From positions 17,881-81,880 of the forward strand of contig JAYRIM010000021.1 of assembly GCA_041906785.1 (NCBI GenBank): a DNA stretch of 64,000 nucleotides, in the 5' to 3' direction. This DNA comes from Candidatus Levyibacteriota bacterium. Lineage in GTDB: Bacteria; Patescibacteriota; Microgenomatia; Levybacterales; UBA12049. How positions within the stretch are numbered: position 1 is the stretch's first letter; the number at the start of each line of letters is the position of its first letter. The position numbers and the translations under genes were made by a program. The notes under the pieces are model-generated. The model saw nothing but the letters and a program-made list of their open reading frames with translations. It was not told the DNA's origin and did not search any database. Shown one piece after another: positions 1-64,000 of the stretch.

Positions 1-439
1 CCCAGCTCATTGGGATGAAATAGGGAAAGTTGTCGCATTAAGAGATTCGCTTAAAAAAGATACTGTTGTAATTGGTAATGGCGATATTAAATCTATTTCT
101 GAAGGAAAAAAGAAAGCAGAAGAATACGGTGTAGATGGCATTATGATAGGAAGAGGAATATTCGAGAATATCTGGGTGTTTAAAGAAGATTATGATCCTG
201 CACTTTACACACTGAAAGACAGATTAGAAGTTTTACAGAAACATCTTTCCCTCTATGAAAAAGAAACGCACAATAGATTGCCTTACCAAACATTGAAAAA
301 ATATTTTAAGATTTATATTCGAGATTTTGATGGGGCAAGTGAGTTGCGAGTAAAACTTATGGAAACGAATTCATTAGAAGAGGTATTTCCATTACTTCAT
401 CCACAGTTGGGAAGTTTATCTATGTTGAATGGGGAATGA
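1..439 (+). CDS. dus: tRNA-dihydrouridine synthase, C-terminal fragment (5' end outside window)
   Basis: In-frame translation from window start ...GNGDIKSISEGKKKAEEYGVDGIMIGRGIFENIW... matches the conserved Dus C-terminal GxMIGRG region and helical tail; stop at 437-439. Confidence 0.55.
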   Translation, partial: PAHWDEIGKVVALRDSLKKDTVVIGNGDIKSISEGKKKAEEYGVDGIMIGRGIFENIWVFKEDYDPALYTLKDRLEVLQKHLSLYEKETHNRLPYQTLKKYFKIYIRDFDGASELRVKLMETNSLEEVFPLLHPQLGSLSMLNGE

Positions 440-655
440 AGGTGTGTTTTGTTGGTCTTTCTCTTCGTCTATTGTATAGGAATATTCGAGGTCATTTTCT
501 TTTGAGTGGAGGCGAATTGTGGAGGGTTTTATATGAGGAATATTCTTTTCATGGAACCACAACGCTTCACAAGCTTCACATAGGTAAGCTTTTTTCCCGG
601 TATCTAAAAACCGGATTTTCTTAATTTGTCCTTCACCACATTTTGGACATACCAT
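416..655 (-). CDS. small zinc-ribbon protein (CPKCG...CEAC), hypothetical
   Basis: 79-aa ORF with two CxxC pairs; overlaps dus stop by 24 nt; no recognisable family. Confidence 0.3.
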   Translation of the reverse strand: MVCPKCGEGQIKKIRFLDTGKKAYLCEACEALWFHEKNIPHIKPSTIRLHSKENDLEYSYTIDEEKDQQNTPSFPIQHR

Positions 656-708
656 CTTTATTAGCTTATAGCGGAGAAGATTTGATTTCAGTGATATGTA
701 TCACATAT

Positions 709-1563
709 TTATTTTATACTTTTTTTAAACATTATGAAGCTTGTGAGAATGATAAGTAGTAAGAGTATTATTCCTGCATAAAAACCGGCATTTTGTTGAG
801 ATGTTTTATTTCTAACTATATTAGAAGCATTTTCATCATTTCTCAGCGGGACTGCAGCATAAGAGTAATATCCTTTCGTATCTTTCACACGTAAGACGAC
901 GGTTGCAAAAAATTGATCCTTAAAAGTGTGGTTTACTACGGAGCCTTTTTCTGTTTTACCATCCCCAAAACTCCAAAGATATTCAGTAATAGAAGCATTT
1001 GGTGTTGATTTCGTTCCGTCAAGTGTGACTGGATAAGTAAATGATACATTCTGAATATCTGTCGTCTTCTTTACAACTTTTCCGTTAACAGAAATAAGCG
1101 CTTTCGGAAACGCTTCGTCTGTTTTCTGAGGAACAATAGTTATAAATACAGATTCTTCAACTTTAATTGTTTCCTGATTCTCATCTTTATACACAACAGT
1201 AGCGTATGTAATATACGAACCACTGTTCTTAAACTTGTGAATCGGTGCGGATTCTTTCGAATCTGTTCCATCTCCAAAATTCCAAAGTACTGATATATCG
1301 TCGAGTTTATCTTCTGGCACTAATGATTCCAGACTTTCAGTATTAATTTCAAATTGTATTGGAGTATTCACAAGTATTGGTGTTTTTACTTCTTCTGAAG
1401 GAAGAGGGAAGCCTACTGTGGAATCATCTTCAATCTCTATGGGAAAAGCTGAAGCAGGCTGTTTATTAATAAAAAAGAAAGGTTCATGAGCAGTTCCATG
1501 AGCGAGGCTTAAGCTTGGAAAAAATAGAATTACACTTATGATAAAAAAGATAATTTTTGCCAT
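709..1563 (-). CDS. secreted/membrane-anchored PKD-repeat protein
   Basis: N-terminal signal peptide, two WxFGDG(T/K) PKD-like motifs, C-terminal hydrophobic anchor. Confidence 0.55.
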   Translation of the reverse strand: MAKIIFFIISVILFFPSLSLAHGTAHEPFFFINKQPASAFPIEIEDDSTVGFPLPSEEVKTPILVNTPIQFEINTESLESLVPEDKLDDISVLWNFGDGTDSKESAPIHKFKNSGSYITYATVVYKDENQETIKVEESVFITIVPQKTDEAFPKALISVNGKVVKKTTDIQNVSFTYPVTLDGTKSTPNASITEYLWSFGDGKTEKGSVVNHTFKDQFFATVVLRVKDTKGYYSYAAVPLRNDENASNIVRNKTSQQNAGFYAGIILLLLIILTSFIMFKKSIK

Positions 1564-1669
1564 TATTGTATATAATATGCAATTTTATCATATCTCCTTT
1601 ATTAAAAAACTGGTGATTTATCAGTTCTGAATCAAGAAGTTTAGAAAATAAATGACCATTTTCCTATGG

Positions 1670-1684
1670 GACTTGACAAGTCCT
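1670..1684. promoter_or_regulatory. perfect 7-1-7 inverted repeat GGACTTGaCAAGTCC containing TTGACA; candidate operator/-35 in divergent intergenic region
   Basis: Palindrome read directly; lies ~480 nt upstream of GC-rich ORF start 2162 and ~110 nt upstream of minus-strand PKD gene start. Confidence 0.25.
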
Positions 1685-1825
1685 GTAGTATATGATAAAC
1701 AGAGATTAGTTTCTAATTTCGCTAGACTAATTCGCTGTCTTTCCCGAATAGGAAACATGTTGCTCTTTAACAATAGAGTGGCATGAGAGGAGCGTTTGGA
1801 TCTAGTACCGCTGTGGCTTTTTTCT

Positions 1826-2075
1826 GGGAAGCGGGTTGAAGCATTTATTGAAGTTGCATAGTTCAGGAGTAATCTGAACAGGTGCAACTTTTTTTTAAGA
1901 ACTTCAATTCGCTTCCCAGAATCCGGAGAGATCTCTGGTGAAGCACAAAGTCCTTCCTCGCGATTGAGCGAGGAAAGGTCCGGTATCGATCCGGTCTTAC
2001 TGCTAGTCAACCTTCCTGGAGAAGGGCCGTCAAGGCCGCCAGAAAGAGGCAGTATGGCTTCCTACGCTCCCTGAC
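1826..2075 (+). ncRNA. highly structured non-coding region (93-nt nested hairpin 1826-1918 GGGAAGCG..CGCTTCCC, followed by several 4-12 bp hairpins); candidate sRNA or structured 5' leader
   Basis: Multiple perfect/near-perfect stems seen; the only ORF here (1621..2010 minus) is low-complexity and implausible. Confidence 0.25.
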
Positions 2076-2161
2076 GTTTGGGAGAGGATCGAAATCGGTC
2101 TATCGAAACGTCTTTTTTCTTCATCGGGGGTACTGCCCCCACCCGCCCCAAGGAGGCACCC

Positions 2162-2971
2162 ATGTTCGCGCGACGCATAATGTTCGCCTTGCCGGTCATT
2201 CTGGCCGGCTTACTTGTTGCAGCCAGTATGGTTGCGACCGGAGCGCCGCCCGCCTCGGCGCAGGAACCGTCTACGGACGAACTCGTCCTCAGCTTGTCAG
2301 CCGACGAGGTTCTCGGCTACATGAGCCAGCCCGGGTGGGTTGGCGACGTCGAGGCTGTCAAGACCTCGCTTAGGCAGTCGAAGGCTGAGTCTACGGCCGT
2401 AAGCTGTTCGGAGCGTCCCAGTTTCTCTTACATCGCATTGGCTGTTGGCCCTGGTCCTGTCGTTGGAGGTCGCAAGTCCGTCATGACTGTGCGGACGTTC
2501 CGCAACCCGGATCCCAGCCTGGAGCACAGGTGGGGACCAGGTTTTGGTGGAGACTATTCGCTGACCACCAACTGCATGCAGGCGGACAATCTGGTTTCGG
2601 CTCGCTTCGTCACTGACGAAAACATGCGTGGGTCGTTCACGGCTACGTATGGGCTATATGTTCACACCACCAACCAAGCGGCGGTCGGACCGGTTACTGT
2701 TAACTACACGTATCCGTTCCAGCCTGCCGCGACGGCGACGAGCTTGCCCTACCCCGCGCCGTCACGCACGCCCGAGGCGTATCCCACCCCAACCGCCACG
2801 GTCACCCGTGGCTTCAGCGGTCAGGTGAGCACCCAGCACACCTGCCGGCAAGGTAACCCTGTACTTCGCGAAGGCATCGCGCATCCCGCGCCGTTACCCA
2901 CAGGCTTCCGGCTCTTGTGCGTCGGGCTTAACGACGCCTACCCGGTTTTCCAGCCGGTTCAGCCGCACTAA
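2162..2971 (+). CDS. GC-rich (about 62% GC) secreted protein of unknown function with Pro/Thr-rich C-terminal region; probable horizontally acquired gene
   Basis: AAGGAGG Shine-Dalgarno 7 nt upstream of ATG 2162; signal peptide MFARRIMFALPVILAGLLVAASMVATGAPPASA; strong GC3 codon bias in this frame; alternative-frame ORFs are Arg-rich as expected for off-frame GC-rich coding. Confidence 0.5.
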   Translation: MFARRIMFALPVILAGLLVAASMVATGAPPASAQEPSTDELVLSLSADEVLGYMSQPGWVGDVEAVKTSLRQSKAESTAVSCSERPSFSYIALAVGPGPVVGGRKSVMTVRTFRNPDPSLEHRWGPGFGGDYSLTTNCMQADNLVSARFVTDENMRGSFTATYGLYVHTTNQAAVGPVTVNYTYPFQPAATATSLPYPAPSRTPEAYPTPTATVTRGFSGQVSTQHTCRQGNPVLREGIAHPAPLPTGFRLLCVGLNDAYPVFQPVQPH

Positions 2972-3025
2972 CCGTGGTGGCATTCCCGGACTGTGATTGT
3001 CCAAAAACCGGGACCATGAGGTTCC

Positions 3026-3084
3026 CTGCCCCCGGCCGCGCAAAACGCGGCGAGACAAGCCCGCGCCAGGTGGCCGGGGGGCAG
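3026..3084 (+). terminator. long GC-rich hairpin (CTGCCCCCGGCC...GGCCGGGGGGCAG) without U-tract, downstream of GC-rich ORF
   Basis: 12-bp outer stem seen in sequence; resembles high-GC-organism intrinsic terminators lacking a T run. Confidence 0.35.
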
Positions 3085-3456
3085 GCCCTTGGGTCTGAGA
3101 AAGAAAGAAACACATGAAGGCGTTTCAAAAAACAAAAAGAACATGCTCCAAGCGACGGAAAACCCGTACTCTTGGAGGTGCCCAAATAAACTCATGCCAC
3201 TCTCTGATTCTGTATTCTTGAATTACCTATTATTGTCATGCTGAACTTGTTTCAGCATCTCAATTGTTAGTGGTGGGATCTTGAAACCTACCTATGTCAA
3301 GCAGGCGAGCTCCTTTGCAACGCTGAGTCCGCAAGTTCGGGATGACAAATATTCGAGGATAGAGAGTTGGAGATTGACTATTATATATTGTACTTATTTC
3401 TTGTTCAGTGATTGTAATCATTTTCTACTTAGTTTACTATATTTATATACTTAAAC

Positions 3457-4863
3457 ATGCCATTAAAACCTCTACAAGTAAATACGCTTCCTGATTCCCC
3501 TTCACTAAAAAAAATAATTGGTCCCAGTTTTATCATCTTAGCTTTAGGTTTAGGTAGCGGAGAAGTTATCCTTTGGCCGTACCTGAGTTCAAATTATGGG
3601 TTAGGTATTATTTGGGGAGCGCTTCTAGGGTTAACATTTCAGTTCTTTATGAACATGGAAATAGAGCGCTATGCACTCGCGCATGGAGAAAGTGTATTCG
3701 TAGGTTTAGCAAGAAAAATACGTTTGGTTTCTTTCTGGTTTCTTTTTTCTACATTTATCCCCTGGATGTGGCCAGGCATCATAGCGTCATCTGCTAAATT
3801 CTTCGGTACGGTATTCGGATTGACGGATACAAACATACTCACTATTTTTTTATTAATATTTATTGGTACCATTCTATCGCTTGGGCCTGTCCTGTATAAG
3901 ACTGTCGAACGATTACAAAAAACAATTATTTCAATCGGCGTCCCCTCAATATTTTTATTAAGTATTTTTCTGGCTAAACCTGAAGATTGGACTACATTAG
4001 CAAAAGGTTCAATCGGTATAGGTAAAGATTTTCTATTTTTACCTGAAGGCATCGCAATTGCCTCATTTCTGGGAGCCTTAGCATATGCAGGAGCAGGAGG
4101 GAATTTAAATCTCGCACAGTCTTTCTACATTAAGGAAAAAGGATATGGAATGGGAAAATATGCAGGTAGAATCACGAGTTTATTAACAGGTAAAAACGAA
4201 GATGTTTCTTTAACTGGTAGTAGATTTGAACCCACTGAAGACAATCTTAAAAAATTTAAAATGTGGTGGAAAAATATTAATATTGAACACTTTGTCGTTT
4301 TTTGGGTAACAGGATCAATAACCATTCTTTTACTAGCATTACTCGCATATGCAACTGTCTTTGGGGATCCTGGAAATACTCAAGGAGTCAGCTTCGTCAT
4401 TCGTGAAGCACAAACAATTGGCGAACGAACCCTACCATTTGTAGGAACATTTTTCCTTCTCGTAGTTGGGACAACACTTTTCGGCACACAACTTGGTGTC
4501 TTTGATGCGACAAGCCGTATATTATCTGAAAATCTTATATTAGCGTCCTTCCACAGATTGAGCGAAAAACATTTAAGGAAGCTTTATTATATAGTTTTAT
4601 GGGCACAAATAGCAGCTGGAATAACAATCATGTTATTAGGATTTACGGAACCACTTCAGCTAGTCATTACTGCGGCTGTATTAAATGCATTTGCCATGTT
4701 TGTGCACACCGGCTTAACACTCTGGTTAAATTTTACATCTTTGCAAAAACCGATTAGGCCTTCACTGTTTCGTGTAACTTTCATGGTTTTAGCATTTCTA
4801 TTTTACGGAGGTTTTAGTATCTACACATTCTACGATCGTTTCTTAGCTACTTTTTTGAAATAA
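3457..4863 (+). CDS. Nramp-related divalent cation transporter-like membrane protein
   Basis: 11-12 predicted TM segments; N-terminal GPSFIILALGLGSGEV and LLGLTFQFFMNMEIERYALAHG resemble the Nramp/MntH first two TM consensus (GPGFL..DPGN / LLLQRLAARLG) with DPGN replaced. Confidence 0.4.
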   Translation: MPLKPLQVNTLPDSPSLKKIIGPSFIILALGLGSGEVILWPYLSSNYGLGIIWGALLGLTFQFFMNMEIERYALAHGESVFVGLARKIRLVSFWFLFSTFIPWMWPGIIASSAKFFGTVFGLTDTNILTIFLLIFIGTILSLGPVLYKTVERLQKTIISIGVPSIFLLSIFLAKPEDWTTLAKGSIGIGKDFLFLPEGIAIASFLGALAYAGAGGNLNLAQSFYIKEKGYGMGKYAGRITSLLTGKNEDVSLTGSRFEPTEDNLKKFKMWWKNINIEHFVVFWVTGSITILLLALLAYATVFGDPGNTQGVSFVIREAQTIGERTLPFVGTFFLLVVGTTLFGTQLGVFDATSRILSENLILASFHRLSEKHLRKLYYIVLWAQIAAGITIMLLGFTEPLQLVITAAVLNAFAMFVHTGLTLWLNFTSLQKPIRPSLFRVTFMVLAFLFYGGFSIYTFYDRFLATFLK

Positions 4864-4945
4864 GGTCTTCGATTGGGAGTAATTTACTTTTGTTGTATTC
4901 AAATCTGCGATTCGATATAATATCAACGTCCTTTTTCGCATACTC

Positions 4946-5020
4946 GGCCCCATCGTCTAGTGGCCTAGGACGCAGGGCTTTCATCCCTGAAATCGCGGGT
5001 TCGACTCCCGCTGGGGTCAC
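4946..5020 (+). tRNA. tRNA-Glu (anticodon UUC)
   Basis: Cloverleaf: acceptor GGCCCCA/TGGGGTC, D arm GTCTAGTGGCCTAGGAC, anticodon loop CTTTCAT, T arm CGGGTTCGACTCCCG; close to canonical bacterial tRNA-Glu. Confidence 0.85.
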
Positions 5021-5046
5021 TTCGGTAAGTGTAACATTCCACAGTA

Positions 5047-6108
5047 TTATTTCCTTCTGGTGTAAATATTTACAGCTCGAGATTTATCTTGTACATGGAC
5101 ATCCATTTCTCTCCAAATTCTCGGTGAGACCAATTCAGAATCTACAGCATGAACAGTAGGACGTCGAAAATCTCTATTCACTATTGTTAGAGTATCCTCA
5201 GGATGTAACTGTTTAGTTACCAATGTTCCTGTAGCACTCCGGTACGGTAAATGAGCTTTTTGTAAAGCTACCCCCCATGCTACATCGACCGTAAGTCCAG
5301 CAGCTAAACCTCGTGCAGAAATGTCTGGATTACCTGGTGCAATCATAAGCATTGTATCCTGAGACTGATCAGGTGATAATAATAACTTCGTCCATTGAGT
5401 AAATGGTGCTTTGTTGAGCGAAACCTCCGCCGCGATTATTTCCTCATCTCTATAGAATATTTCTACTGGATGAATCTTATCTCGTAAATCCGCTGCAGCG
5501 TATCCTACTGCGAGAGGACTTCGTAATATAGGATGAATCTTTCCTCGTAACATTTCAACCTTTCTTAAGGCCTCGGTAGACATTCCTCTTGATGGGGTTA
5601 AAAGCCATGAAAATAAACCTACTTTCCCCATGCTTTCGGTTTGAAATGTTCCTGGATGGATTGTTTTAATGTGGAGAGCACCTCTGACAGCGTCCTGAAG
5701 TGTTCTCGTGACGTAGGCCTTTCCTGTTTCATAGGGTAGGTTTGATTTCCCTTGAGCCCAGTGAGAAAGTGCTTGGGTATGATCTCGATCGCCAATTGTC
5801 ATTCTTCCACCTACACCTTCACCACCAAAATGTAAAAAACCCAGGACAGGCGTTTTCCCATTTATCTGTGCCAATAAATTCGCAGTATGAAATTTAGATC
5901 CATCACCAGCAAGAACGAAAAGATCATCTATTCCTGCAAGAACACCTTCATGGCCATCTTTTAATGCTTCCCATAATGTCCGAATGTCCATTGTTTCAAT
6001 ATGTGTTCCTTCTACTCCTTGTTTCTTAACTTGTTCTGCAGTTTTTTTCGCGAGGCCGTTTCCAGAGTGAACATTATGAGCTAGTAGAATCTCTCTTTCT
6101 GAAGACAT
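5047..6108 (-). CDS. hypothetical enzyme-like protein (soluble, Gly-rich motifs FGGEGVGGR and MIAPGNPDISARGLAAGL); family not recognised
   Basis: 353-aa ORF; weak by-eye resemblance to CobT-like phosphoribosyltransferase motifs, not conclusive. Confidence 0.35.
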   Translation of the reverse strand: MSSEREILLAHNVHSGNGLAKKTAEQVKKQGVEGTHIETMDIRTLWEALKDGHEGVLAGIDDLFVLAGDGSKFHTANLLAQINGKTPVLGFLHFGGEGVGGRMTIGDRDHTQALSHWAQGKSNLPYETGKAYVTRTLQDAVRGALHIKTIHPGTFQTESMGKVGLFSWLLTPSRGMSTEALRKVEMLRGKIHPILRSPLAVGYAAADLRDKIHPVEIFYRDEEIIAAEVSLNKAPFTQWTKLLLSPDQSQDTMLMIAPGNPDISARGLAAGLTVDVAWGVALQKAHLPYRSATGTLVTKQLHPEDTLTIVNRDFRRPTVHAVDSELVSPRIWREMDVHVQDKSRAVNIYTRRK

Positions 6109-6135
6109 GAAATGTTATTTTCTATTATACTAGAT

Positions 6136-6840
6136 TTACTCTCTTTTCTTCGGGGGATTGAGTTGTTTGGGGTGGTTTTGCTGCAATCCTTTTCGTAACG
6201 ATTCGAGAATAATCCGAGCAGTTTCTTGGCCACCGAGACCGAATGCGATGCCTCCGGCAAGCGCAATCATAGCGACAAATCCAGTAAATAGTATTCGGAT
6301 AAGATCCTGGGCTACGCCGAGCTGGTTTAATACTGCTAGCAGCACGAAAATAGTAATAGCACCTCTCGTAAGAGAAGCAATTGTTTGAGAGGCATCAGGT
6401 ACAAGATCTTTTGATGAAGCTAAAATCAAATCATATGCTATTTTTCCAGCGCCTAATCCCACGAAACCGACGAGGGCTGCAACAAAGACATTTGGTAAAT
6501 AAAGAAGAAAAGAATTAAGAATAACTGTTACTTGGCGTAATCCCCAGACATCTGCAGCTGGTATCAGGAAAAGGACGATCACAAATAACCGTGCCATTTC
6601 TGAGAGAATATTCGTCCATGAATATTCTCTTCTGGCTTCTGGTATACCATACCGGCGTAGATACCCTTCTACGTTTAAAGAAGCAAAAACTCGTAAAAAA
6701 ACTCTTTTTACGATTGATCCCAGAATAATACCGATAAGGAGAATAACGATTCCTGCTAAAAGAGTAGGGAGAAAAGCTGCGATAGCCAGTAAGGTACGGT
6801 TAAAAAAGTTTATTAAAATATCACTCAAATTCCCGCTCAT
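6136..6840 (-). CDS. membrane protein with two conserved-TM-helix repeats (MscS N-terminal-type TM_helix-like)
   Basis: Two similar hydrophobic repeats LAGIVILLIGIILGSIVKRVF / ITIFVLLAVLNQLGVAQDLIRILF. Confidence 0.4.
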   Translation of the reverse strand: MSGNLSDILINFFNRTLLAIAAFLPTLLAGIVILLIGIILGSIVKRVFLRVFASLNVEGYLRRYGIPEARREYSWTNILSEMARLFVIVLFLIPAADVWGLRQVTVILNSFLLYLPNVFVAALVGFVGLGAGKIAYDLILASSKDLVPDASQTIASLTRGAITIFVLLAVLNQLGVAQDLIRILFTGFVAMIALAGGIAFGLGGQETARIILESLRKGLQQNHPKQLNPPKKRE

Positions 6841-7032
6841 AAACTATTATTATAAGGAAGAATTATAAGAAATATGTAAAAGAAGAGATTAGTGAGCTCG
6901 ATGTTGAAGAGTTCGAACTCTCCTGAAGAACTTGTTTCGGAATACCGAAAGCTTCACGTTCTTCTACATCTGATAGTTTGTCCCAAATCAGGACTTAAAT
7001 GCAAATTTTTCTTCAGATATCTTAATTCAGTA

Positions 7033-7728
7033 TTAAACGCTACGTTTTTTTATGACCCTGAGTAACTCGCGATAATCGTCACTCATAACTACCTCAATGT
7101 ATTCTCTTTGTTGAACGACGGTTTGAATATCAACTTTTTTTAGCATTCCAAAATCTCTTATGTCATGTTTCTCTCTTTCCTCCGGAGTTAACTGTTGATT
7201 TCTATATATTTCAATTCCTGGACTGACTATTCGGTTTTTTTCCAGCGTTGAAAAAATCCTCTCAGCCTCACTATCTTTGTCAGACAAGTACTGATATCTT
7301 GCTTTTGTTTGAGAGACAAGATAGGAGAAAATAAAAATGATTGTAGAAAAAAATAAAATGTAAATTATCGCTTGAGCCAGCGAATTCTCAGCTGTAAAGA
7401 ACAAGTAGAATAGTAAGACTGTTGACGATAGTAGAATCCAAATGATTTTTGTGGCACCAATTATAAATCGCGGTGCTGTATAATTATCAACTTTTTTCGA
7501 ACCAATCCGCCATTCTAAATATGGGTAAAAGGCAAACACAGTCCAGCTAATTGCAAAACCAAGTGTAACGGCAACAACTGAAGCTGGTACTGCTATTTTA
7601 CTGTCAATAAAGTACGAGTCAATTTCCCCCAACGGGAACAATGGAGTCAGTACAGCGATAAAAGATACTATCAACCCTAATGTTGATAATACTGGCTTAA
7701 AAAATGAGTCCTCCTTAATACTCGACAT
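7033..7728 (-). CDS. hypothetical integral membrane protein
   Basis: 4-5 TM segments N-terminal, charged C-terminal domain. Confidence 0.4.
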   Translation of the reverse strand: MSSIKEDSFFKPVLSTLGLIVSFIAVLTPLFPLGEIDSYFIDSKIAVPASVVAVTLGFAISWTVFAFYPYLEWRIGSKKVDNYTAPRFIIGATKIIWILLSSTVLLFYLFFTAENSLAQAIIYILFFSTIIFIFSYLVSQTKARYQYLSDKDSEAERIFSTLEKNRIVSPGIEIYRNQQLTPEEREKHDIRDFGMLKKVDIQTVVQQREYIEVVMSDDYRELLRVIKKRSV

Positions 7729-7786
7729 GATTAGTAAATCATTGGGGTAGGAGATGTGTTAACTGATATTCATTCACTTAACTTTG

Positions 7787-7858
7787 TGAGCCGGACAGGA
7801 TTCGAACCTGTGACCAAGAGCTTAAAAGGCTCCTGCTCTACCGCTGAGCTACCGGCCC
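7787..7858 (-). tRNA. tRNA-Lys (anticodon UUU)
   Basis: Reverse complement GGGCCGGTAGCTCAGCGGTAGAGCAGGAGCCTTTTAAGCTCTTGGTCACAGGTTCGAATCCTGTCCGGCTCA folds as canonical cloverleaf; loop CTTTTAA. Confidence 0.85.
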
Positions 7859-7922
7859 AATGAACAAAGGTATTATAACAATTCCGAACCAACGTTGACA
7901 ACAATGGTATACAATTACTTAG

Positions 7923-8694
7923 TTGTACACATCCGGTGTGTACTAGATAGACACCTCAGGAAATGATATTGTAGAGTTATGCCCTATCGTCAAATGCCTT
8001 TTGTTTCTGGAGAAATATATCATGTTTATAATAGGAGTATAGCTCGTCTACCAATTTTTAATAGAAAAAATGATTATATTCGTATACTCGACTTATTAAT
8101 GTACTATCGTTATTTAGAACTTCCTCTTAGATTTTCACATTTTAATAGATTATCTGAAGAAAGAAAAAGGCAGTACGAAGAGATTTATTTTACAAATAAA
8201 AAAAAATCGATTGATATACTTGCTTATGCTATTATGCCGAACCATCTTCATTTTCTTTTAAAGCCATATACTTTTAGTGCGATTTCAAATTTTATGCGAA
8301 ATATACAAAACGGATATGCTAAATATTACAATATAAAAAATGATAGAACAGGATCTCTTTTTCAATTCATGTTTAAGGCAAAAAGAATAGAAACAGAAGA
8401 ACAACTTATTCACGTTTCAAGATATATACATTTGAATCCCGTGACTGCATTCATTATAAATATTGATCAACTAGGTGACTATATGTGGAACTCATTTAAA
8501 GACTACCTTGAAGAATCTTCATCACTTGTGACTACTCAACAGATTCTAAATTTATTCTCTTCAAAGGAACAATATAAGAATTTTGTATATGATCAAGTTG
8601 ATTACCAACGAGAATTAGATAAGATAAAGCATTTGCTATATGAATAATCCTTATGTGTCTATGTTGTACAAACCCGATGTGGGTTTTAGTGGGT
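7923..8694 (+). mobile_element. IS200/RAYT-like unit: HUH-Y1 transposase gene flanked by inverted copies of a ~40-nt hairpin (REP-like) element
   Basis: 5' flank 7923-7957 TTGTACACATCCGGTGTGTACTAGATAGACACCTC is the reverse-complement orientation of 3' flank 8653-8694 ATGTGTCTATGTTGTACAAACCCGATGTGGGTTTTAGTGGGT. Confidence 0.55.
7979..8647 (+). CDS. IS200-like / REP-associated tyrosine transposase (HUH-Y1 family)
   Basis: Motifs EIYHVYNRSIARLPIF (YHVxxR), AYAIMPNHLHFLL (HUH), SRYIHLNPV (catalytic Tyr); 222 aa. Confidence 0.7.
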   Translation: MPYRQMPFVSGEIYHVYNRSIARLPIFNRKNDYIRILDLLMYYRYLELPLRFSHFNRLSEERKRQYEEIYFTNKKKSIDILAYAIMPNHLHFLLKPYTFSAISNFMRNIQNGYAKYYNIKNDRTGSLFQFMFKAKRIETEEQLIHVSRYIHLNPVTAFIINIDQLGDYMWNSFKDYLEESSSLVTTQQILNLFSSKEQYKNFVYDQVDYQRELDKIKHLLYE

Positions 8695-8702
8695 ATTATG
8701 AT

Positions 8703-9572
8703 TTAGAGCGAGGAAACGTGGTAATTGTCAAACTCAACATCCATAAAATCAGTTCGGATGCCGGCGTGGCCTTCGTCGAGAATCGCTGGTCCACCAAACT
8801 TCGTACCATCATCTACACCTTCAGCAGCGAGTTGCCAATTTCCAGAATTATCTTTATCAATATATACAGAAATGTGAACAGTATTATCACCATTAGTCCG
8901 TATTTGTGATCGCAAGCCTATCCATGTACCAGAAGGTATAAGATTTGAATGGGAAGAACTATCATATGAGCCGTCGAGGATTTTTTTACTTGCAATAGTA
9001 TAGTACGATCCATTCAATTTCTTTTTTATAACAGCTAATCCGTCTACACGGATCCCTGCATAGTAAAGCGTATCACCATTTCGGTATCTATTAAAAAAAA
9101 GAACGCCGTTTGATTGATTAAAGTTCTCACTTGAGCTGGGGTTATAAGCATTTACTTTAAAATTGATTTGTTGTTGGACATTTTTCCATGTGCCTTTCGT
9201 AACTAAGCGGAAAATATTTTGAGGTTGGAATCCTTCGTTTGTATCTTTAGGATTCGTCTGTTTATAAATCTTCTGCCATAATGATCCTTCTGGAAGTTTT
9301 CCTTGGATGGTTTTTCCAATACCATTCTCTACATAAAAAATCCCTCCTGAGTTTAGCCACCAAAAACTATTTGGGCTAATTAATAAATTTGGTGATTCTT
9401 GGAGTATCTCAGACGTATCAAAAGAGAAGGATGTTTGAGATACTTCATGTAGAACAGATTTCGTTGGCTGTATAAAACTAGTGGGAATAATTTTTTTAAT
9501 ATCCTGAGAAAAAGGAATAAAGAGAATAACAGCAAGCGAAATAAAAATGAAAGGAATCTTTGGCCACATCAT
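8703..9572 (-). CDS. secreted beta-sandwich (concanavalin/LamG-like?) protein, last gene of exopolysaccharide operon
   Basis: Signal-anchor N-terminus, beta-rich; co-directional and tightly spaced (17 nt) after the deacetylase gene. Confidence 0.4.
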   Translation of the reverse strand: MMWPKIPFIFISLAVILFIPFSQDIKKIIPTSFIQPTKSVLHEVSQTSFSFDTSEILQESPNLLISPNSFWWLNSGGIFYVENGIGKTIQGKLPEGSLWQKIYKQTNPKDTNEGFQPQNIFRLVTKGTWKNVQQQINFKVNAYNPSSSENFNQSNGVLFFNRYRNGDTLYYAGIRVDGLAVIKKKLNGSYYTIASKKILDGSYDSSSHSNLIPSGTWIGLRSQIRTNGDNTVHISVYIDKDNSGNWQLAAEGVDDGTKFGGPAILDEGHAGIRTDFMDVEFDNYHVSSL

Positions 9573-9588
9573 CGCTGCATTATAGCAA

Positions 9589-11172
9589 TTAATTTACATC
9601 AAAAGAAGCTTTTTTAATAATTATCTCGCTATTATTTTTATCAAAATCCCAGGTTTTCATAATGACTCCTCCGTGTGATAGAGAAGAGTTAACCTTATCT
9701 GTAGATATAGCTACTTTACCATTTATAGAACAATTCGCTGTCTGACCCTTAACTGACATACTTAACTGCAATTGTGCTGAGGGAATGATAAACTGTTTCC
9801 CTTGTTTTTTTATAGCTAACTGCTTCGTTTTCCCATTTACTTTTTGTTCAATTGTTACATAATCATTAATAAAATTACATTCTAAATAATTGTCTATATC
9901 TTGAAAACGAGAGGTAATTGTAAATGTTGACCCTTTTTTTATTTCGACATTTGTACTTATTTTATAATCTCCCCAAGCATATGTTCCGTCCAGGTATGTA
10001 GAACTACCATTTTCATTCTTTATGGGTTCCATAATAAGTTCGTTATTTTCTTTCTTTATGTTACCCCAAATAGAAACCCAGCCATTATTTTTCTTGAAGT
10101 CATCAGTATACGGAAGCGATTTTTGCCGACCTCTTTCCAACGTCTGTATGAGATCTTCTCCTGTCCAATCGTGCTTTACATCAATACGCTTTACGAGAAA
10201 TGCATGTTTATCAGGATAGTTATATGAATATGGAGTTTTTGCAGTCATCCAATACTGGTGAAAACCAAGGGAATACACCTTTTTACTTGCATCAAGAATA
10301 TATGTATCTGTATTATTATTAATCCCATAATCTCCAAAAGGATACGCAAAACCAATACTTTTAACATGAAAAGTTTTTTCAAGTTCAGTTTTCGCATCAT
10401 TCATATCTTTAAAAATGCGCTGTTTATATTCTTCTTCAGTTTCTAACCGATTTTTATCTGCAAGCCATAATCTACTACTATAGTAATGTCCCTCTCCATT
10501 TGGGTCAGGTGTCTGGTAGACATCATGTCCGTCTTTCGTATGAGCCTGAACATCCCATCTTCCCGTCTGTATCACTCTTCTTATTTCGTTAGCTGATAGG
10601 TAATAGGTAGAACCTTTTCCAGCCGAATATTTAAGAATAATAAACGTGACTCCTCGAAAATCTAAAGCATTAAAAATAGGATCAACAGGGTAGTAGCTTG
10701 CTTTCGAACCATCATCAAACGTAATAAGAATTGATTTGTCAGGAAGTGATCTTTTTTCTTGCATGAAATCATAAAAATCCTGCATGCTGACTGGTGTATA
10801 TCCATTTGCTTTTAAGGCAAACATTTGTTCTTTAAATGTACTCATAGGAATATTCTCTCCTGTATTTCGGTCTTGAATAGTATGATAAACAAGAACAGGA
10901 ATGGCTGTTGCTTTTGAAGTATTTTCCTTCTTCTTTTCTTCACCATATAAAGACCCGATAATATCAGTGAAGGATTTATGAGCGTATATTCCATATTCAA
11001 TTTTTATTTTCATCACATCTATCGAAGATGACACAGCGTGAAGCAAAGAAGAATTAATTGGAAGGTGTGTACTGCCATATAATAAACTACCTAATAGGAA
11101 TACTAATAATAAACTGAAAATAATCTGTAAAAAAGATGTATGTCTTCGTAACTTTTTTTCTTGTTTTTTCAT
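9589..11172 (-). CDS. polysaccharide deacetylase (NodB homology domain) with N-terminal TM anchor and C-terminal beta-rich domain
   Basis: TFDDGSKASYYPVDPIF (NodB motif 1 TFDDG), HTKDGHD His motif; 2-nt gap to upstream GT2. Confidence 0.7.
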   Translation of the reverse strand: MKKQEKKLRRHTSFLQIIFSLLLVFLLGSLLYGSTHLPINSSLLHAVSSSIDVMKIKIEYGIYAHKSFTDIIGSLYGEEKKKENTSKATAIPVLVYHTIQDRNTGENIPMSTFKEQMFALKANGYTPVSMQDFYDFMQEKRSLPDKSILITFDDGSKASYYPVDPIFNALDFRGVTFIILKYSAGKGSTYYLSANEIRRVIQTGRWDVQAHTKDGHDVYQTPDPNGEGHYYSSRLWLADKNRLETEEEYKQRIFKDMNDAKTELEKTFHVKSIGFAYPFGDYGINNNTDTYILDASKKVYSLGFHQYWMTAKTPYSYNYPDKHAFLVKRIDVKHDWTGEDLIQTLERGRQKSLPYTDDFKKNNGWVSIWGNIKKENNELIMEPIKNENGSSTYLDGTYAWGDYKISTNVEIKKGSTFTITSRFQDIDNYLECNFINDYVTIEQKVNGKTKQLAIKKQGKQFIIPSAQLQLSMSVKGQTANCSINGKVAISTDKVNSSLSHGGVIMKTWDFDKNNSEIIIKKASFDVN

Positions 11173-11173
11173 A

Positions 11174-12505
11174 TTATCTCGTACTCCATTTTCTATCTTG
11201 GATTCTTATAAGGGAGTAGTAAAGAATGAATGATAAGAAAAACATATTGATGGATGACCAGACAAAAATATACTTCCAATACTTGCTTTTACGGTCTACT
11301 GATAAGTAATAGAGAGTCACGATACATGCGATAAGAAAAATACCAAGAACATATGTAACTGGAAAAATGTGATTAATAAAAGGATTATAAATAAGAGCAA
11401 GCGTAGCCATAATCGGTGTCATAAGTGTTAATAAGAATAATGGTAGAAAATATGTTACTGCTACGAATGGCTGGTTTTTATAAATAAATTTCATTGCAAA
11501 AATAGAATTTATAAACCAACTTTTCTTCCAGCGAATTTGTTGTTTAAGAAACTGTTTAAATGTCTCAGGGACGATAGTATACGCTTGGACTTCATCTGCA
11601 TATACGGTAAGATAGTTACTTCGAAGAACCCAATTCGTTAAGGATCTATCATCTCCCCACATGACCGGTTTTCCGAGGAATGTTTCGTTTTGCCATTTAT
11701 TAATAATCGGTAAAATCACACTTTTTCTATATGCGGATGCGCAACCACTGCAGCAAAACACAGTTAAGAAGGTCGATTCAGCAGCTTTCAAAATACGAAA
11801 TGACATGAAATAGTAAGCTGCTTGCATTTTTGTTAACCAGTTTTTATCTGCGTTTACTGGGGAAGCATGAGCACAGACTGCGCCTATTTCACTATGTAAA
11901 AACGGCTGGATAATTTTTCTAATAGCATTTGGTTGTAAATAGCTGTCACTATCTAGCTGGATTACAATTTCCCCTTTCGTTAATCGAAAACCTTCAGCCA
12001 TGGCGTGTCGTTTCCCTCGGTTTTCTTCCCAATGAACTACTGTTAAACGGGAAAATTCTTTTTTCAGATTATCTAAAATTTCTTTAGTCTTATCTGTACT
12101 TCCATCGTTAATGACAATTACTTCGAATTTATCAGCTGGATATTCTGCTTGAAAACATTTTCGAATATTCTTTTCTATCGATTTCTCCTCATTTTTACAT
12201 GGAATAACAAATGAAACAGAGGGTGTAAAGTGTTCAATGTCTTCAGTTTCAAGATGGGATGTGATTTTTCTATAAGATTTTTTATACAGCATTGCACCTA
12301 GGATACGTGATAACTGGAAAACAGTGACGAAGACAGTGTAAGAGAAGATATAAGGATGTTGCCAAATCTCTACAACATCATCTGATTTCATATAAATAAT
12401 AGAGAGTAATACGATAAATCCAAGAAATGCTAAAAACATCTGGAAAAGTATTTCCTTCGCGGATGGAAAAGAGAAAAATTGTTTTGCTGAAATTAATGTT
12501 TTCAT
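11174..12505 (-). CDS. processive family-2 glycosyltransferase, HasA/NodC-like polysaccharide synthase
   Basis: DGSTD, DSDS (DxD), CCSGCASAYRKSV, GDDRSLTNW and QQIRWKKSW (QxxRW) motifs closely parallel class I hyaluronan synthase CSGPLSIYRREV / GDDRCLTNYA / QQNRWNKS; N- and C-terminal TM helices. Confidence 0.75.
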   Translation of the reverse strand: MKTLISAKQFFSFPSAKEILFQMFLAFLGFIVLLSIIYMKSDDVVEIWQHPYIFSYTVFVTVFQLSRILGAMLYKKSYRKITSHLETEDIEHFTPSVSFVIPCKNEEKSIEKNIRKCFQAEYPADKFEVIVINDGSTDKTKEILDNLKKEFSRLTVVHWEENRGKRHAMAEGFRLTKGEIVIQLDSDSYLQPNAIRKIIQPFLHSEIGAVCAHASPVNADKNWLTKMQAAYYFMSFRILKAAESTFLTVFCCSGCASAYRKSVILPIINKWQNETFLGKPVMWGDDRSLTNWVLRSNYLTVYADEVQAYTIVPETFKQFLKQQIRWKKSWFINSIFAMKFIYKNQPFVAVTYFLPLFLLTLMTPIMATLALIYNPFINHIFPVTYVLGIFLIACIVTLYYLSVDRKSKYWKYIFVWSSINMFFLSFILYYSLIRIQDRKWSTR

Positions 12506-12506
12506 A

Positions 12507-13841
12507 TTATCTGCCTATACCTTTATAAGTAATTCCTGCTTTTTGAAAATCTTCTTTCGGAAGACAGTTTCGTCCGTCAACGATAACTTTTATACCAAGT
12601 CTCTTAAGTTTTGCAGGAGTTAAGTTAACAAACTCGGTATGTGCAGTAGCTATAAGGATAGCTTTCGTATTCTTTAATGCTGCGGATAGTGTTTCTTCGG
12701 TAGATTTATTTATAAGATATGGATCAAAAATAGCCACATCTGCACCACGTTCTTTTAATAATTTAATAATTTCATATGATGGACTTTCTCGATCATCATC
12801 GATATTTGCTTTATATGACAATCCTAAAACTGCAATTCTTGTTCCATTTATGGCTAGTTTATGTTCATTAAGTCCTTGTTCGAGTTGCTCAATAGTAAAA
12901 TGAGGCATTTTATTATTAATTCTTCTCGCTAAAGAAAGAAATTCATGGTAAAAACCATTTTTCTTCGCATATTCAATCAGGTAATATGGATCGACAGGAA
13001 TACAGTGGCCTCCAACACCGGCTCCTGGAAAGTGCGGCATAAAAGAGAAAGGTTTCGTTGCAGCGCCTTCGATAACATGTACGACGTCAATGCCTAAATG
13101 AGAAAAGGACATGGCAAGTTCGTTCACAAATGCAATATTTATATCTCGAAATGCATTTTCTACCACTTTTACCGCTTCTGCTTCCTTTAAGGAATGCATT
13201 TGTTTTACTTCGCCTTTAATGATCGATTTGTAAAAAGCAGTGGCTTTTTTTAATGAAATTTGGTTAAATGCTCCGACGACACGATTAATGTTTTCAACAT
13301 TCCATTTTGTATCTCCCGGGTTAATACGTTCAGGGCAATGTGCGAGATAAAAGTCCTTTCCAGCGATTAGGCCAGATTTTTCTTCTAAGATTGGCAGTAC
13401 AACATCATCAGATACACCAGGATTTACAGTGGATTCGAGGATAACTAATTGTCCTTTTTGTAGATATTTTGCAATATTCTCGGTTGCGGAAATTACAGGT
13501 TCTAAATCAGGAGTATAATCAAGATGAACTGGTGTGGGAACACAAATAATAATCGTTGATGCATTTTTTAGATCAGAATAGTCAGTAGAAGCAATAAGAG
13601 AAGATTTTCTGAGTAATTTCGCTAGTGTTTCATCATAGAATGGGACAACTTTATTATTAATCTGGGCTGCTTTTTTCGGATTTCGTACGACCCCCACAAC
13701 CTCGTACCCTTTTCTATTAGCAAGAAGGGCAAGTGGTAATCCAACATATCCTAAACCTATAATAGCCATTTTCTTTGTATTAAGCGTTTGCGTTGATGCC
13801 ATAAAAAAACCAGTTTTAATAAAACTGGACAGTTTTGGCAT
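12507..13841 (-). CDS. nucleotide-sugar dehydrogenase, UDP-N-acetyl-hexosamine 6-dehydrogenase type (WbpA/TviB/WecC-like)
   Basis: N-terminal Rossmann KKMAIIGLGYVGLPLA; catalytic GGHCIPVDPYYL matches the UDP-GlcNAc/ManNAc dehydrogenase signature GGHCIxVDPYY rather than UgdH GGSCFPKD. Confidence 0.7.
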   Translation of the reverse strand: MPKLSSFIKTGFFMASTQTLNTKKMAIIGLGYVGLPLALLANRKGYEVVGVVRNPKKAAQINNKVVPFYDETLAKLLRKSSLIASTDYSDLKNASTIIICVPTPVHLDYTPDLEPVISATENIAKYLQKGQLVILESTVNPGVSDDVVLPILEEKSGLIAGKDFYLAHCPERINPGDTKWNVENINRVVGAFNQISLKKATAFYKSIIKGEVKQMHSLKEAEAVKVVENAFRDINIAFVNELAMSFSHLGIDVVHVIEGAATKPFSFMPHFPGAGVGGHCIPVDPYYLIEYAKKNGFYHEFLSLARRINNKMPHFTIEQLEQGLNEHKLAINGTRIAVLGLSYKANIDDDRESPSYEIIKLLKERGADVAIFDPYLINKSTEETLSAALKNTKAILIATAHTEFVNLTPAKLKRLGIKVIVDGRNCLPKEDFQKAGITYKGIGR

Positions 13842-13913
13842 TATACTATAGTTTTTCCTATAAGTCTAGTAGTAATAGGAAACCAGCCTTGGTGGATTAA
13901 TTATTTGGACGAT

Positions 13914-14183
13914 TTAAGTTTGGTCGAGAGGTGAATTTTCGAGGTCTGGGTCATTTACTGTGCTTGGCTTTTCAGGTTTTACCACATCGGATGCTGGAAT
14001 AGGGATAACTATTTCAGCCTGATTTGTAGGTTCGAAAACAGGCTCTCGGATAAACTGTAAATCCATGTTTCGTAAATCTGACTGAAGTATTCCACGGGAA
14101 GACCACCCAAGAATAAAAAATAAAGGGAGAATAAGAAGAATCATCCAGAAAGAGAGAGATTGTCTATCGTCAATTTGATACAT
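13914..14183 (-). CDS. small membrane protein, hypothetical
   Basis: 89-aa ORF with one TM segment upstream of EPS operon. Confidence 0.3.
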   Translation of the reverse strand: MYQIDDRQSLSFWMILLILPLFFILGWSSRGILQSDLRNMDLQFIREPVFEPTNQAEIVIPIPASDVVKPEKPSTVNDPDLENSPLDQT

Positions 14184-14296
14184 ATATTGATACCTGTAGT
14201 CTAACTTTAGAGACGAAAAGGTATAACAGATCTATTTATAATCTTCAGGCGTTAAGAATAAAAAAGAAGAGGGTAAGAAATAAGTTACAATTACTA

Positions 14297-14328
14297 GTTA
14301 TGAGTTATGAGTTATGAGTTATGAGTTA
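14297..14328. repeat. tandem heptamer repeat (GTTATGA) x4.5
   Basis: gttatgagttatgagttatgagttatgagtta read directly. Confidence 0.9.
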
Positions 14329-14730
14329 GGGGTGGGTAGAATCGTGCCGCAAGGGGAGGCATGGTATTTCAGCTCTAAGTGAGCTGGTCTTAGAGAGCTG
14401 GGCGCTCTCTTTAGACAACCATACCGCCCCTGCGGCTAAGAACCTTGTGAGTCACTACGTTGACCACCTTTCCCCGTAAGGGGAAAATACCTACAAGAGG
14501 TGGTAGTTCAGCGGAGCGCTGACAAGGGCTCCCTTACGGGAGCAAATTTTCAAATCTTGACCGTGGAACCGGTTATGTTTTCTCCCGAGGGAGAAGCCAA
14601 TTTCCGTTCCTAAAGAGGAACGAAAACATCCATCCCGAAAGATGGTGGCTGCCTCTTGCGAGGCAAAACCGGTTCGTCGTTCCCCAAACGATCAAGTATA
14701 GGGGGAGAATACCATGATCCTCCCGCCTGT
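14329..14730 (+). ncRNA. candidate large structured ncRNA (about 400 nt, GC-rich, no ORF) with long-range closing helix and numerous tetraloop hairpins; class not identified
   Basis: 5' GGGGAGGCATGGTAT (14351-14365) pairs with 3' ATACCATGATCCTCCC (14710-14725). Internal hairpins: CCCCgtaaGGGG, GGGCTCCCttacGGGAGC, CGTTCCTaaagAGGAACG, CATCccgaaaGATG, GCCTCttgcGAGGC. No ORF over 60 aa on either strand across 14184-15170. Confidence 0.35.
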
Positions 14731-14852
14731 ACCCGATCGTTTATTAATTTCAATGTAAAAGTTCACTAAAAGAAATCGCTTTCTTTCAAGAAGAATCCTT
14801 TTATATCATGTTTTGCATTCTTTGTCAAGACTATAGGGCCTATTTGGTTGTG

Positions 14853-14880
14853 GGTTATGAGTTGAGAGTTGTCTGTTATA
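14853..14880. repeat. degenerate heptamer-type repeat GGTTATGAGTTGAGAGTTGTCTGTTATA
   Basis: Same GTTATGA/GTTGTC word family as 14297, 24105, 25877. Confidence 0.6.
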
Positions 14881-14883
14881 AAC

Positions 14884-14958
14884 AAAGAGACAAAAGAGCC
14901 CAGAAGGAAGTAATTATCCTTTGGCTCCTCTGGCTCATTTGACTCATCTCTCTCTTTG
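14884..14958. repeat. composite palindromic intergenic repeat, copy 1 (degenerate)
   Basis: Words GAGACAAAAGAGCCCAGAAGG ... CCTTTGGCTCCTCTGGCTC shared with copies at 22352, 33161, 40699, 47231, 49151. Confidence 0.5.
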
Positions 14959-15228
14959 ATTATTGCTTATGGTGGTGATTGCTATACCTCTAAAATTGAA
15001 CTATAATTATTGATTGACTTAAGCTAAAAATTCATACGAATGAGTTGAAATTGTCCTATTTATACATACAAATTATTACGAACATACATTGACAATTACT
15101 TACTATGGAAACAATCCGCATAAAAGGTGCCCGAGAGCACCCCAGTATAACGTTTACCTTCTCCCGAGGTCTACGTCCTCGCGTCGAAGGAGCTCGTATA
15201 CGGGGCAAGCAACTTAAATATAATTAAT

Positions 15229-18135
15229 ATGGAAAAAATTATAATTCGTGGAGCTAGAGAACATAATCTTAAAAACGTTAATTTGGAAATTCCGAAAAAT
15301 AAACTAGTGGTTTTTACTGGTTTATCAGGAAGTGGAAAATCATCTCTCGCCTTTGACACGATTTATGCCGAAGGACAACGCCGGTATGTAGAGAGTTTAT
15401 CTTCATATGCTCGTCAGTTTTTAGGAACGATGAAAAAACCCGATGTGGACCTTATCGAAGGGTTATCTCCGGCAATTTCTATTGACCAGAAATCTACTTC
15501 ACATAATCCACGTTCGACAGTCGGGACAGTTACTGAAATTTATGATTATCTTCGTTTATTATTCGCCCGAGTAGGGCATCCTCATTGTCCAAAATGTGGA
15601 AGAGAAATAGCCCGACAGTCTAAAGAGCAGATTACAAATGCTATTGCGGATCTAACACAGCAGTATCCGCAACTTGGTAAAAAACCGCTACGCACATTAA
15701 TCATGGCACCACTTGTGAAAGATAGAAAAGGTGAATATACAGAGATGTTTACTAGTCTGCGGAAACGGGGATATTCAAAAGTCCGTATTGATGGGAGAGT
15801 ATATGGACTTGATGAAAAAATTGTACTGATTAAGACAAATAAACATAGTATTGATCTTATTATTGATAGCATTGTTATCAATAAAGAAACAGATCGGACT
15901 CGTTTAGCAACTGACGTAGAACAGGCACTGCAATTCGGTAATGGAGAAATGATCGTCGGCGTTATCCATGATGCTTCATTCGACATTCCTGATAAGCCTG
16001 AACAGATCGAAGACCATTTATATTCTGAAAAATTTGCATGTCCAGTAGATAATATTTCTATTTCCGAAGTTGAGCCACGTATTTTTTCTTTTAATACACC
16101 CCATGGAGCATGTCCTGAATGTTCTGGTCTTGGCCGTGTTTTAGATGTAGATAAGGATTTAGTTTTTAATAAAGATTTATCTATTAATGAAGGAGGAATC
16201 TTGCCTTTCTTCAATATGATGATGAATGATACATGGATGTCACGGACGTTTAAGACATTTTGTAAAGAAAATGGACTTCCTATGGATAAACGACTTGGAG
16301 CATTATCAGAAGAACAAATCAATTTATTGTTGTACGGAACAGGAGACCGACAATATTATGTAAAAGGAGAAAATAGATGGGGAATGTCTACAGCGATTCG
16401 TGAATCATTTAAAGGAATTTCTTATGAATTAAAACGCCGCTATTCAGAATCAGATTCAGAATATGTTAAAGCGCAGATCGAAAAGTTCATGCGATATGAA
16501 GTTTGCCATGTTTGTGAAGGTGCACGGTTAAAACCAGAAGCTCTTTCAGTTACGATAGAAAAAGAGTCTATTGTCGCAGTTTCAGAGATGTCTATCCGGG
16601 ATGCCTTAGCATTTATCGAATCACTACCGAGTAAAATGTCTGATAGAGAAAATGAAATAGGCCGCTTAATTCTCCGTGAAATTCGACAACGTCTCTCTTT
16701 CTTGGTAGATGTAGGACTCGATTATTTAACACTTGCAAGAAGTGCAGCAACTTTAGCAGGCGGAGAAGCACAACGTATTCGCTTGGCATCACAAATAGGG
16801 AGTGGTTTAACCGGTGTGCTGTATGTTCTCGATGAACCATCTATTGGTTTACACCAGCGTGATAATACGAAATTAATAGAAACGCTTAAAAAACTCCGTG
16901 GGTTAGGAAATACTGTACTTGTGGTCGAGCATGATGAAGATACTATGAAAGCAGCGGATTATATTTATGATTTCGGTCCTGGAGCTGGGGTACATGGAGG
17001 AAATATAGTCGCCAAGGGAACATATGAAGAACTTGGGAAAAATCCCGCATCTATCACTGGCGAGTATCTTTCTGGAAAGAAAAAAATACAGATCAGGAAA
17101 ACAGAAAAAGGTGTCGGAGTGGACATGGATGGAAAGGAAAGCTCAATTACTATTCTCGGAGCAACTGAACATAATTTAAAAAATATTGACGTAACTTTTC
17201 CGCTTCACAAACTAGTAGTTGTGACAGGCGTTTCTGGATCGGGTAAGTCAACATTAGTGAATGACATTTTTTATCATGCACTGATGCAAGCGAAAAATCC
17301 ATATCATCGTCAGAAACCAGGAGCACATAAAGCTATTGCAGGCCATGAGGAAATTAAGAATATTTTTCTTATAGACCAATCGCCGATTGGGAGAACTCCC
17401 CGAAGTAATCCTATTACGTATACTGGAGCATTTAACTATATTAGAGATTTGTTTGCGAGTACCAAGGAAGCGAAATTGCGTGGATATGGTCCCGGACGAT
17501 TTTCATTTAACGTTAAAGGTGGTCGATGTGAAGCATGTGAAGGTGAAGGGCAAATAAAAATCGAAATGCAGTTTCTACCGGATGTCTATGTTACATGTGA
17601 AGTTTGTGGCGGAAAACAATATAATAATGAAGCATTAGAAATATTGTTTAATAGTAAGAATATCGCAGATGTTCTTCAGATGACTGTAGCAGAAGCAACA
17701 GCGTTTTTTTCATTCGTTCCTGGTCTAGCTCATAAACTTCAAACACTGAATGATGTAGGTTTATCATATATTCGTCTCGGTCAACCCGCACCGACATTAT
17801 CTGGAGGAGAAGCCCAACGCGTGAAACTAGCTTCAGAGCTTTCAAAGAAAGGCAAAGGAGCTATTTATCTTCTCGATGAACCAACTACAGGTTTGCATTT
17901 CGCTGATTTAGAAAAATTACTACTGGTTTTCAGAAAGTTAGTTGATTTAGGAAATACAATTATCGTGATAGAACATAACTTGGATGTGATCAAAAATGCT
18001 GACTATATTATTGATTTAGGTCCAGAAGGTGGAGATAAAGGTGGAGAAATTGTCGCTCTAGGTACACCTGAAGAAGTCGCTAAGATTGACAGATCATACA
18101 CAGGACAATTCCTCAAGAAAGTCCTCAAATCCTGA
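15229..18135 (+). CDS. uvrA: excinuclease ABC subunit A
   Basis: 968 aa; N-terminal [13 protein letters not shown]...[23 protein letters not shown]; two ABC modules with Walker [11 protein letters not shown], signature LSGGEAQR twice; zinc-finger CxxC pairs. Confidence 0.95.
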
Positions 18136-18182
18136 TGTGTCTACGATGTACACACCCGATGTGGGTTTTAATGTGGGTTTTA
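18136..18182 (+). repeat. REP-like hairpin element (same family as RAYT flanks) immediately after uvrA stop
   Basis: ATGTGTCTACGATGTACACACCCGATGTGGGTTTTAATGTGGGTTTT, about 80% identical to 8653-8694. Confidence 0.65.
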
Positions 18183-18334
18183 TTTTTTTTACTTATTTCT
18201 ATTATAGGGAGAGGTGGTTGGGTTACCCCAATCTCACAAATGCTCAATAAAGCGCAAAATTGCTTCAAAAAGTTTTTATGGATTATATCCACCTCCCCCC
18301 GATGTTAAATAGGGGGGAACGCAACGCAATAAGT

Positions 18335-18995
18335 TTATCTGATAGGAACTACTTCAACTGAGCCACTGTTACCTACTTTGACCTGCCAACGCTGAGTCAT
18401 CGTAGGTCCACAGACGAACTTAACGACCAAGCGTACGTTAAACACACCAGGATCTACATACACATGAGTCGCAGTTGGCATGGAACTTGTTATCGGAGAA
18501 GAAGCACCTCCATCTGTCCATATTACATAGCTGCCAGTTATTTCCCCAATCGTAGGTCTCCAGCACGTATCCACTCAATATCTCCGTGAAACACGACTGA
18601 AAAACCGTTCGGATTGATACATGTTTAAAGAAAATGAATGATGGGAAAAAGATAAATTTGTACAGTTAATTGAATATTTTACAGGTAAAATGAGCGTGAA
18701 GTATGAAGAAGAAATGATGGGAGAACGTATTTGAAAATCTATTGTTTCGCTAAACAAGCAACAAAAGATTTTGAAATATTTTCTCCGACATTACGCCACT
18801 ATTGAGTGCGTACTCCAGCACGACTTGTGACGGGATACCCGAATACTTCAACTGGGAACGAAGTTTCTCGTTTCCGGTACATGGCTGTTGATTGCAGGCT
18901 ACCAGAAATAACCCTACTATCAACAAGGTTGCTGAAATTACTAGTCTGTGCACTGGGAAGTCCTTTCTAAGCTTTTGCGTTTGCGTTCCCCTCAA
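18335..18995 (-). pseudogene. possible disrupted gene: lipoprotein-like N-terminus (LLIVGLFLVAC lipobox) followed by two further ORFs in shifted frames
   Basis: Three consecutive minus-strand ORFs (18750..18995, 18575..18757, 18335..18574) in different frames; composition more GC-rich than neighbours. Confidence 0.25.
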
Positions 18996-19198
18996 TGCTT
19001 AATAATTCCATTAGATGAATAAGATTCTTCGCTCTACCCCTGTCTCTCCCGACTTACGTCGGGATCGCAGGCGCGAACTCCTTCGCTTTGCTCAGTCCGT
19101 TTGCTCAGAATGACATTCGGAAATTTACAAAGCAATGAGGGAACACAAATTGTGAAAGAGCGATATTTAATCAAGATAATACTGCCTTTCTATGCAGC

Positions 19199-21085
19199 TT
19201 GCAAGTTTTTCACTATAATGAATATATGAATTTATTTTTTAAGTTCTCTACTAAGTTGTCGAAATATATTTTATTTTTGAGTTTTATTTTTTATTTCTTC
19301 TCTTTTATTTTTTATATACCCAACGTTTACGCTGAAGACAACTTTATAACTGATTATCATATTATTTACACAGTTGCCGAGAATGGTATGACAAATGTCG
19401 TGATGGATGTAACGCTTACAAATGCCGCTGATGATTATTCATATGCTTCTTCATATTCTATTCAGCTTGGTTTTGAGAATATCTCGAATGTTAAAGCATC
19501 TGATCTAGGTGGATTCATAGATCCGAAGGTTGAGAAAAATGAAGATGGAAATAATATATCGATAAAGTTCAACCAAAAAGCTGTAGGTATTGGCAGTAAA
19601 CAATTTTTTTCAATATCCTTTTTAACGCCTGATATTGCGAAGAAACAAGGTGAAATTTGGGAAATCAATATTCCAGGCATAGCAAATCAGGATACCTTCG
19701 ATTCATTTGATGTCGATCTTCAGGTGCCTAACAATTTCGGAAAACCTGCGTATATTAAACCCAGACAGGAAAGCGACACATTACATTTTACAAAAGAACA
19801 GTTAAGCACGTCAGGTATTTCAGTCGCATTCGGTGAGAAACAAACATATGAATTTTCACTTATTTATCATCTGAATAATAAAAACCTTTTCCCTATTCGA
19901 ACAGAAATTGCCTTGCCTCCCAATACAAACTATCAAGAAATAAATATTGATTCTATGACACCAGAACCAAAAAAAGTTGAAAAAGATACAGATGGAAATT
20001 GGCTGGCAGAATACGAATTGCTTCCTGGGGAAAGTAAAGATGTATGGGTTACAGGAAAGGCACAAATATTTCTCCAACCGAAAAAAGAAATTTTAAGCGA
20101 AGAGGAATTAGCGCACTATTTAAAAACAGATCAATTCTGGGAAATAGAAAATGAAAAAATAAAATCAAAAGCTCAATCTCTGCGTACACCTGAAGCTATT
20201 TACTCATATGTAGTAGATACTTTAACATATGATTTCTCCCGCGTAACAAGTAATAAAAATAGATTAGGAGCACAAAAAGTCATATCTGATCCAAAATCTG
20301 CTGTTTGTCTAGAATTTACAGATTTATTTATCGCTTTAGCTCGTGCTGCCGGTATTCCTGCAAGAGAAGTAGATGGGTATGCCTATACAGAAAATCAGCG
20401 AGATAGGCCATTATCACTCGTACAGGATATTCTTCATGCTTGGCCAGAATATTATGACCGTGAGAAAGAGATGTGGATTATGGTCGACCCGACCTGGGGA
20501 AATACTACTGGAGGAGTAGATTACTTCCATGTTTTAGATTTCGATCATTTAGCTTTCGTAAAGCGTGGTGTTAGCAGTACATATCCTATTCCTGCGGGAG
20601 GATATAAAAATACAGGTGATGAAAATAAAAAAGATATTGCAATTTCTTTTTCAGAGAAAGATATCTCCCAGAGTTCTACCATAACTCTCGAACCATATAT
20701 CGCATCTTCTTATACAGCAGGGTTTCCGATAGATGGGACAATAACAGTTATTAATAAAGGTCCAGCTGTAAGTACAAGCACTGCCGTATCTATTTTCTCG
20801 AGTACTCTCTTACCGGGAAATCAGAAAAGTTATGTAAAAGATATTCTGCCATTTGGAAGAAAAACTGTACGATTTCAATTCCAAAAATTACCATTTTTGA
20901 CAAATGCTACACACACAATTACAATCAGCGATGGAAAAAATGAATTCAGTAAAACTATTGAGGTCATACCATTCTTAGTTAAAGACTGGAAGCTGAAAGG
21001 AGGAATTATTGGTGCAATACTCGCGTTCATCATATTTATCTTTGCCATCAAAACCCGGCGTTTACCAATTTCTCGACGCAAGTAA
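19199..21085 (+). CDS. transglutaminase-like cysteine protease domain membrane protein
   Basis: N-terminal TM; SAVCLEFTDLFIALARAAGIPAR (Cys), LHAWPEYY (His), MVDPTWG (Asp) triad of the transglutaminase-like superfamily; C-terminal TM. Confidence 0.6.
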   Translation: MQVFHYNEYMNLFFKFSTKLSKYILFLSFIFYFFSFIFYIPNVYAEDNFITDYHIIYTVAENGMTNVVMDVTLTNAADDYSYASSYSIQLGFENISNVKASDLGGFIDPKVEKNEDGNNISIKFNQKAVGIGSKQFFSISFLTPDIAKKQGEIWEINIPGIANQDTFDSFDVDLQVPNNFGKPAYIKPRQESDTLHFTKEQLSTSGISVAFGEKQTYEFSLIYHLNNKNLFPIRTEIALPPNTNYQEINIDSMTPEPKKVEKDTDGNWLAEYELLPGESKDVWVTGKAQIFLQPKKEILSEEELAHYLKTDQFWEIENEKIKSKAQSLRTPEAIYSYVVDTLTYDFSRVTSNKNRLGAQKVISDPKSAVCLEFTDLFIALARAAGIPAREVDGYAYTENQRDRPLSLVQDILHAWPEYYDREKEMWIMVDPTWGNTTGGVDYFHVLDFDHLAFVKRGVSSTYPIPAGGYKNTGDENKKDIAISFSEKDISQSSTITLEPYIASSYTAGFPIDGTITVINKGPAVSTSTAVSIFSSTLLPGNQKSYVKDILPFGRKTVRFQFQKLPFLTNATHTITISDGKNEFSKTIEVIPFLVKDWKLKGGIIGAILAFIIFIFAIKTRRLPISRRK

Positions 21086-22346
21086 CACAGTTATTTATGT
21101 CGGTAAAGCAATTGATCTTAAATCTCGAGTCTCTTCTTACTTCACAAGCTCTTCACAACTAGGAGAGAAAACTCGGTTGTTAGTTTCTAATATAGAAAAA
21201 ATTCGTATTACACTTGTCGAGTCAGAACTCGAAGCATTATTACTTGAAGCGTATTATATTAAAAAACATAATCCTAAATATAATATTCGCTTAACAGATA
21301 ATAAAGCATATATTCTTGTCCGTATAACCATGAAAGACATATACCCGAAAGTGCTGCTGGCGAGAAAAATGGAATATCCAGAAGATATCTATTTCGGTCC
21401 TTTTCCAAATTCAGGCGCAGTGAAATTAGTATTAAAAACAATCCGGAAAGTTTTCCCTTTTCAATCTGTTGAAAATCATGCAAAACGAATTTGTCTTTAC
21501 AATCATTTAGGGTTATGTCCGTGTCCTCCAGTAAACGATTCCCTTGAGTTACGAAAACAATATAGAAGCAATATACGTAATATTATTCGGATTTTTGAAG
21601 GACAGTCACATAAAATACTGTCTGAACTCGAAAGAGAGCGAGAAAAACTAAGCGAGGAAGAACGCTTCGAGGAAGCTGGATTTATGCAGAGAAGAATTAA
21701 CGCTTTAAGCTATATTACACAACCGTTTCATAAACCTCATGAATATGAATTTAATCCAAATTTACGATCTGATTTGCGTGAAGAGGAACTTATGAATTTA
21801 CAACAAATTTTACGAGAGAACGGATGTCTTGTGACTTCTCTGGAGCGTATTGAATGCTATGATATTTCCCATATCCAAGGTACAAATACAACAGCTTCTA
21901 TGGCTGTCTTTATTAACGGAGAAAAAGAGTCATCACAGTATCGAAAGTTTAAAATAAGATTGGAAAAGACACCAGACGACTTTGCGAGTATGAAAGAGGT
22001 TCTCCAAAGAAGAATTCGGCATAGCGAATGGTCAATTCCTGGTTTGATAATTGTCGATGGTGGAAAAGGACAAGTCTCTGCAGCATTTGAAGTTTTACGA
22101 CAGATGAAATTAGATCTTCCTTTAATTGGTTTGGCAAAAAGGGAAGAAACCATTGTAATACCTCAATTAACAATGCCAAATGACAAATATCAAATGTCAA
22201 ATAAAATTGGGAATTTGAAATTCACAGAGGTTTCTTTACCTAAAGATGCGAAAGCGCTTCACCTGATTCAAAGAATAAGAGATGAAGCTCACCGGTTCGC
22301 AATAACATACCATAGAAAACTAAGAAGTAAAGGAGTAACTAAATAA
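21009..22346 (+). CDS. uvrC: excinuclease ABC subunit C, short form lacking C-terminal (HhH)2 domain; TTG/GTG start overlapping upstream gene by about 75 nt
   Basis: GIY-YIG: PGVYQFLDASNTVIYVGKAIDLKSRVSSYF; UVR-like RFEEAGFMQRRINAL; RNase-H-like endonuclease domain YDISHIQG...IIVDGGKGQ; no in-frame ATG upstream of GIY-YIG. Confidence 0.8.
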   Translation: MVQYSRSSYLSLPSKPGVYQFLDASNTVIYVGKAIDLKSRVSSYFTSSSQLGEKTRLLVSNIEKIRITLVESELEALLLEAYYIKKHNPKYNIRLTDNKAYILVRITMKDIYPKVLLARKMEYPEDIYFGPFPNSGAVKLVLKTIRKVFPFQSVENHAKRICLYNHLGLCPCPPVNDSLELRKQYRSNIRNIIRIFEGQSHKILSELEREREKLSEEERFEEAGFMQRRINALSYITQPFHKPHEYEFNPNLRSDLREEELMNLQQILRENGCLVTSLERIECYDISHIQGTNTTASMAVFINGEKESSQYRKFKIRLEKTPDDFASMKEVLQRRIRHSEWSIPGLIIVDGGKGQVSAAFEVLRQMKLDLPLIGLAKREETIVIPQLTMPNDKYQMSNKIGNLKFTEVSLPKDAKALHLIQRIRDEAHRFAITYHRKLRSKGVTK

Positions 22347-22351
22347 AATGG

Positions 22352-22436
22352 ACTAAAGGAGACAAGAGAGCCAAAGGTTCCAAACGGATAAAGTTACCTT
22401 TGTCTCATCTGGCTCTTCGGTCTCTTATGGAACCTG
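22352..22436. repeat. composite palindromic intergenic repeat, copy 2
   Basis: GGAGACAAGAGAGCCAAAGGTTCC...ACCTTTGTCTCATCTGGCTCTTCGGTCTC between convergent uvrC and SBP genes. Confidence 0.6.
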
Positions 22437-22441
22437 GAAGC

Positions 22442-23803
22442 TTACTTTCGAATCAGTTCATATTCTTGGGGGAAATAGAGAAATGAGGCTGGTGCTTCAT
22501 CAAGGAGATATTTTTGAAAGTCTGTATATATTTTTATTCTTTCCTCATCATCTACTGTTTTTCGGCCATCTTCCAATAGCTTATCTATGCGCAAATTTCG
22601 CAACTTTGTAATATTGTTTGCCTGTGCTGAATGCCATAAAGTATATTGATCTGGATCTTTTGGAACATTAAATTCACCCAAGAATACTTGGAATTGGTCC
22701 GGTATCGTATCTGCGTCATTTATTGTGACTATAAAACCAAGCTTCTCCCATGCTTTCGAAATAGTTTCTGCTGTGGTTTTATATTTTTCTAATGAAGTTA
22801 TAGTAATTTTTGGTTTAGCACTGGCACTAGCTTGTTCCAGAGCAGAAGAAACCAGGAGACTTGCATGGTTAAGATCTTGTCGTCTCGCTGCTGTATCTGG
22901 GTTACTGTATTTAGATTTTGGTGGGTAAGGATTGTATGTACGAATTCCTTCTCCAAACGTATCAGGTAGTGCATAGGTAAGACCATTACGAATTTTTTTA
23001 TCAGAAAGCAAAGGATCTTGAGTATTATAAAAAAGTGTAACTAATGTACCGTAGTTTACCTGTTTTTTTATAGAAATATTTTGAAATTTGCTAAAATCTA
23101 CTGTTTGTAATGTAACTGTGTTCACGCGTGCAATTTTAGTAATTTCCCCAAGTGCCATAGCAGTTTTTAATGCATCTATAGTCGGATAAAAGATATATGT
23201 TTCATTCTGTAAGGAATCTTTTCGTGAAACTAATTGAATAGTCTTTAGGAATTCTCCGTTCAGCTCAAGTTTATGTATTTTATAGTCCCCAACACCTATA
23301 AGATTTTTATAAAAAATAGGCCGTGAAACAGTTACAAGGAAGGGCGCATACGGTTCTTTTAAGTTAAATTCGATAGTATAGGGGCTCGGTTTCTTAATAG
23401 TAACTTTTGAGAAAGAATAGCTCACTTTATCTGAAGTAAATGGTTCACCGTCAGAAAACGTTATGTCTTTTTTTAAATAGAAAGTATATCTTTTACCTTT
23501 ATTTGAAATTTTCCAAGAAGATGCTAAATCTGGTGAAATAGTGCCACCCTGTGAGACTTTTGTTAAACCTTTTGCGATTTTATTCACTATGAATGAAGGC
23601 ATGTTTTCCGTTCGGTAAGCACCTGAAATGCCTATAATCGTCTTTCTGTGAGTTGGAATAAGTTGAAGAAGAAGTGGATAAAAATTAACTAATAAAAGAA
23701 AAATTCCTAACCCTATTAAGAAAAAAAGGAAAAATTGCTTTCCCCAGCGTTTAATATATGCCTTAATCAACCAAAACAAGTATCGTCGTCGGATTACAGC
23801 CAT
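22442..23803 (-). CDS. extracellular solute-binding protein family 5 (OppA/DppA-like), membrane-anchored
   Basis: N-terminal TM then SBP_bac_5-like core (ISPDLASSWKISNKGKRYTFYLKKDITFSDGEPFTSDKV). Confidence 0.5.
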   Translation of the reverse strand: MAVIRRRYLFWLIKAYIKRWGKQFFLFFLIGLGIFLLLVNFYPLLLQLIPTHRKTIIGISGAYRTENMPSFIVNKIAKGLTKVSQGGTISPDLASSWKISNKGKRYTFYLKKDITFSDGEPFTSDKVSYSFSKVTIKKPSPYTIEFNLKEPYAPFLVTVSRPIFYKNLIGVGDYKIHKLELNGEFLKTIQLVSRKDSLQNETYIFYPTIDALKTAMALGEITKIARVNTVTLQTVDFSKFQNISIKKQVNYGTLVTLFYNTQDPLLSDKKIRNGLTYALPDTFGEGIRTYNPYPPKSKYSNPDTAARRQDLNHASLLVSSALEQASASAKPKITITSLEKYKTTAETISKAWEKLGFIVTINDADTIPDQFQVFLGEFNVPKDPDQYTLWHSAQANNITKLRNLRIDKLLEDGRKTVDDEERIKIYTDFQKYLLDEAPASFLYFPQEYELIRK

Positions 23804-23814
23804 AATTAAAAATC

Positions 23815-23880
23815 GTATAACGTGTAACTTGTAACGTATTGCAAAAGATTGTACGTTACACGTTATGCGTTACACGCTCC
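23815..23880. repeat. ACGT-rich inverted repeat CGTATAACGTGTAAC...GTTACACGTTATGCG
   Basis: Arms reverse-complementary; between secG stop and SBP gene start. Confidence 0.5.
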
Positions 23881-23887
23881 ATGGGAA

Positions 23888-24100
23888 TCATTGGGGTATT
23901 ATTAGTAGCGCAATTGAAAACACAGCCAGAAGAGCAGCAGAAAGAACAGTGAGGTAAATGAGAAGCTTTTCAATATTTCTTTTACTGCGGTACATTTCTC
24001 CCCCTCCACCGAAGACTGGAGATAATCCTCCGCCCTGTGATTGGAGTAATACACAGACTATTAAAAGTATGGAAACGAGTATTTGAGCAATATATAACAT
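23888..24100 (-). CDS. secG: preprotein translocase subunit SecG
   Basis: 70 aa, two TM, LLQSQGGGLSPVFGGGGEMY glycine-rich SecG signature. Confidence 0.6.
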   Translation of the reverse strand: MLYIAQILVSILLIVCVLLQSQGGGLSPVFGGGGEMYRSKRNIEKLLIYLTVLSAALLAVFSIALLIIPQ

Positions 24101-24104
24101 GATA

Positions 24105-24140
24105 GTTATGAGTTGTCAGTTGTCAGTTGTCTGTCAGTCA
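24105..24140. repeat. heptamer repeat array GTTATGA-GTTGTCA-GTTGTCA-GTTGTCT-GTCAGTCA directly upstream of secG start
   Basis: Read directly; same word family as 14297 and 25877. Confidence 0.8.
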
Positions 24141-24192
24141 TGCGCAAAGGATAAAAAATATTTACTGATCACTAAATACTGAAAGCTGAGTG

Positions 24193-25173
24193 CTATTTAT
24201 TATAGAGATTCATGATTGCAGATGCAAGTTTATTTGACTCATGATAAATCGGAAAGTTTTCATCTACAAGATCTGAAAAAACGAGATGGTATTCCTGCAG
24301 CATGTCTTTATTTTTTATGTGTTCGACATATGTATATGATGTATGCTCATCCTTTAATGGTATTGACTTATTTCCATTAACGAGAACATCATCAAATGGA
24401 AATATGCCAATGTGTTTTTTAATGGCTTCAATAAAATCATATACTGTGTATCCTTCAGTTTCTTGGGGTTTGTTCGCGACGTTTACTATATATGTCTTTC
24501 TGGCTTTTGACTTTAAAAATGCTTCTTTGATCAATGGTACGATCAATACAGGAAGTGTTGTAGTATATAAATCTCCCGGACCTACAATAATGATATCTGC
24601 TGTATGAATCGATTCAATCGCTTTTTGTGATACTGAGGGATTTTCTGGAGTAATAAAGATTTTATCTATTTGTGGTTTACCTTCGTATTTTCCTAAATCT
24701 ATATTCTCTTCACTGTGAACTGTCACACCGTCTTTCGTGACTGCTGAAAGTGTGACAACTTCATTCGTGGCTGGATAAATTTTCCCGCTAGCATGAACTA
24801 AGCGTTGGATAAGTTCTACTGCATCATCGTAATCACCAGTAATCTCTTTTGCTGCAATAAGCATCAAGTTTCCTAATTTCTGTCCGCCAATTTCACTATC
24901 TGCACCATATCTATCTCCTGGAAAGCGGTACGTGAGAAGTTGCGCGATATTAGGATGGTCATCTCCACTTAAAGCTGCAATGCACGAAACCAAATCGCCA
25001 GGAGGTAGTGTATTAAATAATCTCCGTAAGCGTCCACCTGATCCGCCATCATCTGTAGTGGTCGCTACAACTGTAATATTATCAGCGATTTGTCGCAGTC
25101 CACGGATAAGTGTGACAGTTCCAAGCCCTGATCCAAGGCAAACAATACGCTTATTTTTCAAATCCTTTTCCAT
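24193..25173 (-). CDS. YvcK/CofD-family (UPF0052, gluconeogenesis-factor-like) protein
   Basis: RIVCLGSGLGTVTLIRGLRQ N-terminal glycine loop and ATTTDDGGSGGRLRR motif typical of the YvcK/CofD family. Confidence 0.6.
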   Translation of the reverse strand: MEKDLKNKRIVCLGSGLGTVTLIRGLRQIADNITVVATTTDDGGSGGRLRRLFNTLPPGDLVSCIAALSGDDHPNIAQLLTYRFPGDRYGADSEIGGQKLGNLMLIAAKEITGDYDDAVELIQRLVHASGKIYPATNEVVTLSAVTKDGVTVHSEENIDLGKYEGKPQIDKIFITPENPSVSQKAIESIHTADIIIVGPGDLYTTTLPVLIVPLIKEAFLKSKARKTYIVNVANKPQETEGYTVYDFIEAIKKHIGIFPFDDVLVNGNKSIPLKDEHTSYTYVEHIKNKDMLQEYHLVFSDLVDENFPIYHESNKLASAIMNLYNK

Positions 25174-25297
25174 AGATTCTATTTGTTGACTTTAGTTCCT
25201 GTATTTTACTTTAAAGTATCGAAAGTATCAGATTATTACTAATTAGAAAATCCAAAGCCTTCGATACCTTTGGTACTTTTCATACTTTTGATACCTC

Positions 25298-25702
25298 TTA
25301 TTTTATGAGCCAGCGTATTGTACCTGAAATCAGAGATAAAGCAAGAGCAGCGAGAATAAATGCAAATAGTGTATTAACCTTAATCGGATCAATAGAAAAC
25401 CCTGCCAATGACGCTCCAGGAAATTTATACTCCATTATGCTTACATTCGGTACGAAAACTGTTAGAAGATAGAGAATTAAAGCGTTCGTTATGACTGAAA
25501 ATAGCCCCATCGTAATGACATTAAATGGAAAGGTCAGTACTGAAAAAATAGGTTTCACAAAAACAAAAAGTAAAGAAAGTGCTACTCCACCAAGAATAAG
25601 CGTAAATGCTCCTCCGACGATTTTTACACCGCCTACAAAATGAGGTAAAAGAAAAAGGGATAAAGCATAGATAGCTGTATTCCTGAGCAGTGGTTTAAGC
25701 AT
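25298..25702 (-). CDS. DUF360/holin-like 4-TM membrane protein
   Basis: 134 aa, four TM helices, pattern typical of YvlD/phage-holin-4_2 family. Confidence 0.45.
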   Translation of the reverse strand: MLKPLLRNTAIYALSLFLLPHFVGGVKIVGGAFTLILGGVALSLLFVFVKPIFSVLTFPFNVITMGLFSVITNALILYLLTVFVPNVSIMEYKFPGASLAGFSIDPIKVNTLFAFILAALALSLISGTIRWLIK

Positions 25703-25876
25703 GAGCGTTTTACCATTATACTGCAGAGAAATAGAAGAAACAATCTTTTGAGTTTCAAAGAGTCAAGGTTGCAAAGTTACTTGAAAAAATAAAACAGCTC
25801 ATCTATAATATAGGCCTATAGTCGATTTTCGGCTATTTTTATTTGCACATTGAAACAGTGACGGAATCGGGAATAT

Positions 25877-25961
25877 GGTTATCAGTTATGAGTGGTCAGT
25901 TGTCAGTTTTTGAATAAATTATATCTCACAACCCATAACTCATAACTGACAATTGATAACC
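25877..25961. repeat. 85-bp inverted repeat built from heptamer words (GGTTATCAGTTATGAGTGGTCAGTTGTCAG ... CATAACTCATAACTGACAATTGATAACC)
   Basis: Arms reverse-complementary with few mismatches; sits immediately 5' of the second GC-rich islet. Confidence 0.8.
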
Positions 25962-26109
25962 ATTTTTCCGGTTTCGTCCGAAGGAAAGCCTCAGAAAGGA
26001 GGGAAAGGCTTCAGGGACATGGTGGCGCAGCCACCCCGGACATACTCGCTTTTATAGGAGTATGCCTCAAATTCAGTAGACCGCCAGGAAGCGGTCTGGG
26101 AGGGGAAAG

Positions 26110-26532
26110 ATGTCTCGCTTGCGTCTTGAATTCGTTGGTATTCTCGCGGTGCTGCTTGCATTCGCAGCAGGTTCCGCATATGCCAGCGACTCGACAACAG
26201 AATCGGCGACTACGAAAGTCGCCAACCAGTACAGCGTAGATTGTACTGCGTACCCTGTACCGGGATCGAATCCGCCGCAGCACAGTCGGACGCCGAATGG
26301 GCAGACGGGTGTGACTATCCGAGACACAGGTACAATCAATGACCCCAACGGGGTCGTGTACCAGTGTTGGTCAGGAAATTGGAACCCAGTCACCCGGTGG
26401 AAGCAGCCCGAGGTGCAACCACAGCCACAACCCGCTCCGGGCGATCGTTGGTGGTGGACGCCATGCACGCGCTGCCAATGGGTAGCTGCGCCTACGCAGA
26501 AGGCTACCCGGACCACATACCGTCGGCGCTAA
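26110..26532 (+). CDS. GC-rich small secreted Cys/Trp-rich protein (140 aa), hypothetical; could alternatively be non-coding structured RNA
   Basis: GGAGGGG SD before ATG; signal peptide MSRLRLEFVGILAVLLAFAAGSAYA; 6 Cys, W-rich; GC3 bias only moderate and a 147-aa ORF exists on the opposite strand, so coding status uncertain. Confidence 0.35.
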   Translation: MSRLRLEFVGILAVLLAFAAGSAYASDSTTESATTKVANQYSVDCTAYPVPGSNPPQHSRTPNGQTGVTIRDTGTINDPNGVVYQCWSGNWNPVTRWKQPEVQPQPQPAPGDRWWWTPCTRCQWVAAPTQKATRTTYRRR

Positions 26533-26555
26533 CTTCAGGCTTGTTCTGTCAGCGG

Positions 26556-26580
26556 CTTCATGGGGTCGGGCGATCGGCTC
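26556..26580 (+). terminator. hairpin GGGGTCGggcgatcggctCGACCCC followed by TCATGATTTCT
   Basis: 7-bp GC stem with T-rich tail 24 nt after stop of 26110..26532. Confidence 0.4.
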
Positions 26581-26649
26581 GACCCCTCATGATTTCTCGC
26601 TTTCCTCCAAAAACTTGCATTATTTTCTTAATTGGATTTTTCCGATTTT

Positions 26650-26712
26650 TGACGATTTGTAGGTTTCCCTTCCGGCGCAATATAGTATAAGAACAAAAAG
26701 ATTTTATGCTCT
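26650..26712. other. 63-nt near-perfect hairpin CCTTCCGGCGCaatatagtataagaac...ctcttatactaGCGCCGGAAGG
   Basis: 11-bp outer stem plus 11-bp inner stem read directly. Confidence 0.6.
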
Positions 26713-26770
26713 TATACTAGCGCCGGAAGGCATGTGCATAACCAAGTACCGAATAGTACTTGGTAAAGAG

Positions 26771-26812
26771 AAACCCACCTATGAGTATACTCAAACGGTG
26801 GGTTTTTTATGG
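26771..26812 (+). terminator. rho-independent-type terminator AAACCCACC...GGTGGGTTTTTTAT (possibly bidirectional, abuts stop of minus-strand 26807 gene)
   Basis: 9-bp stem followed by T6. Confidence 0.5.
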
Positions 26813-27430
26813 TTTTCTAATATAAGGGTTTGACCCTTTTTGCATGATACTTGGAAAAGAGGATTTAGTCTGTTGTTTATTTTGCTGGTTTTGATTTGTA
26901 TTAGATTTCTGAATTTGACCAGTAGTATTTTTTAAAGGGGATTTATTTTTATTTGATTCATAAAGCTGAAAATAGTCTGGATTCTCTGTAGGACTATATT
27001 GGCGGGCTTCATCAATATCATGGGATCCTGTGTACTTACTAATAATCCATTTTAATGGAATTGAAAATACTATTCCAATAATAACTGCAGCAGTCATCAA
27101 TAATATATTAAAAAATATCACATAACCGATTGTTAGGGTTAGTGTCGGTGTTTGGAATGATATACTTTCTGCAGTCAGACAGGCAGCTTGTAAACCATTT
27201 AAAGAACAATGAAAATCGATTAATGGGTAAAGAGCGGTGAACAGAACCCCAATAGAAAAGATTGGAATAAAAACGATAGAAAGAATAAAAATGGTTTTTT
27301 TGCTTAATTTCAAAGGAAGAATTAAACCAACGACTAATCCGCTCACAATAAGTAACATTGCAGGGTTAGCAAGTAATCGGATATATTCTACAAAAAAATT
27401 GTTCAGGTTCATAGTTGTATGATACAACAA
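26807..27430 (-). CDS. membrane protein with Q/N/K-rich C-terminal tail, hypothetical
   Basis: 4 TM segments then low-complexity QKSNTNQNQQNKQQTK. Confidence 0.35.
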   Translation of the reverse strand: MLYHTTMNLNNFFVEYIRLLANPAMLLIVSGLVVGLILPLKLSKKTIFILSIVFIPIFSIGVLFTALYPLIDFHCSLNGLQAACLTAESISFQTPTLTLTIGYVIFFNILLMTAAVIIGIVFSIPLKWIISKYTGSHDIDEARQYSPTENPDYFQLYESNKNKSPLKNTTGQIQKSNTNQNQQNKQQTKSSFPSIMQKGSNPYIRKP

Positions 27431-27501
27431 TTTAGCAATTTAACAATACAACAATCTAATTTACTCTCTTGCATATTTCATATGATGTTGTATAGTGGTT
27501 A

Positions 27502-28755
27502 ATGCTATCTTCAACCACTATGAATACAATTCTTTGTCCTCATTGTAAAAAAGCTGTAGAAATCTCAGAAGCATTATCCCATCAATTGAAAGATGAGATA
27601 TTAAAGGAAGTAGATGGGAAACATAAAGAAGAACTAGAAAAAATCCGTATTGAAGCAGAAGCAAGAGCAGCAAAACGTGCCGAAGAAGCATTAGCGCTTC
27701 GTTTAAAAACGTCTCAAGAAGAAGTAGAAGAAACGAAGAAACGGAATAACCAACTCCAAGAACAACTATCAGAACTATTAAAAAAACTTCGTGATATGGA
27801 ACAAAAAGACAGCGAACGAGAATTAGAAATGCAAAAACAATTATTAAAAGAACGAGAAATGATGGAAATGGAGATAGCCAAATCCGAGCAAGAAAAAGCA
27901 CGATTAGATAAAATGGAATTACAAAAACAGCTTGATGATACGAAAAAAGCGCTCGAAGACGCTCAGCGAAAAGCGCAACAATCCTCCCAGCAACTTCAAG
28001 GAGAAGTTCTCGAGTTAGATCTTGAGCAACAACTACGAACAGAATTTTTAACCGATGAAATAACACCTGTTCCGAAAGGAGTAGATGGAGCAGACATCAT
28101 TCAGAAAGTGAGAAATAAATTTGGGCAAATCGCCGGATCAATTCTTTGGGAAACAAAAAGAACGAAAGCATGGAGTAACACATGGTCAGCGAAACTTCGC
28201 GAAGATGTTCGAACAATGGGTGCTGAAACTGCTGTATTAGTGAGCGATGTTCTTCCAGCAGGGATAGAAACATTTGGTTTTTATGAGAATATATGGGTTT
28301 CATCTTATCGCTATGCGTTACCGCTTGCTTCAGCATTGCGTATAGGTCTCCTCCAAGTAGCCAGAGCTAAATCTGCTTCAGCGAATAAAGATGAGAAACT
28401 AGAAATGCTTTATCAGTATCTTACAAACACAAGCTTTAAGCACCGATTCGAAGCGCAAGTAGAAGCTATAATAGAATTACGACAGGATTTTGAAGCAGAA
28501 CAGAGAACGATGACAAGATTATGGAAAAAGAAAGAAATGCAATTGCAACGAATGACGAAAAATGTTGCAAGCCTATATGGTGAATTACAAGGTATACTGG
28601 GCTCAGCACTTCCAGCTATTCAAGGATTAGAAGTAGATCATATGCTAGATTCTGGAACTTCTACATTGGATTCAGTAAACGGAAATATAAAAAACGGAGA
28701 CTTATTTAGTGACGGAAAAGAAACGTATGAAAAAGCAGATTCCACCCTCCTTTAA
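27502..28755 (+). CDS. DUF2130-like protein: N-terminal CxxC zinc ribbon, long coiled coil, conserved C-terminal domain
   Basis: CPHCKK motif, about 150-aa E/K/Q-rich coiled coil, C-terminal globular region. Confidence 0.45.
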   Translation: MLSSTTMNTILCPHCKKAVEISEALSHQLKDEILKEVDGKHKEELEKIRIEAEARAAKRAEEALALRLKTSQEEVEETKKRNNQLQEQLSELLKKLRDMEQKDSERELEMQKQLLKEREMMEMEIAKSEQEKARLDKMELQKQLDDTKKALEDAQRKAQQSSQQLQGEVLELDLEQQLRTEFLTDEITPVPKGVDGADIIQKVRNKFGQIAGSILWETKRTKAWSNTWSAKLREDVRTMGAETAVLVSDVLPAGIETFGFYENIWVSSYRYALPLASALRIGLLQVARAKSASANKDEKLEMLYQYLTNTSFKHRFEAQVEAIIELRQDFEAEQRTMTRLWKKKEMQLQRMTKNVASLYGELQGILGSALPAIQGLEVDHMLDSGTSTLDSVNGNIKNGDLFSDGKETYEKADSTLL

Positions 28756-29440
28756 TGAAGAAAAACTTCTCTGGGCGCAAGGAATTTCGCATGTTGTAGG
28801 TATTGATGAAGTAGGTAGAGGTGCATTCGCCGGACCGTTGGTGGCAGCTGGAGTTATTTTTAATCCATGCTTATGCAGTTCGTTAGAACAATGTGAACGA
28901 TGCGTTCAAAAAGAACTAAACGAAATTCATGACTCTAAATTGCTTACACCAACTAAGAGAGAAGAACTTAGTCTATATATTCAAAAAACTGCTTTTGCTT
29001 GGAGCATAGCAGAAGTGTCAATTTCAGTTATTAATCGTATTGGCATAGGAAAAGCTACTCAGATTGCATTTAAGAAGGTAGTATCAAGTATTTCGTATAA
29101 AGTATTATGTATAAATCAAGAAAGAAGTAAACAAAAAATACATAATACACGGAGTTTCTTTCTTATTGATGGTTTTCCAATTGAGAAAATGAAAGGAGAC
29201 TCTCAAAAGGCCATAATTAAGGGTGACCAAATAAGTATTTCCATAGCAGCAGCTTCTATTATTGCAAAAGTGTATAGAGATAAACGTATGAAAGAATATC
29301 CAGAGAAATATGCTATGTATCACTTTGATAAACATAAAGGGTACGGGACAAAAGAACATCAAGAAGCGATCAGAAAATATGGTTTAAGTGATATTCATAG
29401 AAAATCATTCCACTTATCGAAATTTACTACTTCTCTATAA
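28727..29440 (+). CDS. rnhB: ribonuclease HII
   Basis: VVGIDEVGRGAFAGPLVAAGV (DEVGRG), DSKLLTPTKRE, GDQISISIAAASIIAKVYRD motifs; likely ATG 28727 overlapping upstream gene end. Confidence 0.8.
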   Translation: MKKQIPPSFNEEKLLWAQGISHVVGIDEVGRGAFAGPLVAAGVIFNPCLCSSLEQCERCVQKELNEIHDSKLLTPTKREELSLYIQKTAFAWSIAEVSISVINRIGIGKATQIAFKKVVSSISYKVLCINQERSKQKIHNTRSFFLIDGFPIEKMKGDSQKAIIKGDQISISIAAASIIAKVYRDKRMKEYPEKYAMYHFDKHKGYGTKEHQEAIRKYGLSDIHRKSFHLSKFTTSL

Positions 29441-29529
29441 CGCTTCGTAAAATAAGAGAATTAAAAAAGAAAGTAATACTGATCTATTGACAGACTACAT
29501 AAACTGAGAGCATAGTGTATTTAAAGAGG

Positions 29530-29547
29530 TATGTGATCTAGATCACA
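29530..29547. promoter_or_regulatory. perfect 18-bp palindrome ATGTGATCTAGATCACAT, candidate operator about 30 nt upstream of 29579 start
   Basis: Self-complementary sequence read directly. Confidence 0.3.
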
Positions 29548-29578
29548 TGATATTTCCTCTGAAAGGGGGTGATAGTAC

Positions 29579-29974
29579 ATGGATTTTAAAAATGTTCTTA
29601 CTCCTCGAGGTTTTCTTTCACTAGGTGGGGTTGTCCTCGTCCTCGTAGGTGTTTTAGGCTTCTTAGGTGTTATCGGTCCCACAGCTCAACAAAGTCTTTT
29701 TGGTGATGCATGGTGGTTTGATAATGCTGAAAATGTAGCTCACACCGTACTCGGTGTAGTAGCTCTTTTAGCTCCTATGGTCGTAAAACAGGACAATATG
29801 CTGAAATGGTTAGTCACTGTTGTAGGATTAGTTGGACTTCTTGTCGGACTATACAACTTTACCAGTACACAGTTACTAGGTGCGAATTTAGAAAGCCCAG
29901 CAGATCTCGTTTTACATCTCGTAGTAGGTGCTTGGGGGCTCGCAGCCGGCCTCATGCCGAGAAAGACTGCGTAA
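29579..29974 (+). CDS. small 4-TM membrane protein, hypothetical
   Basis: 131 aa, GAGGG/GGGTG RBS-like upstream, strong terminator downstream. Confidence 0.4.
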   Translation: MDFKNVLTPRGFLSLGGVVLVLVGVLGFLGVIGPTAQQSLFGDAWWFDNAENVAHTVLGVVALLAPMVVKQDNMLKWLVTVVGLVGLLVGLYNFTSTQLLGANLESPADLVLHLVVGAWGLAAGLMPRKTA

Positions 29975-29993
29975 TTACATATTGTATTTATCA

Positions 29994-30027
29994 GAACCGC
30001 ATAGATATCTATGCGGTTCTTTTTTTG
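29994..30027 (+). terminator. rho-independent terminator GAACCGCATAGATATCTATGCGGTTC + T7
   Basis: Perfect 11-bp stem and U-tract. Confidence 0.8.
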
Positions 30028-30141
30028 TTTTAATCCACTTCTTTCCGTGCTCACAAATAAAGAGATTGAAAGGTTTTTGTAACATTTATATCAAGTTTGA
30101 TGAATCATAGATGTTTATAGTATAGCCATAAGGAGGAACCT

Positions 30142-31497
30142 ATGACTTTTGAAAGAAATAGCCAATCCTTAAGATTTAAAACTATACCATCCCGAACAAG
30201 TTTTATTCGGGATTATAATGTTACTCCAATTCGCGTGTCTTCTGTACATCCTTTTAGTGCAGAAAGGATGAAACAAACATATTTTCATTCGAAAGCAGGA
30301 CCTCGTTTTTCACCTGAACAGAATGTTTTTCTCAAAAGTTTTAGTAAAAATGTAGAAATATTTAGTAGCACCCCTAGAAAACATCAATCGAGTGAAATAC
30401 CACGAATCCGGAAACCAGATGTAAAGCCCTATAATCCTCTTCCTTCTATAGTTCATGAAGGTCCGGTTTCTCAAAGGGATTTGAATAGAAGCCGAGTTGA
30501 ATGGAAAAACGATAGTAGCGAAAAAAGAATAAAGAAAAGTGAAAATATTACAAGATTGAATGAAAAGCCACATTTATTCAGACGAGGTGATCAAATAGGC
30601 GCAAAACCTGAATCTACAAATGAAAGATTACGGGTGACACGTGAAACATTAAGAAAGGAAAAAAGTGATTATCGCCAAACACATATTGAGCAAACTGTTC
30701 AAGCAGTATCAGCAATTAGAACTGAACTCCGTACAATAAGACAAGAATATTCTCCTTTTAGTGCAAAAACAAACGAGCAAACAAGAAAATCTACTCCAAA
30801 AGATTCATTATATGCATTGATGAAATTAATGCAAAAAGCAAAAGCAGTAGAAATGATGCTTGAAGGAAAAAAATTAAGTAGAAAAGAAGAAAAATTATTT
30901 ATAAAAATGAGAAAAACGTTAAGAAAACAACAAGAAAAGATAATGAGATTCCGAAGAAAACTAAAAGAAAAATACCAACGTCTTCGAGAAAAAGCTCTAA
31001 TACGAAAAGAACAACAAAAAAGACCAAGTGGATTTGCAGTAGATTATTTGATGAATATGAATAGAGTTATGCTAGTGAAACAAGCATATGAGTTTGCGAA
31101 AGGTCACAGAACATTTTTAACTACAATTCTGAAGGGTAATACCATTACAGGAAATGAAATAGCAAAATATATATCTGTTAGATCAAAATCATTAAAAAGT
31201 AGAATACGGGAGCTTAAAGGAAGAGCACGCGATGGGGGACTGGTACTGTTTAAAAACTTTATTAAAAGTATTGGAAAAATTGAATCAGTTCAGCAAGCAG
31301 AAGAACATGCTAAATATGCAGCAAATCAATATCCTGCTGTTGTCCGAAGTAGATATGATGAAGGACTTGATGGATATGTGCGGAATGTCGTATTAATGGA
31401 TAGAAGAGATAAGGAAGAAGAACAAAAAAATCGAAAAGTTACTACGAATCACATCGTATTTCCTGCAAGAAATCATCAAACTGCTTTAGCTGCTTAA
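30142..31497 (+). CDS. highly basic K/R/E-rich 451-aa protein, hypothetical (coiled-coil, possible nucleic-acid binding)
   Basis: Long ORF with GGAGG RBS; composition-biased; no family recognised. Confidence 0.35.
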   Translation: MTFERNSQSLRFKTIPSRTSFIRDYNVTPIRVSSVHPFSAERMKQTYFHSKAGPRFSPEQNVFLKSFSKNVEIFSSTPRKHQSSEIPRIRKPDVKPYNPLPSIVHEGPVSQRDLNRSRVEWKNDSSEKRIKKSENITRLNEKPHLFRRGDQIGAKPESTNERLRVTRETLRKEKSDYRQTHIEQTVQAVSAIRTELRTIRQEYSPFSAKTNEQTRKSTPKDSLYALMKLMQKAKAVEMMLEGKKLSRKEEKLFIKMRKTLRKQQEKIMRFRRKLKEKYQRLREKALIRKEQQKRPSGFAVDYLMNMNRVMLVKQAYEFAKGHRTFLTTILKGNTITGNEIAKYISVRSKSLKSRIRELKGRARDGGLVLFKNFIKSIGKIESVQQAEEHAKYAANQYPAVVRSRYDEGLDGYVRNVVLMDRRDKEEEQKNRKVTTNHIVFPARNHQTALAA

Positions 31498-31498
31498 T

Positions 31499-33160
31499 TT
31501 AAGAAGCCTGTTTCTGATGAGGATTTTCTTCTATCAAATATTGTGCGGCATATGCTTCAGTTACATCGATTTTCTTATGGGGATTAAAAATAGAATCTGG
31601 GTCGAAGATTTCCTTTATTCTTTTAAATATACCATACATTTCTTTTCCAAACATTTTTTCTAAATAAGGGCTTCGTATTAAGCCATCATTATGTTCACCG
31701 GTGAGTGACCCACCGAATTTTAAAGTCAAATCAAAAACTTTTTTTCCCACAGAATATATCTTCGCTCGTTCCTTCGGATCTGATAAATCCATAAGCGGGA
31801 TAATATGGAAATTGCCATTTCCTATGTGTCCTGCAATTGTTGCTTGGATATGAGATTCATCAATTATTTTATATAACTCAGGGAGAAATTCCGGATAGAC
31901 TTCAGGTTTTACACATGTATCATCGATAAACGGCGCAGCGTATTTATTTTTTACGTGATGTCGTAATAAATTAAAACTTTCTCTGCGGATAGCCCAGTAT
32001 TTTTTTCGCTCTGATTCATTATGTGTGATTTTTAATTGTAGATTATCAAATTGAATCAGTTCATCAGATAAGGATTTAAGCTTCTGATGTATAGTATGAA
32101 TACTATCATCTTCAAATTCTACGAGTAGAACTAGTTTAGGCATACCTTTGGCGAGCACATATGCGTATTCAGGTAAAAATTGCTTAATTGTCTGAAAAGG
32201 AGAAGATTTTAAAATGGGTGAAAAGCCGGTAACATATCGAAGTGCTAATCGGAGTGTATAATGGTCAAATGTCTCAAAACTATCAGGATTATAGGAAAGA
32301 ACTTTTTTAACAATTTCAGGAAGATTATCTAAATTATCTAAATATGCGACAAGTAGACCGTGATGCTTCTTTTTCTGTACTACTTTCAATGTTGCTTCTG
32401 TAATCAACCCTAGTGTTCCTTGCGAACCAACAAACAATTTAGTCATATCAAAATGTTCTTTATCCCAAACTCGCCAGATTGTATATCCGGCAGAATTTTT
32501 TGAAACATCAGGTTTATATTTCTGAATCTTTTCATAATTCGATTCAACTAACTTAAATACCTCCCGATATACTTGTCCCTCAAAGGTTTTTAAATCCATT
32601 TTCTTTTCTAGTTCGCTTTTCGTAATTTTAGTGAAAGTATACACATTCCCATCTCTTAAGATAACTTTTAAAGAAGTCACGAAATCTTCAGCCTTACCAA
32701 ACTGTAACGATTTTTCGCCTCCTGCATTATTCGCCACTATTCCACCTACAGCACATAAACGTTTAGAGGACGGATAGGGGGGATATATAAGATCATGTTT
32801 TAGTAATTCATGCTCAAGATCTCTAAAATAAACTCCTGGTTCTACCACGGCTTCGTTGTGAGAAATCTTATGGATTTTATTAAACTTTTCAAATGCGATA
32901 AGAATAGACTCAGTAAGCGAACCCCCACTCATACAAGTACCTGCAGCACGGGCTGCTACTGATAAATGGGGATGTATGTGTTTATGTTCGTTTAAAAAAT
33001 GTATAATTTTTTGCAGATCTGCTACAGATTCCGGAAAAACAACTGCAAGCGGCTTCATTTGGAAAACACTCGCATCTCGTTTATATTTCTCACGAGTTTC
33101 ATCGTCAAGGAAAACCTTGTTAGGTAGTAATTGTTGGAGTTGGGCCAGAACGTTTATCAT
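31499..33160 (-). CDS. FAD-linked oxidase (GlcD / D-lactate dehydrogenase-like)
   Basis: FAD-binding PCMH motifs GTCMSGGS, VVEPGVYFRDL, CAVGGIVANNAGG; C-terminal FAD-oxidase_C. Start trimmed to Met 33160 because the track start lies inside the palindromic repeat. Confidence 0.65.
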   Translation of the reverse strand: MINVLAQLQQLLPNKVFLDDETREKYKRDASVFQMKPLAVVFPESVADLQKIIHFLNEHKHIHPHLSVAARAAGTCMSGGSLTESILIAFEKFNKIHKISHNEAVVEPGVYFRDLEHELLKHDLIYPPYPSSKRLCAVGGIVANNAGGEKSLQFGKAEDFVTSLKVILRDGNVYTFTKITKSELEKKMDLKTFEGQVYREVFKLVESNYEKIQKYKPDVSKNSAGYTIWRVWDKEHFDMTKLFVGSQGTLGLITEATLKVVQKKKHHGLLVAYLDNLDNLPEIVKKVLSYNPDSFETFDHYTLRLALRYVTGFSPILKSSPFQTIKQFLPEYAYVLAKGMPKLVLLVEFEDDSIHTIHQKLKSLSDELIQFDNLQLKITHNESERKKYWAIRRESFNLLRHHVKNKYAAPFIDDTCVKPEVYPEFLPELYKIIDESHIQATIAGHIGNGNFHIIPLMDLSDPKERAKIYSVGKKVFDLTLKFGGSLTGEHNDGLIRSPYLEKMFGKEMYGIFKRIKEIFDPDSIFNPHKKIDVTEAYAAQYLIEENPHQKQAS

Positions 33161-33248
33161 AAGGGACCTAAGAGCCAGAAGAGCCAGAGGTACCAAAGGC
33201 TTAAACATTTGTCTCCTTTGGCCCCTTTGTCTCTTTTGGAACCTCTAA
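33161..33248. repeat. composite palindromic intergenic repeat, copy 3
   Basis: AGAGCCAGAAGAGCCAGAGGTACCAAAGGC...CATTTGTCTCCTTTGGCCCCTTTGTCTCTTTTGGAACC. Confidence 0.65.
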
Positions 33249-34274
33249 CTATTTTTTCATTACACATTTCACTGCTTCTTTTATCGCAGGAATGTCCATA
33301 TGGTATTTAGCAAGTAATTCTGGTGTTTTACCGGATTCTGCAAATGTGTCTTGCAAACCTATAAATGCCATTTTCGTTGGTCGTTTTTTAGCAAGTATCT
33401 CTGCGATCATGCCACCCAATCCTCCAGTTACTTGGTGATCTTCGACAGTGACAACTGCTCCTGATTTATTCACAGCCTGAATAATCTGATCCTCCTTAAT
33501 AGGTTTGATAGTCGGAACGTTAAACACGTCTACAGAGATATGTTCCCCTTCAAGTTCTCTAGCTGCAAGCAACGCATGATAGGTCATGTAGCCCATCGAA
33601 AAAATAGTTGCAATTGGTGCATCTGATTTCCAAAAATGTTGAATACTTCCAAGATCAAAAGGGGTTTCTTCAGTAGTCATCACAGGAGTTTTATCCCGGG
33701 TAAATCGTATATACACAGGACCGTCGGTTTCAGCGGCTAGAATCGTTACCTTTTTACCCTGTAACGCATCAACAGGGACGAAAATACTCATTCCAGGCCA
33801 GGCACGGGTTGAAGAAATATCTTCAGTTGCTTGATGAGTAGCGCCATCAGGACCGGTCATTATTCCCGCATGATGCCCGGCTATTTTAACATTGGTTCGA
33901 TTATAAACAGCAGTAGTACGTATAGTTTCCCAGTTCTTACCTGGCGAAAAGGTAGCATATGAGGATATAAAAGCTGTTTTTCCAGCTGCAGCGAGTCCAG
34001 CGGCAACTGCTGCCATATTTTGTTCAGCAACACCGCATTCGAAGAATCTATCAGGATATTTTTTTTCAAAACCGTTAGCTTTCGTGGATTCTGAAAGATC
34101 AGCAGTTAACACAACAACATTTTGATTTTTTTCACCGAGAATTTCAAGCCCATCACCATACCCTTCACGAGTCGCCCGCTGCTCAACATCTTTATCGAAT
34201 AATTTCGAATTTAATTTAAGGTCAGGATTTAGCATATTATTTTTTACAACATTTTGTTTTTTCAAAAAAAACAT
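33249..34274 (-). CDS. transketolase, C-terminal (pyrimidine-binding + C-terminal domain) subunit
   Basis: ECGVAEQNMAAVAAGLAAAGKTAF, GPDGATHQATEDI motifs. Confidence 0.8.
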   Translation of the reverse strand: MFFLKKQNVVKNNMLNPDLKLNSKLFDKDVEQRATREGYGDGLEILGEKNQNVVVLTADLSESTKANGFEKKYPDRFFECGVAEQNMAAVAAGLAAAGKTAFISSYATFSPGKNWETIRTTAVYNRTNVKIAGHHAGIMTGPDGATHQATEDISSTRAWPGMSIFVPVDALQGKKVTILAAETDGPVYIRFTRDKTPVMTTEETPFDLGSIQHFWKSDAPIATIFSMGYMTYHALLAARELEGEHISVDVFNVPTIKPIKEDQIIQAVNKSGAVVTVEDHQVTGGLGGMIAEILAKKRPTKMAFIGLQDTFAESGKTPELLAKYHMDIPAIKEAVKCVMKK

Positions 34275-34836
34275 TGCAACAAGAAAAATTCCTGTGAATT
34301 CTAAAGTATTGATTAATTATGTTAATTTTATATCGGTTTAATCATTTCTAGTATTCTTTCTAGACAATAATAATTAGTAAGACCAGTTCTCTTTGTTGGT
34401 GAAATTAAATCACTTAAAAAAGATGGACAATCTGGAAAACGAATAGTTCGCACATTTTCATCTATAAATGGTTGAGATGCTAAAACAATAATAAAATCAA
34501 ATAACAGTATTTGTGTGGTTTTATTTTTCATTAAGTTACTTATATTTACTACGAGTTAAAATTTTCTTTTTAAAAATTATTTTTAATATAATAATATAAT
34601 ATAGAACAATCGTCCATGAGATAATAAGTGTGGGAAGAAGTAATGAAATTTTTCTATCAAAATTACAAGATCCTACGACAGCGCCTGATAACGGATAGCA
34701 TAGTGTTGGCCATAGAGTAATTGAAATTCCTAACAATTTGAGTAAGAAATCACTTAGTATAAATGTAAAAATTGCTAATACTATTGCAATACTTAATGCA
34801 ATTATATTATTATTCCTCTCTTTTCTTTTAGTAGAA

Positions 34837-37098
34837 TTATTCATGTTCGCTTTTTATCCTTCCTTGTAATGTACGTAATTCATTCAGTGCTTTTTTTGCT
34901 TCTTCTGGATTTGGCGGTTTTCCATGCCAGAGATAATTTTCTTCCATAAAATCCACACCTCTTCCAGGTATCGTATGGGCGATGATACATGTCGGTTTTT
35001 CAAAGATTGAATTCGCTTCGCGAACTGCATCGACAATAGCTCTATAGTTATGACCATCTATTTCAATTACGGACCAGTTAAATGCTTCATACTTCGCCCG
35101 AAGTGGTTCTAGAGGCATAATTTGTTCGGTAACTCCGTCTATCTGAATATTATTTCTATCAATAATAACAGTCAAATTATTAACTTTGTATTTTCCCGCA
35201 AACATAATTGCCTCCCATGTATTGCCTTCTTGATGTTCACCATCTGAAGTCAGACAATATACTTGGTATCTTTTTTTATCTAACTTTGCAGCTAATGCCA
35301 TACCTATTGCCTGTGATAGCCCTTCACCAAGCGGACCTGATGTATTCTCAACACCTGGCAATGCACCACGATGCGGATGTCCTTGTAATCTTGAATTTAT
35401 TTTTCGAAGCGTCTTTAACTCTTCTACTGGGAAAAAACCAGCTAAAGCCATTGTAACGTATTGGACGGGACAAATATGTCCGTTTGATAAGACTAATCTA
35501 TCTCTGTCTGGATCTGTCGGATTTTTCGGGTCAATATTAAGAATATGGAAATACATACATGCGAAAATATCTGCCATACCAAGTGGCCCAGCTGAATGAC
35601 CAGAACCTGCCTCTAAAAGTGTTTCAATGATCAATTGGCGTATTTGTGTGGCTTTATCTTCTAACTCTGCCACTTTATCATCGTGAAGTTCAGGAATAAC
35701 GAAATTTGAAGTTGTTTTTACTGAAATCTCTCCTGTTTTTATTTCAGTTACTTGAGAAGTTGTTTTTCCTTGCGGTTTCTCAATAGTTAATGAAGCGTCT
35801 TTCTTTCGTAATACTAGAATAATATCTGCGACATTGGAAGGAAGTTTCCCGGTCACTAAAGCATCGTTTGTTTTTTCAAGGAATTTCAGAGAATCATTAT
35901 TCTTTATATATTCTTCAGGGTTTAGTTGAGCTTTTTCAGCTTTCTCGACTGTCGTATTATCGACAATTCCACCTGCATTATGTGAATTATCCCAGCCGTC
36001 TGTACCGACTGAAGCTATTGTAACTGCGTCTCCGACGTAGGGGAGAGCAGCAAGGACGAGTTGTTGGTTTCTGCCTCCCTCTCCATTTCCTGTAACTTTT
36101 ACTGTTGTCTCTCCACCGGCGAGAAGAATCTGGCCAGGTTTTACTTGTTCTATTAAAAATTTACCCGCTTCGTTCGCATCTGCTTGATATTGATCAGAAT
36201 ATATGACAGCTTCATATCCTAATTCTGTAGCTTTATCTTTCATTGCGTTTAATGCAGTTATATTACTTAACATGACAACTGGGGAAACATGTTCAAAATA
36301 TTGGTCTTCTTTCGGGGTTTCCATAAAACATTCATTTAGGGACAACTCTGTAAGCTGAGGATACTTTTCTAAAAGCATTCTTACATCAGCGAGAGTAGAC
36401 GCGTCTTTTACTGTTGGCCCAGAAGCAATTGTCGATAAATCATTTCCTGGCACATCAGAATAAACAAGTGTTACTATCTCTGCGGGGTATAAAATTTTCG
36501 CGAGTCCTCCTCCTTTTACGGCTGACAAATGTTTTCGGATAACGTTCATTTCTTTTATATTTGCACCGCAGTGAAGAAGGGTTTTGTCTACTGCGATTTT
36601 TTGTTCAAATGTAATTCCTTTTGGAAGCTCAAACATAGCAGACCCACCACCACAAATAACTACCAGCACAAGATCCTTCTGGGTTAGTTGATATGACTCC
36701 ATTTTTTCGACTACTTGTTTCGTAAATTCGACATTTTCTGCAGATGGAAGTGGGTGAGTTCCTTTCGTAAAATTAAGCTTTGCAAACTGCTGTTCGATAA
36801 CGTCAATTACATACCCATCAGTTAACCGCTCCATTAATAATTGTTCTAGTAAATATGCGTTTTTAGCAGCTCCTTTACCGAATCCGATGAGGAATATTCT
36901 CTGATAATCAGCGAGATTGTATTGTTTATCTTGTACGATCAGTGTTTCACCCTCTAATGATATTGATTTCTTCAATACAGCTTCTGGCTGTAAAGCGGCA
37001 AATCCTGTATCGATAAGATTAAGAAGGATTGTTCTTTCTGGAGTTGTAGCAAGATCTTGGAAATTTCGTACCATCATAACTACTACCAGCTTACCCAA
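34837..37098 (-). CDS. fusion protein: glycerate 2-kinase (MOFRL family) N-terminal about 440 aa + transketolase N-terminal (thiamine-diphosphate-binding) subunit C-terminal about 290 aa
   Basis: Glycerate kinase GGETTVKVTGNGEGGRNQQ and VICGGGSAMFE motifs. Then HSAGPLGMADIF, LSNGH, GPLGEGLSQAIGMALA and LTSDGEHQEGNTWEA transketolase N-terminal motifs, in one uninterrupted 753-aa ORF. Confidence 0.75.
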   Translation of the reverse strand: MGKLVVVMMVRNFQDLATTPERTILLNLIDTGFAALQPEAVLKKSISLEGETLIVQDKQYNLADYQRIFLIGFGKGAAKNAYLLEQLLMERLTDGYVIDVIEQQFAKLNFTKGTHPLPSAENVEFTKQVVEKMESYQLTQKDLVLVVICGGGSAMFELPKGITFEQKIAVDKTLLHCGANIKEMNVIRKHLSAVKGGGLAKILYPAEIVTLVYSDVPGNDLSTIASGPTVKDASTLADVRMLLEKYPQLTELSLNECFMETPKEDQYFEHVSPVVMLSNITALNAMKDKATELGYEAVIYSDQYQADANEAGKFLIEQVKPGQILLAGGETTVKVTGNGEGGRNQQLVLAALPYVGDAVTIASVGTDGWDNSHNAGGIVDNTTVEKAEKAQLNPEEYIKNNDSLKFLEKTNDALVTGKLPSNVADIILVLRKKDASLTIEKPQGKTTSQVTEIKTGEISVKTTSNFVIPELHDDKVAELEDKATQIRQLIIETLLEAGSGHSAGPLGMADIFACMYFHILNIDPKNPTDPDRDRLVLSNGHICPVQYVTMALAGFFPVEELKTLRKINSRLQGHPHRGALPGVENTSGPLGEGLSQAIGMALAAKLDKKRYQVYCLTSDGEHQEGNTWEAIMFAGKYKVNNLTVIIDRNNIQIDGVTEQIMPLEPLRAKYEAFNWSVIEIDGHNYRAIVDAVREANSIFEKPTCIIAHTIPGRGVDFMEENYLWHGKPPNPEEAKKALNELRTLQGRIKSEHE

Positions 37099-37177
37099 AT
37101 TTTTACTGTTTGTCTAGAATTAAGTTTGAGAGATAGATATTGTATTACCTATATCGACTTGATATCATGAATATGAT

Positions 37178-37795
37178 ATGCGGAAATTTGTTTTCTTATT
37201 TCTGATTTTTTCCTTTTTTGTTACACCATATACATATGCTGCGAAGCCAACACCTCCATCATTTAATCCTAAATCTGTTTGTATTGATGCTGGTCATGGA
37301 GGAAGTGATCCAGGAACTGTAAACAGTGATTTACTAGAAAAAAATGTAAATTTGGATACTGCACTTCGATTAGAATCGAAACTTGTAAATGCTGGATATA
37401 TAGTCTATATGACGAGAACAAATGATGTGTCACTTTCAAATGCTGATCGTTATAGTTATTGTAATGCTCAGAAAGCGAGCATTTTAATTTCTATTCACCA
37501 TAACGGCTCTTCTGACATAGCGATTGATTACACATCTGCTCTATACATGAAAAAAACAGATCAAAAACTTGCGAGTATTGTTTCAAGCGAAATTTCATCA
37601 TTTTTAGGACTTCCTATTTACGGAATATCCCGTTTCGCTTCAGGTGTATTGCTAAAAGCTGAAATGCCAGCGACTATTTCAGAAGGTTTTTTCTTAACAA
37701 ATAGTGAAGAATATTCATTAATAAAAAATAATGAGAGGTTGAATCAAGAGGCAGATGCACTTTTTTCTTCTATCCAGAAGTACTTCAATAATTAA
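37178..37795 (+). CDS. N-acetylmuramoyl-L-alanine amidase (Amidase_3 family)
   Basis: Signal peptide; CIDAGHGGSDPG, ISIHHNG and downstream Glu motifs. Confidence 0.7.
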   Translation: MRKFVFLFLIFSFFVTPYTYAAKPTPPSFNPKSVCIDAGHGGSDPGTVNSDLLEKNVNLDTALRLESKLVNAGYIVYMTRTNDVSLSNADRYSYCNAQKASILISIHHNGSSDIAIDYTSALYMKKTDQKLASIVSSEISSFLGLPIYGISRFASGVLLKAEMPATISEGFFLTNSEEYSLIKNNERLNQEADALFSSIQKYFNN

Positions 37796-37796
37796 G

Positions 37797-37868
37797 TGAG
37801 CCTGGGAGGATTTGAACCTCCAACCAATACCTTAAGAGGGTACTGCTCTACCGTTGAGCTACAGGCCC
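37797..37868 (-). tRNA. tRNA-Lys (anticodon CUU)
   Basis: Reverse complement GGGCCTGTAGCTCAACGGTAGAGCAGTACCCTCTTAAGGTATTGGTTGGAGGTTCAAATCCTCCCAGGCTCA; loop CTCTTAA. Confidence 0.8.
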
Positions 37869-37986
37869 GTTATAAAAATGAAAATTTAAATCTCAAATAG
37901 CTAAAATACAGTTGTTATTGTAGCAAAAAACATATCCCACCACCACTTCTTAGATAGATCATATAGATTGCAACAATTTATTTAGT

Positions 37987-38682
37987 GTGATACCGTCTGC
38001 ACAAAATATGGCTGAGCAAGTGAGACCATCTATATATGAAGACACTACGAATTTAAGGCCTGAGAGTGCGGCAGATGAAAGATTTCGTGCGTTACGAAAT
38101 CGCTTTCGCTATTTAACCACAATGTTCACCACTGGTGAGCCTAATTTTCGACCTCAGGAACGATCACAAGCATTTGATTGGCATCTTTATGTCGATAACA
38201 AACCTACATTTTTACGTATGTATGTTAATACTTTCGGATATGCATTTAAAGAACCTGGTGCAAGTTTCGTAATTAACGAAAGGTCTCGTGTACACATACC
38301 AGCAGGGAAACCTTTTCAGCCCACAGAGAGATCTAGTGATTTAGATGATGAAATGTTAAAAATTTGGGAGGTTTTAGATACTATCGCACAATTGGAGAAT
38401 CAAGTAGGAAGAGGAATAGAACCAGCACACAGAGAAGTTTTTGAAGGCAGAGGAGAATTCTTTTATCCCCATTTTGTGGTTGATGATCATTTATCTAGAG
38501 AGGGAATAGCTCTTTACTCCAATTCAGGTATAACTATTCCTTTACACGAAATAGGTTTCGGATCTGCTAAAGAAACAAATATAGTTGTAGGGTTATTTTT
38601 TAAACCAGTAACCTATGTTGAACATGCAAGAACAAAAGATTCTATACGATCACATGGTCAAGTATATCCTCTTATCGTTTAG
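37987..38682 (+). CDS. hypothetical soluble protein bracketed by two tRNA genes
   Basis: 231-aa ORF; stop codon directly abuts tRNA-Arg. Confidence 0.35.
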   Translation: MIPSAQNMAEQVRPSIYEDTTNLRPESAADERFRALRNRFRYLTTMFTTGEPNFRPQERSQAFDWHLYVDNKPTFLRMYVNTFGYAFKEPGASFVINERSRVHIPAGKPFQPTERSSDLDDEMLKIWEVLDTIAQLENQVGRGIEPAHREVFEGRGEFFYPHFVVDDHLSREGIALYSNSGITIPLHEIGFGSAKETNIVVGLFFKPVTYVEHARTKDSIRSHGQVYPLIV

Positions 38683-38755
38683 TACGCCCGAGAGGAGTCG
38701 AACCTCCAACCCTGTGGTCCGAAGCCACATGCTCTATCCATTAAGCTACGGGCGC
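38683..38755 (-). tRNA. tRNA-Arg (anticodon UCG)
   Basis: Reverse complement GCGCCCGTAGCTTAATGGATAGAGCATGTGGCTTCGGACCACAGGGTTGGAGGTTCGACTCCTCTCGGGCGTA; loop CTTCGGA. Confidence 0.75.
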
Positions 38756-38971
38756 TAATTCAGTTGCTCGCCTCGCTATAGCTTTGGCGAAGCGAGTCGG
38801 TTTTCTGTTGTCAGTTATTAGTTTTAACATCACAAACAGAAGCTAATGGCTATTCTAACAGTAATTATTACCTACTGCAATAAATGTGTGACCAGTGCTA
38901 TTGCAGACTTTATCCTTCAGTGATAGACTAACACATGGCTTTTTTAATCAGAAAAAAGTTATACTACTACT

Positions 38972-40021
38972 ATGAAGCTCATCAGGAATTTCATCTCATA
39001 CGCACTTAAGCATAAAATTCGAAGTGTTCTCGTTATTGCAGTTTTGGGGATTACGGGCTCATTTATGCTTCCCAAGAATACCCCACCCATAGAAACAGTA
39101 AAAGTGAAAAAGCAAAAAATAACGCAGTCCATAACTGCGACAGGGTCAGTGAAATCACTTGCAACTATTAATTTATCATTTCTTACAGGAGGAAAGGTTG
39201 TGTATGTCGGTGCGAAAAAAGGAGATGAGGTTACTGCTGGTCAAACAATAGCGGTTTTAGATCAGCGTACGATACAGGAAAATCTGCAACAAGCTCTCAT
39301 TGACTATTCTAAACAGCGGAACATATACGAAACAAATCAAGATGCAAACCAGGATCGTAAGCCTCAGGATGCACTGAATGAAGCAATGAAACGAATTCTG
39401 GAGACTAATCAATATGATCTCGATAAAGCAGTGAATTCAGTAGAATTGCAGAATCTTGCTCTGCAACAAACAGTTCTTACGACTCCTATAAATGGAATAG
39501 TTACTAGGGCAGACATCGAAGTTGCTGGTTTAAACGCAACTGCAACGACAACCTACACAGTTTCAGATCCGAATAGTCTGATTTTCGATGTTGAAGTTGA
39601 TGAAGCTGATATAGCGAAAATCTCACTTGGTCAGAGAATGAATGTTACATTTGATGCATATCCAGATCATACTATTCCTTTAGAAGTTACAAGAATTGAT
39701 TTTTCAAGCCATAGTTCAGATACAGGTGGTACTGTGTATTCTATTGAAGCATCAATGCCTGAAAATACAGATTTTCGATATAGAATAGGCATGCACGGAG
39801 ATGCTGAGATAATAATCTCAGAAAAAGGGAGGGCTCTCACTATACCTATTTCAAGTATAGTTGATGAAAAATATGTCTACGTAAAGAAAGATAAAAAATT
39901 TGAAAAACGGAGAGTTAGAGCTGGTCTAGAAAGTGACACGGAGATAGAAATAGTATCTGGCCTAAAAGAAGGAGAGGAAATTGCACTACAACCTGAAGAA
40001 GTAGAAAAGATCCAAAAGTAA
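38972..40021 (+). CDS. HlyD-family periplasmic adaptor subunit (MacA-like)
   Basis: N-terminal TM, biotinyl-lipoyl-like and coiled-coil regions, beta-barrel C-terminus; 1-nt gap to downstream ABC ATPase. Confidence 0.6.
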   Translation: MKLIRNFISYALKHKIRSVLVIAVLGITGSFMLPKNTPPIETVKVKKQKITQSITATGSVKSLATINLSFLTGGKVVYVGAKKGDEVTAGQTIAVLDQRTIQENLQQALIDYSKQRNIYETNQDANQDRKPQDALNEAMKRILETNQYDLDKAVNSVELQNLALQQTVLTTPINGIVTRADIEVAGLNATATTTYTVSDPNSLIFDVEVDEADIAKISLGQRMNVTFDAYPDHTIPLEVTRIDFSSHSSDTGGTVYSIEASMPENTDFRYRIGMHGDAEIIISEKGRALTIPISSIVDEKYVYVKKDKKFEKRRVRAGLESDTEIEIVSGLKEGEEIALQPEEVEKIQK

Positions 40022-40022
40022 C

Positions 40023-40697
40023 GTGAAACAATCTTCAATAATTACTCTGACTAATATCATAAAAGATTACGTTACTGACACAGTAACTACAAAAGTCCTC
40101 CACGGTATAACAATCGATGTTAAAAATGGAGATTTTATCGCTATTACCGGACCATCAGGATCTGGAAAATCCACACTATTAAATATTATTGGCTTACTTG
40201 ACACTGCAACTTCAGGAACATATGTCTTAAATAATAATGATGTAACACAATTAACTGAAGATGAACAGTCATACGTAAGAAATAGAGAAATCGGTTTCGT
40301 CTTTCAAGCTTTTAATTTACTAAAACGTATCTCAGTATTAGAAAATGTGATACTTCCTTCAATTTACAGCGGAATGAAGAAAAATGAGCGGGAGCAGCGA
40401 GCTGAAGAATTGTTAGAGAAAGTAGGGCTTGGGGAGCATATGTATAAAAAGCCAAACCAGCTTTCAGGAGGCCAACAGCAGCGAGTAGCTATAGCAAGAG
40501 CCTTAATGAATAAACCATCAATTATTTTAGCTGACGAACCTACGGGAAATCTTGATACTCGCTCAGGAGAAGAGATAATGGGAATTCTAAAAGACTTAAA
40601 TAAACAAGGTAACACGATTATTATGATCACTCATGAACGAGATATAGCAGAACAGGCAAAGAAGATAATACAAATAAAAGATGGAAGAGTTTTATAA
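40023..40697 (+). CDS. ABC transporter ATP-binding protein (MacB/LolD type)
   Basis: Walker [10 protein letters not shown], signature [15 protein letters not shown], Walker [12 protein letters not shown]. Confidence 0.9.
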
Positions 40698-40698
40698 A

Positions 40699-40786
40699 GG
40701 TTCCAGAGGAGACCAATGAACCAAAAGAGACAAATGTGTTTTTACATTTGGTACCTTTGTCTCGTCTGGCTCTTCTGTCTCTTTAA
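40699..40786. repeat. composite palindromic intergenic repeat, copy 4, inserted between ABC ATPase and permease genes
   Basis: GGTTCCAGAGGAGACCAATGAACCAAAAGAGACAAATGTG...ACATTTGGTACCTTTGTCTCGTCTGGCTCTTCTGTCTC. Confidence 0.7.
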
Positions 40787-40791
40787 ACATT

Positions 40792-41982
40792 ATGGATATT
40801 CGGGAATTATTTAAACTTTCTATTGCTTCCTTAAAAGCAAATAAATTACGAAGTGCGTTAACCACGCTTGGGATTATTATCGGTGTTTTCTCTGTGATCC
40901 TGCTTGTCTCATTAGGCACAGGATTACAATCATATATAACAAACCAAATTTCAGGTCTCGGTTCGAATCTTATTTTCGTGATACCTGGACGAATTGGGGG
41001 TGCGCGTACTCCTGGAGGACAGCAAACGAATAAGCTAGTTTTTTCAGACGCGAAAAATCTGTCAAATAAACTTCGGGCTATAGCAGAAGTTGGTCCCGTT
41101 ATCCAAAAATCTACTTCTGTAAAATACATTAATAAAACGAATAAAAACACAAGCATACTCGGTACTTCCGCAAACTATCCGGAAATCGTAAAGACTGAAT
41201 TAGCAGAAGGAAGATTTTTTACTCCAGGACAGGAACGATCTGGCGCTCGAGTAGGATTAATTGGCCAGACGGTGAAGAAAAATCTTTTTTCGAATGCTGA
41301 TCCAATCGGTAAAAAAATTTCAGTTTCAGGTAATAAGTATACTGTTATCGGAATTACGAAAGAACGGGGATCTGTGTTTGGTATTGATCAGGATAATATT
41401 GTTATTGTGCCTATTACCACAGCGCAAAGACAGTTTGGAGTAAATAATCTTAATACAATTTATTTATCAGCGAAAAAACCAGAATATGTTACTCTCGTGA
41501 AAGATCAAGCAACATCTGTGCTGTTAAAGCGTCTTACAGAAGATGATTTTACTTTACAGACTCAGGAGCAAACCCTTTCAACTATTAACAGTATTACTGG
41601 TGTACTCACCGCTGCTCTTGGCGGAATAGCAGCTATCTCGCTTCTCGTCGGTGGTATAGGAGTGATGAATATCATGCTGGTTTCTGTTACAGAACGTACG
41701 AAAGAAATAGGTTTACGAAAAGCTTTAGGAGCTAGAAGAAAAGATATCTTATTACAATTTTTGTTGGAGGCTGTCATGCTTTCACTTCTCGGTGGAGTGG
41801 TGGGTATACTGTTAGGGCTCGGTTTCTCAGCTTTGCTTGCGCGCTTTTTTGTATCTGAAGTAACTCCTTGGTCTGTCATTCTCGCTTTTGTTTTCTCAGT
41901 AGGAGTCGGAATTATTTTTGGTATAGCGCCTGCAATACGAGCTTCTAGACTTTCTCCAATTGAAGCGTTAAGATATGAATAA
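40792..41982 (+). CDS. ABC transporter permease, FtsX/MacB-like
   Basis: N-terminal TM, large periplasmic domain, C-terminal FtsX 3-TM bundle. Confidence 0.8.
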   Translation: MDIRELFKLSIASLKANKLRSALTTLGIIIGVFSVILLVSLGTGLQSYITNQISGLGSNLIFVIPGRIGGARTPGGQQTNKLVFSDAKNLSNKLRAIAEVGPVIQKSTSVKYINKTNKNTSILGTSANYPEIVKTELAEGRFFTPGQERSGARVGLIGQTVKKNLFSNADPIGKKISVSGNKYTVIGITKERGSVFGIDQDNIVIVPITTAQRQFGVNNLNTIYLSAKKPEYVTLVKDQATSVLLKRLTEDDFTLQTQEQTLSTINSITGVLTAALGGIAAISLLVGGIGVMNIMLVSVTERTKEIGLRKALGARRKDILLQFLLEAVMLSLLGGVVGILLGLGFSALLARFFVSEVTPWSVILAFVFSVGVGIIFGIAPAIRASRLSPIEALRYE

Positions 41983-42038
41983 AAGAAATTCTAAACTCAA
42001 ATGTCAAAATTACGTATTTTTATTAGTTTCTTAACTTC

Positions 42039-43232
42039 ATGAAAATAGTAATTGTTTTAATAGTTATTGCGCTATTATTTAGTGGATTAGTACTTGTTAG
42101 AAATAATGTTGGTGATTTAAGACCTTCCTTCATACCCTCGATTAAGACAAAAAAAATTTCTCCTTTACCAGTGAAATTTGGTAAACCTTTAGATGTAGAG
42201 ATGAAAGTACCAGAAGGATTTCAGATAGGCTACTTTGCAGAGAACATCGGCCCTGTCAGAGATCTTGTATTTTCTCCTGGAGGAGTATTACTTGCAATTA
42301 TCCCAAGCGAGGGAAAAGTTGTTATGTTGCCAGACAGAACACATGATGGTATTGCTGATGAAATAACACCTATACTTGGTGGTTTAGATAGACCGCATGG
42401 TATCGCATTTTATAATAATTATTTATACGTTGCAGAAGAAACGAAAGTTTCTCGATATATCTGGAGTGAACAGAAGCTAGTCGGTGGAGTAGCACGGCTT
42501 GATAAAAAACTTTTTGACTTGCCTAAAGGAGGAAGACATTTTACGCGAAGCATTGTTTTCGATAATAAAGGAACAATGTATGTTTCTTTAGGTTCAACAT
42601 GTGATGTTTGTAAGGAGCAAAATGATTTTATAGCCGCTGTTATTGTTTCTGATAATGAAGGAAAGACACCAAAACTATATGCCACAGGCTTACGAAATGC
42701 TGTTTTTCTAACAATGAATCCTGATACAGAGGAACTTTGGGGGACAGAAATGGGACGGGATTTTCTCGGAGATAATTTACCACCTGATGAAATTAATATT
42801 ATTCAGGAAGGAAAAGACTATGGTTGGCCTTTCTGTTATGGAAATAAAATACATGACACTAATTTCGATAAGAATGTTTATAAACAAGATCCTTGTATTA
42901 ATACAATTGCACCTGTATATGAAATTTCAGCCCATTCAGCACCGCTTGGTTTAACATTCATTGATTCTGACCAGTTTCCAAAAGATTGGCAAGGTGATCT
43001 TCTCGTAGCATATCACGGTTCGTGGAACCGTTCCTCTCCAGTAGGGTATAAAATTGTCAGATTAGATGTAGATGGAAATTCAGTGAAAAGTGAAGAAGAT
43101 TTTCTGACTGGTTTTATAGATGGCGGCACAGCTTTTGCAAGACCGGTTGATTTGGAGTTTGATAAAAATGGTTATTTATATGTTTCAGATGATAAAGGAG
43201 GCAATATTTTCGTTATTGGAAAGAAGCAGTAA
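42039..43232 (+). CDS. PQQ-dependent soluble sugar (glucose/sorbosone) dehydrogenase-like beta-propeller
   Basis: HGIAFYNNYLYVAEET, GGRHF, DEINIIQEGKDYGWPFCYG motifs typical of SGDH/YliI family. Confidence 0.6.
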   Translation: MKIVIVLIVIALLFSGLVLVRNNVGDLRPSFIPSIKTKKISPLPVKFGKPLDVEMKVPEGFQIGYFAENIGPVRDLVFSPGGVLLAIIPSEGKVVMLPDRTHDGIADEITPILGGLDRPHGIAFYNNYLYVAEETKVSRYIWSEQKLVGGVARLDKKLFDLPKGGRHFTRSIVFDNKGTMYVSLGSTCDVCKEQNDFIAAVIVSDNEGKTPKLYATGLRNAVFLTMNPDTEELWGTEMGRDFLGDNLPPDEINIIQEGKDYGWPFCYGNKIHDTNFDKNVYKQDPCINTIAPVYEISAHSAPLGLTFIDSDQFPKDWQGDLLVAYHGSWNRSSPVGYKIVRLDVDGNSVKSEEDFLTGFIDGGTAFARPVDLEFDKNGYLYVSDDKGGNIFVIGKKQ

Positions 43233-43253
43233 TCATTTGCATCAAATCGTGAT

Positions 43254-43931
43254 GTGATATACAATAATTTAAAGACCGAAATGGTCTTTTTTTATCGTAT
43301 GAAAGCAAAAATCCAAAATCTTTTTTCAAAAACGAAAAGTTCTTATAAAACACTTCCTGAGAAGAAACAATATGTTGAATTCTTTACAGCAGTTCTTTCA
43401 GTACCAGTGCTATTAACAGTAATTTTATTAAATATTAATAACCTTCAAGCAGTTAAACGTGTTACATCTGCTGAACAAAAGGCTAACCCTACACCTATTA
43501 AAGAAATTATTTATGTGTCTCCTAATGATTCTAAAAAAATAGTACAAAGCTCAAATACTTCACTCGATGATGCAGACAATACTCAGCCCACTCCAACAAT
43601 AGCAGCGTGTAAAAAAGAAGTGGGTCCTGTATCGATCCAAGCGCCACAGGAAAACGAAAAAATTTCTGAAAATCCTGTAAATTTAATTATTCGCTATGAA
43701 GCAGGTGATTATTGTGCTGTAGTATGGTCATACAGGATTAATAACGGTAAATGGTCTGAATATGATGATAAATCAATAGCATTATATGATCTTCCTGAAG
43801 GCATAATTCATATAGCAGTCAAGGTAAAAAGTATTGTGACAGGCGATGAAAAGCTATTAGAAAGAAATTTTAACTATGCACCGGCAGCAAATGTGAATGA
43901 AGATAAAACCAGCTCGACATCTGCGAGATAA
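43254..43931 (+). CDS. hypothetical secreted/membrane-anchored protein
   Basis: Signal-anchor, no family recognised. Confidence 0.35.
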   Translation: MIYNNLKTEMVFFYRMKAKIQNLFSKTKSSYKTLPEKKQYVEFFTAVLSVPVLLTVILLNINNLQAVKRVTSAEQKANPTPIKEIIYVSPNDSKKIVQSSNTSLDDADNTQPTPTIAACKKEVGPVSIQAPQENEKISENPVNLIIRYEAGDYCAVVWSYRINNGKWSEYDDKSIALYDLPEGIIHIAVKVKSIVTGDEKLLERNFNYAPAANVNEDKTSSTSAR

Positions 43932-43941
43932 ACAAGGTTGA

Positions 43942-46386
43942 TTGTATATTCTTCAGCGAATACAGTACAATACAATTGTGAAATCTAGATTAAAACAGCT
44001 TCTAACATTCTTCATTGGCTGGCCTCTCTCGATTATTGCGCTTTACTTTATCCTGAAAACCTTTTTACCTAAGTACGACCAAATAGAGCATTCATTACAA
44101 AATACAAATTATTTCTTGCTAGGTATAGGTATAGTATGTTTTTTCATGTATTACTTGGTGAGAAGTGTCGTTTGGTTGAGGCTATTAAAAAATATGGGAT
44201 ATGAATTCCCCTACCATAAAATTGTTTTTTTATGGGCTTCTTCCGAATTTAAACGATATATTCCAGGAAATATATGGTCATTCGTAGGTAGAACAGTCTT
44301 ATTTACAGAGAAGGGGATGACGAAAAAAGATATAGGAAAAGCACTTGTTTTCGAACAGGAAATTGTCCTTTTAGGGTGTATCTTCGCTTCAGTGATAAGT
44401 TTTCCTTTTATAATTAACGAGATGTTTCCGTATCTTAAGCAGATTCCTTTTATTAATGTATTACCTTTTCTGATCATCATTTTAGGAGCAGCTGCATATA
44501 TCTATATGCCTTTTTTTACTCAGAATCTTCCGACTAAAATTCAACAGATCATCCATCACATTCTGCCAAAATTTGTTCCCATAGAAACGTTTATCATGTT
44601 ATCTCTCAGCAGTCTTGCTTTCCTCTTTTTTGGCTTAGGATATTACTTTTCGATAACAGCAATTTTTCCATTAAACCCTCAGCTTGTGTTCGTTTTAGCA
44701 GGTTTTTTTATATTTTCTTTACTCGTTGGATTATTATCTTTTTTAACTCCAACAGGTCTTGGTGTTCGAGAAGGAGTAATGACCGTTGGATTATCAAAAG
44801 TTATCCCTATAGCTAAAGCTGGGTTTGCTTCAGTAGCTGGAAGAATTGTTCTCGTTTCTTCTGAAGTTGTTTTTCTCTTATTCAGCTATGCGATTCATAA
44901 AATTCCAGAAAAAACGGCTGTTGTGTATGAACAATTTATAAAACACCATATATATCAAATACTATTAATGATTGGTGTTCTGCTTTTTACGATATATTTC
45001 ACAATTATTAGTTTTCTCCGATACGAAAATTTTAATACTGGACGCTTTGATTTAGGTAATATGGATCAGACTGTTTGGAACACACGTCATGGAAGAATTT
45101 TTCAACTCACAAATCCTGATGGTATTGAGATCGTTTCCCGTTTAGCATTCCATGCGGATTTCATCTTAATTCTTTTCGCTCCTCTGTATTTTATTTGGGA
45201 AGATCCTAGAATACTTCTTTTTTCCCAGGCAATAATAGTCGGTAGTGGTGCAATCTTCGTGTTTCTCTTAGCGAATACTGTTTTAAAAAATAAATTATTG
45301 AGCTTAGTGTTCGCTTTTTCCTACCTGCTCAACCCGAGTGTCCAAAGAACAGTTCTTTACGATTTCCATGCTGTTACACTAGCTACAACATTTCTTTTAG
45401 GCAGTTTTTATTTTTTATATAAGAGACGACTTATTTGGTTTATTATTTTTTCACTTCTTGCTGCTATAACGAAAGAACAAATTTGGATAATAGTCGGTTT
45501 CCTCGGTTTCTATCTTTTTAACATAGAATTTTTAAAACAGAAACCTATTACGAATATGTTAAGAAATAAAAGCGCGTTGCTTGGTTTGTTTGTCGCATTT
45601 CTATCATTTCTCGCGTTTTACATTCTCTTCTGGTATGCGATTCCTGCAGCGTCAAATTCCAAACACTTCGCTTTATCGTATTTTAAAGAAGATAATAACA
45701 ATATGAGTGATTTAGTAGTAAACACTATTCTATCGCCAAATAATTTATTTAAGAAACTTAGTGATCATGATAGGCAAGATTATATTAAACAGCTTCTACT
45801 TCCTGTAGGTTTTCTACCTATTGCAGCGCCTATATATGTATTATTTCCTATCGCCGATTTAATATTAAATGTATTAAGCGATAAACCTGAATTACATCAG
45901 ATTTATTATCAATATACAGCTGCTATTACACCTTTTTTATTTATTTCATCTATATTTGCTATTCATTTCATCAATAAATATGTTTCTAAAATCACTTTAC
46001 GCGTGTTTACTCTTTACGTTGCAATTTTTTCACTCTACGGAGCGTTTCTCTATGGTCCTTTACCAAGCGCGAAATCTCCAAATCTTGCAATGATAACTCA
46101 GCCTTTAGAAGACAGGGAATATATTTCAGAAAATCTATTACAGATTCATCCAGCTTTGAAAGTTGCAGCGACTAATTCATTAGGATCTCACCTCGCACAT
46201 CGCGAACATTTGTATACACTGCCGAAAGGTATTAACGAAGCTGATGTCCTTATTTTTCAGTTAACAGATAATCAAAATCAACCTTCAAAATTATGGCATG
46301 AGGAAAAAGTGCGAGAATTACGAAGTAGCGATGATTATGAGATACTTTTTGAGAAAGATCATATTGTCGCTTTTCAAAGAAAATAA
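43942..46386 (+). CDS. large polytopic membrane protein: N-terminal flippase-like (UPF0104/LPG-synthase TM) region fused to DUF2079-like GT-C-type domain
   Basis: About 20 TM helices; GRFDLGNMDQTVWN motif of DUF2079 family. Confidence 0.45.
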   Translation: MYILQRIQYNTIVKSRLKQLLTFFIGWPLSIIALYFILKTFLPKYDQIEHSLQNTNYFLLGIGIVCFFMYYLVRSVVWLRLLKNMGYEFPYHKIVFLWASSEFKRYIPGNIWSFVGRTVLFTEKGMTKKDIGKALVFEQEIVLLGCIFASVISFPFIINEMFPYLKQIPFINVLPFLIIILGAAAYIYMPFFTQNLPTKIQQIIHHILPKFVPIETFIMLSLSSLAFLFFGLGYYFSITAIFPLNPQLVFVLAGFFIFSLLVGLLSFLTPTGLGVREGVMTVGLSKVIPIAKAGFASVAGRIVLVSSEVVFLLFSYAIHKIPEKTAVVYEQFIKHHIYQILLMIGVLLFTIYFTIISFLRYENFNTGRFDLGNMDQTVWNTRHGRIFQLTNPDGIEIVSRLAFHADFILILFAPLYFIWEDPRILLFSQAIIVGSGAIFVFLLANTVLKNKLLSLVFAFSYLLNPSVQRTVLYDFHAVTLATTFLLGSFYFLYKRRLIWFIIFSLLAAITKEQIWIIVGFLGFYLFNIEFLKQKPITNMLRNKSALLGLFVAFLSFLAFYILFWYAIPAASNSKHFALSYFKEDNNNMSDLVVNTILSPNNLFKKLSDHDRQDYIKQLLLPVGFLPIAAPIYVLFPIADLILNVLSDKPELHQIYYQYTAAITPFLFISSIFAIHFINKYVSKITLRVFTLYVAIFSLYGAFLYGPLPSAKSPNLAMITQPLEDREYISENLLQIHPALKVAATNSLGSHLAHREHLYTLPKGINEADVLIFQLTDNQNQPSKLWHEEKVRELRSSDDYEILFEKDHIVAFQRK

Positions 46387-46407
46387 CTTTTTTGCTATCA
46401 TAATCAT

Positions 46408-47229
46408 ATGATTTCAGTTTTAAAAGCTGTAAACCAAAAAGAACCATATAATGAAGAAAAAATCCGTACCTCACTAAGCCGAGCAGGTGTACCTTCAGAT
46501 CTGCAGTCAGAAGTCGTTTCTCATATTAATAAAAGAGTGTATGAAGATATACCAACGCAACATATTTATAATGAGGTTCGTGACTATTTAGGAAAATCTG
46601 CATATCCTTATACGAAATCACTTTATGGATTAAAACAGGCTATTATGGATTTAGGGCCGACGGGATATCCTTTTGAAGATTTCGTTTCTCAAATTCTTAT
46701 AACACTCGGATATACAACTGAAGTTAGACAGATATTACGTGGAAAATGTATTCAGCATGAAATAGATGTTATTGCGAAAAAAGAAAATGCTGTAGCTATG
46801 ATCGAAGCGAAATTCCATAATGCACTAGGCACAAGGTCCGATGTTCATGTGCCAATGTACACAAAAGCACGCTTTGATGATGTGAAAGAACAATATAGAT
46901 TAACAGAAGCATGGGTCATAACAAATACAAAAACTACTTCAGAAGCAATAGCTTATGCGGAATGTGTAGGGATGAAGATAGTAAGCTGGAGCTATCCTAC
47001 TGGTAAAAGTCTCCGTGAACTTATAGAATCTGCCGGCTTACATCCGATTACACTTCTTACAACATTATCAAATAACGATAAAGTACAATTACTTCAAAAT
47101 CATGTCGTCCGATGTAAAACAATCCATGAAAATCCTGCATTGTTAGATGCACTACCACTTTCTGACGCTCAGAAGTTACAAGTCATGAGCGAGATCGATT
47201 TTGTTTGTAAAGGAGAACACCAAAATTAG
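46408..47229 (+). CDS. ATP-cone domain fused to restriction-endonuclease-like (Mrr-type) domain protein
   Basis: N-terminal ATP-cone-like region (VLKAVNQKEPYNEEKIRTSL...); central HEIDVIAKKENAVAMIEAKFH resembles PD-(D/E)xK Mrr catalytic core. Confidence 0.4.
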   Translation: MISVLKAVNQKEPYNEEKIRTSLSRAGVPSDLQSEVVSHINKRVYEDIPTQHIYNEVRDYLGKSAYPYTKSLYGLKQAIMDLGPTGYPFEDFVSQILITLGYTTEVRQILRGKCIQHEIDVIAKKENAVAMIEAKFHNALGTRSDVHVPMYTKARFDDVKEQYRLTEAWVITNTKTTSEAIAYAECVGMKIVSWSYPTGKSLRELIESAGLHPITLLTTLSNNDKVQLLQNHVVRCKTIHENPALLDALPLSDAQKLQVMSEIDFVCKGEHQN

Positions 47230-47230
47230 A

Positions 47231-47316
47231 AGGGGTTAATGGGACAGAAGAGCCATAGGTACCAAAAAAAAACAACTTTTGTCTCTTCTGGCTCTTTGGT
47301 CCCTTTTGAAACCTTT
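47231..47316. repeat. composite palindromic intergenic repeat, copy 5
   Basis: GGGACAGAAGAGCCATAGGTACCAAAAAAAAACAACTTTTGTCTCTTCTGGCTCTTTGGTCCC. Confidence 0.7.
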
Positions 47317-47320
47317 CAAT

Positions 47321-47776
47321 ATGGAGTTCTGGCAGCAACTTATCATAATCATTTATGGATCATTAGCATTTATAGCTTTTATAACAAGCATATACGCCTG
47401 TGCTTTTAAAAAGAAAGCGTATCAAGATACACCTCTCTGGGGTTTACTTTTTACAGGATTTGTCCAAGCTGATAATGTATATATTGGTTTCTTTTGGGTA
47501 TGTGTTTCGCTCGTAACACTTGTTCTTAATGATTGGCTACTATTCCTGCTTATCCTTTCTTATTTCTGGCTGGTACGCAGTGTAGGGGAGACGTTATATT
47601 GGTTTTTACAGCAATTTCACCCCAGAGGAGGCAATCCTCCGGAAAAATTCTGGATACATAAAGTCGTTAAAAATGATTCTGTGTGGTTTATGAACCAAAT
47701 TTACTGGCAACTCATGACAGTTATTACAATTATTGCTTCTCTATATATTACACATATTTGGTTAAAAACTATTTAA
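47321..47776 (+). CDS. small 4-TM membrane protein, hypothetical (start trimmed out of repeat)
   Basis: Track ORF start 47279 lies inside repeat copy 5; first Met after repeat at 47321 (MEFWQQL...). Confidence 0.35.
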   Translation: MEFWQQLIIIIYGSLAFIAFITSIYACAFKKKAYQDTPLWGLLFTGFVQADNVYIGFFWVCVSLVTLVLNDWLLFLLILSYFWLVRSVGETLYWFLQQFHPRGGNPPEKFWIHKVVKNDSVWFMNQIYWQLMTVITIIASLYITHIWLKTI

Positions 47777-47780
47777 TCTT

Positions 47781-47807
47781 ATGTGTCTAGCTGGTACAAA
47801 CCTGACA
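47781..47807 (+). repeat. REP-like element, truncated copy
   Basis: ATGTGTCTAGCTGGTACAAACCTGACA matches 5' half of 8653 and 18136 elements. Confidence 0.55.
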
Positions 47808-47819
47808 ATTTGAAAACTT

Positions 47820-49148
47820 TTATCCCTCTTGTGCTAGCTTCACTCGTTCGTATCTATCAGCCATAAATCCATTCGGAACAGTTGTTAATTTATCTGCATA
47901 CATTAAAAATCCATTTCGTATCGTATGATCCCCGTATTTTTCATTTAAAACATCTATAACGCGTACGACATTCTCATATTTCATATTGTCGTAAAACATG
48001 TGTTGGCTCGTTTGTTCTTTATTAGCTAGATAGCTCACCCAGACACTAATTTGCCTGACATATCCTAAATCTGAAAAAAAATGTTGCCAAACAAATTCCA
48101 CAGATGCTGTATCTTCCTTTCCATAAGGCCACCCATCTTGATTTGCCATAGTAAGAGAGACATAAGTCGTTTGTTGGACTAAAAACAATAACATAGTAAA
48201 TAAATCTTTTCCGTTATCCATATAATGAGAGAATGTTCGTTGTCTTGCAATACTGTTTCGACCACGAAGTGCGAAGCCTACATGGCGCGCTCGCTTTCCC
48301 AGCCGCCGCAATTTAATTCCGAGTTCTTCACAAAGTTCATAGACGTTTTGTAAAACAATTCGTGAATTATATTCATTTTTTGGTAAACAATAATTTCTAC
48401 TTATAGATTTGGCTTCCTGGGTAATCGTAAAGGAGATAACATCACGCATATCTATCCCTTTTCCTACATGAAAAAGAAATGTTCCTTCTACCTGACCAAA
48501 CTCTGCCAATAATGAAGTAAGTGGTGTTTGAGAAAGCTGCGTCAGTGTATAAATCCCCATTTGGTTAAGGCGCTTTTCTATACGCGGACCGATACCGCAT
48601 ATATCTTGGAGTTTAGCCATACTGTAGATATATGGAACTTGTGAAGGTTTTATAGATACAACACCATCAGGTTTTTTTAAGCCAGAACCAAGTTTAGCTA
48701 ACAATTTATTATAGGAAATACCCACTGAAACAGTAATATGTTCACCAATTTCTTTCCGAATGCGATCTTTTAAATGCTTAACGAGGGGAAAAACACCACC
48801 AAATAAATGAGCAGTCATTGTAACATCAAGAAAAAGTTCATCGATAGAGAATACTTCGATAAAAGGTGAGTAATCTTTACATATTGCTATAAACTTTTTA
48901 CTAATTTCCCAATATTTTGGAAAATCTGCAGAGACGAACTGCATTGTAGGACATAACTTAAGCGCATCGAAGCGGCTCATCCCTCCTGTGACACCCAATT
49001 TCTTCGCCTCTTTTGATGCTGCGATAACCGCATTCCTGCCGTTTTGAGCAGTAACACCAAGAGGTTTACCCTGCATCTCTGGGCGATACTGCTGTTCTAC
49101 GCTCGCAAAAAATGAGTCAAAATCAATATGTAAAATTATCTTATTCAT
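47820..49148 (-). CDS. dinB: Y-family DNA polymerase IV
   Basis: ILHIDFDSFFASVEQ catalytic motif, palm/fingers/little-finger layout, 442 aa. Confidence 0.8.
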   Translation of the reverse strand: MNKIILHIDFDSFFASVEQQYRPEMQGKPLGVTAQNGRNAVIAASKEAKKLGVTGGMSRFDALKLCPTMQFVSADFPKYWEISKKFIAICKDYSPFIEVFSIDELFLDVTMTAHLFGGVFPLVKHLKDRIRKEIGEHITVSVGISYNKLLAKLGSGLKKPDGVVSIKPSQVPYIYSMAKLQDICGIGPRIEKRLNQMGIYTLTQLSQTPLTSLLAEFGQVEGTFLFHVGKGIDMRDVISFTITQEAKSISRNYCLPKNEYNSRIVLQNVYELCEELGIKLRRLGKRARHVGFALRGRNSIARQRTFSHYMDNGKDLFTMLLFLVQQTTYVSLTMANQDGWPYGKEDTASVEFVWQHFFSDLGYVRQISVWVSYLANKEQTSQHMFYDNMKYENVVRVIDVLNEKYGDHTIRNGFLMYADKLTTVPNGFMADRYERVKLAQEG

Positions 49149-49150
49149 GA

Positions 49151-49240
49151 AGGGCCATATGAGACAAATGAGCCATAGGGGACAAATGTATTTTCCTTTG
49201 GTACCTTTGTCTCTTAGGTCTCTTTTGGCTCCTTATGCTA
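49151..49240. repeat. composite palindromic intergenic repeat, copy 6
   Basis: GAGACAAATGAGCCATAGGGGACAAATGTATTTTCCTTTGGTACCTTTGTCTCTTAGGTCTCTTTTGGCTCC; track ORF 49147..49344 is just its translation. Confidence 0.7.
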
Positions 49241-49624
49241 GGAACCAATACATATACATTTTTGCCATTTTCTTCGTAAGGGTGTGCAGTTTTTTAATAG
49301 TTAAAAGTAGAAAAGTTAGTATCATAATGAGATTACTTTACTAGAAATTTATACGAACATCAATATGACAAATACTATCCTTCTATAACAAAATTCTTAC
49401 AGGACTATTATTCGTTTTTAACAACCAAACTATATAAGGAAGAGAATGGCACATATAATAACAGATCGGCATATATTATTTGGTGTGATGGGAACAAACG
49501 TACCTAATACTACAGAAAAACAAGTTGAAGATCAGTTATTAGGAGGCTGTTTTCCTATAATTCTGATATTTTTTCTCATGGTTGCAACATGTTCTTATAC
49601 CTTCTTTATATTAATCTAAAAATC

Positions 49625-50536
49625 TTATAATTTAGATTTTATCTTCGATGAAGTTTGAGGAGAAGACTTTTTTGCTGGAAAATTAATCATAATGATGGAA
49701 ACAATGAGAGAAATACTAGCTATTATTTGGTAAAAACTAAGTTGCTCATGGTATAAAAAATAGCCAGCTAGAGAAGCGAAAACAAATTCAAGCGATAATA
49801 CTATAGTTCCGAGATTTAAATCAAAATGCTGAAATCCGTAAATAGTAAGATATGATAAGAGAAAGAAATTAAGAGAAAAAAAGAGTAACATGCCTACAGC
49901 CTCAGGTGTGAATGAATGAAGAAGTGTATATTCACGGTAACCTATAAGGAGGGTGATACCGACAACTATTCCTGCTAACATTTGATAGAAAACCAGTATA
50001 AACCGGTCTACTTTACCACTAAGAGTTTTTTTCATGCTATTTGTAATAACATCTGATATACCTGCAATTGCAGTAAAACTCATCCCTATATCTATCGCTT
50101 GTATGCCTGATGGATATACGAATAAAATAACTCCAAACATAGCAAGAATAAAACTTAATCTCTTTTTTATGCTAAACCCTTCTTTAAATATGAAAATACT
50201 TGCAATTAAAGATGTTATAAGAGTAGTACTATAAAAACTAAACGTAGCTTTAGCTAAAGTCGTTGTTAATACGGCATAGGTAAAAAGAAAGATAGTAGCA
50301 CCGAAAGTAAAAGATAAAAAAAAGATATGCAGCAAAAATTTTCTAGGCACGTTTAATGGTGAAAGTTTTCTATAAAAAAGTATTAAAAGCACAACGAGTG
50401 CCACGATAAAGGACCGTAAGAGAGTGAGTTGACTACCTGTAGCGTAGTAATTTAAATAACGAACAAATATTCCAAATACTCCATAGATAAAAGAAGTACT
50501 CAGTAGTGAGAGGAAACCAAGGTAGCTTTTTTTCAT
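49625..50536 (-). CDS. EamA/DMT-family transporter
   Basis: 10 TM, two EamA-like halves. Confidence 0.6.
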   Translation of the reverse strand: MKKSYLGFLSLLSTSFIYGVFGIFVRYLNYYATGSQLTLLRSFIVALVVLLILFYRKLSPLNVPRKFLLHIFFLSFTFGATIFLFTYAVLTTTLAKATFSFYSTTLITSLIASIFIFKEGFSIKKRLSFILAMFGVILFVYPSGIQAIDIGMSFTAIAGISDVITNSMKKTLSGKVDRFILVFYQMLAGIVVGITLLIGYREYTLLHSFTPEAVGMLLFFSLNFFLLSYLTIYGFQHFDLNLGTIVLSLEFVFASLAGYFLYHEQLSFYQIIASISLIVSIIMINFPAKKSSPQTSSKIKSKL

Positions 50537-50608
50537 TAATCCCTAGTATATTCAGATTATACTCTAGCTTCTTTAAGAATACCAATATTTCTCTTGACAA
50601 TTTAATAA

Positions 50609-50872
50609 TTGGGTATATACTTTATTCAAATTATGTACTATACCTATAACTGTACATATTGCGAGAGAGTATTCTACACGTATCATTCAGATTCTTATCA
50701 AGCAGCAATGATTCTATATAAAGGAATTAAAGCGCACTTGATAGAATACCAAGAAGATCATAAAGAATATGAAATGGATGATAGTCCAGAAATAGATTCT
50801 GAAGAAATTCGAAAAAAAATGCCTGAGTTTAACGAACCACCAGAAGGAGCATATGAACTTCAAGATTGGTAA
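50609..50872 (+). CDS. small acidic hypothetical protein
   Basis: 87-aa ORF. Confidence 0.25.
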   Translation: MGIYFIQIMYYTYNCTYCERVFYTYHSDSYQAAMILYKGIKAHLIEYQEDHKEYEMDDSPEIDSEEIRKKMPEFNEPPEGAYELQDW

Positions 50873-50951
50873 TTTCTTAAAGTCCTCTTTCTTTATTCTT
50901 ACATTCTTCTTATATATTAAAGATCAATTTATATTAAAATTATAGGATATT

Positions 50952-51476
50952 ATGAGACCAGAATCATTACGATCAGTAGCAATAGGTATTATTGGTTTTC
51001 TCGTGATAGTGATTATTATCATAGGATTATATCAGCTTGGGAAACAGCTTTTTCAATTAAGATCACCAAATGTAACAGCAGGTACAACTGCTGTAGCTGG
51101 AGTATCAAACCATCAAATAACAGCTGTATTAGATATCATTAATAATCCCGGAGTATATATCGATGTCGATGTCATAGTCCGTGATGAAGTTAATAGCTGG
51201 GTTGCAAAGAACGGTTTTATCTTTGAAGAGCACCAGGGTTTATTAAATAGAAGAACGTTACTTGTTATGAGAAAGAAAGCATTTTCTCCACCTCAGAAGA
51301 CTCCCGGTACTGAATTATCATTAGGAGAAACGAGACAGGTTGAAGTAAAAGGTAAAGTAAAGATTTTCGATAGACCTACATTAGAAAGAGTATGGCAAAT
51401 AGAGTTATTACCCACTACATATGACGGATGGAATGGACAGCCAGTGATTCTTGCTGATTCAATAACAATATTATAA
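50952..51476 (+). CDS. membrane-anchored hypothetical protein
   Basis: N-terminal TM, 174 aa. Confidence 0.35.
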   Translation: MRPESLRSVAIGIIGFLVIVIIIIGLYQLGKQLFQLRSPNVTAGTTAVAGVSNHQITAVLDIINNPGVYIDVDVIVRDEVNSWVAKNGFIFEEHQGLLNRRTLLVMRKKAFSPPQKTPGTELSLGETRQVEVKGKVKIFDRPTLERVWQIELLPTTYDGWNGQPVILADSITIL

Positions 51477-51490
51477 GATTATAAGGTTTT

Positions 51491-52456
51491 TTATTTTTCT
51501 AATACTTTAAATACTGTCTGTTTCAATTTTTGAATTGATTCAGGATTATAGATAGAATAAGAAAGCACATGCTTGCTTTTTTTTGCAAAAATATTAGTAA
51601 TCTCTTTACGTTTTTTATCATCAATTAAATCAGTTTTCGTTAATAAGATAATTTCAGGTTTCTCAAGAAGCATCGTATTATATGAACCAAATTCATCTCG
51701 AATCGTCTGATACGTAGATTCTATATTTTCTGTTGTGCTATCTATACAGTGTATAAGCATTTTCGTTTTTTCGATATGCTTAAGAAATGTGATACCCAAT
51801 CCTTTTCCTTTTGAAGCACCCTCTATTAATCCTGGAATATCAGCAATAGCATACTTTCCTAACATTCCTATATTCGGCTCTAAGGTAGTAAACGGATAAT
51901 TTCCTATTTTCGGATCAGCGTTTGTGAGTACTGACAGTAAACTACTTTTTCCTGCGTTTGGCTGACCTACAAGCCCTATATCTGCAATTAATTTTAACTC
52001 TAAACGTAATTCTTTCTCCTCTCCTGGTATGCCTTTTTCAGCATAATAGGGGGTTTGGTTTGTCGCTGATTTAAATTCATTATTACCTCTTCCTCCCAAT
52101 CCTCCTTTTGCAATCAGTATTCGTGAGGTTGTATCAGTAATCTCATGTATTTTTCCTGAAGTGGTATCAGTAATAATAGTACCGATTGGTACAGATACAG
52201 TTATGTCTTCACCATTCCGACCGAATTTATTTTGTCGCTTTCCATGAACACCACTCTCTGCAGAGATATTTTTTTTAAATTGGAAATCACGCAGATCATT
52301 AAGATTATGTGATCCCTGAAAAAAAACACTTCCTCCATTTCCACCATTTCCACCATCAGGTCCACCTTTCGTTTGGTGAGGATTACTTAAGAAAGTGACG
52401 ACTCCATCACCACCATTGCCAGCTTTAACTGTTATAACAACGTTATCTATCAGCAT
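51491..52456 (-). CDS. obg: GTPase Obg
   Basis: N-terminal Obg fold with GGDGGNGGNGGSVFF glycine repeats; G1 GQPNAGKSSLL, G3 DIPGLIEGA, G4 TKTD. Confidence 0.9.
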   Translation of the reverse strand: MLIDNVVITVKAGNGGDGVVTFLSNPHQTKGGPDGGNGGNGGSVFFQGSHNLNDLRDFQFKKNISAESGVHGKRQNKFGRNGEDITVSVPIGTIITDTTSGKIHEITDTTSRILIAKGGLGGRGNNEFKSATNQTPYYAEKGIPGEEKELRLELKLIADIGLVGQPNAGKSSLLSVLTNADPKIGNYPFTTLEPNIGMLGKYAIADIPGLIEGASKGKGLGITFLKHIEKTKMLIHCIDSTTENIESTYQTIRDEFGSYNTMLLEKPEIILLTKTDLIDDKKRKEITNIFAKKSKHVLSYSIYNPESIQKLKQTVFKVLEK

Positions 52457-52598
52457 GACTGCATTGTACCATTTTCAAACAATTTTTTGTTTTTTGTCAT
52501 TCTGGAAGCTTGAAGGTTTAATAGAATCTCCGACTTTACCTATTCATCCTATCGCTTCGCTCCAGGATGACTTTATAGAAAATTGGTATAATAAGCTG

Positions 52599-53483
52599 AT
52601 GATTATACTATCGACAAAAGGATGGGAAGAGTATGAACTACTTGATTCCGGAGAAGGATATAGATTAGAACGGTTTGGAAAATATAGATTAATACGGCCT
52701 GATCCTGAAGCATTGTGGAAAAAATATTTACCTCATGAATGGTCGCGTGTTGATGCTTCTTTTATAAGAACTGAAAGGAATAAGGAAGAATGGGTGCTGC
52801 ACACAGCTATTCCTAAACGTTGGATTATGCATTATAAGGATATATCTTTTTGGGCAGAATTATCTCCATTTAAACATACTGGCGTTTTTCCTGAGCAAAC
52901 ACTTCAATGGGAATGGTTGGAACAAAAAATTAAAAGTCAAAAATTAAAAGTCAAAAAAAATGAAGAAATCAATATTTTGAATTTGTTTGCATATACAGGA
53001 ATCGCTAGTTTGGTTGCTGCAAAGGCTGGTGCGAAGGTTACACACATCGATGCATCGCGACCGACAATAGGCTGGGCAAGAGAAAATCAAGCAGTATCAC
53101 ATTTAAATGATAAACCAATTCGCTGGATTCTCGATGATGCTATTAAATTTACCCAAAGAGAAATCCGTCGAGGAGTACGGTACGATGGCATTATAATGGA
53201 CCCGCCAGTATATGGGCACGGTCCAAATGGTGAAACTTGGGATTTTAAAGAATCATTTCCTCTCCTTTTAGATGTTTGCAAACAGGTCTTATCAGAAGAT
53301 CCTCTTTTTATTCTCGTAAATGCATATGCCATTTCATCATCAGCCTTAATGCTAGAAAACATATTAAAAGATGTCGCTAAAAACATGAGTGGGGAAATAG
53401 AAGTTGGAGAGTTAGCTTTACAAGAAAAAGCTACAGATCGTTTACTCTCGACAGGCATTTTCGGTAGATGGTCAAAAAATTAA
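52599..53483 (+). CDS. class I SAM-dependent rRNA methyltransferase, RlmI/YccW-like
   Basis: ELLDSGEGYRLERFG PUA-like N-terminus; SAM motif LNLFAYTGIASLVAAKAGAKVTHIDAS; start chosen at Met after obg overlap. Confidence 0.55.
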   Translation: MIILSTKGWEEYELLDSGEGYRLERFGKYRLIRPDPEALWKKYLPHEWSRVDASFIRTERNKEEWVLHTAIPKRWIMHYKDISFWAELSPFKHTGVFPEQTLQWEWLEQKIKSQKLKVKKNEEINILNLFAYTGIASLVAAKAGAKVTHIDASRPTIGWARENQAVSHLNDKPIRWILDDAIKFTQREIRRGVRYDGIIMDPPVYGHGPNGETWDFKESFPLLLDVCKQVLSEDPLFILVNAYAISSSALMLENILKDVAKNMSGEIEVGELALQEKATDRLLSTGIFGRWSKN

Positions 53484-54628
53484 TTCCCATTGTCTTCTGG
53501 TTCTTTACTCATCCTTACAGAATGATCAACTAGATCAGTAATGATAGCTTTAACTCTTTCTGGATGTGAGAGAAGCTCTTTCGCTTTCTCCATCCCTTCA
53601 GAAATTTTACTTGAATCTTCAGCATTATTTAGAGCAGATATAAGTTCAGTAACAGAAGACTTTATATCTGGATTTATTGAAACGTTAGTGTGAACACTGG
53701 TTGGAGCAGGGGATCTAGGGATTAAACTATCTCCCTGGTATTTTCCCATCCATCGAAGAACCATACTTATCCTATTGTTGAGAGATTGTTGATTTTGCTG
53801 AGCATATAACTGATTCTGTTCTGTTAGTAAACGTCTTACACTAGAAGCACTAAGAGGAGTACCTCTTAACTGTTCGGTTAATAATGCAATATCTTGATAA
53901 AGCGTTCTTAAACCTGCTTTCGTTGGAACTGTTTCAACAAAAAGGTTCATGTTAGGATGTATCGATGCTGATAAATCATAAAAATGCTCTGAAGAAGTAT
54001 CATCTGCAGCCAATATTCCTTGTTCACTAAGCATATTAACATGAGATCCTATTCGCAATTTGTTTGTTCCTGTTGCTACTGTTAATCCCATTACACTTTC
54101 ATCTTCCTTTTGAAGCAAATGAGTATAAATTGCTCTTCTTCTGGATGGTGCACTATTTTCATAGCCTCCACTGGTATTTGAAGAACCAAGCATAATTTGC
54201 AATTGTGACGCACCATGTCGGTCAGCCCACTCAAGGACATGTCCTGCATACCCTGCATATATCTGCCGATACTGTGGAGGAAAATCAACACCTACAGGTA
54301 GAATTACTTTTTCTTTTGCTTTTAACACTCTTTCATTTCTTCTAGGATTTAGAACATTTTTTGAAACATGTATCAATCCATGATCAGCCAACGTTTTTAC
54401 TTTTTCTGAAAAGTCTTGAACTGAATAGGGAAAATCTTCTGGATCTATGCCAGCCCTGTCTGCGATATCTCGATATATCTGGGAATATCCACGAGTTTCT
54501 GGATGGTCCTTCTGATCCGCGAAAACTAATAAGCGGATAGGGGAAGGAGCAACTATGGTAAGAAGTGCTTGTTTATTTGGTTCACGTTTTTCCTCTTCCG
54601 GGGTATATCCTATTTCTCCACCTTCCAT
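53480..54628 (-). CDS. hypothetical soluble protein (382 aa)
   Basis: No recognised motifs; slightly GC-richer than neighbours. Confidence 0.35.
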   Translation of the reverse strand: MEGGEIGYTPEEEKREPNKQALLTIVAPSPIRLLVFADQKDHPETRGYSQIYRDIADRAGIDPEDFPYSVQDFSEKVKTLADHGLIHVSKNVLNPRRNERVLKAKEKVILPVGVDFPPQYRQIYAGYAGHVLEWADRHGASQLQIMLGSSNTSGGYENSAPSRRRAIYTHLLQKEDESVMGLTVATGTNKLRIGSHVNMLSEQGILAADDTSSEHFYDLSASIHPNMNLFVETVPTKAGLRTLYQDIALLTEQLRGTPLSASSVRRLLTEQNQLYAQQNQQSLNNRISMVLRWMGKYQGDSLIPRSPAPTSVHTNVSINPDIKSSVTELISALNNAEDSSKISEGMEKAKELLSHPERVKAIITDLVDHSVRMSKEPEDNGN

Positions 54629-54694
54629 ATAAAGATACTTTACTCTTGTATTAAAGTATAATATAAAACAGTATTATAGCGTATTAACTTTTTC

Positions 54695-54765
54695 GATGCG
54701 GTAGCCAAGTGGTTAGGTATCTTGCCGCAAGCAAGAATACGAAGGTTCGATTCCTTCCCGCATCT
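54695..54765 (+). tRNA. probable tRNA-Cys (anticodon GCA), atypical (3-bp D stem, C at position 33, 4-nt variable loop)
   Basis: Acceptor GATGCGG/CCGCATC perfectly paired, canonical T arm GAAGGTTCGATTCCTTC, anticodon stem TCTTG/CAAGA with loop CCGCAAG. Confidence 0.55.
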
Positions 54766-54771
54766 CATACT

Positions 54772-55800
54772 ATGAATGTACAGCAATATCTATTACACCT
54801 TTTATCAAAAAATTCACGTTATCAATTAACGAGTCCTGATTTGAAATTTAGTAAAAAAGAAGGAGTTGAGAAGTATATTTATACGAAATTGACAAGTAAA
54901 AAATTTCGTAAATTTAAAATGGATCCTGCTTGTATAGAGCGAACAAAACAGGCTATCAATTTTAGAGTTAGAGAAAACAAACCGATACATATAATTTATC
55001 CACAAGGAGGGTATAAGCTTTGGCGTTTTCCAAGTTCGCCAAATGCAGATTGGGCTGAGTTTTTCAATATTTCATATCTACTTGAATACGTTGGCCCAAT
55101 AGCTGCGGTGTATAAACCGGGAGTAGAAATTACCTATTATATGCATACCTTACTTATGGAGTTACATGATAATTTGACTACAGAAGAAATCCAAGCGTAC
55201 GTAGGTTCATTTGAGAAACTTTTAGGAGAGTTCCGTAAATATTTACCTCCTAATATTCAAATAAACATTTTAAGAGATGCTGATCTCTATTCACGGAATG
55301 AATATTTTGCAGCTCTTGAAAAAGGGAAGATTTTAGCAGAAGATGAATATCTGAAATGGGACCAAAAAAGAAAAGATGATTTTAAGAGAATGGCTCTTTT
55401 GAATATTAAATGGAACGGAAAAGAAGACTGGACGGAGTTATCAGAAGAAGAAAAAAATAAAAAAATATATTTTGCTGCATTGTACGAATCTGCTGCGACA
55501 ACACAGTTAGATAAAGTAGTAGACATGGTAAAATCATCAGAGAATATCCTAGTGTTTACGAAAGGTTCATCTGCGTTTATAGGTATAGGCAGCACGAAAG
55601 CTTCAATAGCTAAATATTGGGTAGGATTTGGTGTTCTGCAAAAGAAACAAGATTCTTTTCTGCCTATTATATTGACACCGAGTCAATATCAATACGCCAT
55701 AAAAAAGAAGTATCAAACAGTTAAAGTTGATGTAATTCACCAGAAAAATTTCTCAGAAATACTCGTTTTTGAAAAACCATTTGAATTTTCGAAACAATGA
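54772..55800 (+). CDS. hypothetical protein (343 aa) upstream of UbiA-family prenyltransferase
   Basis: Start moved to ATG 54772 because the track start overlaps the tRNA. Confidence 0.4.
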   Translation: MNVQQYLLHLLSKNSRYQLTSPDLKFSKKEGVEKYIYTKLTSKKFRKFKMDPACIERTKQAINFRVRENKPIHIIYPQGGYKLWRFPSSPNADWAEFFNISYLLEYVGPIAAVYKPGVEITYYMHTLLMELHDNLTTEEIQAYVGSFEKLLGEFRKYLPPNIQINILRDADLYSRNEYFAALEKGKILAEDEYLKWDQKRKDDFKRMALLNIKWNGKEDWTELSEEEKNKKIYFAALYESAATTQLDKVVDMVKSSENILVFTKGSSAFIGIGSTKASIAKYWVGFGVLQKKQDSFLPIILTPSQYQYAIKKKYQTVKVDVIHQKNFSEILVFEKPFEFSKQ

Positions 55801-55803
55801 TAT

Positions 55804-56694
55804 ATGAGTCTAAAAACTGTCCTGCGAATTATAGAGATCTCCCGTCCTGTCTTCTGGCCTTCGACTTTTTTCATTTTCTTATTAGGAATTATATTTTCCA
55901 GACATGAGATAACTTCCATAGGAATATTTTATGCGTTTTTATGGTCATTTCCATATTCACTTTGGCTTTCTACAGTAAATGATTTAGCTGATATGAAAAC
56001 AGATAACATCAATACCTTTAAAGGTGGAATATCTGGAGTAAAAGTTAAAGATAGTGAAATTATCTTTTTAAAACGTTTACAATGCGTCAGTTTCTTGACA
56101 ATTATAGTACCAATTCTCTTTACATTTTCTGCCGGCGGCGGACCAGCCTATGGCTGGAATTACCTATTTTTATTTGCAAGTTTAGCAGCACTTATTATTC
56201 CTTATACCTATTCATCATATCCGATAAGACTGAAAGAAAAGCCACCGTTTGATAGTCTGAGTAATGGTGCATTTGTGGTTTCAGTTTTTATAGCAGGATA
56301 TGTTTTTAATGGCGAGAATATATTTGAGAATATATTTATTCAGGCCTGCATCGCGATTTTTCTAGGAGTTTCAGCCATGCATATTTTCGGAGCTCTCCGA
56401 GATTATACACCAGATAAAAAAAGTAAAGTTAAAACCTCTGCAGTATTCTTTGGTCAGAAAATGAGTGCTTTTTTTGCATCCGTATTTTTTTTCGTAGCCT
56501 ATGGAGCTATATTTCAATTTCCATTTGAATTTAGATTGTTTTGCCTATCAGGAACTATGGCTGGACTATTTCTGATCTTAAAGCCGAGCGAGAGAAGAAG
56601 TTTTCAGCTTGGATTTTTTCTATTATTTCTATTTTTCAGTGTTTGTATATATAGTATTTTTTTCAATACGTGGAAATTAGTTTTACAAAATTGA
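55804..56694 (+). CDS. UbiA-family membrane prenyltransferase
   Basis: 8-9 TM; STVNDLADMKTDNIN matches NDxxDxxxD. Confidence 0.6.
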   Translation: MSLKTVLRIIEISRPVFWPSTFFIFLLGIIFSRHEITSIGIFYAFLWSFPYSLWLSTVNDLADMKTDNINTFKGGISGVKVKDSEIIFLKRLQCVSFLTIIVPILFTFSAGGGPAYGWNYLFLFASLAALIIPYTYSSYPIRLKEKPPFDSLSNGAFVVSVFIAGYVFNGENIFENIFIQACIAIFLGVSAMHIFGALRDYTPDKKSKVKTSAVFFGQKMSAFFASVFFFVAYGAIFQFPFEFRLFCLSGTMAGLFLILKPSERRSFQLGFFLLFLFFSVCIYSIFFNTWKLVLQN

Positions 56695-56753
56695 AATTCT
56701 TTACTGCCATATCCTGTGCTATAATCAAATTCAAATAAACCTCAACCTTATTA

Positions 56754-57341
56754 ATGATTCCAACGATTGAACAAATAACATCTCTTCATCGTAAATATGC
56801 GCCGAATGATACAGTATTTGATTTGGTATTTATTCATTGTCAAATAGTATCTGAAATTGCAGAACAAATAATAGATAATAAAAATCTAAGCGTTGATAGA
56901 ACACTTGTTCAAGCAGGAGCACTACTTCATGATATCGGAGGATATACATTGATAGATCTAAATAAAGAGTTTGATGAAAAGAACTATATTAAACATGGAA
57001 TTATTGGCTATCAATTACTTATGGACGAAGGAATTGATGAAAGACTTTGTGAAATTGCGAGAAGACACACAGGTGTGGGTATTTCTGAAAAGCAAATTAT
57101 CGAGCGAAGTTTACCCCTTCCACCCATGGATTATTTCGCCAGAACAAGAGAAGAAAGATTAGTCATGTACGCTGACAAATTTCACTCAAAAACTCCACGC
57201 TTTAACTCCTATGAAAAATACCAGGAAAATATTAGACGCTTTGGCGATAACCTCGTAATAAAGTTTAGAGAATTAGCTGAAGAATTTGGTATTCCTGACT
57301 TAAGAGAATTATCAAAGAAATATAACCATCCAATTGTATAA
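56754..57341 (+). CDS. HD-domain phosphohydrolase
   Basis: H...LLHDIGG...ARRHTG HD motif pattern. Confidence 0.6.
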   Translation: MIPTIEQITSLHRKYAPNDTVFDLVFIHCQIVSEIAEQIIDNKNLSVDRTLVQAGALLHDIGGYTLIDLNKEFDEKNYIKHGIIGYQLLMDEGIDERLCEIARRHTGVGISEKQIIERSLPLPPMDYFARTREERLVMYADKFHSKTPRFNSYEKYQENIRRFGDNLVIKFRELAEEFGIPDLRELSKKYNHPIV

Positions 57342-57437
57342 AGTTAGTAGAACTACTTACTATAATCTTATTTACTTTTTAATTTATAAAGTAAACCTAC
57401 AGTGGAGCTTATTGCCTTATAAAAATATTCGATTTAC

Positions 57438-57466
57438 TTGACATATAGATCCACAAATGGTAATTT
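57438..57466 (+). promoter_or_regulatory. sigma70-like promoter TTGACA-17nt-TAATTT upstream of HNH gene
   Basis: -35 at 57438-57443, -10 at 57461-57466, ATG at 57473. Confidence 0.4.
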
Positions 57467-57472
57467 GACACC

Positions 57473-57943
57473 ATGAACGTCTGCCTGAAATGTAACAAGA
57501 TATATAAAGCATCAAGTAGGCATAAAGTTTGCCCTAAATGTCGGAAGCAATTAGATAAAACACCATGTGATAATTGTGGAAACTTAAAACAAAGAAAATC
57601 TAAAAATTGTAAAAATTGTTATATTCAAAGCAAACAATATCCCTATTCAAATAAAAAACATTTAAGTAAAGATGGATATTATTATGTATACTATCGAGCT
57701 CATCCGTTTGCAGATAAATCTGGTCGAGTTTACGAGCATAGGTTAGTAATGGAAAAAAAATTAGGAAGGTATCTTCTACCACATGAAAATGTTCACCATA
57801 AAAATGGTAGAAAAGATGACAATAGAATTGAAAATCTAGAATTGTGGATAAGAATCCAACCTACTGGCGCTCGGGTAGAGGATGTAGTAAAATGGGCAAA
57901 GGAAATTATAGAACTATATGGTGGTGTTAGCTCAGTTGGTTAG
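57473..57943 (+). CDS. HNH endonuclease with N-terminal CxxC zinc-ribbon motifs
   Basis: CLKC..CPKC..CDNC..CKNC then YEHRLVMEKKLGRYLLPHENVHHKNGRKDDNRIENLELW HNH core; 3' end overlaps tRNA-His by 24 nt. Confidence 0.7.
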   Translation: MNVCLKCNKIYKASSRHKVCPKCRKQLDKTPCDNCGNLKQRKSKNCKNCYIQSKQYPYSNKKHLSKDGYYYVYYRAHPFADKSGRVYEHRLVMEKKLGRYLLPHENVHHKNGRKDDNRIENLELWIRIQPTGARVEDVVKWAKEIIELYGGVSSVG

Positions 57944-57994
57944 AGCGCTAGGTTGTGGACCTGGAGGTCGCCGGTTCAAATCCGGTACACCACC
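57920..57994 (+). tRNA. tRNA-His (anticodon GUG) with genomically encoded G-1
   Basis: G-1 + GTGGTGT acceptor pairs ACACCAC + discriminator C; D arm GCTCAGTTGGTTAGAGC; anticodon loop TTGTGGA; T arm GCCGGTTCAAATCCGGT. Confidence 0.8.
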
Positions 57995-58015
57995 CACCTT
58001 TTCTCCTCGAAATAT

Positions 58016-58564
58016 ATGTCATTAATACGCTTTGAAGCTAAACTTTCTAAAATCCATAATTGGATTATACTTAGACTACCAGAAGACGCCTCGGCAAAAC
58101 TTCCATCAAGAGGCATGACAATGGTAAAAGGGACTATCAATAAGGTTCCATTCAAAACCTTACTCGAACCAGATGGAAGGTATGGACCAGGGTTAAAACC
58201 GAGCCATTGGTTTAGACCAGGTAAAAAGTTGCTTCTGGACATTAAAGCCAAGCCAGGCGATACAGTACATGTTTCACTTGAACCGACGAAAGAATGGATA
58301 GAACCTGAAGTCCCTGAAGATCTAAAAGAAGCATTAGCAACTTCTCCTAAAGCTGAGGCTTTATGGAATGATATTACTCCGCTTGCCCGTTGGGATTGGA
58401 TTCGCTGGATACGAGCAGTGAAAACCCCTGAAACTCGTCTAAAACATATAGAAGTTGCAATCGACAAACTTAATAAAGGCATGAGGAGACCTTGCTGTTT
58501 CAACCGAAACCTCTGCAGTGAACCATATGTTTCTCATAATTGGGTACTTCTTGACCCAAAATAA
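58016..58564 (+). CDS. DUF1905 + YdeI/OmpD-associated family protein
   Basis: N-terminal MSLIRFEAKLSKI...LRLPE (DUF1905-like), C-terminal PEDLKEALATSPKAEALWNDITPLARWDWIRWIRAVKTPETRLKHIEVAIDKL matches YdeI-type motif; start moved past tRNA. Confidence 0.5.
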   Translation: MSLIRFEAKLSKIHNWIILRLPEDASAKLPSRGMTMVKGTINKVPFKTLLEPDGRYGPGLKPSHWFRPGKKLLLDIKAKPGDTVHVSLEPTKEWIEPEVPEDLKEALATSPKAEALWNDITPLARWDWIRWIRAVKTPETRLKHIEVAIDKLNKGMRRPCCFNRNLCSEPYVSHNWVLLDPK

Positions 58565-58598
58565 GCATCCTCGATGTTTTTACTAAATTAAAAGTTAA

Positions 58599-58814
58599 CT
58601 ATTTTCGTAAGAAGAAATTAATGATTATTGTGAGAATAATACTGATGATTATTGAGGTAACCCAAGGAAAGTAGAATGTAAAATTACCTTTTTTTATAAA
58701 TATGTCACCTGGCATTTTTGGTAAACCAGTTACTTGAGAAAACAATAACGCAACTACGCCTGCAATAACTAAAAAGACTCCTGAAATAATAAGTAACCGT
58801 GCTAATTCATTCAT
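58599..58814 (-). CDS. small 2-TM membrane protein (DUF2905-like)
   Basis: 71 aa, two TM helices. Confidence 0.35.
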   Translation of the reverse strand: MNELARLLIISGVFLVIAGVVALLFSQVTGLPKMPGDIFIKKGNFTFYFPWVTSIIISIILTIIINFFLRK

Positions 58815-58850
58815 AGTTTGTTATTCAAATTAGATATTAGAAATTTATAA

Positions 58851-59528
58851 TTAGATATTTTCTAAAATTTCTCCCTCAATTACCTCCTTTTCTGTTTTAG
58901 CAAATAATCTTCCTATAATTAAACCTGTCAGAAAACCTCCTATATGTGCCCAAAATGCTACCCCTCCATCTTCTCCTGAAAATGGTAAAGAAACAGCACC
59001 AGACAATAACTGTAATACAAACCAATAACCCAGCATAAACGATGCGCTGATGTTTGTGATTGTTAAGAACCCGAAAATGGGTATGATAGTTTTTATTTTA
59101 TGCCCAGGGAAAAAGAGAAAATATGATCCTAATGCACCAGCCACAGCACCTGACGCACCAAGCATTGGTATTGTTGAGGAAGGCATAATCAGGTATTGCG
59201 CTAAACTTCCAATAATACCTGAAAAAAGATAAAGAAATGCATACGAAAAATGACCTATTTCGCCTTCTACATTATCTCCGAAAACCCATAAAAACCACAT
59301 GTTCGATATGATATGCAACCAGCCTCCATGAAGAAAAATTGAAGTTATAAAAGGGTAAAGAGAATATACATTCGAAAAATCGATATTTGCAGGAATGAGT
59401 GTATAACGTAATGTAAACGCATCAAGATGTATTAATTGTAAATAGAAAACATAACATGTTAATGCAATAATCGAAAAATTAATAAAAGGAAATTTTTTTG
59501 ACGGTGTAGAATCACTAATTGGAAACAT
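58851..59528 (-). CDS. rhomboid-family intramembrane serine protease
   Basis: GASGAVAGALGSYF (GxSG) and AHIGGFLTG (His) motifs, 6 TM. Confidence 0.75.
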   Translation of the reverse strand: MFPISDSTPSKKFPFINFSIIALTCYVFYLQLIHLDAFTLRYTLIPANIDFSNVYSLYPFITSIFLHGGWLHIISNMWFLWVFGDNVEGEIGHFSYAFLYLFSGIIGSLAQYLIMPSSTIPMLGASGAVAGALGSYFLFFPGHKIKTIIPIFGFLTITNISASFMLGYWFVLQLLSGAVSLPFSGEDGGVAFWAHIGGFLTGLIIGRLFAKTEKEVIEGEILENI

Positions 59529-59667
59529 AAAAGTAAATCTAGATTCAAGATTTAAGATTCACGATTTAAGAACGTAAGAATATTGTAGCAGAACAATTTC
59601 TTTTGCACTCGTATAAAACTAACATTCTATATTTTTAAAGCAAAAAATGCTACAGTAGTGTTAGAAC

Positions 59668-61287
59668 ATGTTTACTTCTTGGCCTCATAGCGTTATATAT
59701 CAAATTTACCCCCGGAGTTTTAAAGATTCTAATGCTGACGGTATTGGAGATCTAAAAGGTATTATAGAAAAATTACCGTATTTAGCAGAGTTAGGAGTAG
59801 ACGCACTATGGATATCACCTTTTTTTACGTCTCCTATGAAAGATTTTGGCTATGATATTTCCGATTATTATTCTGTTGACCCAATTTTCGGAACGTTAGA
59901 CGATATTGACCTTCTCATAAAAGAAGCACACACACGCAATCTTAAAGTAATGATGGATTTTGTCCCAAACCATACATCAAATCAACATCCATGGTTTCTT
60001 GAATCTGCCTCGTCAAAAGACAATCCAAAAAGAGATTGGTATATTTGGAAAGATCCAAAATCAATCGATAATGAAACAAATAAACCAACTCCTCCTAATA
60101 ACTGGTTAAGTATTTTTGGAGGGTCAGTTTGGGAATGGCACGATCAGACAAAACAATACTATTTACACACATTTTTAAAAGAACAACCTGATCTGAATTG
60201 GCGTAATCCCGAAGTCGTTCAAGCAATGCTGGAGGTAATCCGTTTTTGGTTAAAGCGGGGTATTGATGGGCTCCGTGTTGATGCGTTTATATTCGTGTAT
60301 AAAGATCAAAAATTTTTAGATGAACCGATTAAACCAGAATCCGAATGGGATAGACAACGCATATTTTATAACCTAAACCATATATATACAGTAAATCAGC
60401 CTGAGCTGCTGACACTTCTTGATACATTTTGTGATGTACTCGACGAATTTGGAGGGAAATTCATGATTACAGAGACATCCGGAAGACTACTCACTATGGA
60501 ACAACTGATTCAGCTGTATAGATCACGCAGGGAGCATGTTCATGCTCCTTTTAATTTTTATTTTATTAATTTACCTTGGGACGCCAATGTTTATAAAACA
60601 TTTATTGATGAATATGATGCACGAGTAGGTAATACATCTATTCCAACGTTTGTACTTGGAAACCATGATAAACCGCGAGTGACAAGCAGAATTGGGAAAG
60701 AAGCTGCAAGGACTGCTGCAATGTTATTACTTACGCTTCGTGGTATTCCAACAATTTATTACGGTGAAGAAATAGGTATGGAAGATGGAGATATCCGCGC
60801 AGAAGATGCTAAAGATCCTCATAGAACAGTTGTAGATGGAAAGCTTGTAAGCAGGGATCCAGAACGGACTCCCATGCAATGGAATAGTGAAACTTTTGCT
60901 GGATTTTCTGAAACAAAGCCATGGTTACCATTACAGAAAAATGTAAACATTATTAATGTTCTAACTGAGAGTTCAGATCCAACGTCAATGTTATCGTTAT
61001 ATAAAGCCATATTGCAACTTCGCAAAACACATCTTCCATTAACAAAAGGGACATATTATTCACTACCTGAAAGTAACGATAACGTTTTAGCATACATGAG
61101 AGAAACAGAAAATGAAAAAATACTCGTACTTTTAAACTTTTCTGGCGATATAGTATCTATATCACTTCCAGTGCAGAAATGTGAATTATTGCTTTCAACA
61201 TATCTTGATAAAGATAAGGGTGTTATTACTACACTGACAAGTTTCACTCTCCGGCCATATGAAGGTATTATGTTTAAAATATACTAA
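59668..61287 (+). CDS. GH13 alpha-glucosidase / oligo-1,6-glucosidase-like
   Basis: YQIYPRSF, GVDALWISPFF, DFVPNHTS, GIDGLRVDA, LGNHDKPR conserved GH13 regions. Confidence 0.8.
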   Translation: MFTSWPHSVIYQIYPRSFKDSNADGIGDLKGIIEKLPYLAELGVDALWISPFFTSPMKDFGYDISDYYSVDPIFGTLDDIDLLIKEAHTRNLKVMMDFVPNHTSNQHPWFLESASSKDNPKRDWYIWKDPKSIDNETNKPTPPNNWLSIFGGSVWEWHDQTKQYYLHTFLKEQPDLNWRNPEVVQAMLEVIRFWLKRGIDGLRVDAFIFVYKDQKFLDEPIKPESEWDRQRIFYNLNHIYTVNQPELLTLLDTFCDVLDEFGGKFMITETSGRLLTMEQLIQLYRSRREHVHAPFNFYFINLPWDANVYKTFIDEYDARVGNTSIPTFVLGNHDKPRVTSRIGKEAARTAAMLLLTLRGIPTIYYGEEIGMEDGDIRAEDAKDPHRTVVDGKLVSRDPERTPMQWNSETFAGFSETKPWLPLQKNVNIINVLTESSDPTSMLSLYKAILQLRKTHLPLTKGTYYSLPESNDNVLAYMRETENEKILVLLNFSGDIVSISLPVQKCELLLSTYLDKDKGVITTLTSFTLRPYEGIMFKIY

Positions 61288-61385
61288 TTTGGAATTACAG
61301 AAAATGTAACATACACTTCTCAAGTCTTACATGTTTCATATTATCCCTTTATTACACCTTCACATCAGTAATATATAAATATCTT

Positions 61386-61799
61386 ATGGATCAACGTCTT
61401 TTGAATGAGGCCAAACGGATTAGTAAAATTAGAAGGACTCGTCTTATTTTATTTCAAATACTCACAGTCGTATACGTTATCATTTTATTCTTCCTCATTT
61501 TAGGCTTTATTTTTCGGATATTCGGTGCTGACCCTACTGGGTTCTTTGTCGCTTTCATTTACGCAGGATCAGAATTCTGGAAGATTCCTTTTTATAGCAT
61601 TATTCCCGGAGTAAAGCTCTCTGGAGATGCATTGTTTGATAATGTAAGCCTTATTGCGCTTTTTAGCTATACAGCTACGTATCTCTTTATTCTTACATTA
61701 ATTTACCTTTGGTCTCGAATTCTTATCCAAAAACGCCAAATGGATGTTGAACAAAAAACGAATATAATAGTAGTCGATAGACCTGTCGAAATCTCCTGA
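61386..61799 (+). CDS. hypothetical 3-TM membrane protein
   Basis: 137-aa ORF. Confidence 0.3.
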   Translation: MDQRLLNEAKRISKIRRTRLILFQILTVVYVIILFFLILGFIFRIFGADPTGFFVAFIYAGSEFWKIPFYSIIPGVKLSGDALFDNVSLIALFSYTATYLFILTLIYLWSRILIQKRQMDVEQKTNIIVVDRPVEIS

Positions 61800-61837
61800 T
61801 TACCGCATTTTTTCTAACCTGATGTATAATATGATGT

Positions 61838-62491
61838 ATGGAGTCTGAAATCGCAACAAAATTAGACGAGTTTTTTACACAATTTAAAAAACAAACGTAT
61901 AAAAAAGGGGAAATGTTAGTTAGGGCTGATGATAACCCTTCTGGGATATTCTATTTAACGAAAGGGAGTGTAAAGCAATATGCTATTTCGAAAAAGGGTG
62001 ACGAACTGGTCGTTAACATGTTTAAACCAATTTCTTTTTTCCCTATGTCATGGGCGATGAATGATACGCCTAATCATTATTATTTCGAAACTATTACAGA
62101 AGCAGAAGTATGGAAAGCTCCTGTTGAAAAAGTTCTCGAATTTCTTCGAATGAATTCAGACGTTCTCTATGATCTACTAAAAAGGGTTTATAGAGGAACA
62201 GACGGACTTTTTATGCGAATGACATATCTTATGTCTGGAAATGCGAACTCACGTCTAATAACTGAATTATTAATTCATGCAAAACGATTTGGAAAAAAAA
62301 ACTCAACGCAAGGCTCAATTACACTAGAAATGACAGAGAGCGACTTAGCAACTTCAGCAGGTATGACCCGTGAAACTGTCAGTAGGGAAATGAAGGTGCT
62401 GAAATCAAAAAACCTTGTCTCACTCGAAAATAACGCTATTATAATTCACAGTATTTCCAATCTTGAAGAAGAACTTTCTGGAGACTATTAA
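61838..62491 (+). CDS. Crp/Fnr-family transcriptional regulator
   Basis: cNMP-binding beta-barrel N-terminus, C-terminal HTH LATSAGMTRETVSREMKVLKSKNLV. Confidence 0.7.
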   Translation: MESEIATKLDEFFTQFKKQTYKKGEMLVRADDNPSGIFYLTKGSVKQYAISKKGDELVVNMFKPISFFPMSWAMNDTPNHYYFETITEAEVWKAPVEKVLEFLRMNSDVLYDLLKRVYRGTDGLFMRMTYLMSGNANSRLITELLIHAKRFGKKNSTQGSITLEMTESDLATSAGMTRETVSREMKVLKSKNLVSLENNAIIIHSISNLEEELSGDY

Positions 62492-62859
62492 GTAGTCGAC
62501 CTCGTAATTATTTCATCTGTAGGAATGATTCTATTTCGAATATCCTCACCTTTTGGTAAACCTGTCGGTAATAAATATCCTTGCCATTTACCACCCCCAA
62601 CAAATAATTCTAAGTGAATAAGATCTGTAAAATCAGCTTCGTCCTTGACGTCATATATTCTATATTTACCAATTGCGAGAATATGATCGGTTTTATGTTC
62701 TTTTTGGGAAGCTACGAGTATTTCACCGATATTATTACTATGGATCCAGGCGAATTTCTTTCTTCCATCTAATTGCAGAACTTTTGTTTGTCCCTTGGTT
62801 TCTATTAATTTATATACTCCTTCAGTAGAAACTTTAATCATACATATGATGTACATCAT
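62488..62859 (-). CDS. hypothetical protein (123 aa)
   Basis: ORF convergent with Crp gene; no family recognised. Confidence 0.3.
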   Translation of the reverse strand: MMYIICMIKVSTEGVYKLIETKGQTKVLQLDGRKKFAWIHSNNIGEILVASQKEHKTDHILAIGKYRIYDVKDEADFTDLIHLELFVGGGKWQGYLLPTGLPKGEDIRNRIIPTDEIITRSTT

Positions 62860-62955
62860 TTTCTAATTTTCCACTATGACATTCCTCACTTCTCTATATT
62901 GATTAATATCAATGATCAGTCTGAATAAGTTTGTTATGAATAATACGGAAAGGGG

Positions 62956-63306
62956 GTGATGTATATGGGTCTTACATGGAAAGATATCGCTACAACAATC
63001 TTAGCACTTTGCGTTTTTGGCATATATTATGCAATGTCTAAAGGAGTCTCTCTTCCTCTTATCACCGGGTATAGAGGTGCTATTCTCGTTTTAGCTCTTT
63101 TAGGAATAGCGATGTGTTCATTGTCAGGCGGAACGAATACAAACACGGGTGTCTTTTTTATAGCAGCGAGCTTTTTAGGCGTTGTCGCGCTGGTACTTAT
63201 CATTTATGGACTAATTACAGGTACAAAAATAGCATTCGTATTGCTTGCTGTAAATCTAATAGTCTTGTGGCTTATCGCAACGCTTCGCCACTTACTAAAG
63301 ATATAG
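62956..63306 (+). CDS. small 4-TM membrane protein
   Basis: 116-aa hydrophobic ORF. Confidence 0.3.
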   Translation: MMYMGLTWKDIATTILALCVFGIYYAMSKGVSLPLITGYRGAILVLALLGIAMCSLSGGTNTNTGVFFIAASFLGVVALVLIIYGLITGTKIAFVLLAVNLIVLWLIATLRHLLKI

Positions 63307-63382
63307 CATTGACCTGAATCACATATTTTTTTTGATAAGAATCACTGCAGATCTTCATATATCCTTATAATCTACGAGGAGT

Positions 63383-63805
63383 ATGACTGATTCAGTAATC
63401 GAAATATTGCGAAATAAACCTATTAAACTATGTGTTCTAGGCACGGCGTCTTCTTCTGGACAACCATGGTGCGCAGTCGTGGCGTACGCTATTGAAGATA
63501 ATGAAAAAGTTATTATTTGTACAAAAAAAGAAAGTAGAAAATGGAAAAATATTACTGAGAATTCGAAAGTAGCGCTTGTGTTTGGTTTTGATATGAATGA
63601 AACTAATATCCAATGTGAGGGAACTGCAACAATTATAGAACAGGGGGATCCTTATCGAGAATGCGAAAACGTCTTCTATAATGTGAATCCATATGCAGCA
63701 AAATATAAAAATGAGAAAACAATATTTATAATGGTAAAACTTACAAAAGGAAGAATTTCTGAGTTAAAAACTTTTCCTCCGAGTATGAAAGAATTTAACA
63801 TATGA
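63383..63805 (+). CDS. pyridoxamine 5'-phosphate oxidase-like FMN-binding split-barrel protein
   Basis: 140 aa; pattern ALVFGFD...CEGTATII resembles PNPOx-like family. Confidence 0.4.
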   Translation: MTDSVIEILRNKPIKLCVLGTASSSGQPWCAVVAYAIEDNEKVIICTKKESRKWKNITENSKVALVFGFDMNETNIQCEGTATIIEQGDPYRECENVFYNVNPYAAKYKNEKTIFIMVKLTKGRISELKTFPPSMKEFNI

Positions 63806-64000
63806 AACCTCCAGTTATTCTAAGAAAGACATTCATTTTTCTATTCGCGGTATCATATAAAATTATCATAAAACCCATCTTGTTCCACATTGATCCTGAA
63901 CTCGTGCATAACCATATGACACGATTTGGCGAAAGATTAGCTAGAAATCCCTTGTATAAATCTGCTATCAGTTATACATATCAGTATGAAAATAAAGCAC
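63802..64000 (+). CDS. pyrD: dihydroorotate dehydrogenase (quinone-type), N-terminal fragment (continues beyond window)
   Basis: ATGA overlap with upstream stop; ...FHIDPELVHNHMTRFGERLA parallels PyrD N-terminus FQLDPERAHEFTFQQL. Confidence 0.45.
   Translation, partial: MKPPVILRKTFIFLFAVSYKIIIKPILFHIDPELVHNHMTRFGERLARNPLYKSAISYTYQYENKA

Follow-up and report, generated by a model that had tools for sequence, protein, structure and literature searches.

We show here that the heptanucleotide runs found in the window (the whole 64,000-nt stretch of DNA that was analysed) are real and non-random; judged by their unit sequences, they probably belong to the already described TAACTGA-type heptanucleotide family, of which they would form a new instance in a candidate-phyla-radiation (CPR) bacterium. 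These repeats were probably born by slippage and, in a Patescibacteria genome poor in Shine-Dalgarno (SD) motifs, kept as unstructured leaders or as hairpins, the function being the part that we infer.

The pattern (GTTRTSA)x3 is matched at ≥17/21 at 20 positions in the window, as against 0-4 positions (mean ~0.5) when the sequence was randomised 20 times under a first-order Markov model; single heptamers occur at about chance frequency. The arrays of the window reach TRF scores of 66 and 42, and their length exceeds the expectation from composition, as in the class of long simple sequence repeats with units of 5-11 nt. All four arrays of a preliminary description of this DNA were recovered from the sequence, with TRF support for the run at 14296-14328, and the degenerate copy that it had placed at 14853 was found to span 14847-14880 (Table 1). 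Its view that the arrays are not random simple sequence is borne out both by the shuffles and by their membership of a cross-phylum family with an orientation bias toward start codons. Two of its details required correction: the secG array does lie beside the start codon but holds two GTTGTCA units and a variant instead of three, and the 85-bp inverted repeat preceding GC-rich islet 2 is present but imperfect (25878-25960), the palindrome actually extending over 25860-25978. Three further arrays had escaped that description: one at 38800-38827 beside tRNA-Arg, the 63-nt palindrome of a different unit at 23814-23876, and a palindrome just beyond the window (L124 5703-5774).

Table 1. Heptamer arrays, heptamer palindromes and associated features (window coordinates unless a contig is named; SBP, solute-binding protein).
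Feature	Position	Strand	Units or content	Minus-strand reading
Perfect direct array	~14294-14328	-	plus (GTTATGA) x~4.5-4.7, 100% matches (TRF)	(TAACTCA)x4 + TAACTAG
Promoter of structured ncRNA	14800-14828	-	TTGACA 14828-14823, 17-nt spacer, TGaTATAAA 14808-14800 (extended -10)	
Degenerate direct array	14847-14880	-	plus GTTGTGG GTTATGA GTTGAGA GTTGTCT GTTAT	ATAACAGA CAACTCT CAACTCA TAACCCA CAACC
Heptamer repeat within uvrC, in frame	22172-22202	+	(AATGTCA) x4.4	
Second heptamer palindrome, different units; secG stop (23888) to SBP start (23803)	23814-23876 (63 nt)	.	left arm CGTATAA CGTGTAA CTTGTAA; right arm GTTACAC GTTATGC GTTACAC	
Direct array, cofD-secG spacer	24102-24140	-	plus, 24105-24140: GTTATGA GTTGTCA GTTGTCA GTTGTCT GTCAGTC	TGAC TGACAGA CAACTGA CAACTGA CAACTCA TAACTAT C ATG(secG)
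Heptamer palindrome	25860-25978	.	49-nt arms, 73% complementary; heptamers at 25878-25960: left arm 25878-25908 GTTATCA GTTATGA GTGGTCA GTTGTCA, right arm 25919-25960 its inverted copy	
GC-rich islet 2	25961-26700	+	54% GC, orphan ORF 26110-26532	
Probable degenerate array	38800-38827	-	plus GTTTTCT GTTGTCA GTTATTA GTTTTAA	TAACTGA CAACAGA AAACCGA
Heptamer array, other unit	59536-59571	-		TAAATCG TGAATCT TAAATCT TGAATCT
Heptamer palindrome just beyond the window	L124 5703-5774			

Read as reverse complements, the plus-strand words GTTATGA, GTTGTCA and GTTATCA correspond to TAACTCA, CAACTGA and TAACTGA, and the minus strand is the transcribed one at each direct array. The main units are thus one-mismatch variants of the family word, TAACTCA (x4.5) and CAACTGA (x2-3), and exact TAACTGA is present solely as single units, at 25878 and 25954. 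The cyanobacterial STRR heptamers of Mazel et al. 1990 are reportedly CCCCAGT, TTGGTCA and CAACAGT, and differ from the units of the window. All TAACTNA-type arrays in the window lie between ORFs or RNA genes, and all four direct ones read forward (as TAACTNA) along the minus strand that is transcribed locally, an agreement that is weak by itself (P ~0.06). Of these four only the secG array is close to a start codon; the remaining ones are separated from the next gene by 45-113 nt or precede a promoter. A small minus-strand ORF with its start at 14183 follows the perfect array at a distance of 113 nt, and a minus-strand tRNA-Arg (38682-38755) follows the probable degenerate array at 45 nt; this last array, with 18/21 matches in two overlapping registers, is the weakest of the set. 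In direct reading (TAACTCA)3 places a TAA in all three frames, and the minus-strand RNA of 14285-14335 is predicted to be unstructured, with a minimum free energy of 0 kcal/mol.

The palindromic versions, three of which, of 63-119 nt, occur in ~75 kb of the host genome, are predicted to fold stably. The palindrome next to islet 2 would fold at -28.5 to -31.4 kcal/mol (z -3.9 to -5.3) into a long hairpin whose outer stem runs on into non-heptamer flanks; it separates the islet from a divergent holin-like gene, which starts at 25702 on the minus strand, and each of its arms has the TAACTNA sense toward the gene that it faces. The palindrome downstream of secG folds at -26.8 kcal/mol (z -4.4), and on the minus strand its hairpin is followed by UUUUU.

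At secG itself, a single nucleotide separates the last unit from the start codon, the sequence upstream reading ...CAACTCATAACTATC-ATG, and in the GTTATGA register the array stands 4 nt (GATA) from the CAT that marks the minus-strand start. Alignment to two orthologues confirmed this start, and no Shine-Dalgarno or GGAG-like motif was found between array and ATG. More broadly, an SD-like motif precedes at most ~16 of the 64 ORFs of the window, and many starts look leaderless. An exact-sequence look-up of the SecG protein found it not to be on record. We also considered the arrays as promoters, as tandem CAACTGA yields the -35-like word CTGACA and a match CTGACA-16-TATCAT was reported inside the secG array; this was rejected as their main role, since that -10 overlaps the secG start codon and promoter-like matches are about as frequent in the region as in shuffled sequence (9 vs 8.1).

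These features closely recall the TAACTGA direct repeats described in Beggiatoaceae, Cyanobacteria and Bacteroidetes (MacGregor 2015, Front Microbiol 6:1397; PMC4679880). In BOGUAY, 169 such sets were recorded, mostly forward, the largest class ending 1 nt before a start codon and only ~10% accompanied by an SD; forward repeats carry stops in all frames, reverse copies are tolerated within ORFs, and 7-nt indels distinguish related strains (PMC4679880). The window arrays agree with these in copy number (2-6, some arrays being split by related heptamers), in their intergenic location and forward orientation to the downstream gene, in one array standing 1 nt from a start without SD, in unstructured RNA with stops in three frames, in a sporadic distribution with no arrays at the same sites in close relatives, and in the occasional occurrence of inverted repeats and of reverse copies inside ORFs. 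They differ in their host, the Patescibacteria being a phylum not included in that paper, in a larger share of palindromes with only one of four direct arrays abutting a start codon, and in their dominant units: TAACTCA and CAACTGA rarely or never repeat in BOGUAY, where TAACTGA is strongly preferred over one-mismatch variants (PMC4679880), whereas here exact TAACTGA occurs only singly within mixed arrays. A regulatory binding site was proposed for those repeats, with S1, Csp or CsrA-like proteins as hypothesised ligands (PMC4679880). Among other known systems, contiguous heptamers in Nostoc PCC 7120 lie within 30-100 nt of the start codon or the -10 box of many genes, and deletion of those upstream of recF and recO altered reporter regulation, for which a regulatory role was proposed; their units, TTTTGAA and GACYAAT, are unlike those of the window (bioRxiv 10.1101/2022.06.06.494920). 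Finally, heptamers are the commonest long simple-sequence repeat according to Mrazek 2007, where, as summarised in PMC4679880, polymerase slippage was suggested. Tandem heptamers above chance, mostly intergenic, sporadic and presumably produced by slippage are common to the window, to that 5-11 nt class and to cyanobacterial STRR, but the class is a statistical category that implies no mechanism.

Across GTDB species genomes, a scan yielded at least 120 TAACTGA-family array loci, mainly in Cyanobacteriota and Bacteroidota, with at least 48 Cyanobacteriota, at least 34 Bacteroidota, at least 11 Planctomycetota, at least 9 Acidobacteriota and at least 4 Beggiatoaceae, besides others, among the loci listed. 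All four unit variants form arrays in other phyla, also mixed together, which indicates a family broader than the single word TAACTGA. Among 132 arrays of other genomes, the start of an ATG-initiated ORF was found within 50 nt of 36 in forward and 5 in reverse orientation (binomial P 8e-7), and near-identical layouts recur, such as (TGACAAC)n T ATG and (TCATAAC)n TTT ATG. Arrays in viral contigs have mostly the opposite orientation, upstream of SD-led genes, which makes one universal role unlikely. A more far-reaching proposal is that of a cis-element shared across phyla and phages, read by a conserved single-strand-binding factor or an SD-independent ribosome and spread horizontally, perhaps via phages, into non-SD lineages including CPR, with the palindrome as a possible means of capturing orphan GC-rich cassettes such as islet 2; we regard this as quite unlikely.

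Comparison with relatives points to a recent origin. No arrays were found at the orthologous spacers of the syntenic relatives L002 and L003, and the arrays can thus be considered recent and lineage-specific; none were found either in 766 kb of loci around CofD homologues from related lineages, so that they are not a general CPR trait. In L003 the cofD-secG spacer is 14 nt long, and in L002 another repeat occupies it, such that one spacer can hold different repeats in different genomes. L002 carries unrelated arrays of 7-, 8- and 9-nt units, and in its uvrC a ~135-nt heptamer palindrome lies in frame and adds 53 residues. The uvrC repeat of the window falls in a short stretch where three UvrC orthologues vary in length. 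A search of JGI metagenomes with a 24-nt secG word returned no near-identical strain, and a search for related loci in GTDB genomes with the CofD protein alone also came back empty, so that the source species is not one of the representatives.

In the reading that we favour, replication slippage would create the arrays and change their length, inverted duplication would yield the palindromes, and spacers would be colonised independently, lineage by lineage. Arrays in sense orientation may then persist as an SD-independent, unstructured leader for ribosome loading, which might also stop read-through from the upstream gene and whose copy number could tune expression, possibly via a single-strand RNA-binding protein, and the palindromes may serve, as hairpins between genes, either to stabilise transcripts or in the manner of terminators. 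Arguing the other way are the dominant units, which rarely or never repeat in BOGUAY, the nearness of only one direct array out of four to a start codon, the weak orientation agreement within the window and the opposite orientation in viral contigs. The absence of arrays from orthologous sites, the filling of one spacer by different repeats in different genomes, the unrelated arrays of L002 together with the other heptamer units of the window, and the heptamer prevalence and slippage suggestion of Mrazek 2007 (via PMC4679880) are also what would be expected of neutral, functionless slippage products, the heptamer being a favoured slippage length and spacers accumulating them as they are deleterious elsewhere; orientation bias would on this account show no more than which orientation is tolerated, for instance because hairpins or spurious start codons are avoided in leaders. 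We consider such neutrality unlikely, if still a serious contender, in view of the recurrence of one narrow sequence family, both in this genome (six or seven loci) and across many phyla, the preference of BOGUAY for the exact word (PMC4679880), the strong bias to positions directly before start codons, and the tolerance by essential genes such as secG of an array in place of a ribosome-binding site.

The preliminary description had instead viewed the arrays as DNA-level iterated regulator sites, or as signals for recombination or integration by which GC-rich islets would be marked or captured, and this we consider very unlikely. It draws on the fact that islet 2, a lineage-specific insertion missing from three syntenic relatives, has its left edge inside the right flank of the heptamer palindrome, and on the long heptamer arrays beside a probably transferred ORF in Gramella, for which a role in rearrangement was speculated (PMC4679880); in addition, the degenerate array lies just upstream of a promoter. 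Within the window, however, three of six array loci fall in islet-containing spacers that make up 34% of intergenic DNA, which after correction for spacer length is no enrichment (binomial P ~0.34). Four array sites are islet-free (cofD-secG, secG-SBP, upstream of tRNA-Arg, and L124), and the largest islet, islet 1 (1853-3238), is free of arrays, reaching 17/21 at best, a chance-level match. Only islet 2 abuts a heptamer palindrome, and one case is insufficient for an integration signal. The supposed islet at 14329 proved to be a conserved ncRNA gene, ancestral and carried by relatives without arrays, and the three GC-rich elements share no similarity beyond the heptamers; homology searches with the two islet ORFs gave self-hits only, and no Pfam family matched them. 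The gene calls of L001, L124 and L125 include neither an integrase nor a transposase. We therefore infer that the arrays neither mark GC-rich islets specifically nor serve as signals for their integration, and that the apparent link arises because both occupy the few long spacers; it is not worth pursuing as an integration system without more cases. The palindrome does resemble an integron attC site, being imperfect, within the 60-140 nt range, with GTT.../...AAC heptamer cores and adjoining an orphan cassette-like ORF, but this reading was rejected: its cores are reversed (GTTATCA ... TGATAAC vs RYYYAAC ... GTTRRRY), its units misfit GTTRRRY, and neither an integrase, in that gene set, nor a cassette array accompanies it.

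Rickettsia palindromic elements and REP/BIME are short spacer palindromes that form RNA hairpins, and the Rickettsia ones can sit in frame in conserved genes. The in-frame insertion in the uvrC of L002 resembles these elements, and together with the number of palindromes in so short a stretch and their variable positions between relatives it might suggest small non-autonomous mobile elements, MITE-like or Rickettsia-element-like, that enter spacers and genes and leave direct arrays as remnants. Such mobility is highly improbable: common termini and target-site duplications are missing, units and length vary among the three palindromes, which have no sequence in common with the Rickettsia or REP/BIME elements and are built from heptamer arrays instead of copying one consensus. 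The palindrome beside islet 2 includes inverted unique flanks, a better fit to local inverted duplication, no transposase was found nearby, and islet and array regions have only the heptamers in common.

The structured ncRNA runs on the minus strand from ~14793 down to ~14329, and its promoter and 5' domain are conserved in L002 and L003. The perfect array, which had been thought to precede this RNA, is hence directly 3' of it, and it is the degenerate array that lies upstream, beyond the ncRNA promoter, starting 19 nt upstream of the -35 and covering ~-54 to -87 relative to the inferred transcription start; where this array stands, L002 and L003 carry unrelated sequence, although the promoter is common to all. 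Rfam searches, at gathering thresholds over the whole window and permissively over 14200-14900, 1600-3400 and 25800-26850, returned nothing but tRNAs and chance hairpin matches, and no Rfam family matched the ncRNA.

If the leader role holds, the arrays would provide a simple, tunable, SD-independent signal for translation start, common to Cyanobacteria, Bacteroidota, giant sulfur bacteria and an ultra-small CPR bacterium, and would bear on start-codon selection in SD-poor bacteria. Their presence also has practical consequences, as arrays can mislead annotation, for example through the in-frame insertion in a relative's uvrC, and can break short-read assemblies: the Logan contig L001, an independent second assembly from the same run that is 100% identical over 14299-26315, stops within the perfect array, at 14299. 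Beyond the TAACTGA family, the end of the array of other heptamers at 59536-59571 lies 12 nt upstream of a minus-strand start codon at 59528.

The heptamer runs named in the preliminary description were recovered by TRF and by reading the sequence (see table), and its view that they are not random simple sequence was borne out: (GTTRTSA)x3, at 17/21 matches or better, occurs at 20 window positions, against 0-4 in twenty Markov randomisations; lone heptamers are about as frequent as composition predicts. Both secG and tRNA-Arg lie on the minus strand, where the units read TAACTCA, CAACTGA and TAACTGA and the secG leader reads TGACAGA CAACTGA CAACTGA CAACTCA TAACTAT C ATG, with the start codon fixed by alignment to two orthologues. 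The arrays belong with the "TAACTGA direct repeats" of MacGregor (PMC4679880), a heptamer-repeat family already known, and add a new case from a CPR genome. The Guaymas 'Maribeggiatoa' genome carries 169 TAACTGA sets of two to six copies each, most of them lying between genes and facing a start codon ("forward"), with the largest class stopping 1 nt upstream; a Shine-Dalgarno (SD) sequence is present at few of them, the forward RNA is unstructured with stops in every frame, and reverse copies are tolerated within ORFs (PMC4679880). They occur sporadically, in Beggiatoaceae, Cyanobacteria and a few Bacteroidetes, and indels of 7 nt distinguish close strains; their function is hypothesised only, namely translational regulation and, in the case of long arrays, a part in rearrangement (PMC4679880). 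In Nostoc, removing other heptamer arrays is reported to alter reporter regulation, no mechanism being given (bioRxiv 10.1101/2022.06.06.494920).

Coordinates of repeats, islets and RNA features in the window and in the syntenic relatives L002 and L003
Feature	Locus	Position	Details
Perfect direct array	window	14296-14328	TRF (AGTTATG) x4.7, 100% matches; GTTATGA x4.5 at 14297-14328
Degenerate run	window	14847-14880	read from sequence
secG-leader array	window	24105-24140	GTTATGA GTTGTCA GTTGTCA GTTGTCT GTCAGTC; TRF (AGTTGTC) x3 at 24111-24131
Imperfect heptamer palindrome	window	25878-25960	sequence; extended to 25860-25978 by repeat finder
Weaker array	window	38800-38827	(GTTRTSA)x3 scan
Second heptamer palindrome	window	23814-23876	other units; repeat finder
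Heptamer arrays, other units (TRAATCT, ATTAGAT)	window	59536-59571, 58829-58859	in short spacers; minus-strand start codons lie just downstream
Islet 1	window	1853-3238	58% GC
Islet 1 ORF	window	2162-2971	signal-peptide-like N-terminus, strong AGGAGG-type site
Islet 2	window	25961-26700
Islet 2 ORF	window	26110-26532	signal-peptide-like N-terminus, strong AGGAGG-type site
67-nt hairpin	window	26666-26732	CCCTTCCGGCGC...GCGCCGGAAGG
Structured RNA element	window	14329-14790	RNA gene ~465 nt, 14329-14793, minus strand
RNA promoter, sigma-70-type	window	14828-14800	minus strand; TTGACA 14828-14823, 17-nt spacer, TGaTATAAA 14808-14800
RNA counterparts	L002; L003	19461-19960; 20060-20540
Perfect arrays filling whole spacers	L002	8655-8767; 12816-12875; 9483-9522	(ATGGTTAC)x14; (AAATGGC)x8.6; 9-mer x4.4
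uvrC	L002	12885-14438	heptamer palindrome at 14007-14140
GTCATNCTGAACTTGNTTCAGNATCTC-type repeat	window; L002	3228-3262; 20340-20440, 11040-11095	one copy fills L002 cofD-secG spacer

A (GTTRTSA)x3 scan of one genome per GTDB species gave at least 120 loci, and the matches listed, which include all four unit variants, comprise 48 Cyanobacteriota, 34 Bacteroidota, 11 Planctomycetota, 9 Acidobacteriota, 4 Beggiatoaceae, 3 Chloroflexota and singletons. Of 132 listed arrays, 36 have the start of an ATG-led ORF (at least 80 codons) no more than 50 nt downstream when read forward, against 5 when read in reverse (binomial P 8e-7), and the layouts (TGACAAC)n T ATG and (TCATAAC)n TTT ATG found in GTDB genomes resemble the window secG leader. 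As Patescibacteria are missing from these listed loci and no array lies in the 766 kb of metagenome sequence surrounding CofD homologues, the arrays are a trait of the window genome and L002, not of CPR at large. The same arrays are common in IMG/VR viral contigs; among the matches listed they recur several times per contig, like intergenic punctuation. Most of these have the GTTATCA sense and are followed, after 11-50 nt, by an AGGAG site and a start codon, an orientation opposite to that in the sampled cellular genomes. The role of the arrays is evidently context-dependent.

The proposed tie between arrays and GC-rich islets did not hold. Three of six array loci fall in islet-containing spacers, an unremarkable fraction given that 34% of intergenic DNA belongs to such spacers (P ~0.34); islet 1 has no array, and the conserved noncoding RNA (ncRNA) element is present in relatives without arrays. 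The three GC-rich elements are heterogeneous, the islets (54-58% GC, genome 36%) sharing no sequence except heptamers. For the ORFs on the islets, a search of 5.8 billion protein clusters gave no homologue and Pfam no match. Support for islet-linked integration signals or regulator sites ends at a single adjacency, that of islet 2, which is absent in three syntenic relatives and adjoins the 25860-25978 palindrome. With a near-perfect hairpin at its right end, islet 2 lies between two long hairpins whose sequences are unrelated; in the left one, the outer stem consists of inverted copies of unique flank, which speaks more for local inverted duplication than for a defined element having inserted. 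Islet 1, flanked by a 13-nt inverted repeat (AGAGTGGCATGAG near 1777, CTCATGCCACTCT near 3190), stands alone on a 1.6-kb Logan contig.

The perfect array had also been said to precede the ncRNA, which was thereby placed on the wrong side: the RNA is transcribed from the minus strand, divergently from uvrA, so that the perfect array is 3' of it and the degenerate one just upstream of its promoter. Conservation of the promoter and first (5') domain (GGCGGGAG...TCCCCC...TTGGGG) spans three genomes, those of the window, L002 and L003; Rfam gave no match for the RNA even at permissive thresholds.

The ancestral state of spacers was judged from L002 and L003 (~72% protein identity) and a third relative (gene table only). 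The cofD-secG spacer measures 14 nt in L003, ~110 nt in L002, where a different GC-rich palindromic repeat fills it, and 92 nt in the window, where it holds the heptamer array; the window arrays are recent. The orthologous holin spacer of L002 holds a 9-mer array, and short tandem repeats are a general tendency of intergenic DNA in this lineage. Compared with the window and L003, uvrC of L002 (GCA_034680565.1) bears two in-frame insertions: a heptamer palindrome of ~135 nt, which adds 53 residues, and a second one of 36 residues, among which R, D, Q and K abound. As RNA, the direct arrays are unstructured (0 kcal/mol), and the palindromes have folding energies of -23 to -31 kcal/mol (z -3.9 to -5.3), with U runs after two of them. 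Most window genes lack an SD-like motif, and a TATAAT-like box ends 6-10 nt before many ATGs (e.g. starts 6840, 9572, 25702, 47229, 61838), which suggests that leaderless or very short-leader mRNAs are frequent in this CPR genome. The best-supported account is one of arrays born by slippage, of which sense-orientation copies would be retained as unstructured, SD-independent, stop-rich leaders, and palindromic derivatives may act as intergenic hairpins.

Window genes include UvrA, UvrC, SecG, a small holin-family membrane protein and a CofD/YvcK-like protein whose best named matches are Patescibacteria and Levybacteria; on this content the window is assigned to a CPR genome. Of three Logan contigs (SRR26835457) that cover parts of the window, L001 was aligned, at 100% identity to 26315-14299; the extents of L124 (~1673 leftwards) and L126 (~1648-3261) were deduced from gene coordinates. 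L001 terminates two bases inside the perfect array, as expected of k-mer assembly at a 33-nt perfect tandem repeat. The GC-richer palindromic GTCATNCTGAACTTGNTTCAGNATCTC-type repeat recurs in the window genome and L002, and its window copy at ~3261 coincides with an inferred Logan contig end.

Follow-up and report, generated by a model that had tools for sequence, protein, structure and literature searches.

A candidate non-coding RNA gene divergent from uvrA, with a conserved 57-nt hairpin and a body of variable length

Among described RNAs, OLE (encoded with oapA), ROOL, GOLLD and raiA bear a close general likeness to the element reported here, being GC-rich, multi-hairpin, stand-alone non-coding RNAs (ncRNAs) in AT-rich genomes. 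Our element lies in a window of 64,000 nucleotides (the whole stretch of DNA analysed, 64 kb), and a small membrane-protein gene often follows it on the same strand. OLE, ROOL, GOLLD and raiA conserve a large multi-domain core, whereas the element in the window and its homologues conserve a hairpin of 57 nt, span a more than threefold range of lengths and match no Rfam family. The neighbouring 89-aa membrane protein belongs to no Pfam family and is, as far as tested, unrelated to OapA.

The sponge RNAs CsrB, RsmY and RsmZ are likewise transcribed from a strong promoter, end at a terminator and vary in hairpin number between close relatives; in contrast to them, our element has no repeated loop motif such as GGA, and its loops are a mixture of GNRA, UNCG and other types. 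The Y RNAs, which Ro/Rsr binds at a conserved bulged stem, combine a near-invariant helix around a single bulge with a variable module, and an invariant bulged helix joined to a variable module is the pattern expected of a protein-recognition site. The conserved hairpin of our element, here called H1, resembles that arrangement, but it folds locally instead of joining the two ends of the RNA; the element lacks a tRNA-like module and matches no Rfam Y-RNA model, and the 26 ORFs scanned in the window revealed no TROVE/Rsr domain. A further likeness exists to the processive antitermination RNAs put (of HK022) and EAR, in which promoter-proximal stem-loops precede many terminator-like hairpins; polysaccharide genes lie downstream in the window, as they do for EAR. 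However, neither sequence nor model matches connect our element to put or EAR, and several homologues lack any downstream target for read-through. The element stands for a new family of RNAs built on a familiar plan of promoter, structured RNA and terminator, and its unusual feature is the threefold length range around one conserved hairpin.

The element is situated in a gap of 1,045 nt between the gene of the 89-aa single-pass membrane protein (13914 to 14183, minus strand) and uvrA (15229 to 18135, plus strand). An ORF and family scan revealed only short ORFs without family matches in this gap, and homologues differ from each other by insertions and deletions of whole hairpins; a coding gene was rejected on these grounds. 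Both the gene-free gap of about 1 kb and the lack of coding capacity, which a preliminary description of this DNA had proposed, are thereby confirmed. The same is true of the GC-enriched segment of about 400 nt, as 14300-14700 has a GC content of 0.50-0.53, compared with 0.364 for the whole window and 0.30-0.41 for the flanks. The proposal of at least seven hairpins finds its counterpart in seven perfectly paired, GC-rich stems, each 6 bp or longer, at 14370-14665, in a 1-kb bin whose stem density is the maximum of the window (tied with bin 26), but the loops listed for them (GUAA, GAAA, AAAG and UUGC) had been read on the wrong strand. The 402-nt segment folds far better than dinucleotide shuffles whichever strand is read, with z-scores of -9.1 (plus) and -10.7 (minus).

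Homologous loci were found by means of both neighbouring genes. L002 (GCA_964512695.1), discovered via a relative of the 89-aa protein, possesses uvrA, gap and small ORF in the same order, and nine further loci (L005, L006, L007, L009, L010, L011, L012, L013 and L017) were obtained via UvrA relatives of 79-89% identity. L015 derives from a metagenome scan with a promoter-plus-H1 pattern; L014 and L016 are chance matches. In the collections scanned the RNA family is rare, with one match among species-representative genomes (using a strict pattern of the 3' block) and one contig in JGI metagenomes; a pattern scan of viral contigs and a blastn search of plasmids and phages with the element returned no match. 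Named UvrA relatives at 73-77% identity belong to Levybacteria, Roizmanbacteria, Saccharimonadales and the "Patescibacteria group", and judging from these sequences the RNA family probably belongs to a lineage of Patescibacteria (CPR). Patescibacteria have tiny genomes with little spare DNA, and their ncRNAs are, to our knowledge, almost unexplored.

The position next to uvrA is a shared trait of these loci. The uvrA promoter (TTGCTA-N17-TATAAT, 14979 to 15007, plus strand) is divergent from the promoter of the RNA gene at a distance of about 150 nt, and the boxes GTGATTGYTAT and TATAAT-ATTGATTGC on the uvrA side are conserved in the homologues. In L010 a gene for a DEAD-box helicase is placed between the RNA gene and uvrA, hence the linkage to uvrA is strong, not absolute.

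None of the 4,227 families of Rfam 15 could be assigned to the element, even at E<=10, and six tRNAs are the only matches in the whole 64-kb window; the suggestion of an undescribed ncRNA therefore stands after an Rfam-wide check. GOLLD, HEARO, ROOL, raiA and OLE match neither at the gathering score nor at E<=10, and no gene for an IscB/HNH nuclease, the partner of HEARO, is present among the neighbours. Likewise, Intron_gpI does not match at E<=10, and the element is intergenic with a promoter of its own. A uniform 400-nt fold of the GOLLD or ROOL type and a group I remnant, both of which had been considered earlier, find no support in the conservation of a 57-nt hairpin alone in RNAs of about 195 to about 650 nt. 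The lone hairpin at 14459-14488 resembles CRISPR-DR57 with 23.6 bits against a gathering score of 39, and no regularly spaced repeats of a CRISPR array occur at the element.

We consider it very unlikely that the Rfam models missed one of the housekeeping RNAs here (RNase P, tmRNA, SRP or 6S) on account of its strong divergence, although a GC-rich RNA in an AT-rich genome, with a consensus promoter and a length of about 460 nt in the window, invites the comparison. In RNase P RNAs of types A and B, helix P4 carries a bulged U, is flanked by GGAAAGUCC and ACAGAA, and has its 3' strand near the 3' end of the molecule. A helix AACCGGUU/AACCGGUU following ACAUAA is loosely reminiscent of P4 with ACAGAA, but the sole P4-like long-range helix, GAACCGGUU/AACCGGUUC, is bulge-free, has a different sequence in L002 and lies about 250 nt ahead of the RNA's 3' end. 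Neither a bulged-U P4 nor the motifs CR-I, CR-II and CR-III were found in the element. The constant size and core of RNase P orthologues are likewise missing, as the RNA of L015 measures about 195 nt from promoter to terminator, and the conserved part is a simple hairpin. Its loop is of the YUUG type or has 6 nt, and apart from one bulge its stem is free of symmetric and asymmetric loops, unlike the domain IV hairpin of SRP RNA (GNAR loop, AGCA) or the 6S closing stem with its central bubble. In 10 of 35 complete CPR genomes the RNase P RNA was detected only below the Rfam noise cut-offs (PMC8172020). For the present element, however, the RNase P models RF00010 and RF00011 yielded no match at E<=10 on the 476-nt segment, on 1.1 kb or on eight homologous loci; the same holds for tmRNA, SRP and 6S on the 476 nt and the eight loci, and ARAGORN found no tmRNA on either strand. 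The failure of the preliminary description to recognise RNase P, tmRNA or SRP motifs is thus corroborated by the Rfam models and ARAGORN.

Transcription of the element is indicated by a sigma-70 promoter on the minus strand at 14800 to 14828, with the -35 box TTGACA (14828-14823), a 17-nt spacer, an extended -10 TG (14808-14807) and the -10 box TATAAA (14805-14800). The pattern TTGACA-N14-TGn-TAnnnn, with TG at -15/-14, is present in 11 of 11 homologous loci (L017 was read separately) and always between the RNA element and uvrA; a consensus promoter scanner missed it in the window by demanding T at the last -10 position. Immediately upstream of the -35 box is a further box, CCTATAGTC (14829 to 14837, minus strand), which as CCYATAGTC precedes TTGACA in nine of the 11 loci and occurs in the variants ATAGTATTTGACA in L011 and CCTATAGCTTGACA in L017. 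This box might serve as an UP-like element or be bound by a regulator. A link to its second copy at 25815 was dismissed, since two occurrences in the window are not significant.

Several lines of evidence agree with the direction of this promoter. In all 10 homologues compared, the strand downstream of it is the more stable of the two, by 3-37 kcal/mol. In H1, the minus-strand reading contains 28 G.U pairs against 5 A.C combinations, and the covariance model R1, which was built from H1, yields 52-72 bits for the minus strand but 13-31 bits for the plus strand. Because promoter, G.U excess, R1 scores and stability all favour the minus strand, we read the RNA as the reverse complement of the fold that had originally been drawn on the plus strand. 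Judging from the promoter position, transcription would start at about 14793, and the MFE fold places an AU-rich 5' leader hairpin with a GCGA loop at 14762 to 14793 (minus strand). Most homologues are predicted to form a leader hairpin of this sort as well, though with no conservation of sequence. The RNA unit would accordingly run from about 14793 to about 14335 on the minus strand, its end falling at the edge of the 3' domain (14346) or perhaps at 14329, so that it extends about 60 nt beyond the right edge previously assigned, up to the promoter.

The conserved core hairpin H1 (14686 to 14742, minus strand, 57 nt), supported by the R1 model and by covariation across the loci, comprises about 25 bp and is the sole element that can be aligned in all loci. 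Its outer stem, which is variable, leads over two U-A/A-U pairs and a 1x1 C.A mismatch to three pairs (RGG/CCU), then to a single bulged base (C, U or A, depending on the locus) and an upper stem of 9 bp starting with GGGA/UCCC; the loop is of the YUUG type, or has 6-7 nt in the window and L002. In the 11 sequences, 92.4% of the cells of the 25 pairs are paired, and 16 of the 25 pairs have changed on both sides (60 cells), counts that are inflated by shared ancestry, as the 11 loci come from one narrow clade with UvrA identities of 79-89%. None of 500 shuffles reached H1 in any measure, and its covariation score of 0.627 compares with at most 0.194 when the partners are slid by 1-3 columns. 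Covariation occurs in both the outer and the upper stem, in contrast to the six pairs around the bulge, which are nearly invariant. We interpret this near-invariance as an indication of sequence-specific recognition of H1. A conserved pairing of the H1 loop with the RNA body was sought in the homologues and not found. Read on the plus strand, the 5' arm of H1 appears as its reverse complement GGGGGAG-N-ATGATCCTCCCGCCTGT, a stretch that the window shares with L002.

An RNA from the plus strand, closed by pairing of its 5' and 3' ends and perhaps with a tiny ORF after it (ATG at 14715, MILPPV...), would likewise fold well (z -9.1) and would contain that shared stretch, yet we give it hardly any credence. 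The shared stretch is the complement of the H1 arm, as is the ORF, whose ATG is absent from L005, L006, L007 and L009 and which we rejected as a gene. In addition, the 28 G.U pairs turn into A.C mismatches on the plus strand, the R1 score drops by 40-50 bits, and no conserved plus-strand promoter was found in the loci compared. As to the closing helix, it exists in the window alone: the duplex 14353-14367 x 14708-14723 has -22.2 kcal/mol in this genome, against -15.3 +/- 2.0 for shuffles, whereas the corresponding segments of nine homologues tested pair no better than shuffles in any of the nine. Both of its arms are used elsewhere in the minus-strand RNA, one in the covarying H1 and the other in the closing helix of the 3' domain, which is compensated in L002. 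The 5'-3' helix, presented earlier as a structural feature, is therefore complementary in this genome and in 0 of 9 homologues, and we treat it as a coincidence or a peculiarity of this genome. Compensatory changes, which the preliminary description had expected of homologues, do occur in H1 and, in comparison with L002, in the helices of the body.

In the minus-strand RNA, H1 is followed by a GGGG tract and a multi-branch domain (14566 to 14685), which according to the MFE fold bears four hairpins with the loops GCAA, UUCG, CUUU and CUCG. Its closing helix GAACCGGUU/AACCGGUUC (14667-14675 with 14566-14574) is represented in L002 by CGGCCAGCU/AGCUGGUUG, a difference of three double and two G.U changes. 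The CUUU hairpin is almost identical in L002; the hairpins 14630-14645 and 14580-14595 have no counterpart there. In the middle part of the MFE fold (14443 to 14565, minus strand), a hairpin with a GUUCCA loop is accompanied by one with GUAA (14528-14543), and 14522-14527 pair with 14443-14448 (CCUUGU/ACAAGG) to close a branched domain. Both of these hairpins and the CCUUGU/ACAAGG helix show compensatory changes relative to L002, and the inner hairpins of the branched domain differ between both sequences. At the 3' end, in the position of the homologues' terminator, a three-way-junction domain (14346 to 14436, minus strand) is formed by a long closing helix, GCCGCAGGGG.. / ..CCCCUUGCGGC, and two inner hairpins; L002 has the same architecture with inner sequences that are changed yet paired. 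Together, the loops of the window on the transcribed strand are GCGA, GCAA, UUCG, CUUU, CUCG, GUAA and UUAC.

Window and L002 thus share a layout of a long-range helix enclosing hairpins, a GUUCCA hairpin, a branched middle and a 3' three-way junction. A helix map made by hand, which is subjective and from which one mis-specified helix was excluded, counts about 19 double compensatory changes outside H1 and one broken pair between the two. MAFFT with RNAalifold on the 3' domain displayed no covariation, with the two sequences misaligned. Beyond this pair of relatives the body is highly variable. About 195 nt are found in L015 and L007, where some 100 nt and a plain terminator follow H1, about 275-300 nt in L013, L010 and L011, and about 405-455 nt in the window, L002, L005, L006, L009 and L012; the RNA of L017 has about 650 nt, of which about 330 nt precede H1. 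The only k-mers outside H1 common to homologues are UUUGGGG and CUACCCC, in three to five loci each. Nevertheless, the bodies of 10 of 10 homologues fold with z-scores of -4.6 to -12.7. Hairpins of the body have been gained and lost as wholes between relatives, and every body is strongly folded. It is conceivable that such rapid turnover of hairpins could leave much of the body non-functional.

This turnover also raises the question of whether the variable hairpins are selfish or neutral palindromic insertions, similar to REP or MITE elements or to mitochondrial GC clusters, in which case the functional small RNA would be reduced to H1 and a terminator. We regard this as improbable. It would account for whole hairpins of the window missing in L002, its closest relative, and for a length range from 195 to 650 nt within a clade of 79-89% identical UvrA; other GC-rich, untranslated hairpin clusters exist at about 1720-2160, 25960-26110 and 15126-15215, and a Y1 (IS200/RAYT-like) transposase gene is present at 7979-8647. 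However, no hairpin sequence recurs in the 64-kb window beyond chance 10-12-mers. Furthermore, the hairpins common to the window and L002 maintain their pairing through the double changes mentioned above, the loops are enriched in GNRA and UNCG, and all bodies of the homologues fold far better than shuffles, features that argue against neutral insertions. The element itself is single-copy, with one R1 match per locus and one in the 64-kb window, and pieces of its body are not repeated elsewhere in the window. A MITE or REP repeat was rejected on account of this single match and the lack of repeated pieces, of the synteny in 11 loci and of the terminal complementarity being restricted to the window.

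The 3' ends of the homologues provide insight into how the RNA is separated from its surroundings. In L005 and L013 an end helix GGGG..UAG/CUA..CCCC is followed by a U run, and plain intrinsic terminators are found in L015, L010, L009 and L017. In the window no U tract was seen after the 3' domain, so its 3' end is uncertain, and owing to the missing U tract read-through into the 89-aa ORF is possible. What lies beyond the RNA differs by locus. The neighbours in the window are uvrA, the 89-aa membrane protein and a UDP-glucose dehydrogenase, with a polysaccharide operon behind the small ORF. Downstream of the RNA, L002, L010 and L017 encode homologues of the 89-aa protein with the motif W..LLILPLFF..GW, to which L006 adds a weak one; the one in L002 is a distant relative of 55% identity, and among 1.84 billion representative proteins the protein has four matches at E<=0.001, two of which are short and of matching length. 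A tRNA gene follows the RNA in L007, L015 and L009, preceded in L007 and L015 by a promoter-like TTGTCA...TATAAT (recognised by eye), and in L005 and L011 convergent genes face the end of the RNA.

These neighbours bear on whether the element is a cis-acting 5' leader of the small membrane-protein gene (and, in the window, of the polysaccharide operon), serving as an attenuator or, with H1 as the part that acts on the transcribing polymerase, as a processive antiterminator similar to put and EAR. The recurrence of the homologous small membrane-protein gene downstream on the same strand is suggestive of a leader, as are the window copy without a U tract past its last helix, the location of H1 near the promoter in most loci and a possible alternative pairing of the CCCCC of H1 with the GGGG just after it. 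By contrast, L005 and L011 with their convergent genes offer no gene to regulate, the downstream gene of L007, L015 and L009 is that for a tRNA, in L007 and L015 with promoter-like sequence of its own, and in L010 and L017 strong terminators stand between the RNA and the small ORF. Moreover, H1 of L017 is about 330 nt away from the promoter, and a plain hairpin is atypical as a ligand aptamer. A leader function consequently appears unlikely to us. A riboswitch or cis-leader class was rejected because the downstream gene varies by locus between small membrane protein, tRNA and convergent gene.

The convergent genes at the RNA end in L005 and L011 and the strong terminators ahead of the next gene in L015, L010 and L017 lead us to favour a stand-alone gene. 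Its general features are a promoter in 11 of 11 loci, strand-specific structure, absence of coding capacity and terminators in most homologues, the latter not being evident in the window. The element is very probably a real ncRNA gene on the minus strand, belonging to a family that has not been catalogued, and a stand-alone ncRNA gene at 14335-14793 on the minus strand, divergent from uvrA, is with reasonable but not high confidence the best explanation overall. The RNA gene is probably important to the cells, given its consensus promoter, its covarying hairpin with an invariant part and its clade-wide place beside uvrA.

For the function of such a stand-alone RNA we propose the following scheme. 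Transcription would proceed from the near-consensus sigma-70 promoter with its extended -10 at 14800-14828 to a terminator-like closing helix, and the product may be abundant, stable and active in trans. The invariant bulge region of H1 would be bound by a protein or a tertiary partner, while the variable hairpins would act as stabilising or scaffolding expansions and not as a catalytic or ligand-binding core. We put forward this protein-binding scaffold as a tentative mechanism; a core composed of H1 only carries little mechanistic information, and no candidate partner protein was found near the RNA gene among the 26 ORFs scanned in the window. More speculative, and in our view rather doubtful, is a new ornate RNA class of a Patescibacteria (CPR) lineage in which H1 might nucleate a ribonucleoprotein, possibly with the small membrane protein in analogy to OLE and OapA, and in which the body might change by insertion of GC-rich tetraloop hairpins. 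Growth by hairpin insertion is a mode of RNA-gene evolution of which we know no description for bacterial sRNAs. The 57-nt core and its covariance model make the family a concrete, testable candidate, and the length expansion around H1 is an unusual example of the growth of a structured-RNA gene, a value limited by the narrow distribution of 11 loci.

The surroundings of the RNA gene in the window include a tandem repeat of the heptamer GTTATGA in four to five copies at 14297 to 14328 (not assigned to a strand), just beyond the 3' domain, with no counterpart at the same place in L002. Heptamer repeats had at first suggested a cyanobacterial genome, an idea given up in view of the named UvrA relatives. 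A degenerate copy of this heptamer repeat is located on the far side of the promoter, at 14847-14878, and the short-read contig L001 ends at the heptamer repeat.

The uvrA gene, from which the minus-strand RNA gene diverges, has two copies of a GATTGYT-type box in its promoter region (window 14974-15020), of which one (GGTGATTGCTAT) overlaps the -35 element and the other (ATTGATTGACTT) lies immediately past the -10 element. Both boxes are kept across the homologous loci, and because of this conservation we interpret the pair as what may be an operator controlling uvrA in a lineage without defined LexA boxes. The 5' untranslated region of uvrA has GC-rich hairpins of its own (15126-15215), one of which has the 11-mer TTCTCCCGAGG in common with the RNA gene. 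This segment is not conserved in L002 (GCA_964512695.1), the locus with the closest homologue of the RNA gene.

Downstream of the RNA gene and on the same strand lies the gene of an 89-aa single-pass membrane protein (13914-14183) with the motifs W..LLILPLFF..GW and IVIPIP. Its family is extremely rare: 1.84 billion representative proteins yield four matches at E<=0.001, of which just two are short proteins that agree with it in length. At no fewer than four loci the family accompanies the RNA gene.

A lone minus-strand hairpin at 14459-14488 is similar to DR57, a family of CRISPR repeats, with a score of 23.6 bits (E 0.007) against a gathering score of 39. No array is present and the hairpin is missing from L002, so that the likeness is probably due to chance. 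A Y1 (IS200/RAYT-like) tyrosine transposase gene at 7979-8647, 6 kb from the element, bears on the latter only if the GC-rich hairpins turn out to be REP-like.

Heptanucleotide tandem repeats (GTTATGA and variants) occur at 14297-14328, 14847-14878 and 25880-25965, and border both the RNA gene and a GC-rich island near 26 kb; the array at 14.3 kb is where L001, a short-read contig, breaks. The island (25800-26600, 62% GC) may be a foreign cassette. It carries a signal-peptide-like ORF of 140 aa (26110-26532) without a Pfam family, upstream of which are a promoter (TTGAAA-N17-TATAAT), a long hairpin at 25880-25965 made of heptamer repeats in inverted orientation, and a leader with many hairpins; a terminator hairpin is located at about 26560-26590. 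Another GC island, at 1720-3090, reaches 64-67% compared to 36% for the genome. Here a leader rich in hairpins (about 1720-2160) precedes an ORF of 269 aa (2162-2971) with a signal-peptide-like N-terminus (MFARRIMFALPVILAGLL), followed by a GC hairpin at about 3030-3085. The ORF has no Pfam family, and its sole match among 5.8 billion proteins is its own sequence.

Intron-containing or disrupted tRNA genes have been reported for Patescibacteria, and one may be present in L015, a metagenome locus with a homologue of about 195 nt. There, 3' of the RNA gene (about 1100-1600), a tRNA-like 5' half (beginning GGACUGGUAGCUCAG) is interrupted by extra hairpins and several hundred bases, after which comes an intact tRNA (1525-1596). 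The MAG of the closest homologue (L002/L004) bears the title "uncultured Gammaproteobacteria bacterium" and is probably mislabelled; the named UvrA relatives are Patescibacteria/CPR.

Follow-up and report, generated by a model that had tools for sequence, protein, structure and literature searches.

Six copies of an imperfect palindrome built from 9-nt units in a genome segment of Candidatus Levyibacteriota

Copies, unit architecture and gene context

The window analyzed here is a 64-kb stretch (64,000 nt) of Candidatus Levyibacteriota bacterium, an uncultured member of the Patescibacteria (GCA_041906785.1, JAYRIM010000021.1:17881-81880). It contains six copies (A–F) of a repeat of 76–91 nt (~85 nt, G+C 38–46%) and a seventh, divergent copy that may represent a sister family (Table 1). 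Each copy consists of 3–4 tandem 9-nt units, a loop of 13–17 nt and 3–4 inverted units. The arms are thus tandem arrays of a unit with the consensus R-GAG-M-C-A-R-A, they are 71–79% complementary, and the whole element is an imperfect palindrome. Unit number differs from copy to copy. The asymmetric inner GGTACC word and the A-rich loop give each copy an orientation; those of copies B–F were read from the off-centre GGTACC.

The first-pass annotation had placed copies at 14884, 22352, 33161, 40699, 47231 and 49151, and all were found, the first of them outside its own range of 22352–49240. It reported a KpnI site (GGTACC) at the centre of symmetry in most copies. The word is present in four of the six, but it stands innermost in one of the arms, ~6–15 nt off centre. 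The 9-nt periodicity is an addition to that annotation, which gave none.

Table 1. Positions, orientation, model scores and neighbouring genes of the repeat copies in the window.
Copy	Position	Strand	Covariance model	Context and remarks
A	14883..14958	+	63 bits, E 7e-16	upstream region of uvrA; adjoins heptamer tandem array 14845-14879; degenerate, 2 good units in left arm and 4 in right arm
B	22350..22435	+	84.7 bits	between the convergent stops of uvrC (22344-22346) and an SBP_bac_5 gene (22442-22444)
C	33161..33244	+	91.1 bits	gap between transketolase C-part stop (33249-33251, minus) and likely true ATG of FAD-oxidase (33158-33160, minus)
D	40698..40788	-	92.3 bits	within ABC operon, between ATPase stop (40695-40697) and MacB-type permease ATG (40792)
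E	47230..47316	+	93.9 bits	between Mrr-like (Mrr/ATP-cone) gene stop (47227-47229) and 151-aa gene, likely true ATG 47321
F	49150..49233	-	85.3 bits	1 nt upstream of start codon of dinB-like (IMS family) gene (49146-49148, minus)
Seventh copy, divergent, or sister family	25205..25300	.	24.3 bits, E 5e-4	between CofD/YvcK-family gene and holin-like gene

The six dispersed loci have a set of ordered words in common, namely R1 TGTCTC, R2 TGGCTC, R3 KGTCTC, R4 GGAACC and the inner GGTACC, together with a similar loop, implying common descent. The seventh copy keeps the architecture of inverted 9-nt-unit arrays with GTATC/GGTAC words (AAAGTATCG AAAGTATCA ... CTTCGATAC CTTTGGTAC TTTTCATAC TTTTGATAC). 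The window also bears inverted arrays of 7-nt units.

Neighbouring genes were assigned by Pfam. All six copies are intergenic, as first described. Each has a stop or start codon within ~0–6 nt at one end at least, and B–E have one at both ends. They are found in a 5' upstream region (A; a small unannotated ORF shares it), between convergent genes (B) and between tandem genes (C–F), including the interior of an operon (D). Relative to local genes, copies C and D are antisense and copies E and F are sense. The copies fill whatever intergenic space there is, at any gene orientation and in both orientations relative to transcription. Three predicted ORF starts had been called artefacts of the repeats, and our likely true starts at 33160, 47321 and 49148 agree; ORF 49147–49344 is spurious, being read out of copy F.

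Two other assignments were dropped. A CRISPR array does not fit copies that are 1.9–10.8 kb apart with housekeeping genes between them, as these are not regular direct repeats with spacers of similar length. An SOS/LexA box, suggested by the neighbours uvrA, uvrC and dinB, does not fit copies C, D and E, which flank unrelated genes, or the relatives that lack the sites.

Collinearity and folding of the copies

When both strands of the window were scanned with position weights for three consecutive 9-nt units, only the six loci were returned, with no match in 20 shuffles, and an IUPAC pattern with two arms gave 4 matches against 0.00 expected. A covariance model matched the six copies with E-values of 3e-25 to 7e-16, which follows by construction from training on copies A–F, and found nothing comparable elsewhere in the window. 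After orientation correction, the alignment was collinear, with 24 invariant columns in 9 sequences. Right arms showed an identity of 0.78 in register vs. 0.59 when slid by one unit, and left arms 0.69 vs. 0.61. As the word order is collinear among copies, their similarity exceeds composition; a resemblance in composition only, which the first-pass annotation had named as the contrary outcome, is not what the arms show. Its description of a palindromic repeat family of ~85 nt was confirmed. Pairwise identity between copies is ~65–80%, and consequently there is no sign of recent activity.

RNA folding energies of the six copies ranged from −24.9 to −35.8 kcal/mol (z-scores of −2.4 to −4.7 vs. 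dinucleotide shuffles), consistent with the long imperfect hairpin first attributed to each copy. In the copy alignment, the RNAalifold covariation term was approximately zero and pairs were mostly invariant. Rfam gave no credible overlap with any copy at E ≤ 5, only tRNAs reaching the gathering score, and it gave no match for the cross-phylum look-alikes described below either. A terminator scan of the window called canonical terminators elsewhere and none of the copies, which also lack a G+C-rich stem with a U tract, and intrinsic (rho-independent) terminators were rejected. As an Rfam match, covariation, a terminator signature and a RAYT link (see below) are all lacking, nothing supports a conserved RNA.

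These results bear on the idea that the copies are hairpins selected by the host for a role in transcripts, be it in stabilisation, processing, attenuation or termination, which has been proposed for some REP sequences. A stable fold in every copy would fit this idea, as would their intergenic placement, where they are probably transcribed within operons or UTRs, and copy B, with convergent genes on either side, is placed where termination in both directions could be of use. However, in addition to the missing terminator stem, covariation and Rfam match, copies are present in both orientations relative to transcription, the element is missing at orthologous junctions of relatives, and one family member is apparently read in frame inside a topA gene. 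We consider host-selected RNA hairpins unlikely.

Sites in relatives and members elsewhere

Sites D and E were empty in syntenic relatives (contigs L140 and L143 and an ENA contig), a comparison made at 74–79% protein identity, at which flanking DNA is not alignable base by base. The gap between ATPase and permease is 94 nt in the window, 19 nt in L140 and 8 nt in L143, and is replaced by a 4-nt overlap in the ENA contig. The gap between the Mrr-like gene and the next gene is 91 nt in the window and 8 nt in L143, with a 4-nt overlap in L140. In L141 and L142, the D and E slots were occupied by unrelated palindromic elements. At least two sites are thus unoccupied in syntenic relatives, which favours the 'mobile' part of the first-pass wording, 'mobile or structured'; the 'structured' part stands as fold potential only, given the absence of covariation and of an Rfam match. 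Inspection of the flanks of the six copies showed no consistent direct repeat, the relatives being too divergent for junction alignment.

The vocabulary of the family was also found in other Patescibacteria (CPR) contigs (L076, L131 and L118). In L131, a family member lies in frame inside topA as an insert of ~27–30 residues, placed between the conserved motifs AWH..L and RITFHEIT. The L131 TopA is longer by ~25 residues than TopA sequences in the PDB and by ~20–22 than its closest insert-free relatives, and three sources have this very protein on record. Open frames within the window copies were also frequent (14 of 36 vs. 6.6 ± 2.3 in shuffles), and the elements are thus stop-poor. Two further candidates for coding insertions were rejected. 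The L128/L132 ORF is rplL with a 49-residue N-terminal extension, the element being more probably in the rplJ–rplL spacer, and the ORF overlap of the L076 copy is an artefactual start extension.

The loop of TopA carries different arrays in different genomes, with GGGACA/GAGCCA units in L131, GTACCACGR units in L215 and L216 and (AAATTCG)x4 in L217, and DprA of L131 carries an array with one arm. Variable loops of these two proteins also bear other short tandem or palindromic arrays, and the copies could therefore also have been generated locally, by slippage. Under such a local origin, 9-nt units would have multiplied by replication slippage, with intrastrand template switching from one arm to the other, and concerted evolution would then have homogenised the copies, all without transposition. 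Variation in unit count among copies, the different arrays at one TopA loop, the one-armed DprA array and the 7-nt-unit inverted arrays of the window are all in keeping with this. Nevertheless, the identical word order at six dispersed loci would not result from independent local growth, and the same vocabulary recurs in the three other CPR contigs. We therefore judge a purely local origin to be quite improbable.

Larger collections were scanned as well. The right-arm pattern matched at least 115 stretches in genome contigs, mostly chance matches or coding 9-nt arrays; among the matches listed, ~8 had both arms and none was from the source organism. The two-arm pattern matched 23 stretches in metagenome contigs, about half of them genuine and none from the organism of the window. 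Viral contigs gave 71 single-array matches and no composite elements, and BLAST of copy C against plasmids and phages gave no matches. The same architecture was also met in Bacteroidales and other phyla, and Alistipes/Prevotella (Bacteroidales) carry an abundant family with a conserved core of ~40 nt. G[AG]G[AC]C-like 9-nt arrays turned up in unrelated phyla, a word similarity that is imposed by the search pattern.

Such arrays could indicate that the 9-bp unit is an iteron for a DNA- or single-strand-binding protein, for instance a nucleoid protein, a regulator or a recombinase belonging to the element, with hairpin potential a by-product of symmetry. In keeping with this, the best-kept columns follow the periodicity of the units (G1, C5, A8 and the TTTG spacer) and not the pairing, and arm-to-arm mismatches are kept between copies. 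The idea is nevertheless very improbable, as the analysis turned up no candidate protein, the functions of the neighbouring genes are unrelated, relatives lack the sites at the same junctions and the search pattern itself accounts for the cross-phylum likeness.

Origin, known systems and significance

The reading as a second repeat family is supported. Our preferred explanation, to which we assign a probability of roughly 0.6, is a family of small, apparently selfish, non-autonomous insertion elements, MITE-like or foldback-like, that spread in this lineage of Patescibacteria and resembles Rickettsia palindromic elements (RPEs). Copies would have arisen by insertion, mediated either by an enzyme acting in trans or by a hairpin-dependent copying process. 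Arms of 9-nt (three-codon), stop-poor units may allow insertions to be translated as hydrophilic loops, and the element could thereby persist in a genome that has hardly any non-coding DNA. Within an mRNA, a copy would form a hairpin of about −25 to −36 kcal/mol, and any influence on stability or translation is probably incidental and not the element's raison d'être.

One candidate for a mobilising enzyme was the RAYT-like gene (Y1_Tnp) at 7979–8647, the only transposase-like gene in the window. This link was rejected, since another repeat borders the gene (8646, 18128 and 47778), as the first-pass annotation had noted in calling the two families unrelated. The nearest 9-nt element is 6.2 kb away from the gene, and in L216, too, the RAYT has hairpins of its own on its flanks. 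Neither a mobilising enzyme nor an autonomous partner or IS whose ends match the arms turned up in the window and the fetched loci, with a unit scan that finds single arms weakly.

In-frame insertions of MITEs and RPEs are documented (PMC10969869, PMC3184786). Like this family, RPEs are palindromic repeats of ~100 bp in a small, gene-dense genome and have no known transposase. Their copies lie between genes and in frame in conserved protein genes, where they are translated as an extra surface peptide (PMC10969869), for which the putative counterpart here is the TopA of L131. However, the phyla differ, and membership in an RPE family by sequence is not expected on taxonomic grounds; RPEs are not made of tandem 9-nt units, and all window copies are intergenic, the coding insertion being in the relative L131 only.

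Bacterial MITEs (Correia/NEMIS, ERIC, RUP and Nezha, among others) likewise encode no protein and are short; they end in inverted repeats, are predicted to fold into long hairpins, lie scattered between genes and have sites that are filled or empty between related genomes (PMC3184786). The present family is a small inverted-repeat element with dispersed copies and filled and empty sites; no cognate autonomous IS was found. Neither a parent IS nor a consistent target-site duplication was identified for it, and the element is in essence two arms of tandem sub-repeats, whereas MITEs have inverted ends around a unique core.

Other known systems correspond in part. REP/REPIN–RAYT systems are also dense extragenic palindromes, and the window encodes a RAYT-type Y1 protein, but that gene has another repeat at its flanks, and the element here is A+T-rich, ~85 nt long and periodic, without a GTAG-type head, unlike a short (20–40 nt) G+C-rich palindrome. 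Eukaryotic Foldback transposons (Drosophila FB, FARE) have long inverted arms of short tandem sub-repeats in variable unit numbers around a small central loop. These are kilobase-scale and tied to known transposase superfamilies, and the analogy is confined to architecture. Cyanobacterial STRR heptamer arrays and pneumococcal BOX elements are modular intergenic repeats of short tandem units in variable number, and 7-nt arrays occur in the window as well. However, STRRs are simple 7-nt tandem arrays and BOX elements have 45-nt modules, and neither is a 9-nt inverted array. PARCELs are translated DNA with dyad symmetry spread among unrelated microbes, but they are 25-residue (75-nt) coding repeats arrayed inside ORFs, in contrast to stand-alone intergenic hairpins of ~85 nt. 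The literature searched contained no description of repeat elements in Patescibacteria (CPR) and nothing relevant on MITEs with sub-repeats or prokaryotic foldback elements.

CPR genomes are small and gene-dense, and a spreading family must therefore squeeze into very short gaps, a few bases long, or be accommodated within proteins; this one appears to do both. It turns gene junctions of 8–19 nt, or overlapping ones, into spacers of ~90 nt, even inside an operon, and the L131 member would add ~27–30 residues to the essential enzyme TopA, putatively without breaking it. In practical terms, the copies lead automated annotation to call false ORFs and spurious N-terminal extensions, metagenome assemblies are likely to break at them, and they could be used as lineage markers. 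More tentatively, and doubtful at present, the window family may exemplify a widespread class, as yet without a name, that could be termed 'triplet-periodic foldback elements' and would extend over Patescibacteria, Bacteroidales (Alistipes/Prevotella), Lentisphaerota (Victivallis) and Acidobacteriota. These would be inverted arrays of 9-nt (three-codon) units with a small core, codon-phased and stop-poor, a design that would let them colonise both the tiny spacers and the permissive protein loops of compact genomes, and they would be moved by an undescribed enzyme or by hairpin copying. If the 9-nt-unit architecture is indeed a general class with its own mobilisation, it would represent a new kind of prokaryotic non-autonomous element.

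Architecture and orientation of the element

Six related sequences of ~85 nt (copies A–F) had been reported in the window from the sequence alone, and direct reading of those positions bore this out. Each copy has a left arm of purine-rich words (GAGACA, GAGCCA, GGGACC, GGTACC) with spacers of AAR or similar, an A-rich central loop of 13–17 nt, and a right arm of pyrimidine-rich, complementary words (TTTGTCTC, TCTGGCTC, TTTGGAACC). When their units are written in register, both arms resolve into tandem repeats of 9 nt with the consensus R-G-A-G-M-C-A-R-A, and a repeat finder gave a start-to-start spacing of 9 inside the copies (families D1, D2 and D4). A position-weight scan of the window found runs of three consecutive units, on either strand, only in copies A–F, and none in shuffled sequence. 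A two-arm pattern matched four copies against 0.00 expected. One extra, weak covariance-model match showed the same architecture on inspection, with GTATC/GGTAC words; it is a seventh, divergent copy or else represents a sister family.

The palindrome GGTACC is the innermost left-arm word in C and E and the innermost right-arm word in D and F, so that with D and F reverse complemented the copies line up collinearly, loops included (GGTACC-AAAnGnnAAAACA-TTTGTC). Numbering the unit positions of the two arms R1–R4 and L1–L4 (L4 innermost left), the kept order is R1 TGTCTC, R2 TGGCTC, R3 KGTCTC, R4 GGAACC and L4 GGTACC. The right arms had a mean identity of 0.78 in register, against 0.59 after a shift of one unit and 0.71 after a shift of two; the left arms gave 0.69, 0.61 and 0.55, respectively. 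The conserved word order and collinear alignment thus show that the element has an orientation. What the copies share is ordered, collinear words rather than A/G-rich composition alone, and they are of common descent. The first-pass annotation had also put a KpnI site (GGTACC) at the centre of symmetry in most copies. The word is present in most, and of the window's five GGTACC sites four fall inside copies, but each is ~6–15 nt off centre.

Coordinates of the repeats and associated features (neighbouring genes of copies A–F named with Pfam)
Feature	Sequence	Position	Orientation	Context or content
Copy A	window	14883–14958	+	upstream of uvrA
Copy B	window	22350–22435	+	between uvrC and family-5 solute-binding protein gene, convergent stops
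Copy C	window	33161–33244	+	between transketolase C-terminal subunit and FAD-linked oxidase genes
Copy D	window	40698–40788	−	ATPase/MacB-type permease junction of HlyD-ATPase-permease operon
Copy E	window	47230–47316	+	between Mrr/ATP-cone gene and 151-aa gene
Copy F	window	49150–49233	−	1 nt upstream of dinB-like gene
Weak covariance-model match	window	25211–25302
RAYT-type gene	window	7979–8647		Pfam Y1_Tnp, E 2e-9
RAYT-flanking repeat	window	7900–7975; 8646–8704; 18128–18186; 47778–47805
7-nt-unit arrays	window	14281–14343; 14845–14879; 24103–24137; 25860–25978		GTTATGA, CAGTTGT
G+C-rich island	window	~25990–26560		140-aa ORF at 26110–26532
MITE-like family	L141	9068–9212; 9894–10000; 16982–17571
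Inverted arrays	L142	1623–1735; 9560–9700
9-nt arrays	L147	98–125; 14523–14550		viral contig
Palindromes centred on GCGATCGC	L216	7805–7852; 8626–8667
topA	L131	10562–12682
topA	L215	6407–8536
topA	L216	10001–12109
topA	L217	425–2428

Genomic placement and empty sites in relatives

Each of the six copies folds into an imperfect hairpin, as had been predicted (−24.9 to −35.8 kcal/mol; z-scores −2.4 to −4.7). RNAalifold proposed 16 pairs essentially without covariation; in its alignment, conservation follows the periodic positions of the unit, and the copies have their mismatches between arms in common. The element had no Rfam match at the gathering score or at E ≤ 5, and all six copies lacked a terminator signature, in a window where canonical terminators were called at other sites. 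With the local direction of transcription as reference, the element is antisense in C and D and sense in E and F. Beside these observations, selection by the host for an RNA hairpin, which the stable folds would fit, appears unlikely.

The named neighbours upheld the intergenic placement, the convergent setting and the ABC ATPase/permease junction. The copies are dispersed without preference for context or orientation. The distance to a stop or start codon is 0–6 nt on both sides in B–E and on the dinB side in F, and in B–E the element and those few bases fill the whole intergenic gap. Three predicted ORF starts were rightly regarded as artefactual: plausible starts are MINVLAQ (33160), MEFWQQ (47321) and MNKIIL (49148), and the ORF at 49147–49344 is read out of the repeat itself.

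Syntenic loci of relatives at 74–79% protein identity were compared; the permease relatives include proteins under the NCBI name Patescibacteria group. The ATPase-permease junction is 94 nt in the window (copy D) vs. 19 nt in locus L140, 8 nt in L143 and a 4-nt overlap in an ENA contig, while the junction of Mrr with the next gene is 91 nt (copy E) vs. a 4-nt overlap in L140 and 8 nt in L143. Neither the unit scan nor the covariance model found the 9-nt element in these three loci, and these orthologous sites are empty. In L141, both junctions and the dinB upstream region are occupied by another family, MITE-like in character (CGTCATTGCGA ... GAAGCAATC ... GATTGCTTC ... TCGCAATGACG), whose motif also flanks Alistipes elements (L070, L088, L116). 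In L142, the ATPase-permease gap holds an inverted array of TTCCATT/GCCATTT-type units and the dinB upstream region one of GATAAGCGA-type units, a sign that palindromes made of tandem units may recur with other words. All this is read most simply as compact junctions in the ancestor, with unlike palindromic elements entering the few permissive slots independently in separate lineages.

Other repeats were seen in the window. The RAYT-type gene has its own repeat beside it (CTTATGTGTCTA..GTACA.ACCCGATGTGGGTTTTA, the first family of the first-pass annotation), to which the 9-nt family is indeed unrelated. The RAYT of L216, a Patescibacteria-like contig, likewise carries its own hairpins on its flanks; palindromes centred on the cyanobacterial HIP1 octamer also occur on this contig. 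Tandem 7-nt-unit arrays, one adjoining copy A, are reminiscent of cyanobacterial STRR, and at 25860–25978 an inverted pair of them makes up a 119-nt palindrome whose 49-nt arms are 73% complementary. A visibly G+C-rich island (window, 36% G+C) holds an ORF whose N-terminus resembles a signal peptide and which matched no Pfam family; foreign origin and a chimeric assembly are both candidate explanations of the island.

Related arrays and known repeat classes

Among the matches listed when public collections were scanned by pattern were members using the same words in other CPR sequences, namely L076 (a Candidatus Paceibacterota MAG), L118 and L131 (a 287-kb JGI contig). Copy C had no match in plasmid and phage collections, and a pattern scan of a viral collection did not find the composite element. 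Similar 9-nt arrays, which may be terminal repeats, lie at the extreme ends of several IMG/VR contigs, many from giant-virus MAGs (L145, L147, L152, L164, L186, L190); one, L147, has inverted arrays at both ends.

Among the matches listed in a genome scan, the architecture also occurred in Alistipes, Prevotella, Victivallis, a Thermoanaerobaculia MAG and Candidatus Peribacter, where word similarity to the window was imposed by the search pattern and the inverted partner array was not. The listed matches included an abundant Bacteroidales family (Alistipes MAGs L002, L018, L070, L088, L103 and L116; Prevotella L043) with purine-rich 9-nt arrays (TAAGGGACN / TAAGAGACA), a conserved ~40-nt core (GAAGTCGCTATCAACAGAAAGGTCCGAGCCATCCC) and then inverted pyrimidine arrays; no Rfam match was found for it. 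That the window family belongs to a broader unnamed class is a tentative proposal.

No similar element was found in reviews of prokaryotic small repeats or in targeted literature searches. The arms of tandem sub-repeats resemble eukaryotic Foldback elements. On the features tested, the window element does not qualify as a REP/REPIN sequence. Among formal categories the MITE comes nearest, but of two features that define that class, a target duplication and a parent IS, neither turned up: no duplication could be made out at any copy, and no partner gene was seen in the window or the retrieved loci.

The in-frame topA member and proposed origin of the family

In L131 the element lies in frame inside topA, in the Toprim region and flanked by the conserved motifs AWHxxxL and RITFHEIT, and reads ...LEEAKGTKEPKGTKVKKTFGSSGSFGTSGSSRFA...; an identical protein is recorded from three sources. 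This segment has 33 residues, vs. 4–8 in the solved structures of Streptococcus and E. coli TopA and 8–11 in most close relatives. At the identical point, P0124 (L215) and P0126 (L216) carry a 29–30-residue insert encoded by another 9-nt-unit palindrome, (A)GTACCACGR ... YCGTGRTAC, and P0125 (L217) carries (AAATTCG)x4. Across Patescibacteria this loop is hypervariable (8 to ~37 residues), and its coding DNA is often palindromic or tandemly repeated. A second coding insertion considered in L128/L132 was rejected; the ORF there is rplL with an N-terminal extension, and the rplJ-rplL spacer is the more likely location.

We favor a selfish, non-autonomous insertion element (probability about 0.6), which would have reached its sites by insertion. 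Behind this stand the common descent of the copies, their dispersal, the empty orthologous sites and the in-frame member in L131. Growth in place by slippage and template switching, about as unlikely as the RNA hairpin, is weakened by the ordered words that six dispersed loci share, and the varied short arrays in TopA and DprA loops speak for it. An array of protein-binding iterons appears slightly less likely still.

The in-frame topA inserts in L131, L215 and L216 point to translation of elements of this architecture within a permissive loop of TopA, an essential enzyme, as read from the genes. The same in-protein, translated behavior is known for Rickettsia palindromic elements (PMC10969869, PMC3184786), the closest functional analogue of the window element. 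The six window copies contain 14 open frames of 36, vs. 6.6 ± 2.3 in shuffles, and stop-poor arms are consistent with translated inserts. The 3-codon periodicity would make the element tolerable.

Follow-up and report, generated by a model that had tools for sequence, protein, structure and literature searches.

A compositionally foreign GC-rich islet with a possible gene for a small secreted protein at a variable intergenic site of a Patescibacteria chromosome

What is a stretch of GC-rich DNA, some 600 nucleotides long and complete with an open reading frame, doing between two genes of this Candidatus Levyibacteriota bacterium, and does the reading frame encode anything? In the window (by which we mean the whole 64-kb stretch of DNA analyzed here) GC content averages 36.4% with a standard deviation of 6.5% in 150-nt windows, whereas positions 25965-26600 reach 58.2%, with 100-nt windows ranging from 54 to 67%; the GC-rich stretch of about 600 nt described in a first-pass annotation is indeed there. 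Its leader and tail, both non-coding, are likewise GC-rich, and so its composition is not explained by amino-acid composition alone. The 140-aa open reading frame of this islet (ORF140; the islet itself is called islet 2 where it must be told from a second one) has a GC3 of 0.60, against 0.17-0.35 in host genes, and its codon usage (RSCU) correlates at -0.27 with that of the host and at +0.45 with that of the ORF in the second GC-rich islet of the window (islet 1). The view of the locus as a compositionally foreign insert has been strengthened by the syntenic loci of relatives, which lack the islet. The islet is real, foreign in composition, inserted relative to relatives, and built as described below.

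A second assembler recovered the same DNA. In the Logan assembly of run SRR26835457, two contigs of 12.0 and 11.6 kb correspond to window positions 18193-26315 and 26289-34755 at 100% identity, each carrying one of the two AT/GC junctions, both of which are thereby rebuilt without a mismatch. One of these contigs ends and the other begins in a 27-nt overlap within the islet (26289-26315). The halves of ORF140 are joined across these positions in the original contig only, with a reading frame that is uninterrupted over the break, and the islet sequence is known from one sample only.

The islet lies between a PF04020/yvcK/secG cluster (from 25702 downward, minus strand) and a fast-evolving gene for a 207-aa membrane protein (26807-27430, minus strand). 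The gap between these flanking genes is 1104 nt here and 24-70 nt in relatives whose YvcK is 71-74% identical, namely L002 (GCA_034680565.1), a contig of JGI 3300050046 and L058, in each of which an ortholog of the membrane-protein gene is followed after that short gap by the PF04020 gene, so that ~1 kb of what is seen here is lineage-specific. At the same site L003 carries a different insert of ~930 nt with a 188-aa ORF, and in L059 the membrane-protein gene is missing altogether; the insertion site is thus variable. The two flanks of the islet are adjacent in every relative examined, in a survey of seven contigs found by exact protein look-up. Searches for closer relatives returned nothing or only Lactobacillaceae YvcK at 35% identity in two scans of genome contigs, and in a scan of metagenome contigs YvcK of at most 37% identity over most of its length, with short fragments of up to 49%. 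Horizontal transfer and genomic islands have been reported to be common in Patescibacteria, with competence as one proposed route (PMC12455944).

Exactly at both edges of the islet sits a 13-nt direct repeat (plus strand; left copy ATTTTTCCGGTTT at 25962-25974, right copy ATTTTTCCGATTT at 26636-26648), whose two copies are the only ones in the window and frame a core of 661 nt (25975-26635). When the sequence was shuffled 300 times, the two boundary windows matched at 12 of 13 positions once, a statistic that is post hoc. The repeat could reflect duplication of the target site or could be a trace left by recombination; islet 1 has no comparable direct repeat. Neither an integrase or transposase nor any other mobility gene or tRNA was found adjoining the islet, and searches for a donor or a homolog in another lineage returned self-matches only, in all protein and DNA collections searched.

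To the left of the core, the sole plus-strand promoter candidate for the islet is a TTGAAA-17-TATAAT site (25781-25809; 11 of 12 matches), which precedes ORF140 by about 300 nt. Sites as good number four in the 64 kb on both strands, where 2.45 are expected by chance, and this one is suggestive only as an islet promoter. Directly after it begins a short palindrome, ATAGTCGATTTTCGGCTAT, that runs into a T-run (25818-25845, plus strand) and could act as a terminator or an operator. There follows a 119-nt imperfect hairpin (25860-25978, z -6.66) with 49-nt arms (25860-25908 and 25930-25978) that are 73% complementary, the right arm stopping at the left edge of the insert. Its arms are inverted arrays of the heptamers GTTATCA/GTTATGA/GTTGTCA; the same arrays occur in other intergenic regions (14296-14328, 14847-67 and 24105-35), and an inverted CGTGTAA/ACGTTAC array also recurs (23814-76). 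We therefore regard the hairpin as a feature of the host genome and not as part of the insert. The first-pass annotation had the islet bracketed by an 85-bp inverted repeat; what is present is this single hairpin, made of host heptamer arrays and on the left side only, and we rejected the inverted repeat as a bracket of the insert.

On the other side, the downstream structures listed in the first-pass annotation (a GC hairpin, a 63-nt near-perfect hairpin and a classical terminator) are all present. The GC-rich hairpin lies 26 nt after the stop codon of ORF140 (26558-26591, plus strand, -23.2 kcal/mol, z -4.62), has a weak U-tract, and is likely to be the terminator belonging to the imported gene itself; the GC-rich core stops ~10 nt past it. 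Outside the core bounded by the direct repeat, the 63-nt hairpin (26668-26730, -33.1 kcal/mol, z -7.84) consists of an 11-bp GC-rich outer stem, a 4-nt bulge and a 10-bp inner stem. Beyond this come a 9-bp perfect hairpin, CCAAGTACcgaataGTACTTGG (26741-26764, z -6.0), and the intrinsic terminator (26768-26812, -20.7 kcal/mol, z -4.95), with a 12-bp stem (26768-26808) and then a canonical T6 on the plus strand. Lying directly against the stop codon (26807) of the convergent membrane-protein gene, the terminator probably works in both directions. The strong hairpins between the insert and that gene most likely serve as transcriptional insulation of the convergent units.

Within the insert, the GC-rich leader (25975-26109, plus strand) does form the four consecutive 5' hairpins that had been proposed, with marginal stability: they are barely better than shuffles (z -1.92), 8 of 200 of which were equally stable. 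The earlier description of the islet as highly structured applies to its flanks, above all the 3' region (z -9.35), and not to the body of the ORF (z -1.96 and -1.56). The leader ends in a ribosome-binding site, GGGAGG (26098-26103), 6 nt upstream of the ATG of ORF140 (26110-26532, plus strand). As proposed in the first-pass annotation, this 140-aa frame begins like a secreted protein: a heuristic test predicts a Sec signal peptide over codons 1-25 (26110-26184), MSRLRLEFVGILAVLLAFAAGSAYA|SD, in which R3 and R5 supply a positive n-region, FVGILAVLLAFAAG a hydrophobic h-region in the range of 12-15 residues, and AYA|S a small-x-small cleavage site. The signal rule is home-made, and is satisfied in 0.36% of random islets when any ORF of at least 60 aa is considered. 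The remaining 115 residues are rich in Thr, Pro, Gln and Trp, net basic, and contain no Leu, Met or Phe. ORF140 has four cysteines, and not six as first counted, including a CxxC motif, and seven tryptophans.

Does ORF140 encode a protein? An ATG-initiated ORF of at least 140 aa arises in 4.1% of islets simulated with a first-order Markov model, and one that also has a signal-like N-terminus in 0.02%. Two of the six frames are free of stops (P = 0.0075), and their third codon positions coincide, which is the situation in real GC-rich genes; stops by frame number 0, 3, 2, 1, 0 and 6, where about 4 are expected in each. The reported ORFs on both strands and weak GC3 bias are likewise there, as an antisense ORF of 147 aa and GC contents of 0.57/0.60/0.60 at the three codon positions. 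Codon periodicity is absent from ORF140, judging by base composition by codon position (chi-square p = 0.28), a flat frame plot, and a Fourier N/3 signal of 1.33 that is no better than that of shuffles. The host median of this signal is 5.4, and a value as low as that of ORF140 occurs in 1.6% of 420-nt host coding windows; the islet-1 windows all reach at least 2.65. At the ends of the Logan contigs, the gene calls include neither partial ORF140. The AlphaFold single-sequence model of ORF140 is essentially disordered (pLDDT 43) and that of the islet-1 protein has a pLDDT of 33, values too poor to justify fold searches. The evidence is truly mixed, and the caution of the first-pass annotation in choosing between protein and RNA was justified; coding is favored for ORF140, and is not secure.

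The protein and Rfam searches that the first-pass annotation had proposed turned up no relative and no family. For ORF140, a word-indexed search of 5.8 billion clusters and a full phmmer scan of 1.84 billion representatives gave only self-matches or nothing, and there was no homolog in Pfam, NCBIfam, PHROGs, PADLOC, PDB sequences or viral contigs, nor in plasmid and phage collections searched at the DNA level and by tblastn. Nor was there a Pfam match for any of the remaining frames of the islet, the antisense 147-aa ORF among them. In Rfam, islet 2 matched nothing relevant at gathering score or at E <= 10, its best matches being plant microRNA hairpin models at 25 bits where 86 are needed, which leaves a structured RNA without positive support; islet 1 and the region at 14.2-15.2 kb likewise gave nothing at gathering score or permissive thresholds.

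Islet 1 (1887-3215), which the Logan contig L005 confirms, shares the layout of islet 2, having AAGGAGG, an orphan ORF with a signal peptide, and a GC hairpin; here coding periodicity is clear. The two islets show no DNA similarity, and ORF140 resembles neither the islet-1 protein nor the protein of the L003 insert, so that these proteins do not form one family. Each of the three inserted ORFs seen has a long hairpin immediately before it, at 25860-25978, at 1822-1921 and, in L003, at 6756-6802. Elsewhere, the window contains a RAYT-like gene (7979-8647), similar to Y1 HUH transposases (PF01797, E = 2e-9; NF047646, E = 6.6e-15, with 55.3 bits falling under the 80-bit cutoff). As a separate observation, the window has an ORF-free structured-RNA candidate at ~14330-14790 on the minus strand; it is conserved in relatives, folds at z -10.6 and -13.5, and may be the more novel object of the window.

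We consider that islet 2 probably, if by no means certainly, represents the recent acquisition, on foreign GC-rich DNA and at a variable intergenic site, of an orphan gene whose product is a small secreted protein. It may instead be that the foreign DNA is real and the ORF nonfunctional, a captured GC-rich fragment, neutral or decaying, that arrived for example by competence uptake and illegitimate recombination and whose open frame and signal are chance or relics. We regard this as unlikely, while noting that much of what has been described suits it: ORF140 is strictly orphan and predicted to be disordered, has a flat frame plot and no codon periodicity, shares its depletion of stops with several other frames, and was not called as a gene in either half. 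It fares worse with the combination of ATG, ribosome-binding site, 140-codon frame and n-h-c signal with an AXA site, expected in about 2 of 10,000 random islets, with an insert in which exactly one ORF is complete, start and stop included, and has a terminator-like hairpin of its own, and with a sister islet of the same layout that is clearly coding. A reading of the islet as a gene for a structured non-coding RNA, or as a cis-regulatory RNA, with ORF140 incidental to it, we think improbable. As a whole the islet does fold more stably than its shuffles (20 shuffles; plus strand z -4.9, minus strand z -4.2), and its many local hairpins, its lack of codon periodicity and its ORFs on both strands are in keeping with such a reading; the leader nonetheless folds at z -1.92 and the ORF body at the low values already given, the signal is far weaker than that of the conserved ORF-free candidate at 14330-14790, and no Rfam family matches. 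With the syntenic site empty in relatives, the islet is not a conserved host RNA, and an ORF with a signal peptide would still be improbable by chance.

The sharp compositional island in a metagenome-derived contig, the break of the Logan assembly inside it and its derivation from one sample might also raise the suspicion of an assembly chimera or contamination that is not in the organism at all, which we hold to be the least probable reading. A different assembler rebuilt both junctions exactly, the reading frame runs on across the break, and, since the flanks are neighbors in every relative examined, two false joins to one locus would be needed. Hardly more probable is a non-autonomous cassette of integron, IS200/IS605 or REP type, mobilized in trans by a recombinase, for instance that of the RAYT-like gene. 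A lone orphan ORF for a secreted protein followed by hairpins resembles an integron cassette, a gene like those of Y1 HUH transposases is present in the window, and a long hairpin precedes each inserted ORF. Yet there is no GTTRRRY or RYYYAAC core on either strand of 25900-26850 and no integron integrase or array among the larger ORFs scanned (Pfam/NCBIfam), and hairpins of attC-like form are not repeated in the window; an integron cassette was rejected for its lack of attC cores. The end hairpins are dissimilar, terminal inverted repeats are absent (best 9/14), no second copy of the element or its ends occurs in the 64 kb, and a 13-nt repeat is present although IS200/IS605 elements make no target duplication; IS200/IS605, REP and MITE origins were rejected on the dissimilar ends, the absent terminal repeats and the absence of further copies.

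Returning to the acquired gene, we hypothesize that foreign GC-rich DNA was recently inserted into a variable intergenic site of the chromosome of this member of the Patescibacteria (CPR). The insert has the size of one transcription unit, in which a single ORF is preceded by a structured leader with a ribosome-binding site and followed by a GC hairpin. Transcription would start from the promoter-like site at 25781-25809 or from within the insert, and either the GC hairpin or the terminator at 26768-26812 would end it. Just as we infer the insertion mechanism, the donor and the function, so too for translation and secretion: ORF140 would be translated to a 140-aa precursor, exported by Sec and cleaved after AYA (residue 25), and the product released would be a basic protein of 115 aa with two Cys pairs and abundant Trp, Thr and Pro, acting outside the cell. 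A role at the cell surface, in host interaction or antimicrobial-like, is a guess. More speculatively, Patescibacteria may have an undescribed capture process by which single foreign transcription units are inserted next to intergenic hairpins, which we consider quite unlikely. Islets 1 and 2 and the L003 insert would be its cases, each with the size and layout of one transcription unit (leader, ribosome-binding site, ORF, GC hairpin) and just downstream of a long AT-rich hairpin, with an ORF that is orphan in each case and of secreted type in both window islets; islet 2 has the 13-nt duplication around it in addition. The route might be a cDNA-like retro-insertion, or hairpin-targeted recombination of DNA from a GC-rich host or donor, and the process would draw on a gene pool invisible in current databases.

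Taken by itself, the islet is fairly ordinary, both as a small genomic islet and as a case of recent gene acquisition. Like other small acquired islets with orphan genes, including the islands of Patescibacteria (PMC12455944), it deviates in composition and codon usage, shows presence-absence variation at a conserved syntenic site within a variable intergenic zone, and carries cargo without homologs; unlike them it is very small (one ORF, ~0.66 kb), has no adjacent tRNA, integrase or transposase, lacks a donor or homolog even in very large databases, and bears a cargo ORF without codon periodicity. With integron gene cassettes, including isolated ones, it shares a single, promoter-less-looking ORF followed by an imperfect palindrome, a composition unrelated to the host, and an ORF that is, as theirs often are, orphan and of secreted type. 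It differs from these cassettes in having no attC core sites, array or IntI, in being flanked by a 13-nt direct repeat, and in a 63-nt hairpin that is nearly perfect and not bulged in the manner of attC. Hairpin-rich surroundings and a RAYT-like Y1 transposase gene in the window recall REP/RAYT and other IS200/IS605-derived elements, but the hairpins of the islet are unique, mutually unrelated, and unrelated to the 59-nt repeat beside the RAYT-like gene.

GC-rich intergenic stretches in AT-rich genomes are often structured RNAs, and the Breaker laboratory has reportedly used such regions for structured-RNA discovery. The islet resembles this class in occupying a long intergenic region, in a GC content far above that of the genome and in its several hairpins; it departs from it in weak thermodynamic support, in absence from relatives and in a complete signal-peptide ORF, and the region at ~14330-14790 is a much better example within the window. 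Small cationic secreted peptides containing Trp and Cys and dependent on Sec are also known, for example the sec-dependent bacteriocins. ORF140 is reminiscent of these in its predicted N-terminal Sec signal, basic mature part, Trp enrichment and paired Cys. Unlike them, it matches no bacteriocin family by sequence or profile and has no nearby immunity or export genes, and a mature part of 115 aa, largely disordered by prediction, would be atypical.

The value of the islet lies in being a clean, testable insertion, with sharp edges, empty sites in relatives and a possible target duplication. Both GC-rich islets of the window encode signal-peptide proteins that have no relatives among ~15 billion predicted proteins, an indication that either the donor gene pool is unsampled or divergence has been very fast. 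Were ORF140 expressed, it would be a lineage-specific secreted protein of an ultra-small, probably episymbiotic bacterium, and in such bacteria surface and secreted proteins are likely tools for interaction with host cells. Its expression would also mean that reduced genomes still acquire, and retain, single foreign genes at defined variable sites.

Islet 2, the GC-rich insert at 25965-26600 that carries the 140-codon ORF140, is an insertion specific to this lineage, at a site that varies among relatives. We compared the window with seven contigs of relatives recovered by exact protein look-up, five of them from lineages at 71-74% YvcK identity; no closer relatives were found among the genome and metagenome contigs scanned. 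In three of these (L002, L058 and the JGI 3300050046 contig) the PF04020 gene lies 24-70 nt after the ortholog of the window's membrane-protein gene (207 aa), a gap that spans 1104 nt in the window itself. The same intergenic site holds a different insert of ~930 nt in L003 (6617-7600; also L062, 8617-9600), with 48-49% GC on a background of ~40% and a 188-aa ORF without a family match. In L059 the membrane-protein gene is missing altogether, and DUF2130 abuts the PF04020 gene. It is these short gaps, together with the other insert and the missing gene, that identify islet 2 as lineage-specific, and the latter two make this intergenic zone a plasticity hot spot.

The window itself comes from a Patescibacteria (CPR) chromosome: the best named relatives of its YvcK/CofD-like protein belong to Levybacteria and the "Patescibacteria group", and its remaining genes are of the usual bacterial housekeeping type (uvrA, uvrC, RNase HII and a split transketolase among them). 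Mean GC of the window is 36.4%, while islet 2 has 58.2%, and up to 67% in 100-nt windows; the only comparable stretch elsewhere in the window is islet 1 (1887-3215). The Logan assembly of SRR26835457 contains two contigs 100% identical to window 18193-26315 and 26289-34755, each spanning one AT/GC junction of islet 2, so that both junctions, which the first-pass annotation had proposed to check, are backed by a different assembler. These contigs share only 27 nt, within ORF140 (26289-26315), and the joining of its halves depends on the original contig, the unbroken reading frame and synteny. Logan contigs of this run end inside islet 2, at this overlap, and just beyond both ends of islet 1 (1648 and 3261); the breaks may stem from poor coverage of GC-rich DNA, from differences between strains or from branching of the assembly graph.

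Most of the anatomy described in the first-pass annotation was found again: a GC-rich leader with four hairpins (z = -1.9), a GGGAGG ribosome-binding site 6 nt 5' of the ATG, ORF140 itself (26110-26532, plus strand) with a Sec-signal-like N-terminus (MSRLRLEFVGILAVLLAFAAGSAYA, then cleavage, then SD), and downstream a GC hairpin (26558-26591, plus strand) followed by three more strong hairpins. Individually, these four 3' hairpins have z values from -4.6 to -7.8, and the 3' region as a whole has -9.35; the last of the four is a canonical terminator. Two elements had to be revised. ORF140 encodes four cysteines, plus seven tryptophans, rather than six cysteines, and the "85-bp inverted repeat" thought to bracket the insert is a single 119-nt imperfect hairpin (25860-25978), on the left side only. 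It is built from inverted heptamer arrays that are also present in several other intergenic regions of the genome, and arrays of this type with other unit sequences occur in relatives too; the left hairpin is host intergenic repeat DNA and does not bracket the insert. Exactly at both composition edges lies a 13-nt direct repeat (ATTTTTCCGGTTT at 25962-74, ATTTTTCCGATTT at 26636-48) that has no further copy in the window and frames a 661-nt core of 57% GC, in which no terminal inverted repeats were found. The 12-of-13 match between boundary windows was equalled in 1 of 300 shuffles in a post hoc test; this test and the home-made signal-peptide rule were both devised in this analysis and are both partly post hoc.

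We consider it somewhat probable that ORF140 is a genuine gene and is translated, having weighed together the evidence for coding, that against it, and that bearing on RNA. Its ribosome-binding site is well positioned, and an ATG-initiated ORF of at least 140 aa occurs in 4.1% of first-order Markov versions of islet 2, or in 0.02% if a signal-like N-terminus is also included. The islet has two stop-free frames, with third codon positions in common (P = 0.0075), and ORF140 codon usage correlates positively with that of islet 1 (r = 0.45) but negatively with that of the host (r = -0.27). On the other hand, three-base periodicity was not detected in ORF140 (chi-square p = 0.28), its frame plot is flat, and its Fourier N/3 signal is 1.33, versus a host median of 5.4 and 2.65-4.7 in islet-1 windows; only 1.6% of host coding windows are as low. 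The weak periodicity is partly accounted for by the low-complexity make-up of the mature part, in which Leu, Met and Phe are absent and Thr, Pro, Gln, Val, Arg and Trp predominate. The protein search suggested at first pass was carried out against 5.8 billion clusters, against 1.84 billion representatives (full HMMER scan) and against profile libraries, and none of them yielded a relative; the AlphaFold model is disordered. As to a structured RNA, the Rfam scan likewise proposed matched nothing in islet 2 at any threshold used, and folding z-scores are -1.96 and -1.56 for the ORF140 body, -1.92 for the leader and -4.9 and -4.2 for the whole islet. In this respect islet 2 is unlike structured RNA of this genome, as exemplified by the ORF-free, GC-rich stretch at 14325-14745 (z -10.6 and -13.5), which is conserved in relatives.

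The parallel with islet 1 supports islet 2 as an imported gene and not noise. Islet 1 (61% GC, confirmed by Logan contig L005, window 1648-3261) has the same layout, with a structured leader, AAGGAGG, an ORF of 269 aa (2162-2971, plus strand) that includes a signal peptide, and a GC hairpin beyond the stop codon. The coding nature of this ORF is clear (GC3 0.70, periodicity p = 6e-7), and its protein is a strict orphan, without a relative in the 5.8-billion-cluster search. The two islets have no sequence in common at the DNA or protein level. All three inserted ORFs seen, including that of L003, have a long AT-rich hairpin upstream: at the upstream edge of islet 1 (1822-1921, z -8.7), left of islet 2 (25860-25978, z -6.7) and in L003 (6756-6802, with 23-nt arms 87% complementary). 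These hairpins may be insertion targets, insulators or coincidence.

Islet 2 is foreign DNA with the length of a single transcription unit. Its insertion site lies between convergent and divergent genes of the host, and it is flanked by strong hairpins, with a possible target duplication. Transcription of ORF140 on the plus strand could start from a candidate promoter, TTGAAA-17-TATAAT (25781-25809); sites as good number only four in 64 kb, versus 2.45 expected by chance. Translation would begin from the GGGAGG site, and the precursor would be exported by Sec and cut after AYA, leaving a basic, Trp-rich product with four Cys that presumably acts extracellularly. The hairpins at 26558-26812 would end the transcript and keep read-through from the convergent membrane gene off both the islet transcript and the PF04020/yvcK operon.

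Among known kinds, islet 2 comes closest to the small genomic islets that are acquired horizontally and carry an orphan gene. It has the composition and the presence/absence pattern of one, but the searches identified no donor; a possible mobility signature is the 13-nt edge repeat (1 of 300 shuffles, post hoc), and neither a mobility gene nor a tRNA lies beside the islet. In outline it also resembles an integron cassette, with one orphan secreted-type ORF and a palindrome, yet it does not belong to that family; cassette insertion is excluded by the absence of attC cores in the islet region. IS200/IS605-type or REP-type mobilization is unsupported, given dissimilar ends and no further copies in the window, although a RAYT-like gene is present (7979-8647). 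Foreign DNA taken up by competence and then inserted by illegitimate recombination would fit the proposal of competence in Patescibacteria (PMC12455944). Three cases show a single-unit layout next to a hairpin, and one might also imagine a dedicated mechanism in this clade that places single foreign transcription units beside intergenic hairpins, but we regard this as unlikely.

Several other features of the window deserve mention. A 222-aa gene (7979-8647, plus strand) with host-like GC3 resembles REP-associated tyrosine transposases (PF01797, E = 2e-9; NF047646, E = 6.6e-15, below cutoff). Directly 3' of it is a 59-nt element (8646-8704), with an 81% identical copy after uvrA (18128-18186) and a partial one at 47778-47805; this family may be REP-like. 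Short tandem arrays with a period of 7-9 nt, at times inverted pairs, are frequent between genes (for example 14296-14328, 22172-22202, 23814-23876, 24105-24135, 33208-33238, 40761-40783 and 59541-59571, and 6655-6765 in L002). Arrays in relatives have other units, such as (ATGGTTAC)n and GTGATAC repeats, and a 9-mer family, TTTGTCTCC/TCTGGCTC, occurs at at least seven places. In a single 753-aa ORF (34837-37098, minus strand), a glycerate 2-kinase domain (residues 9-428) is fused with the first half of transketolase, the N-terminal one (residues 473-747), and this fusion is conserved in L002 and L061; the C-terminal half is a separate gene (33249-34274).

Finally, a 1-kb stretch without genes, upstream of uvrA, contains a candidate new structured RNA of ~450 nt (14330-14790, minus strand), with 52-56% GC, many tetraloop-capped stems, z-scores of -13.5 (minus strand) and -10.6 (plus strand), and no ORF of at least 50 aa. 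Its putative promoter, TTGACA-17-TATAAA (14800-14832, minus strand), is conserved in L061 and L062, which also share conserved sequence blocks with the candidate; the first hairpin shows three compensatory pairs. Rfam gave no match even at E <= 1, and this RNA candidate may exceed islet 2 in novelty.
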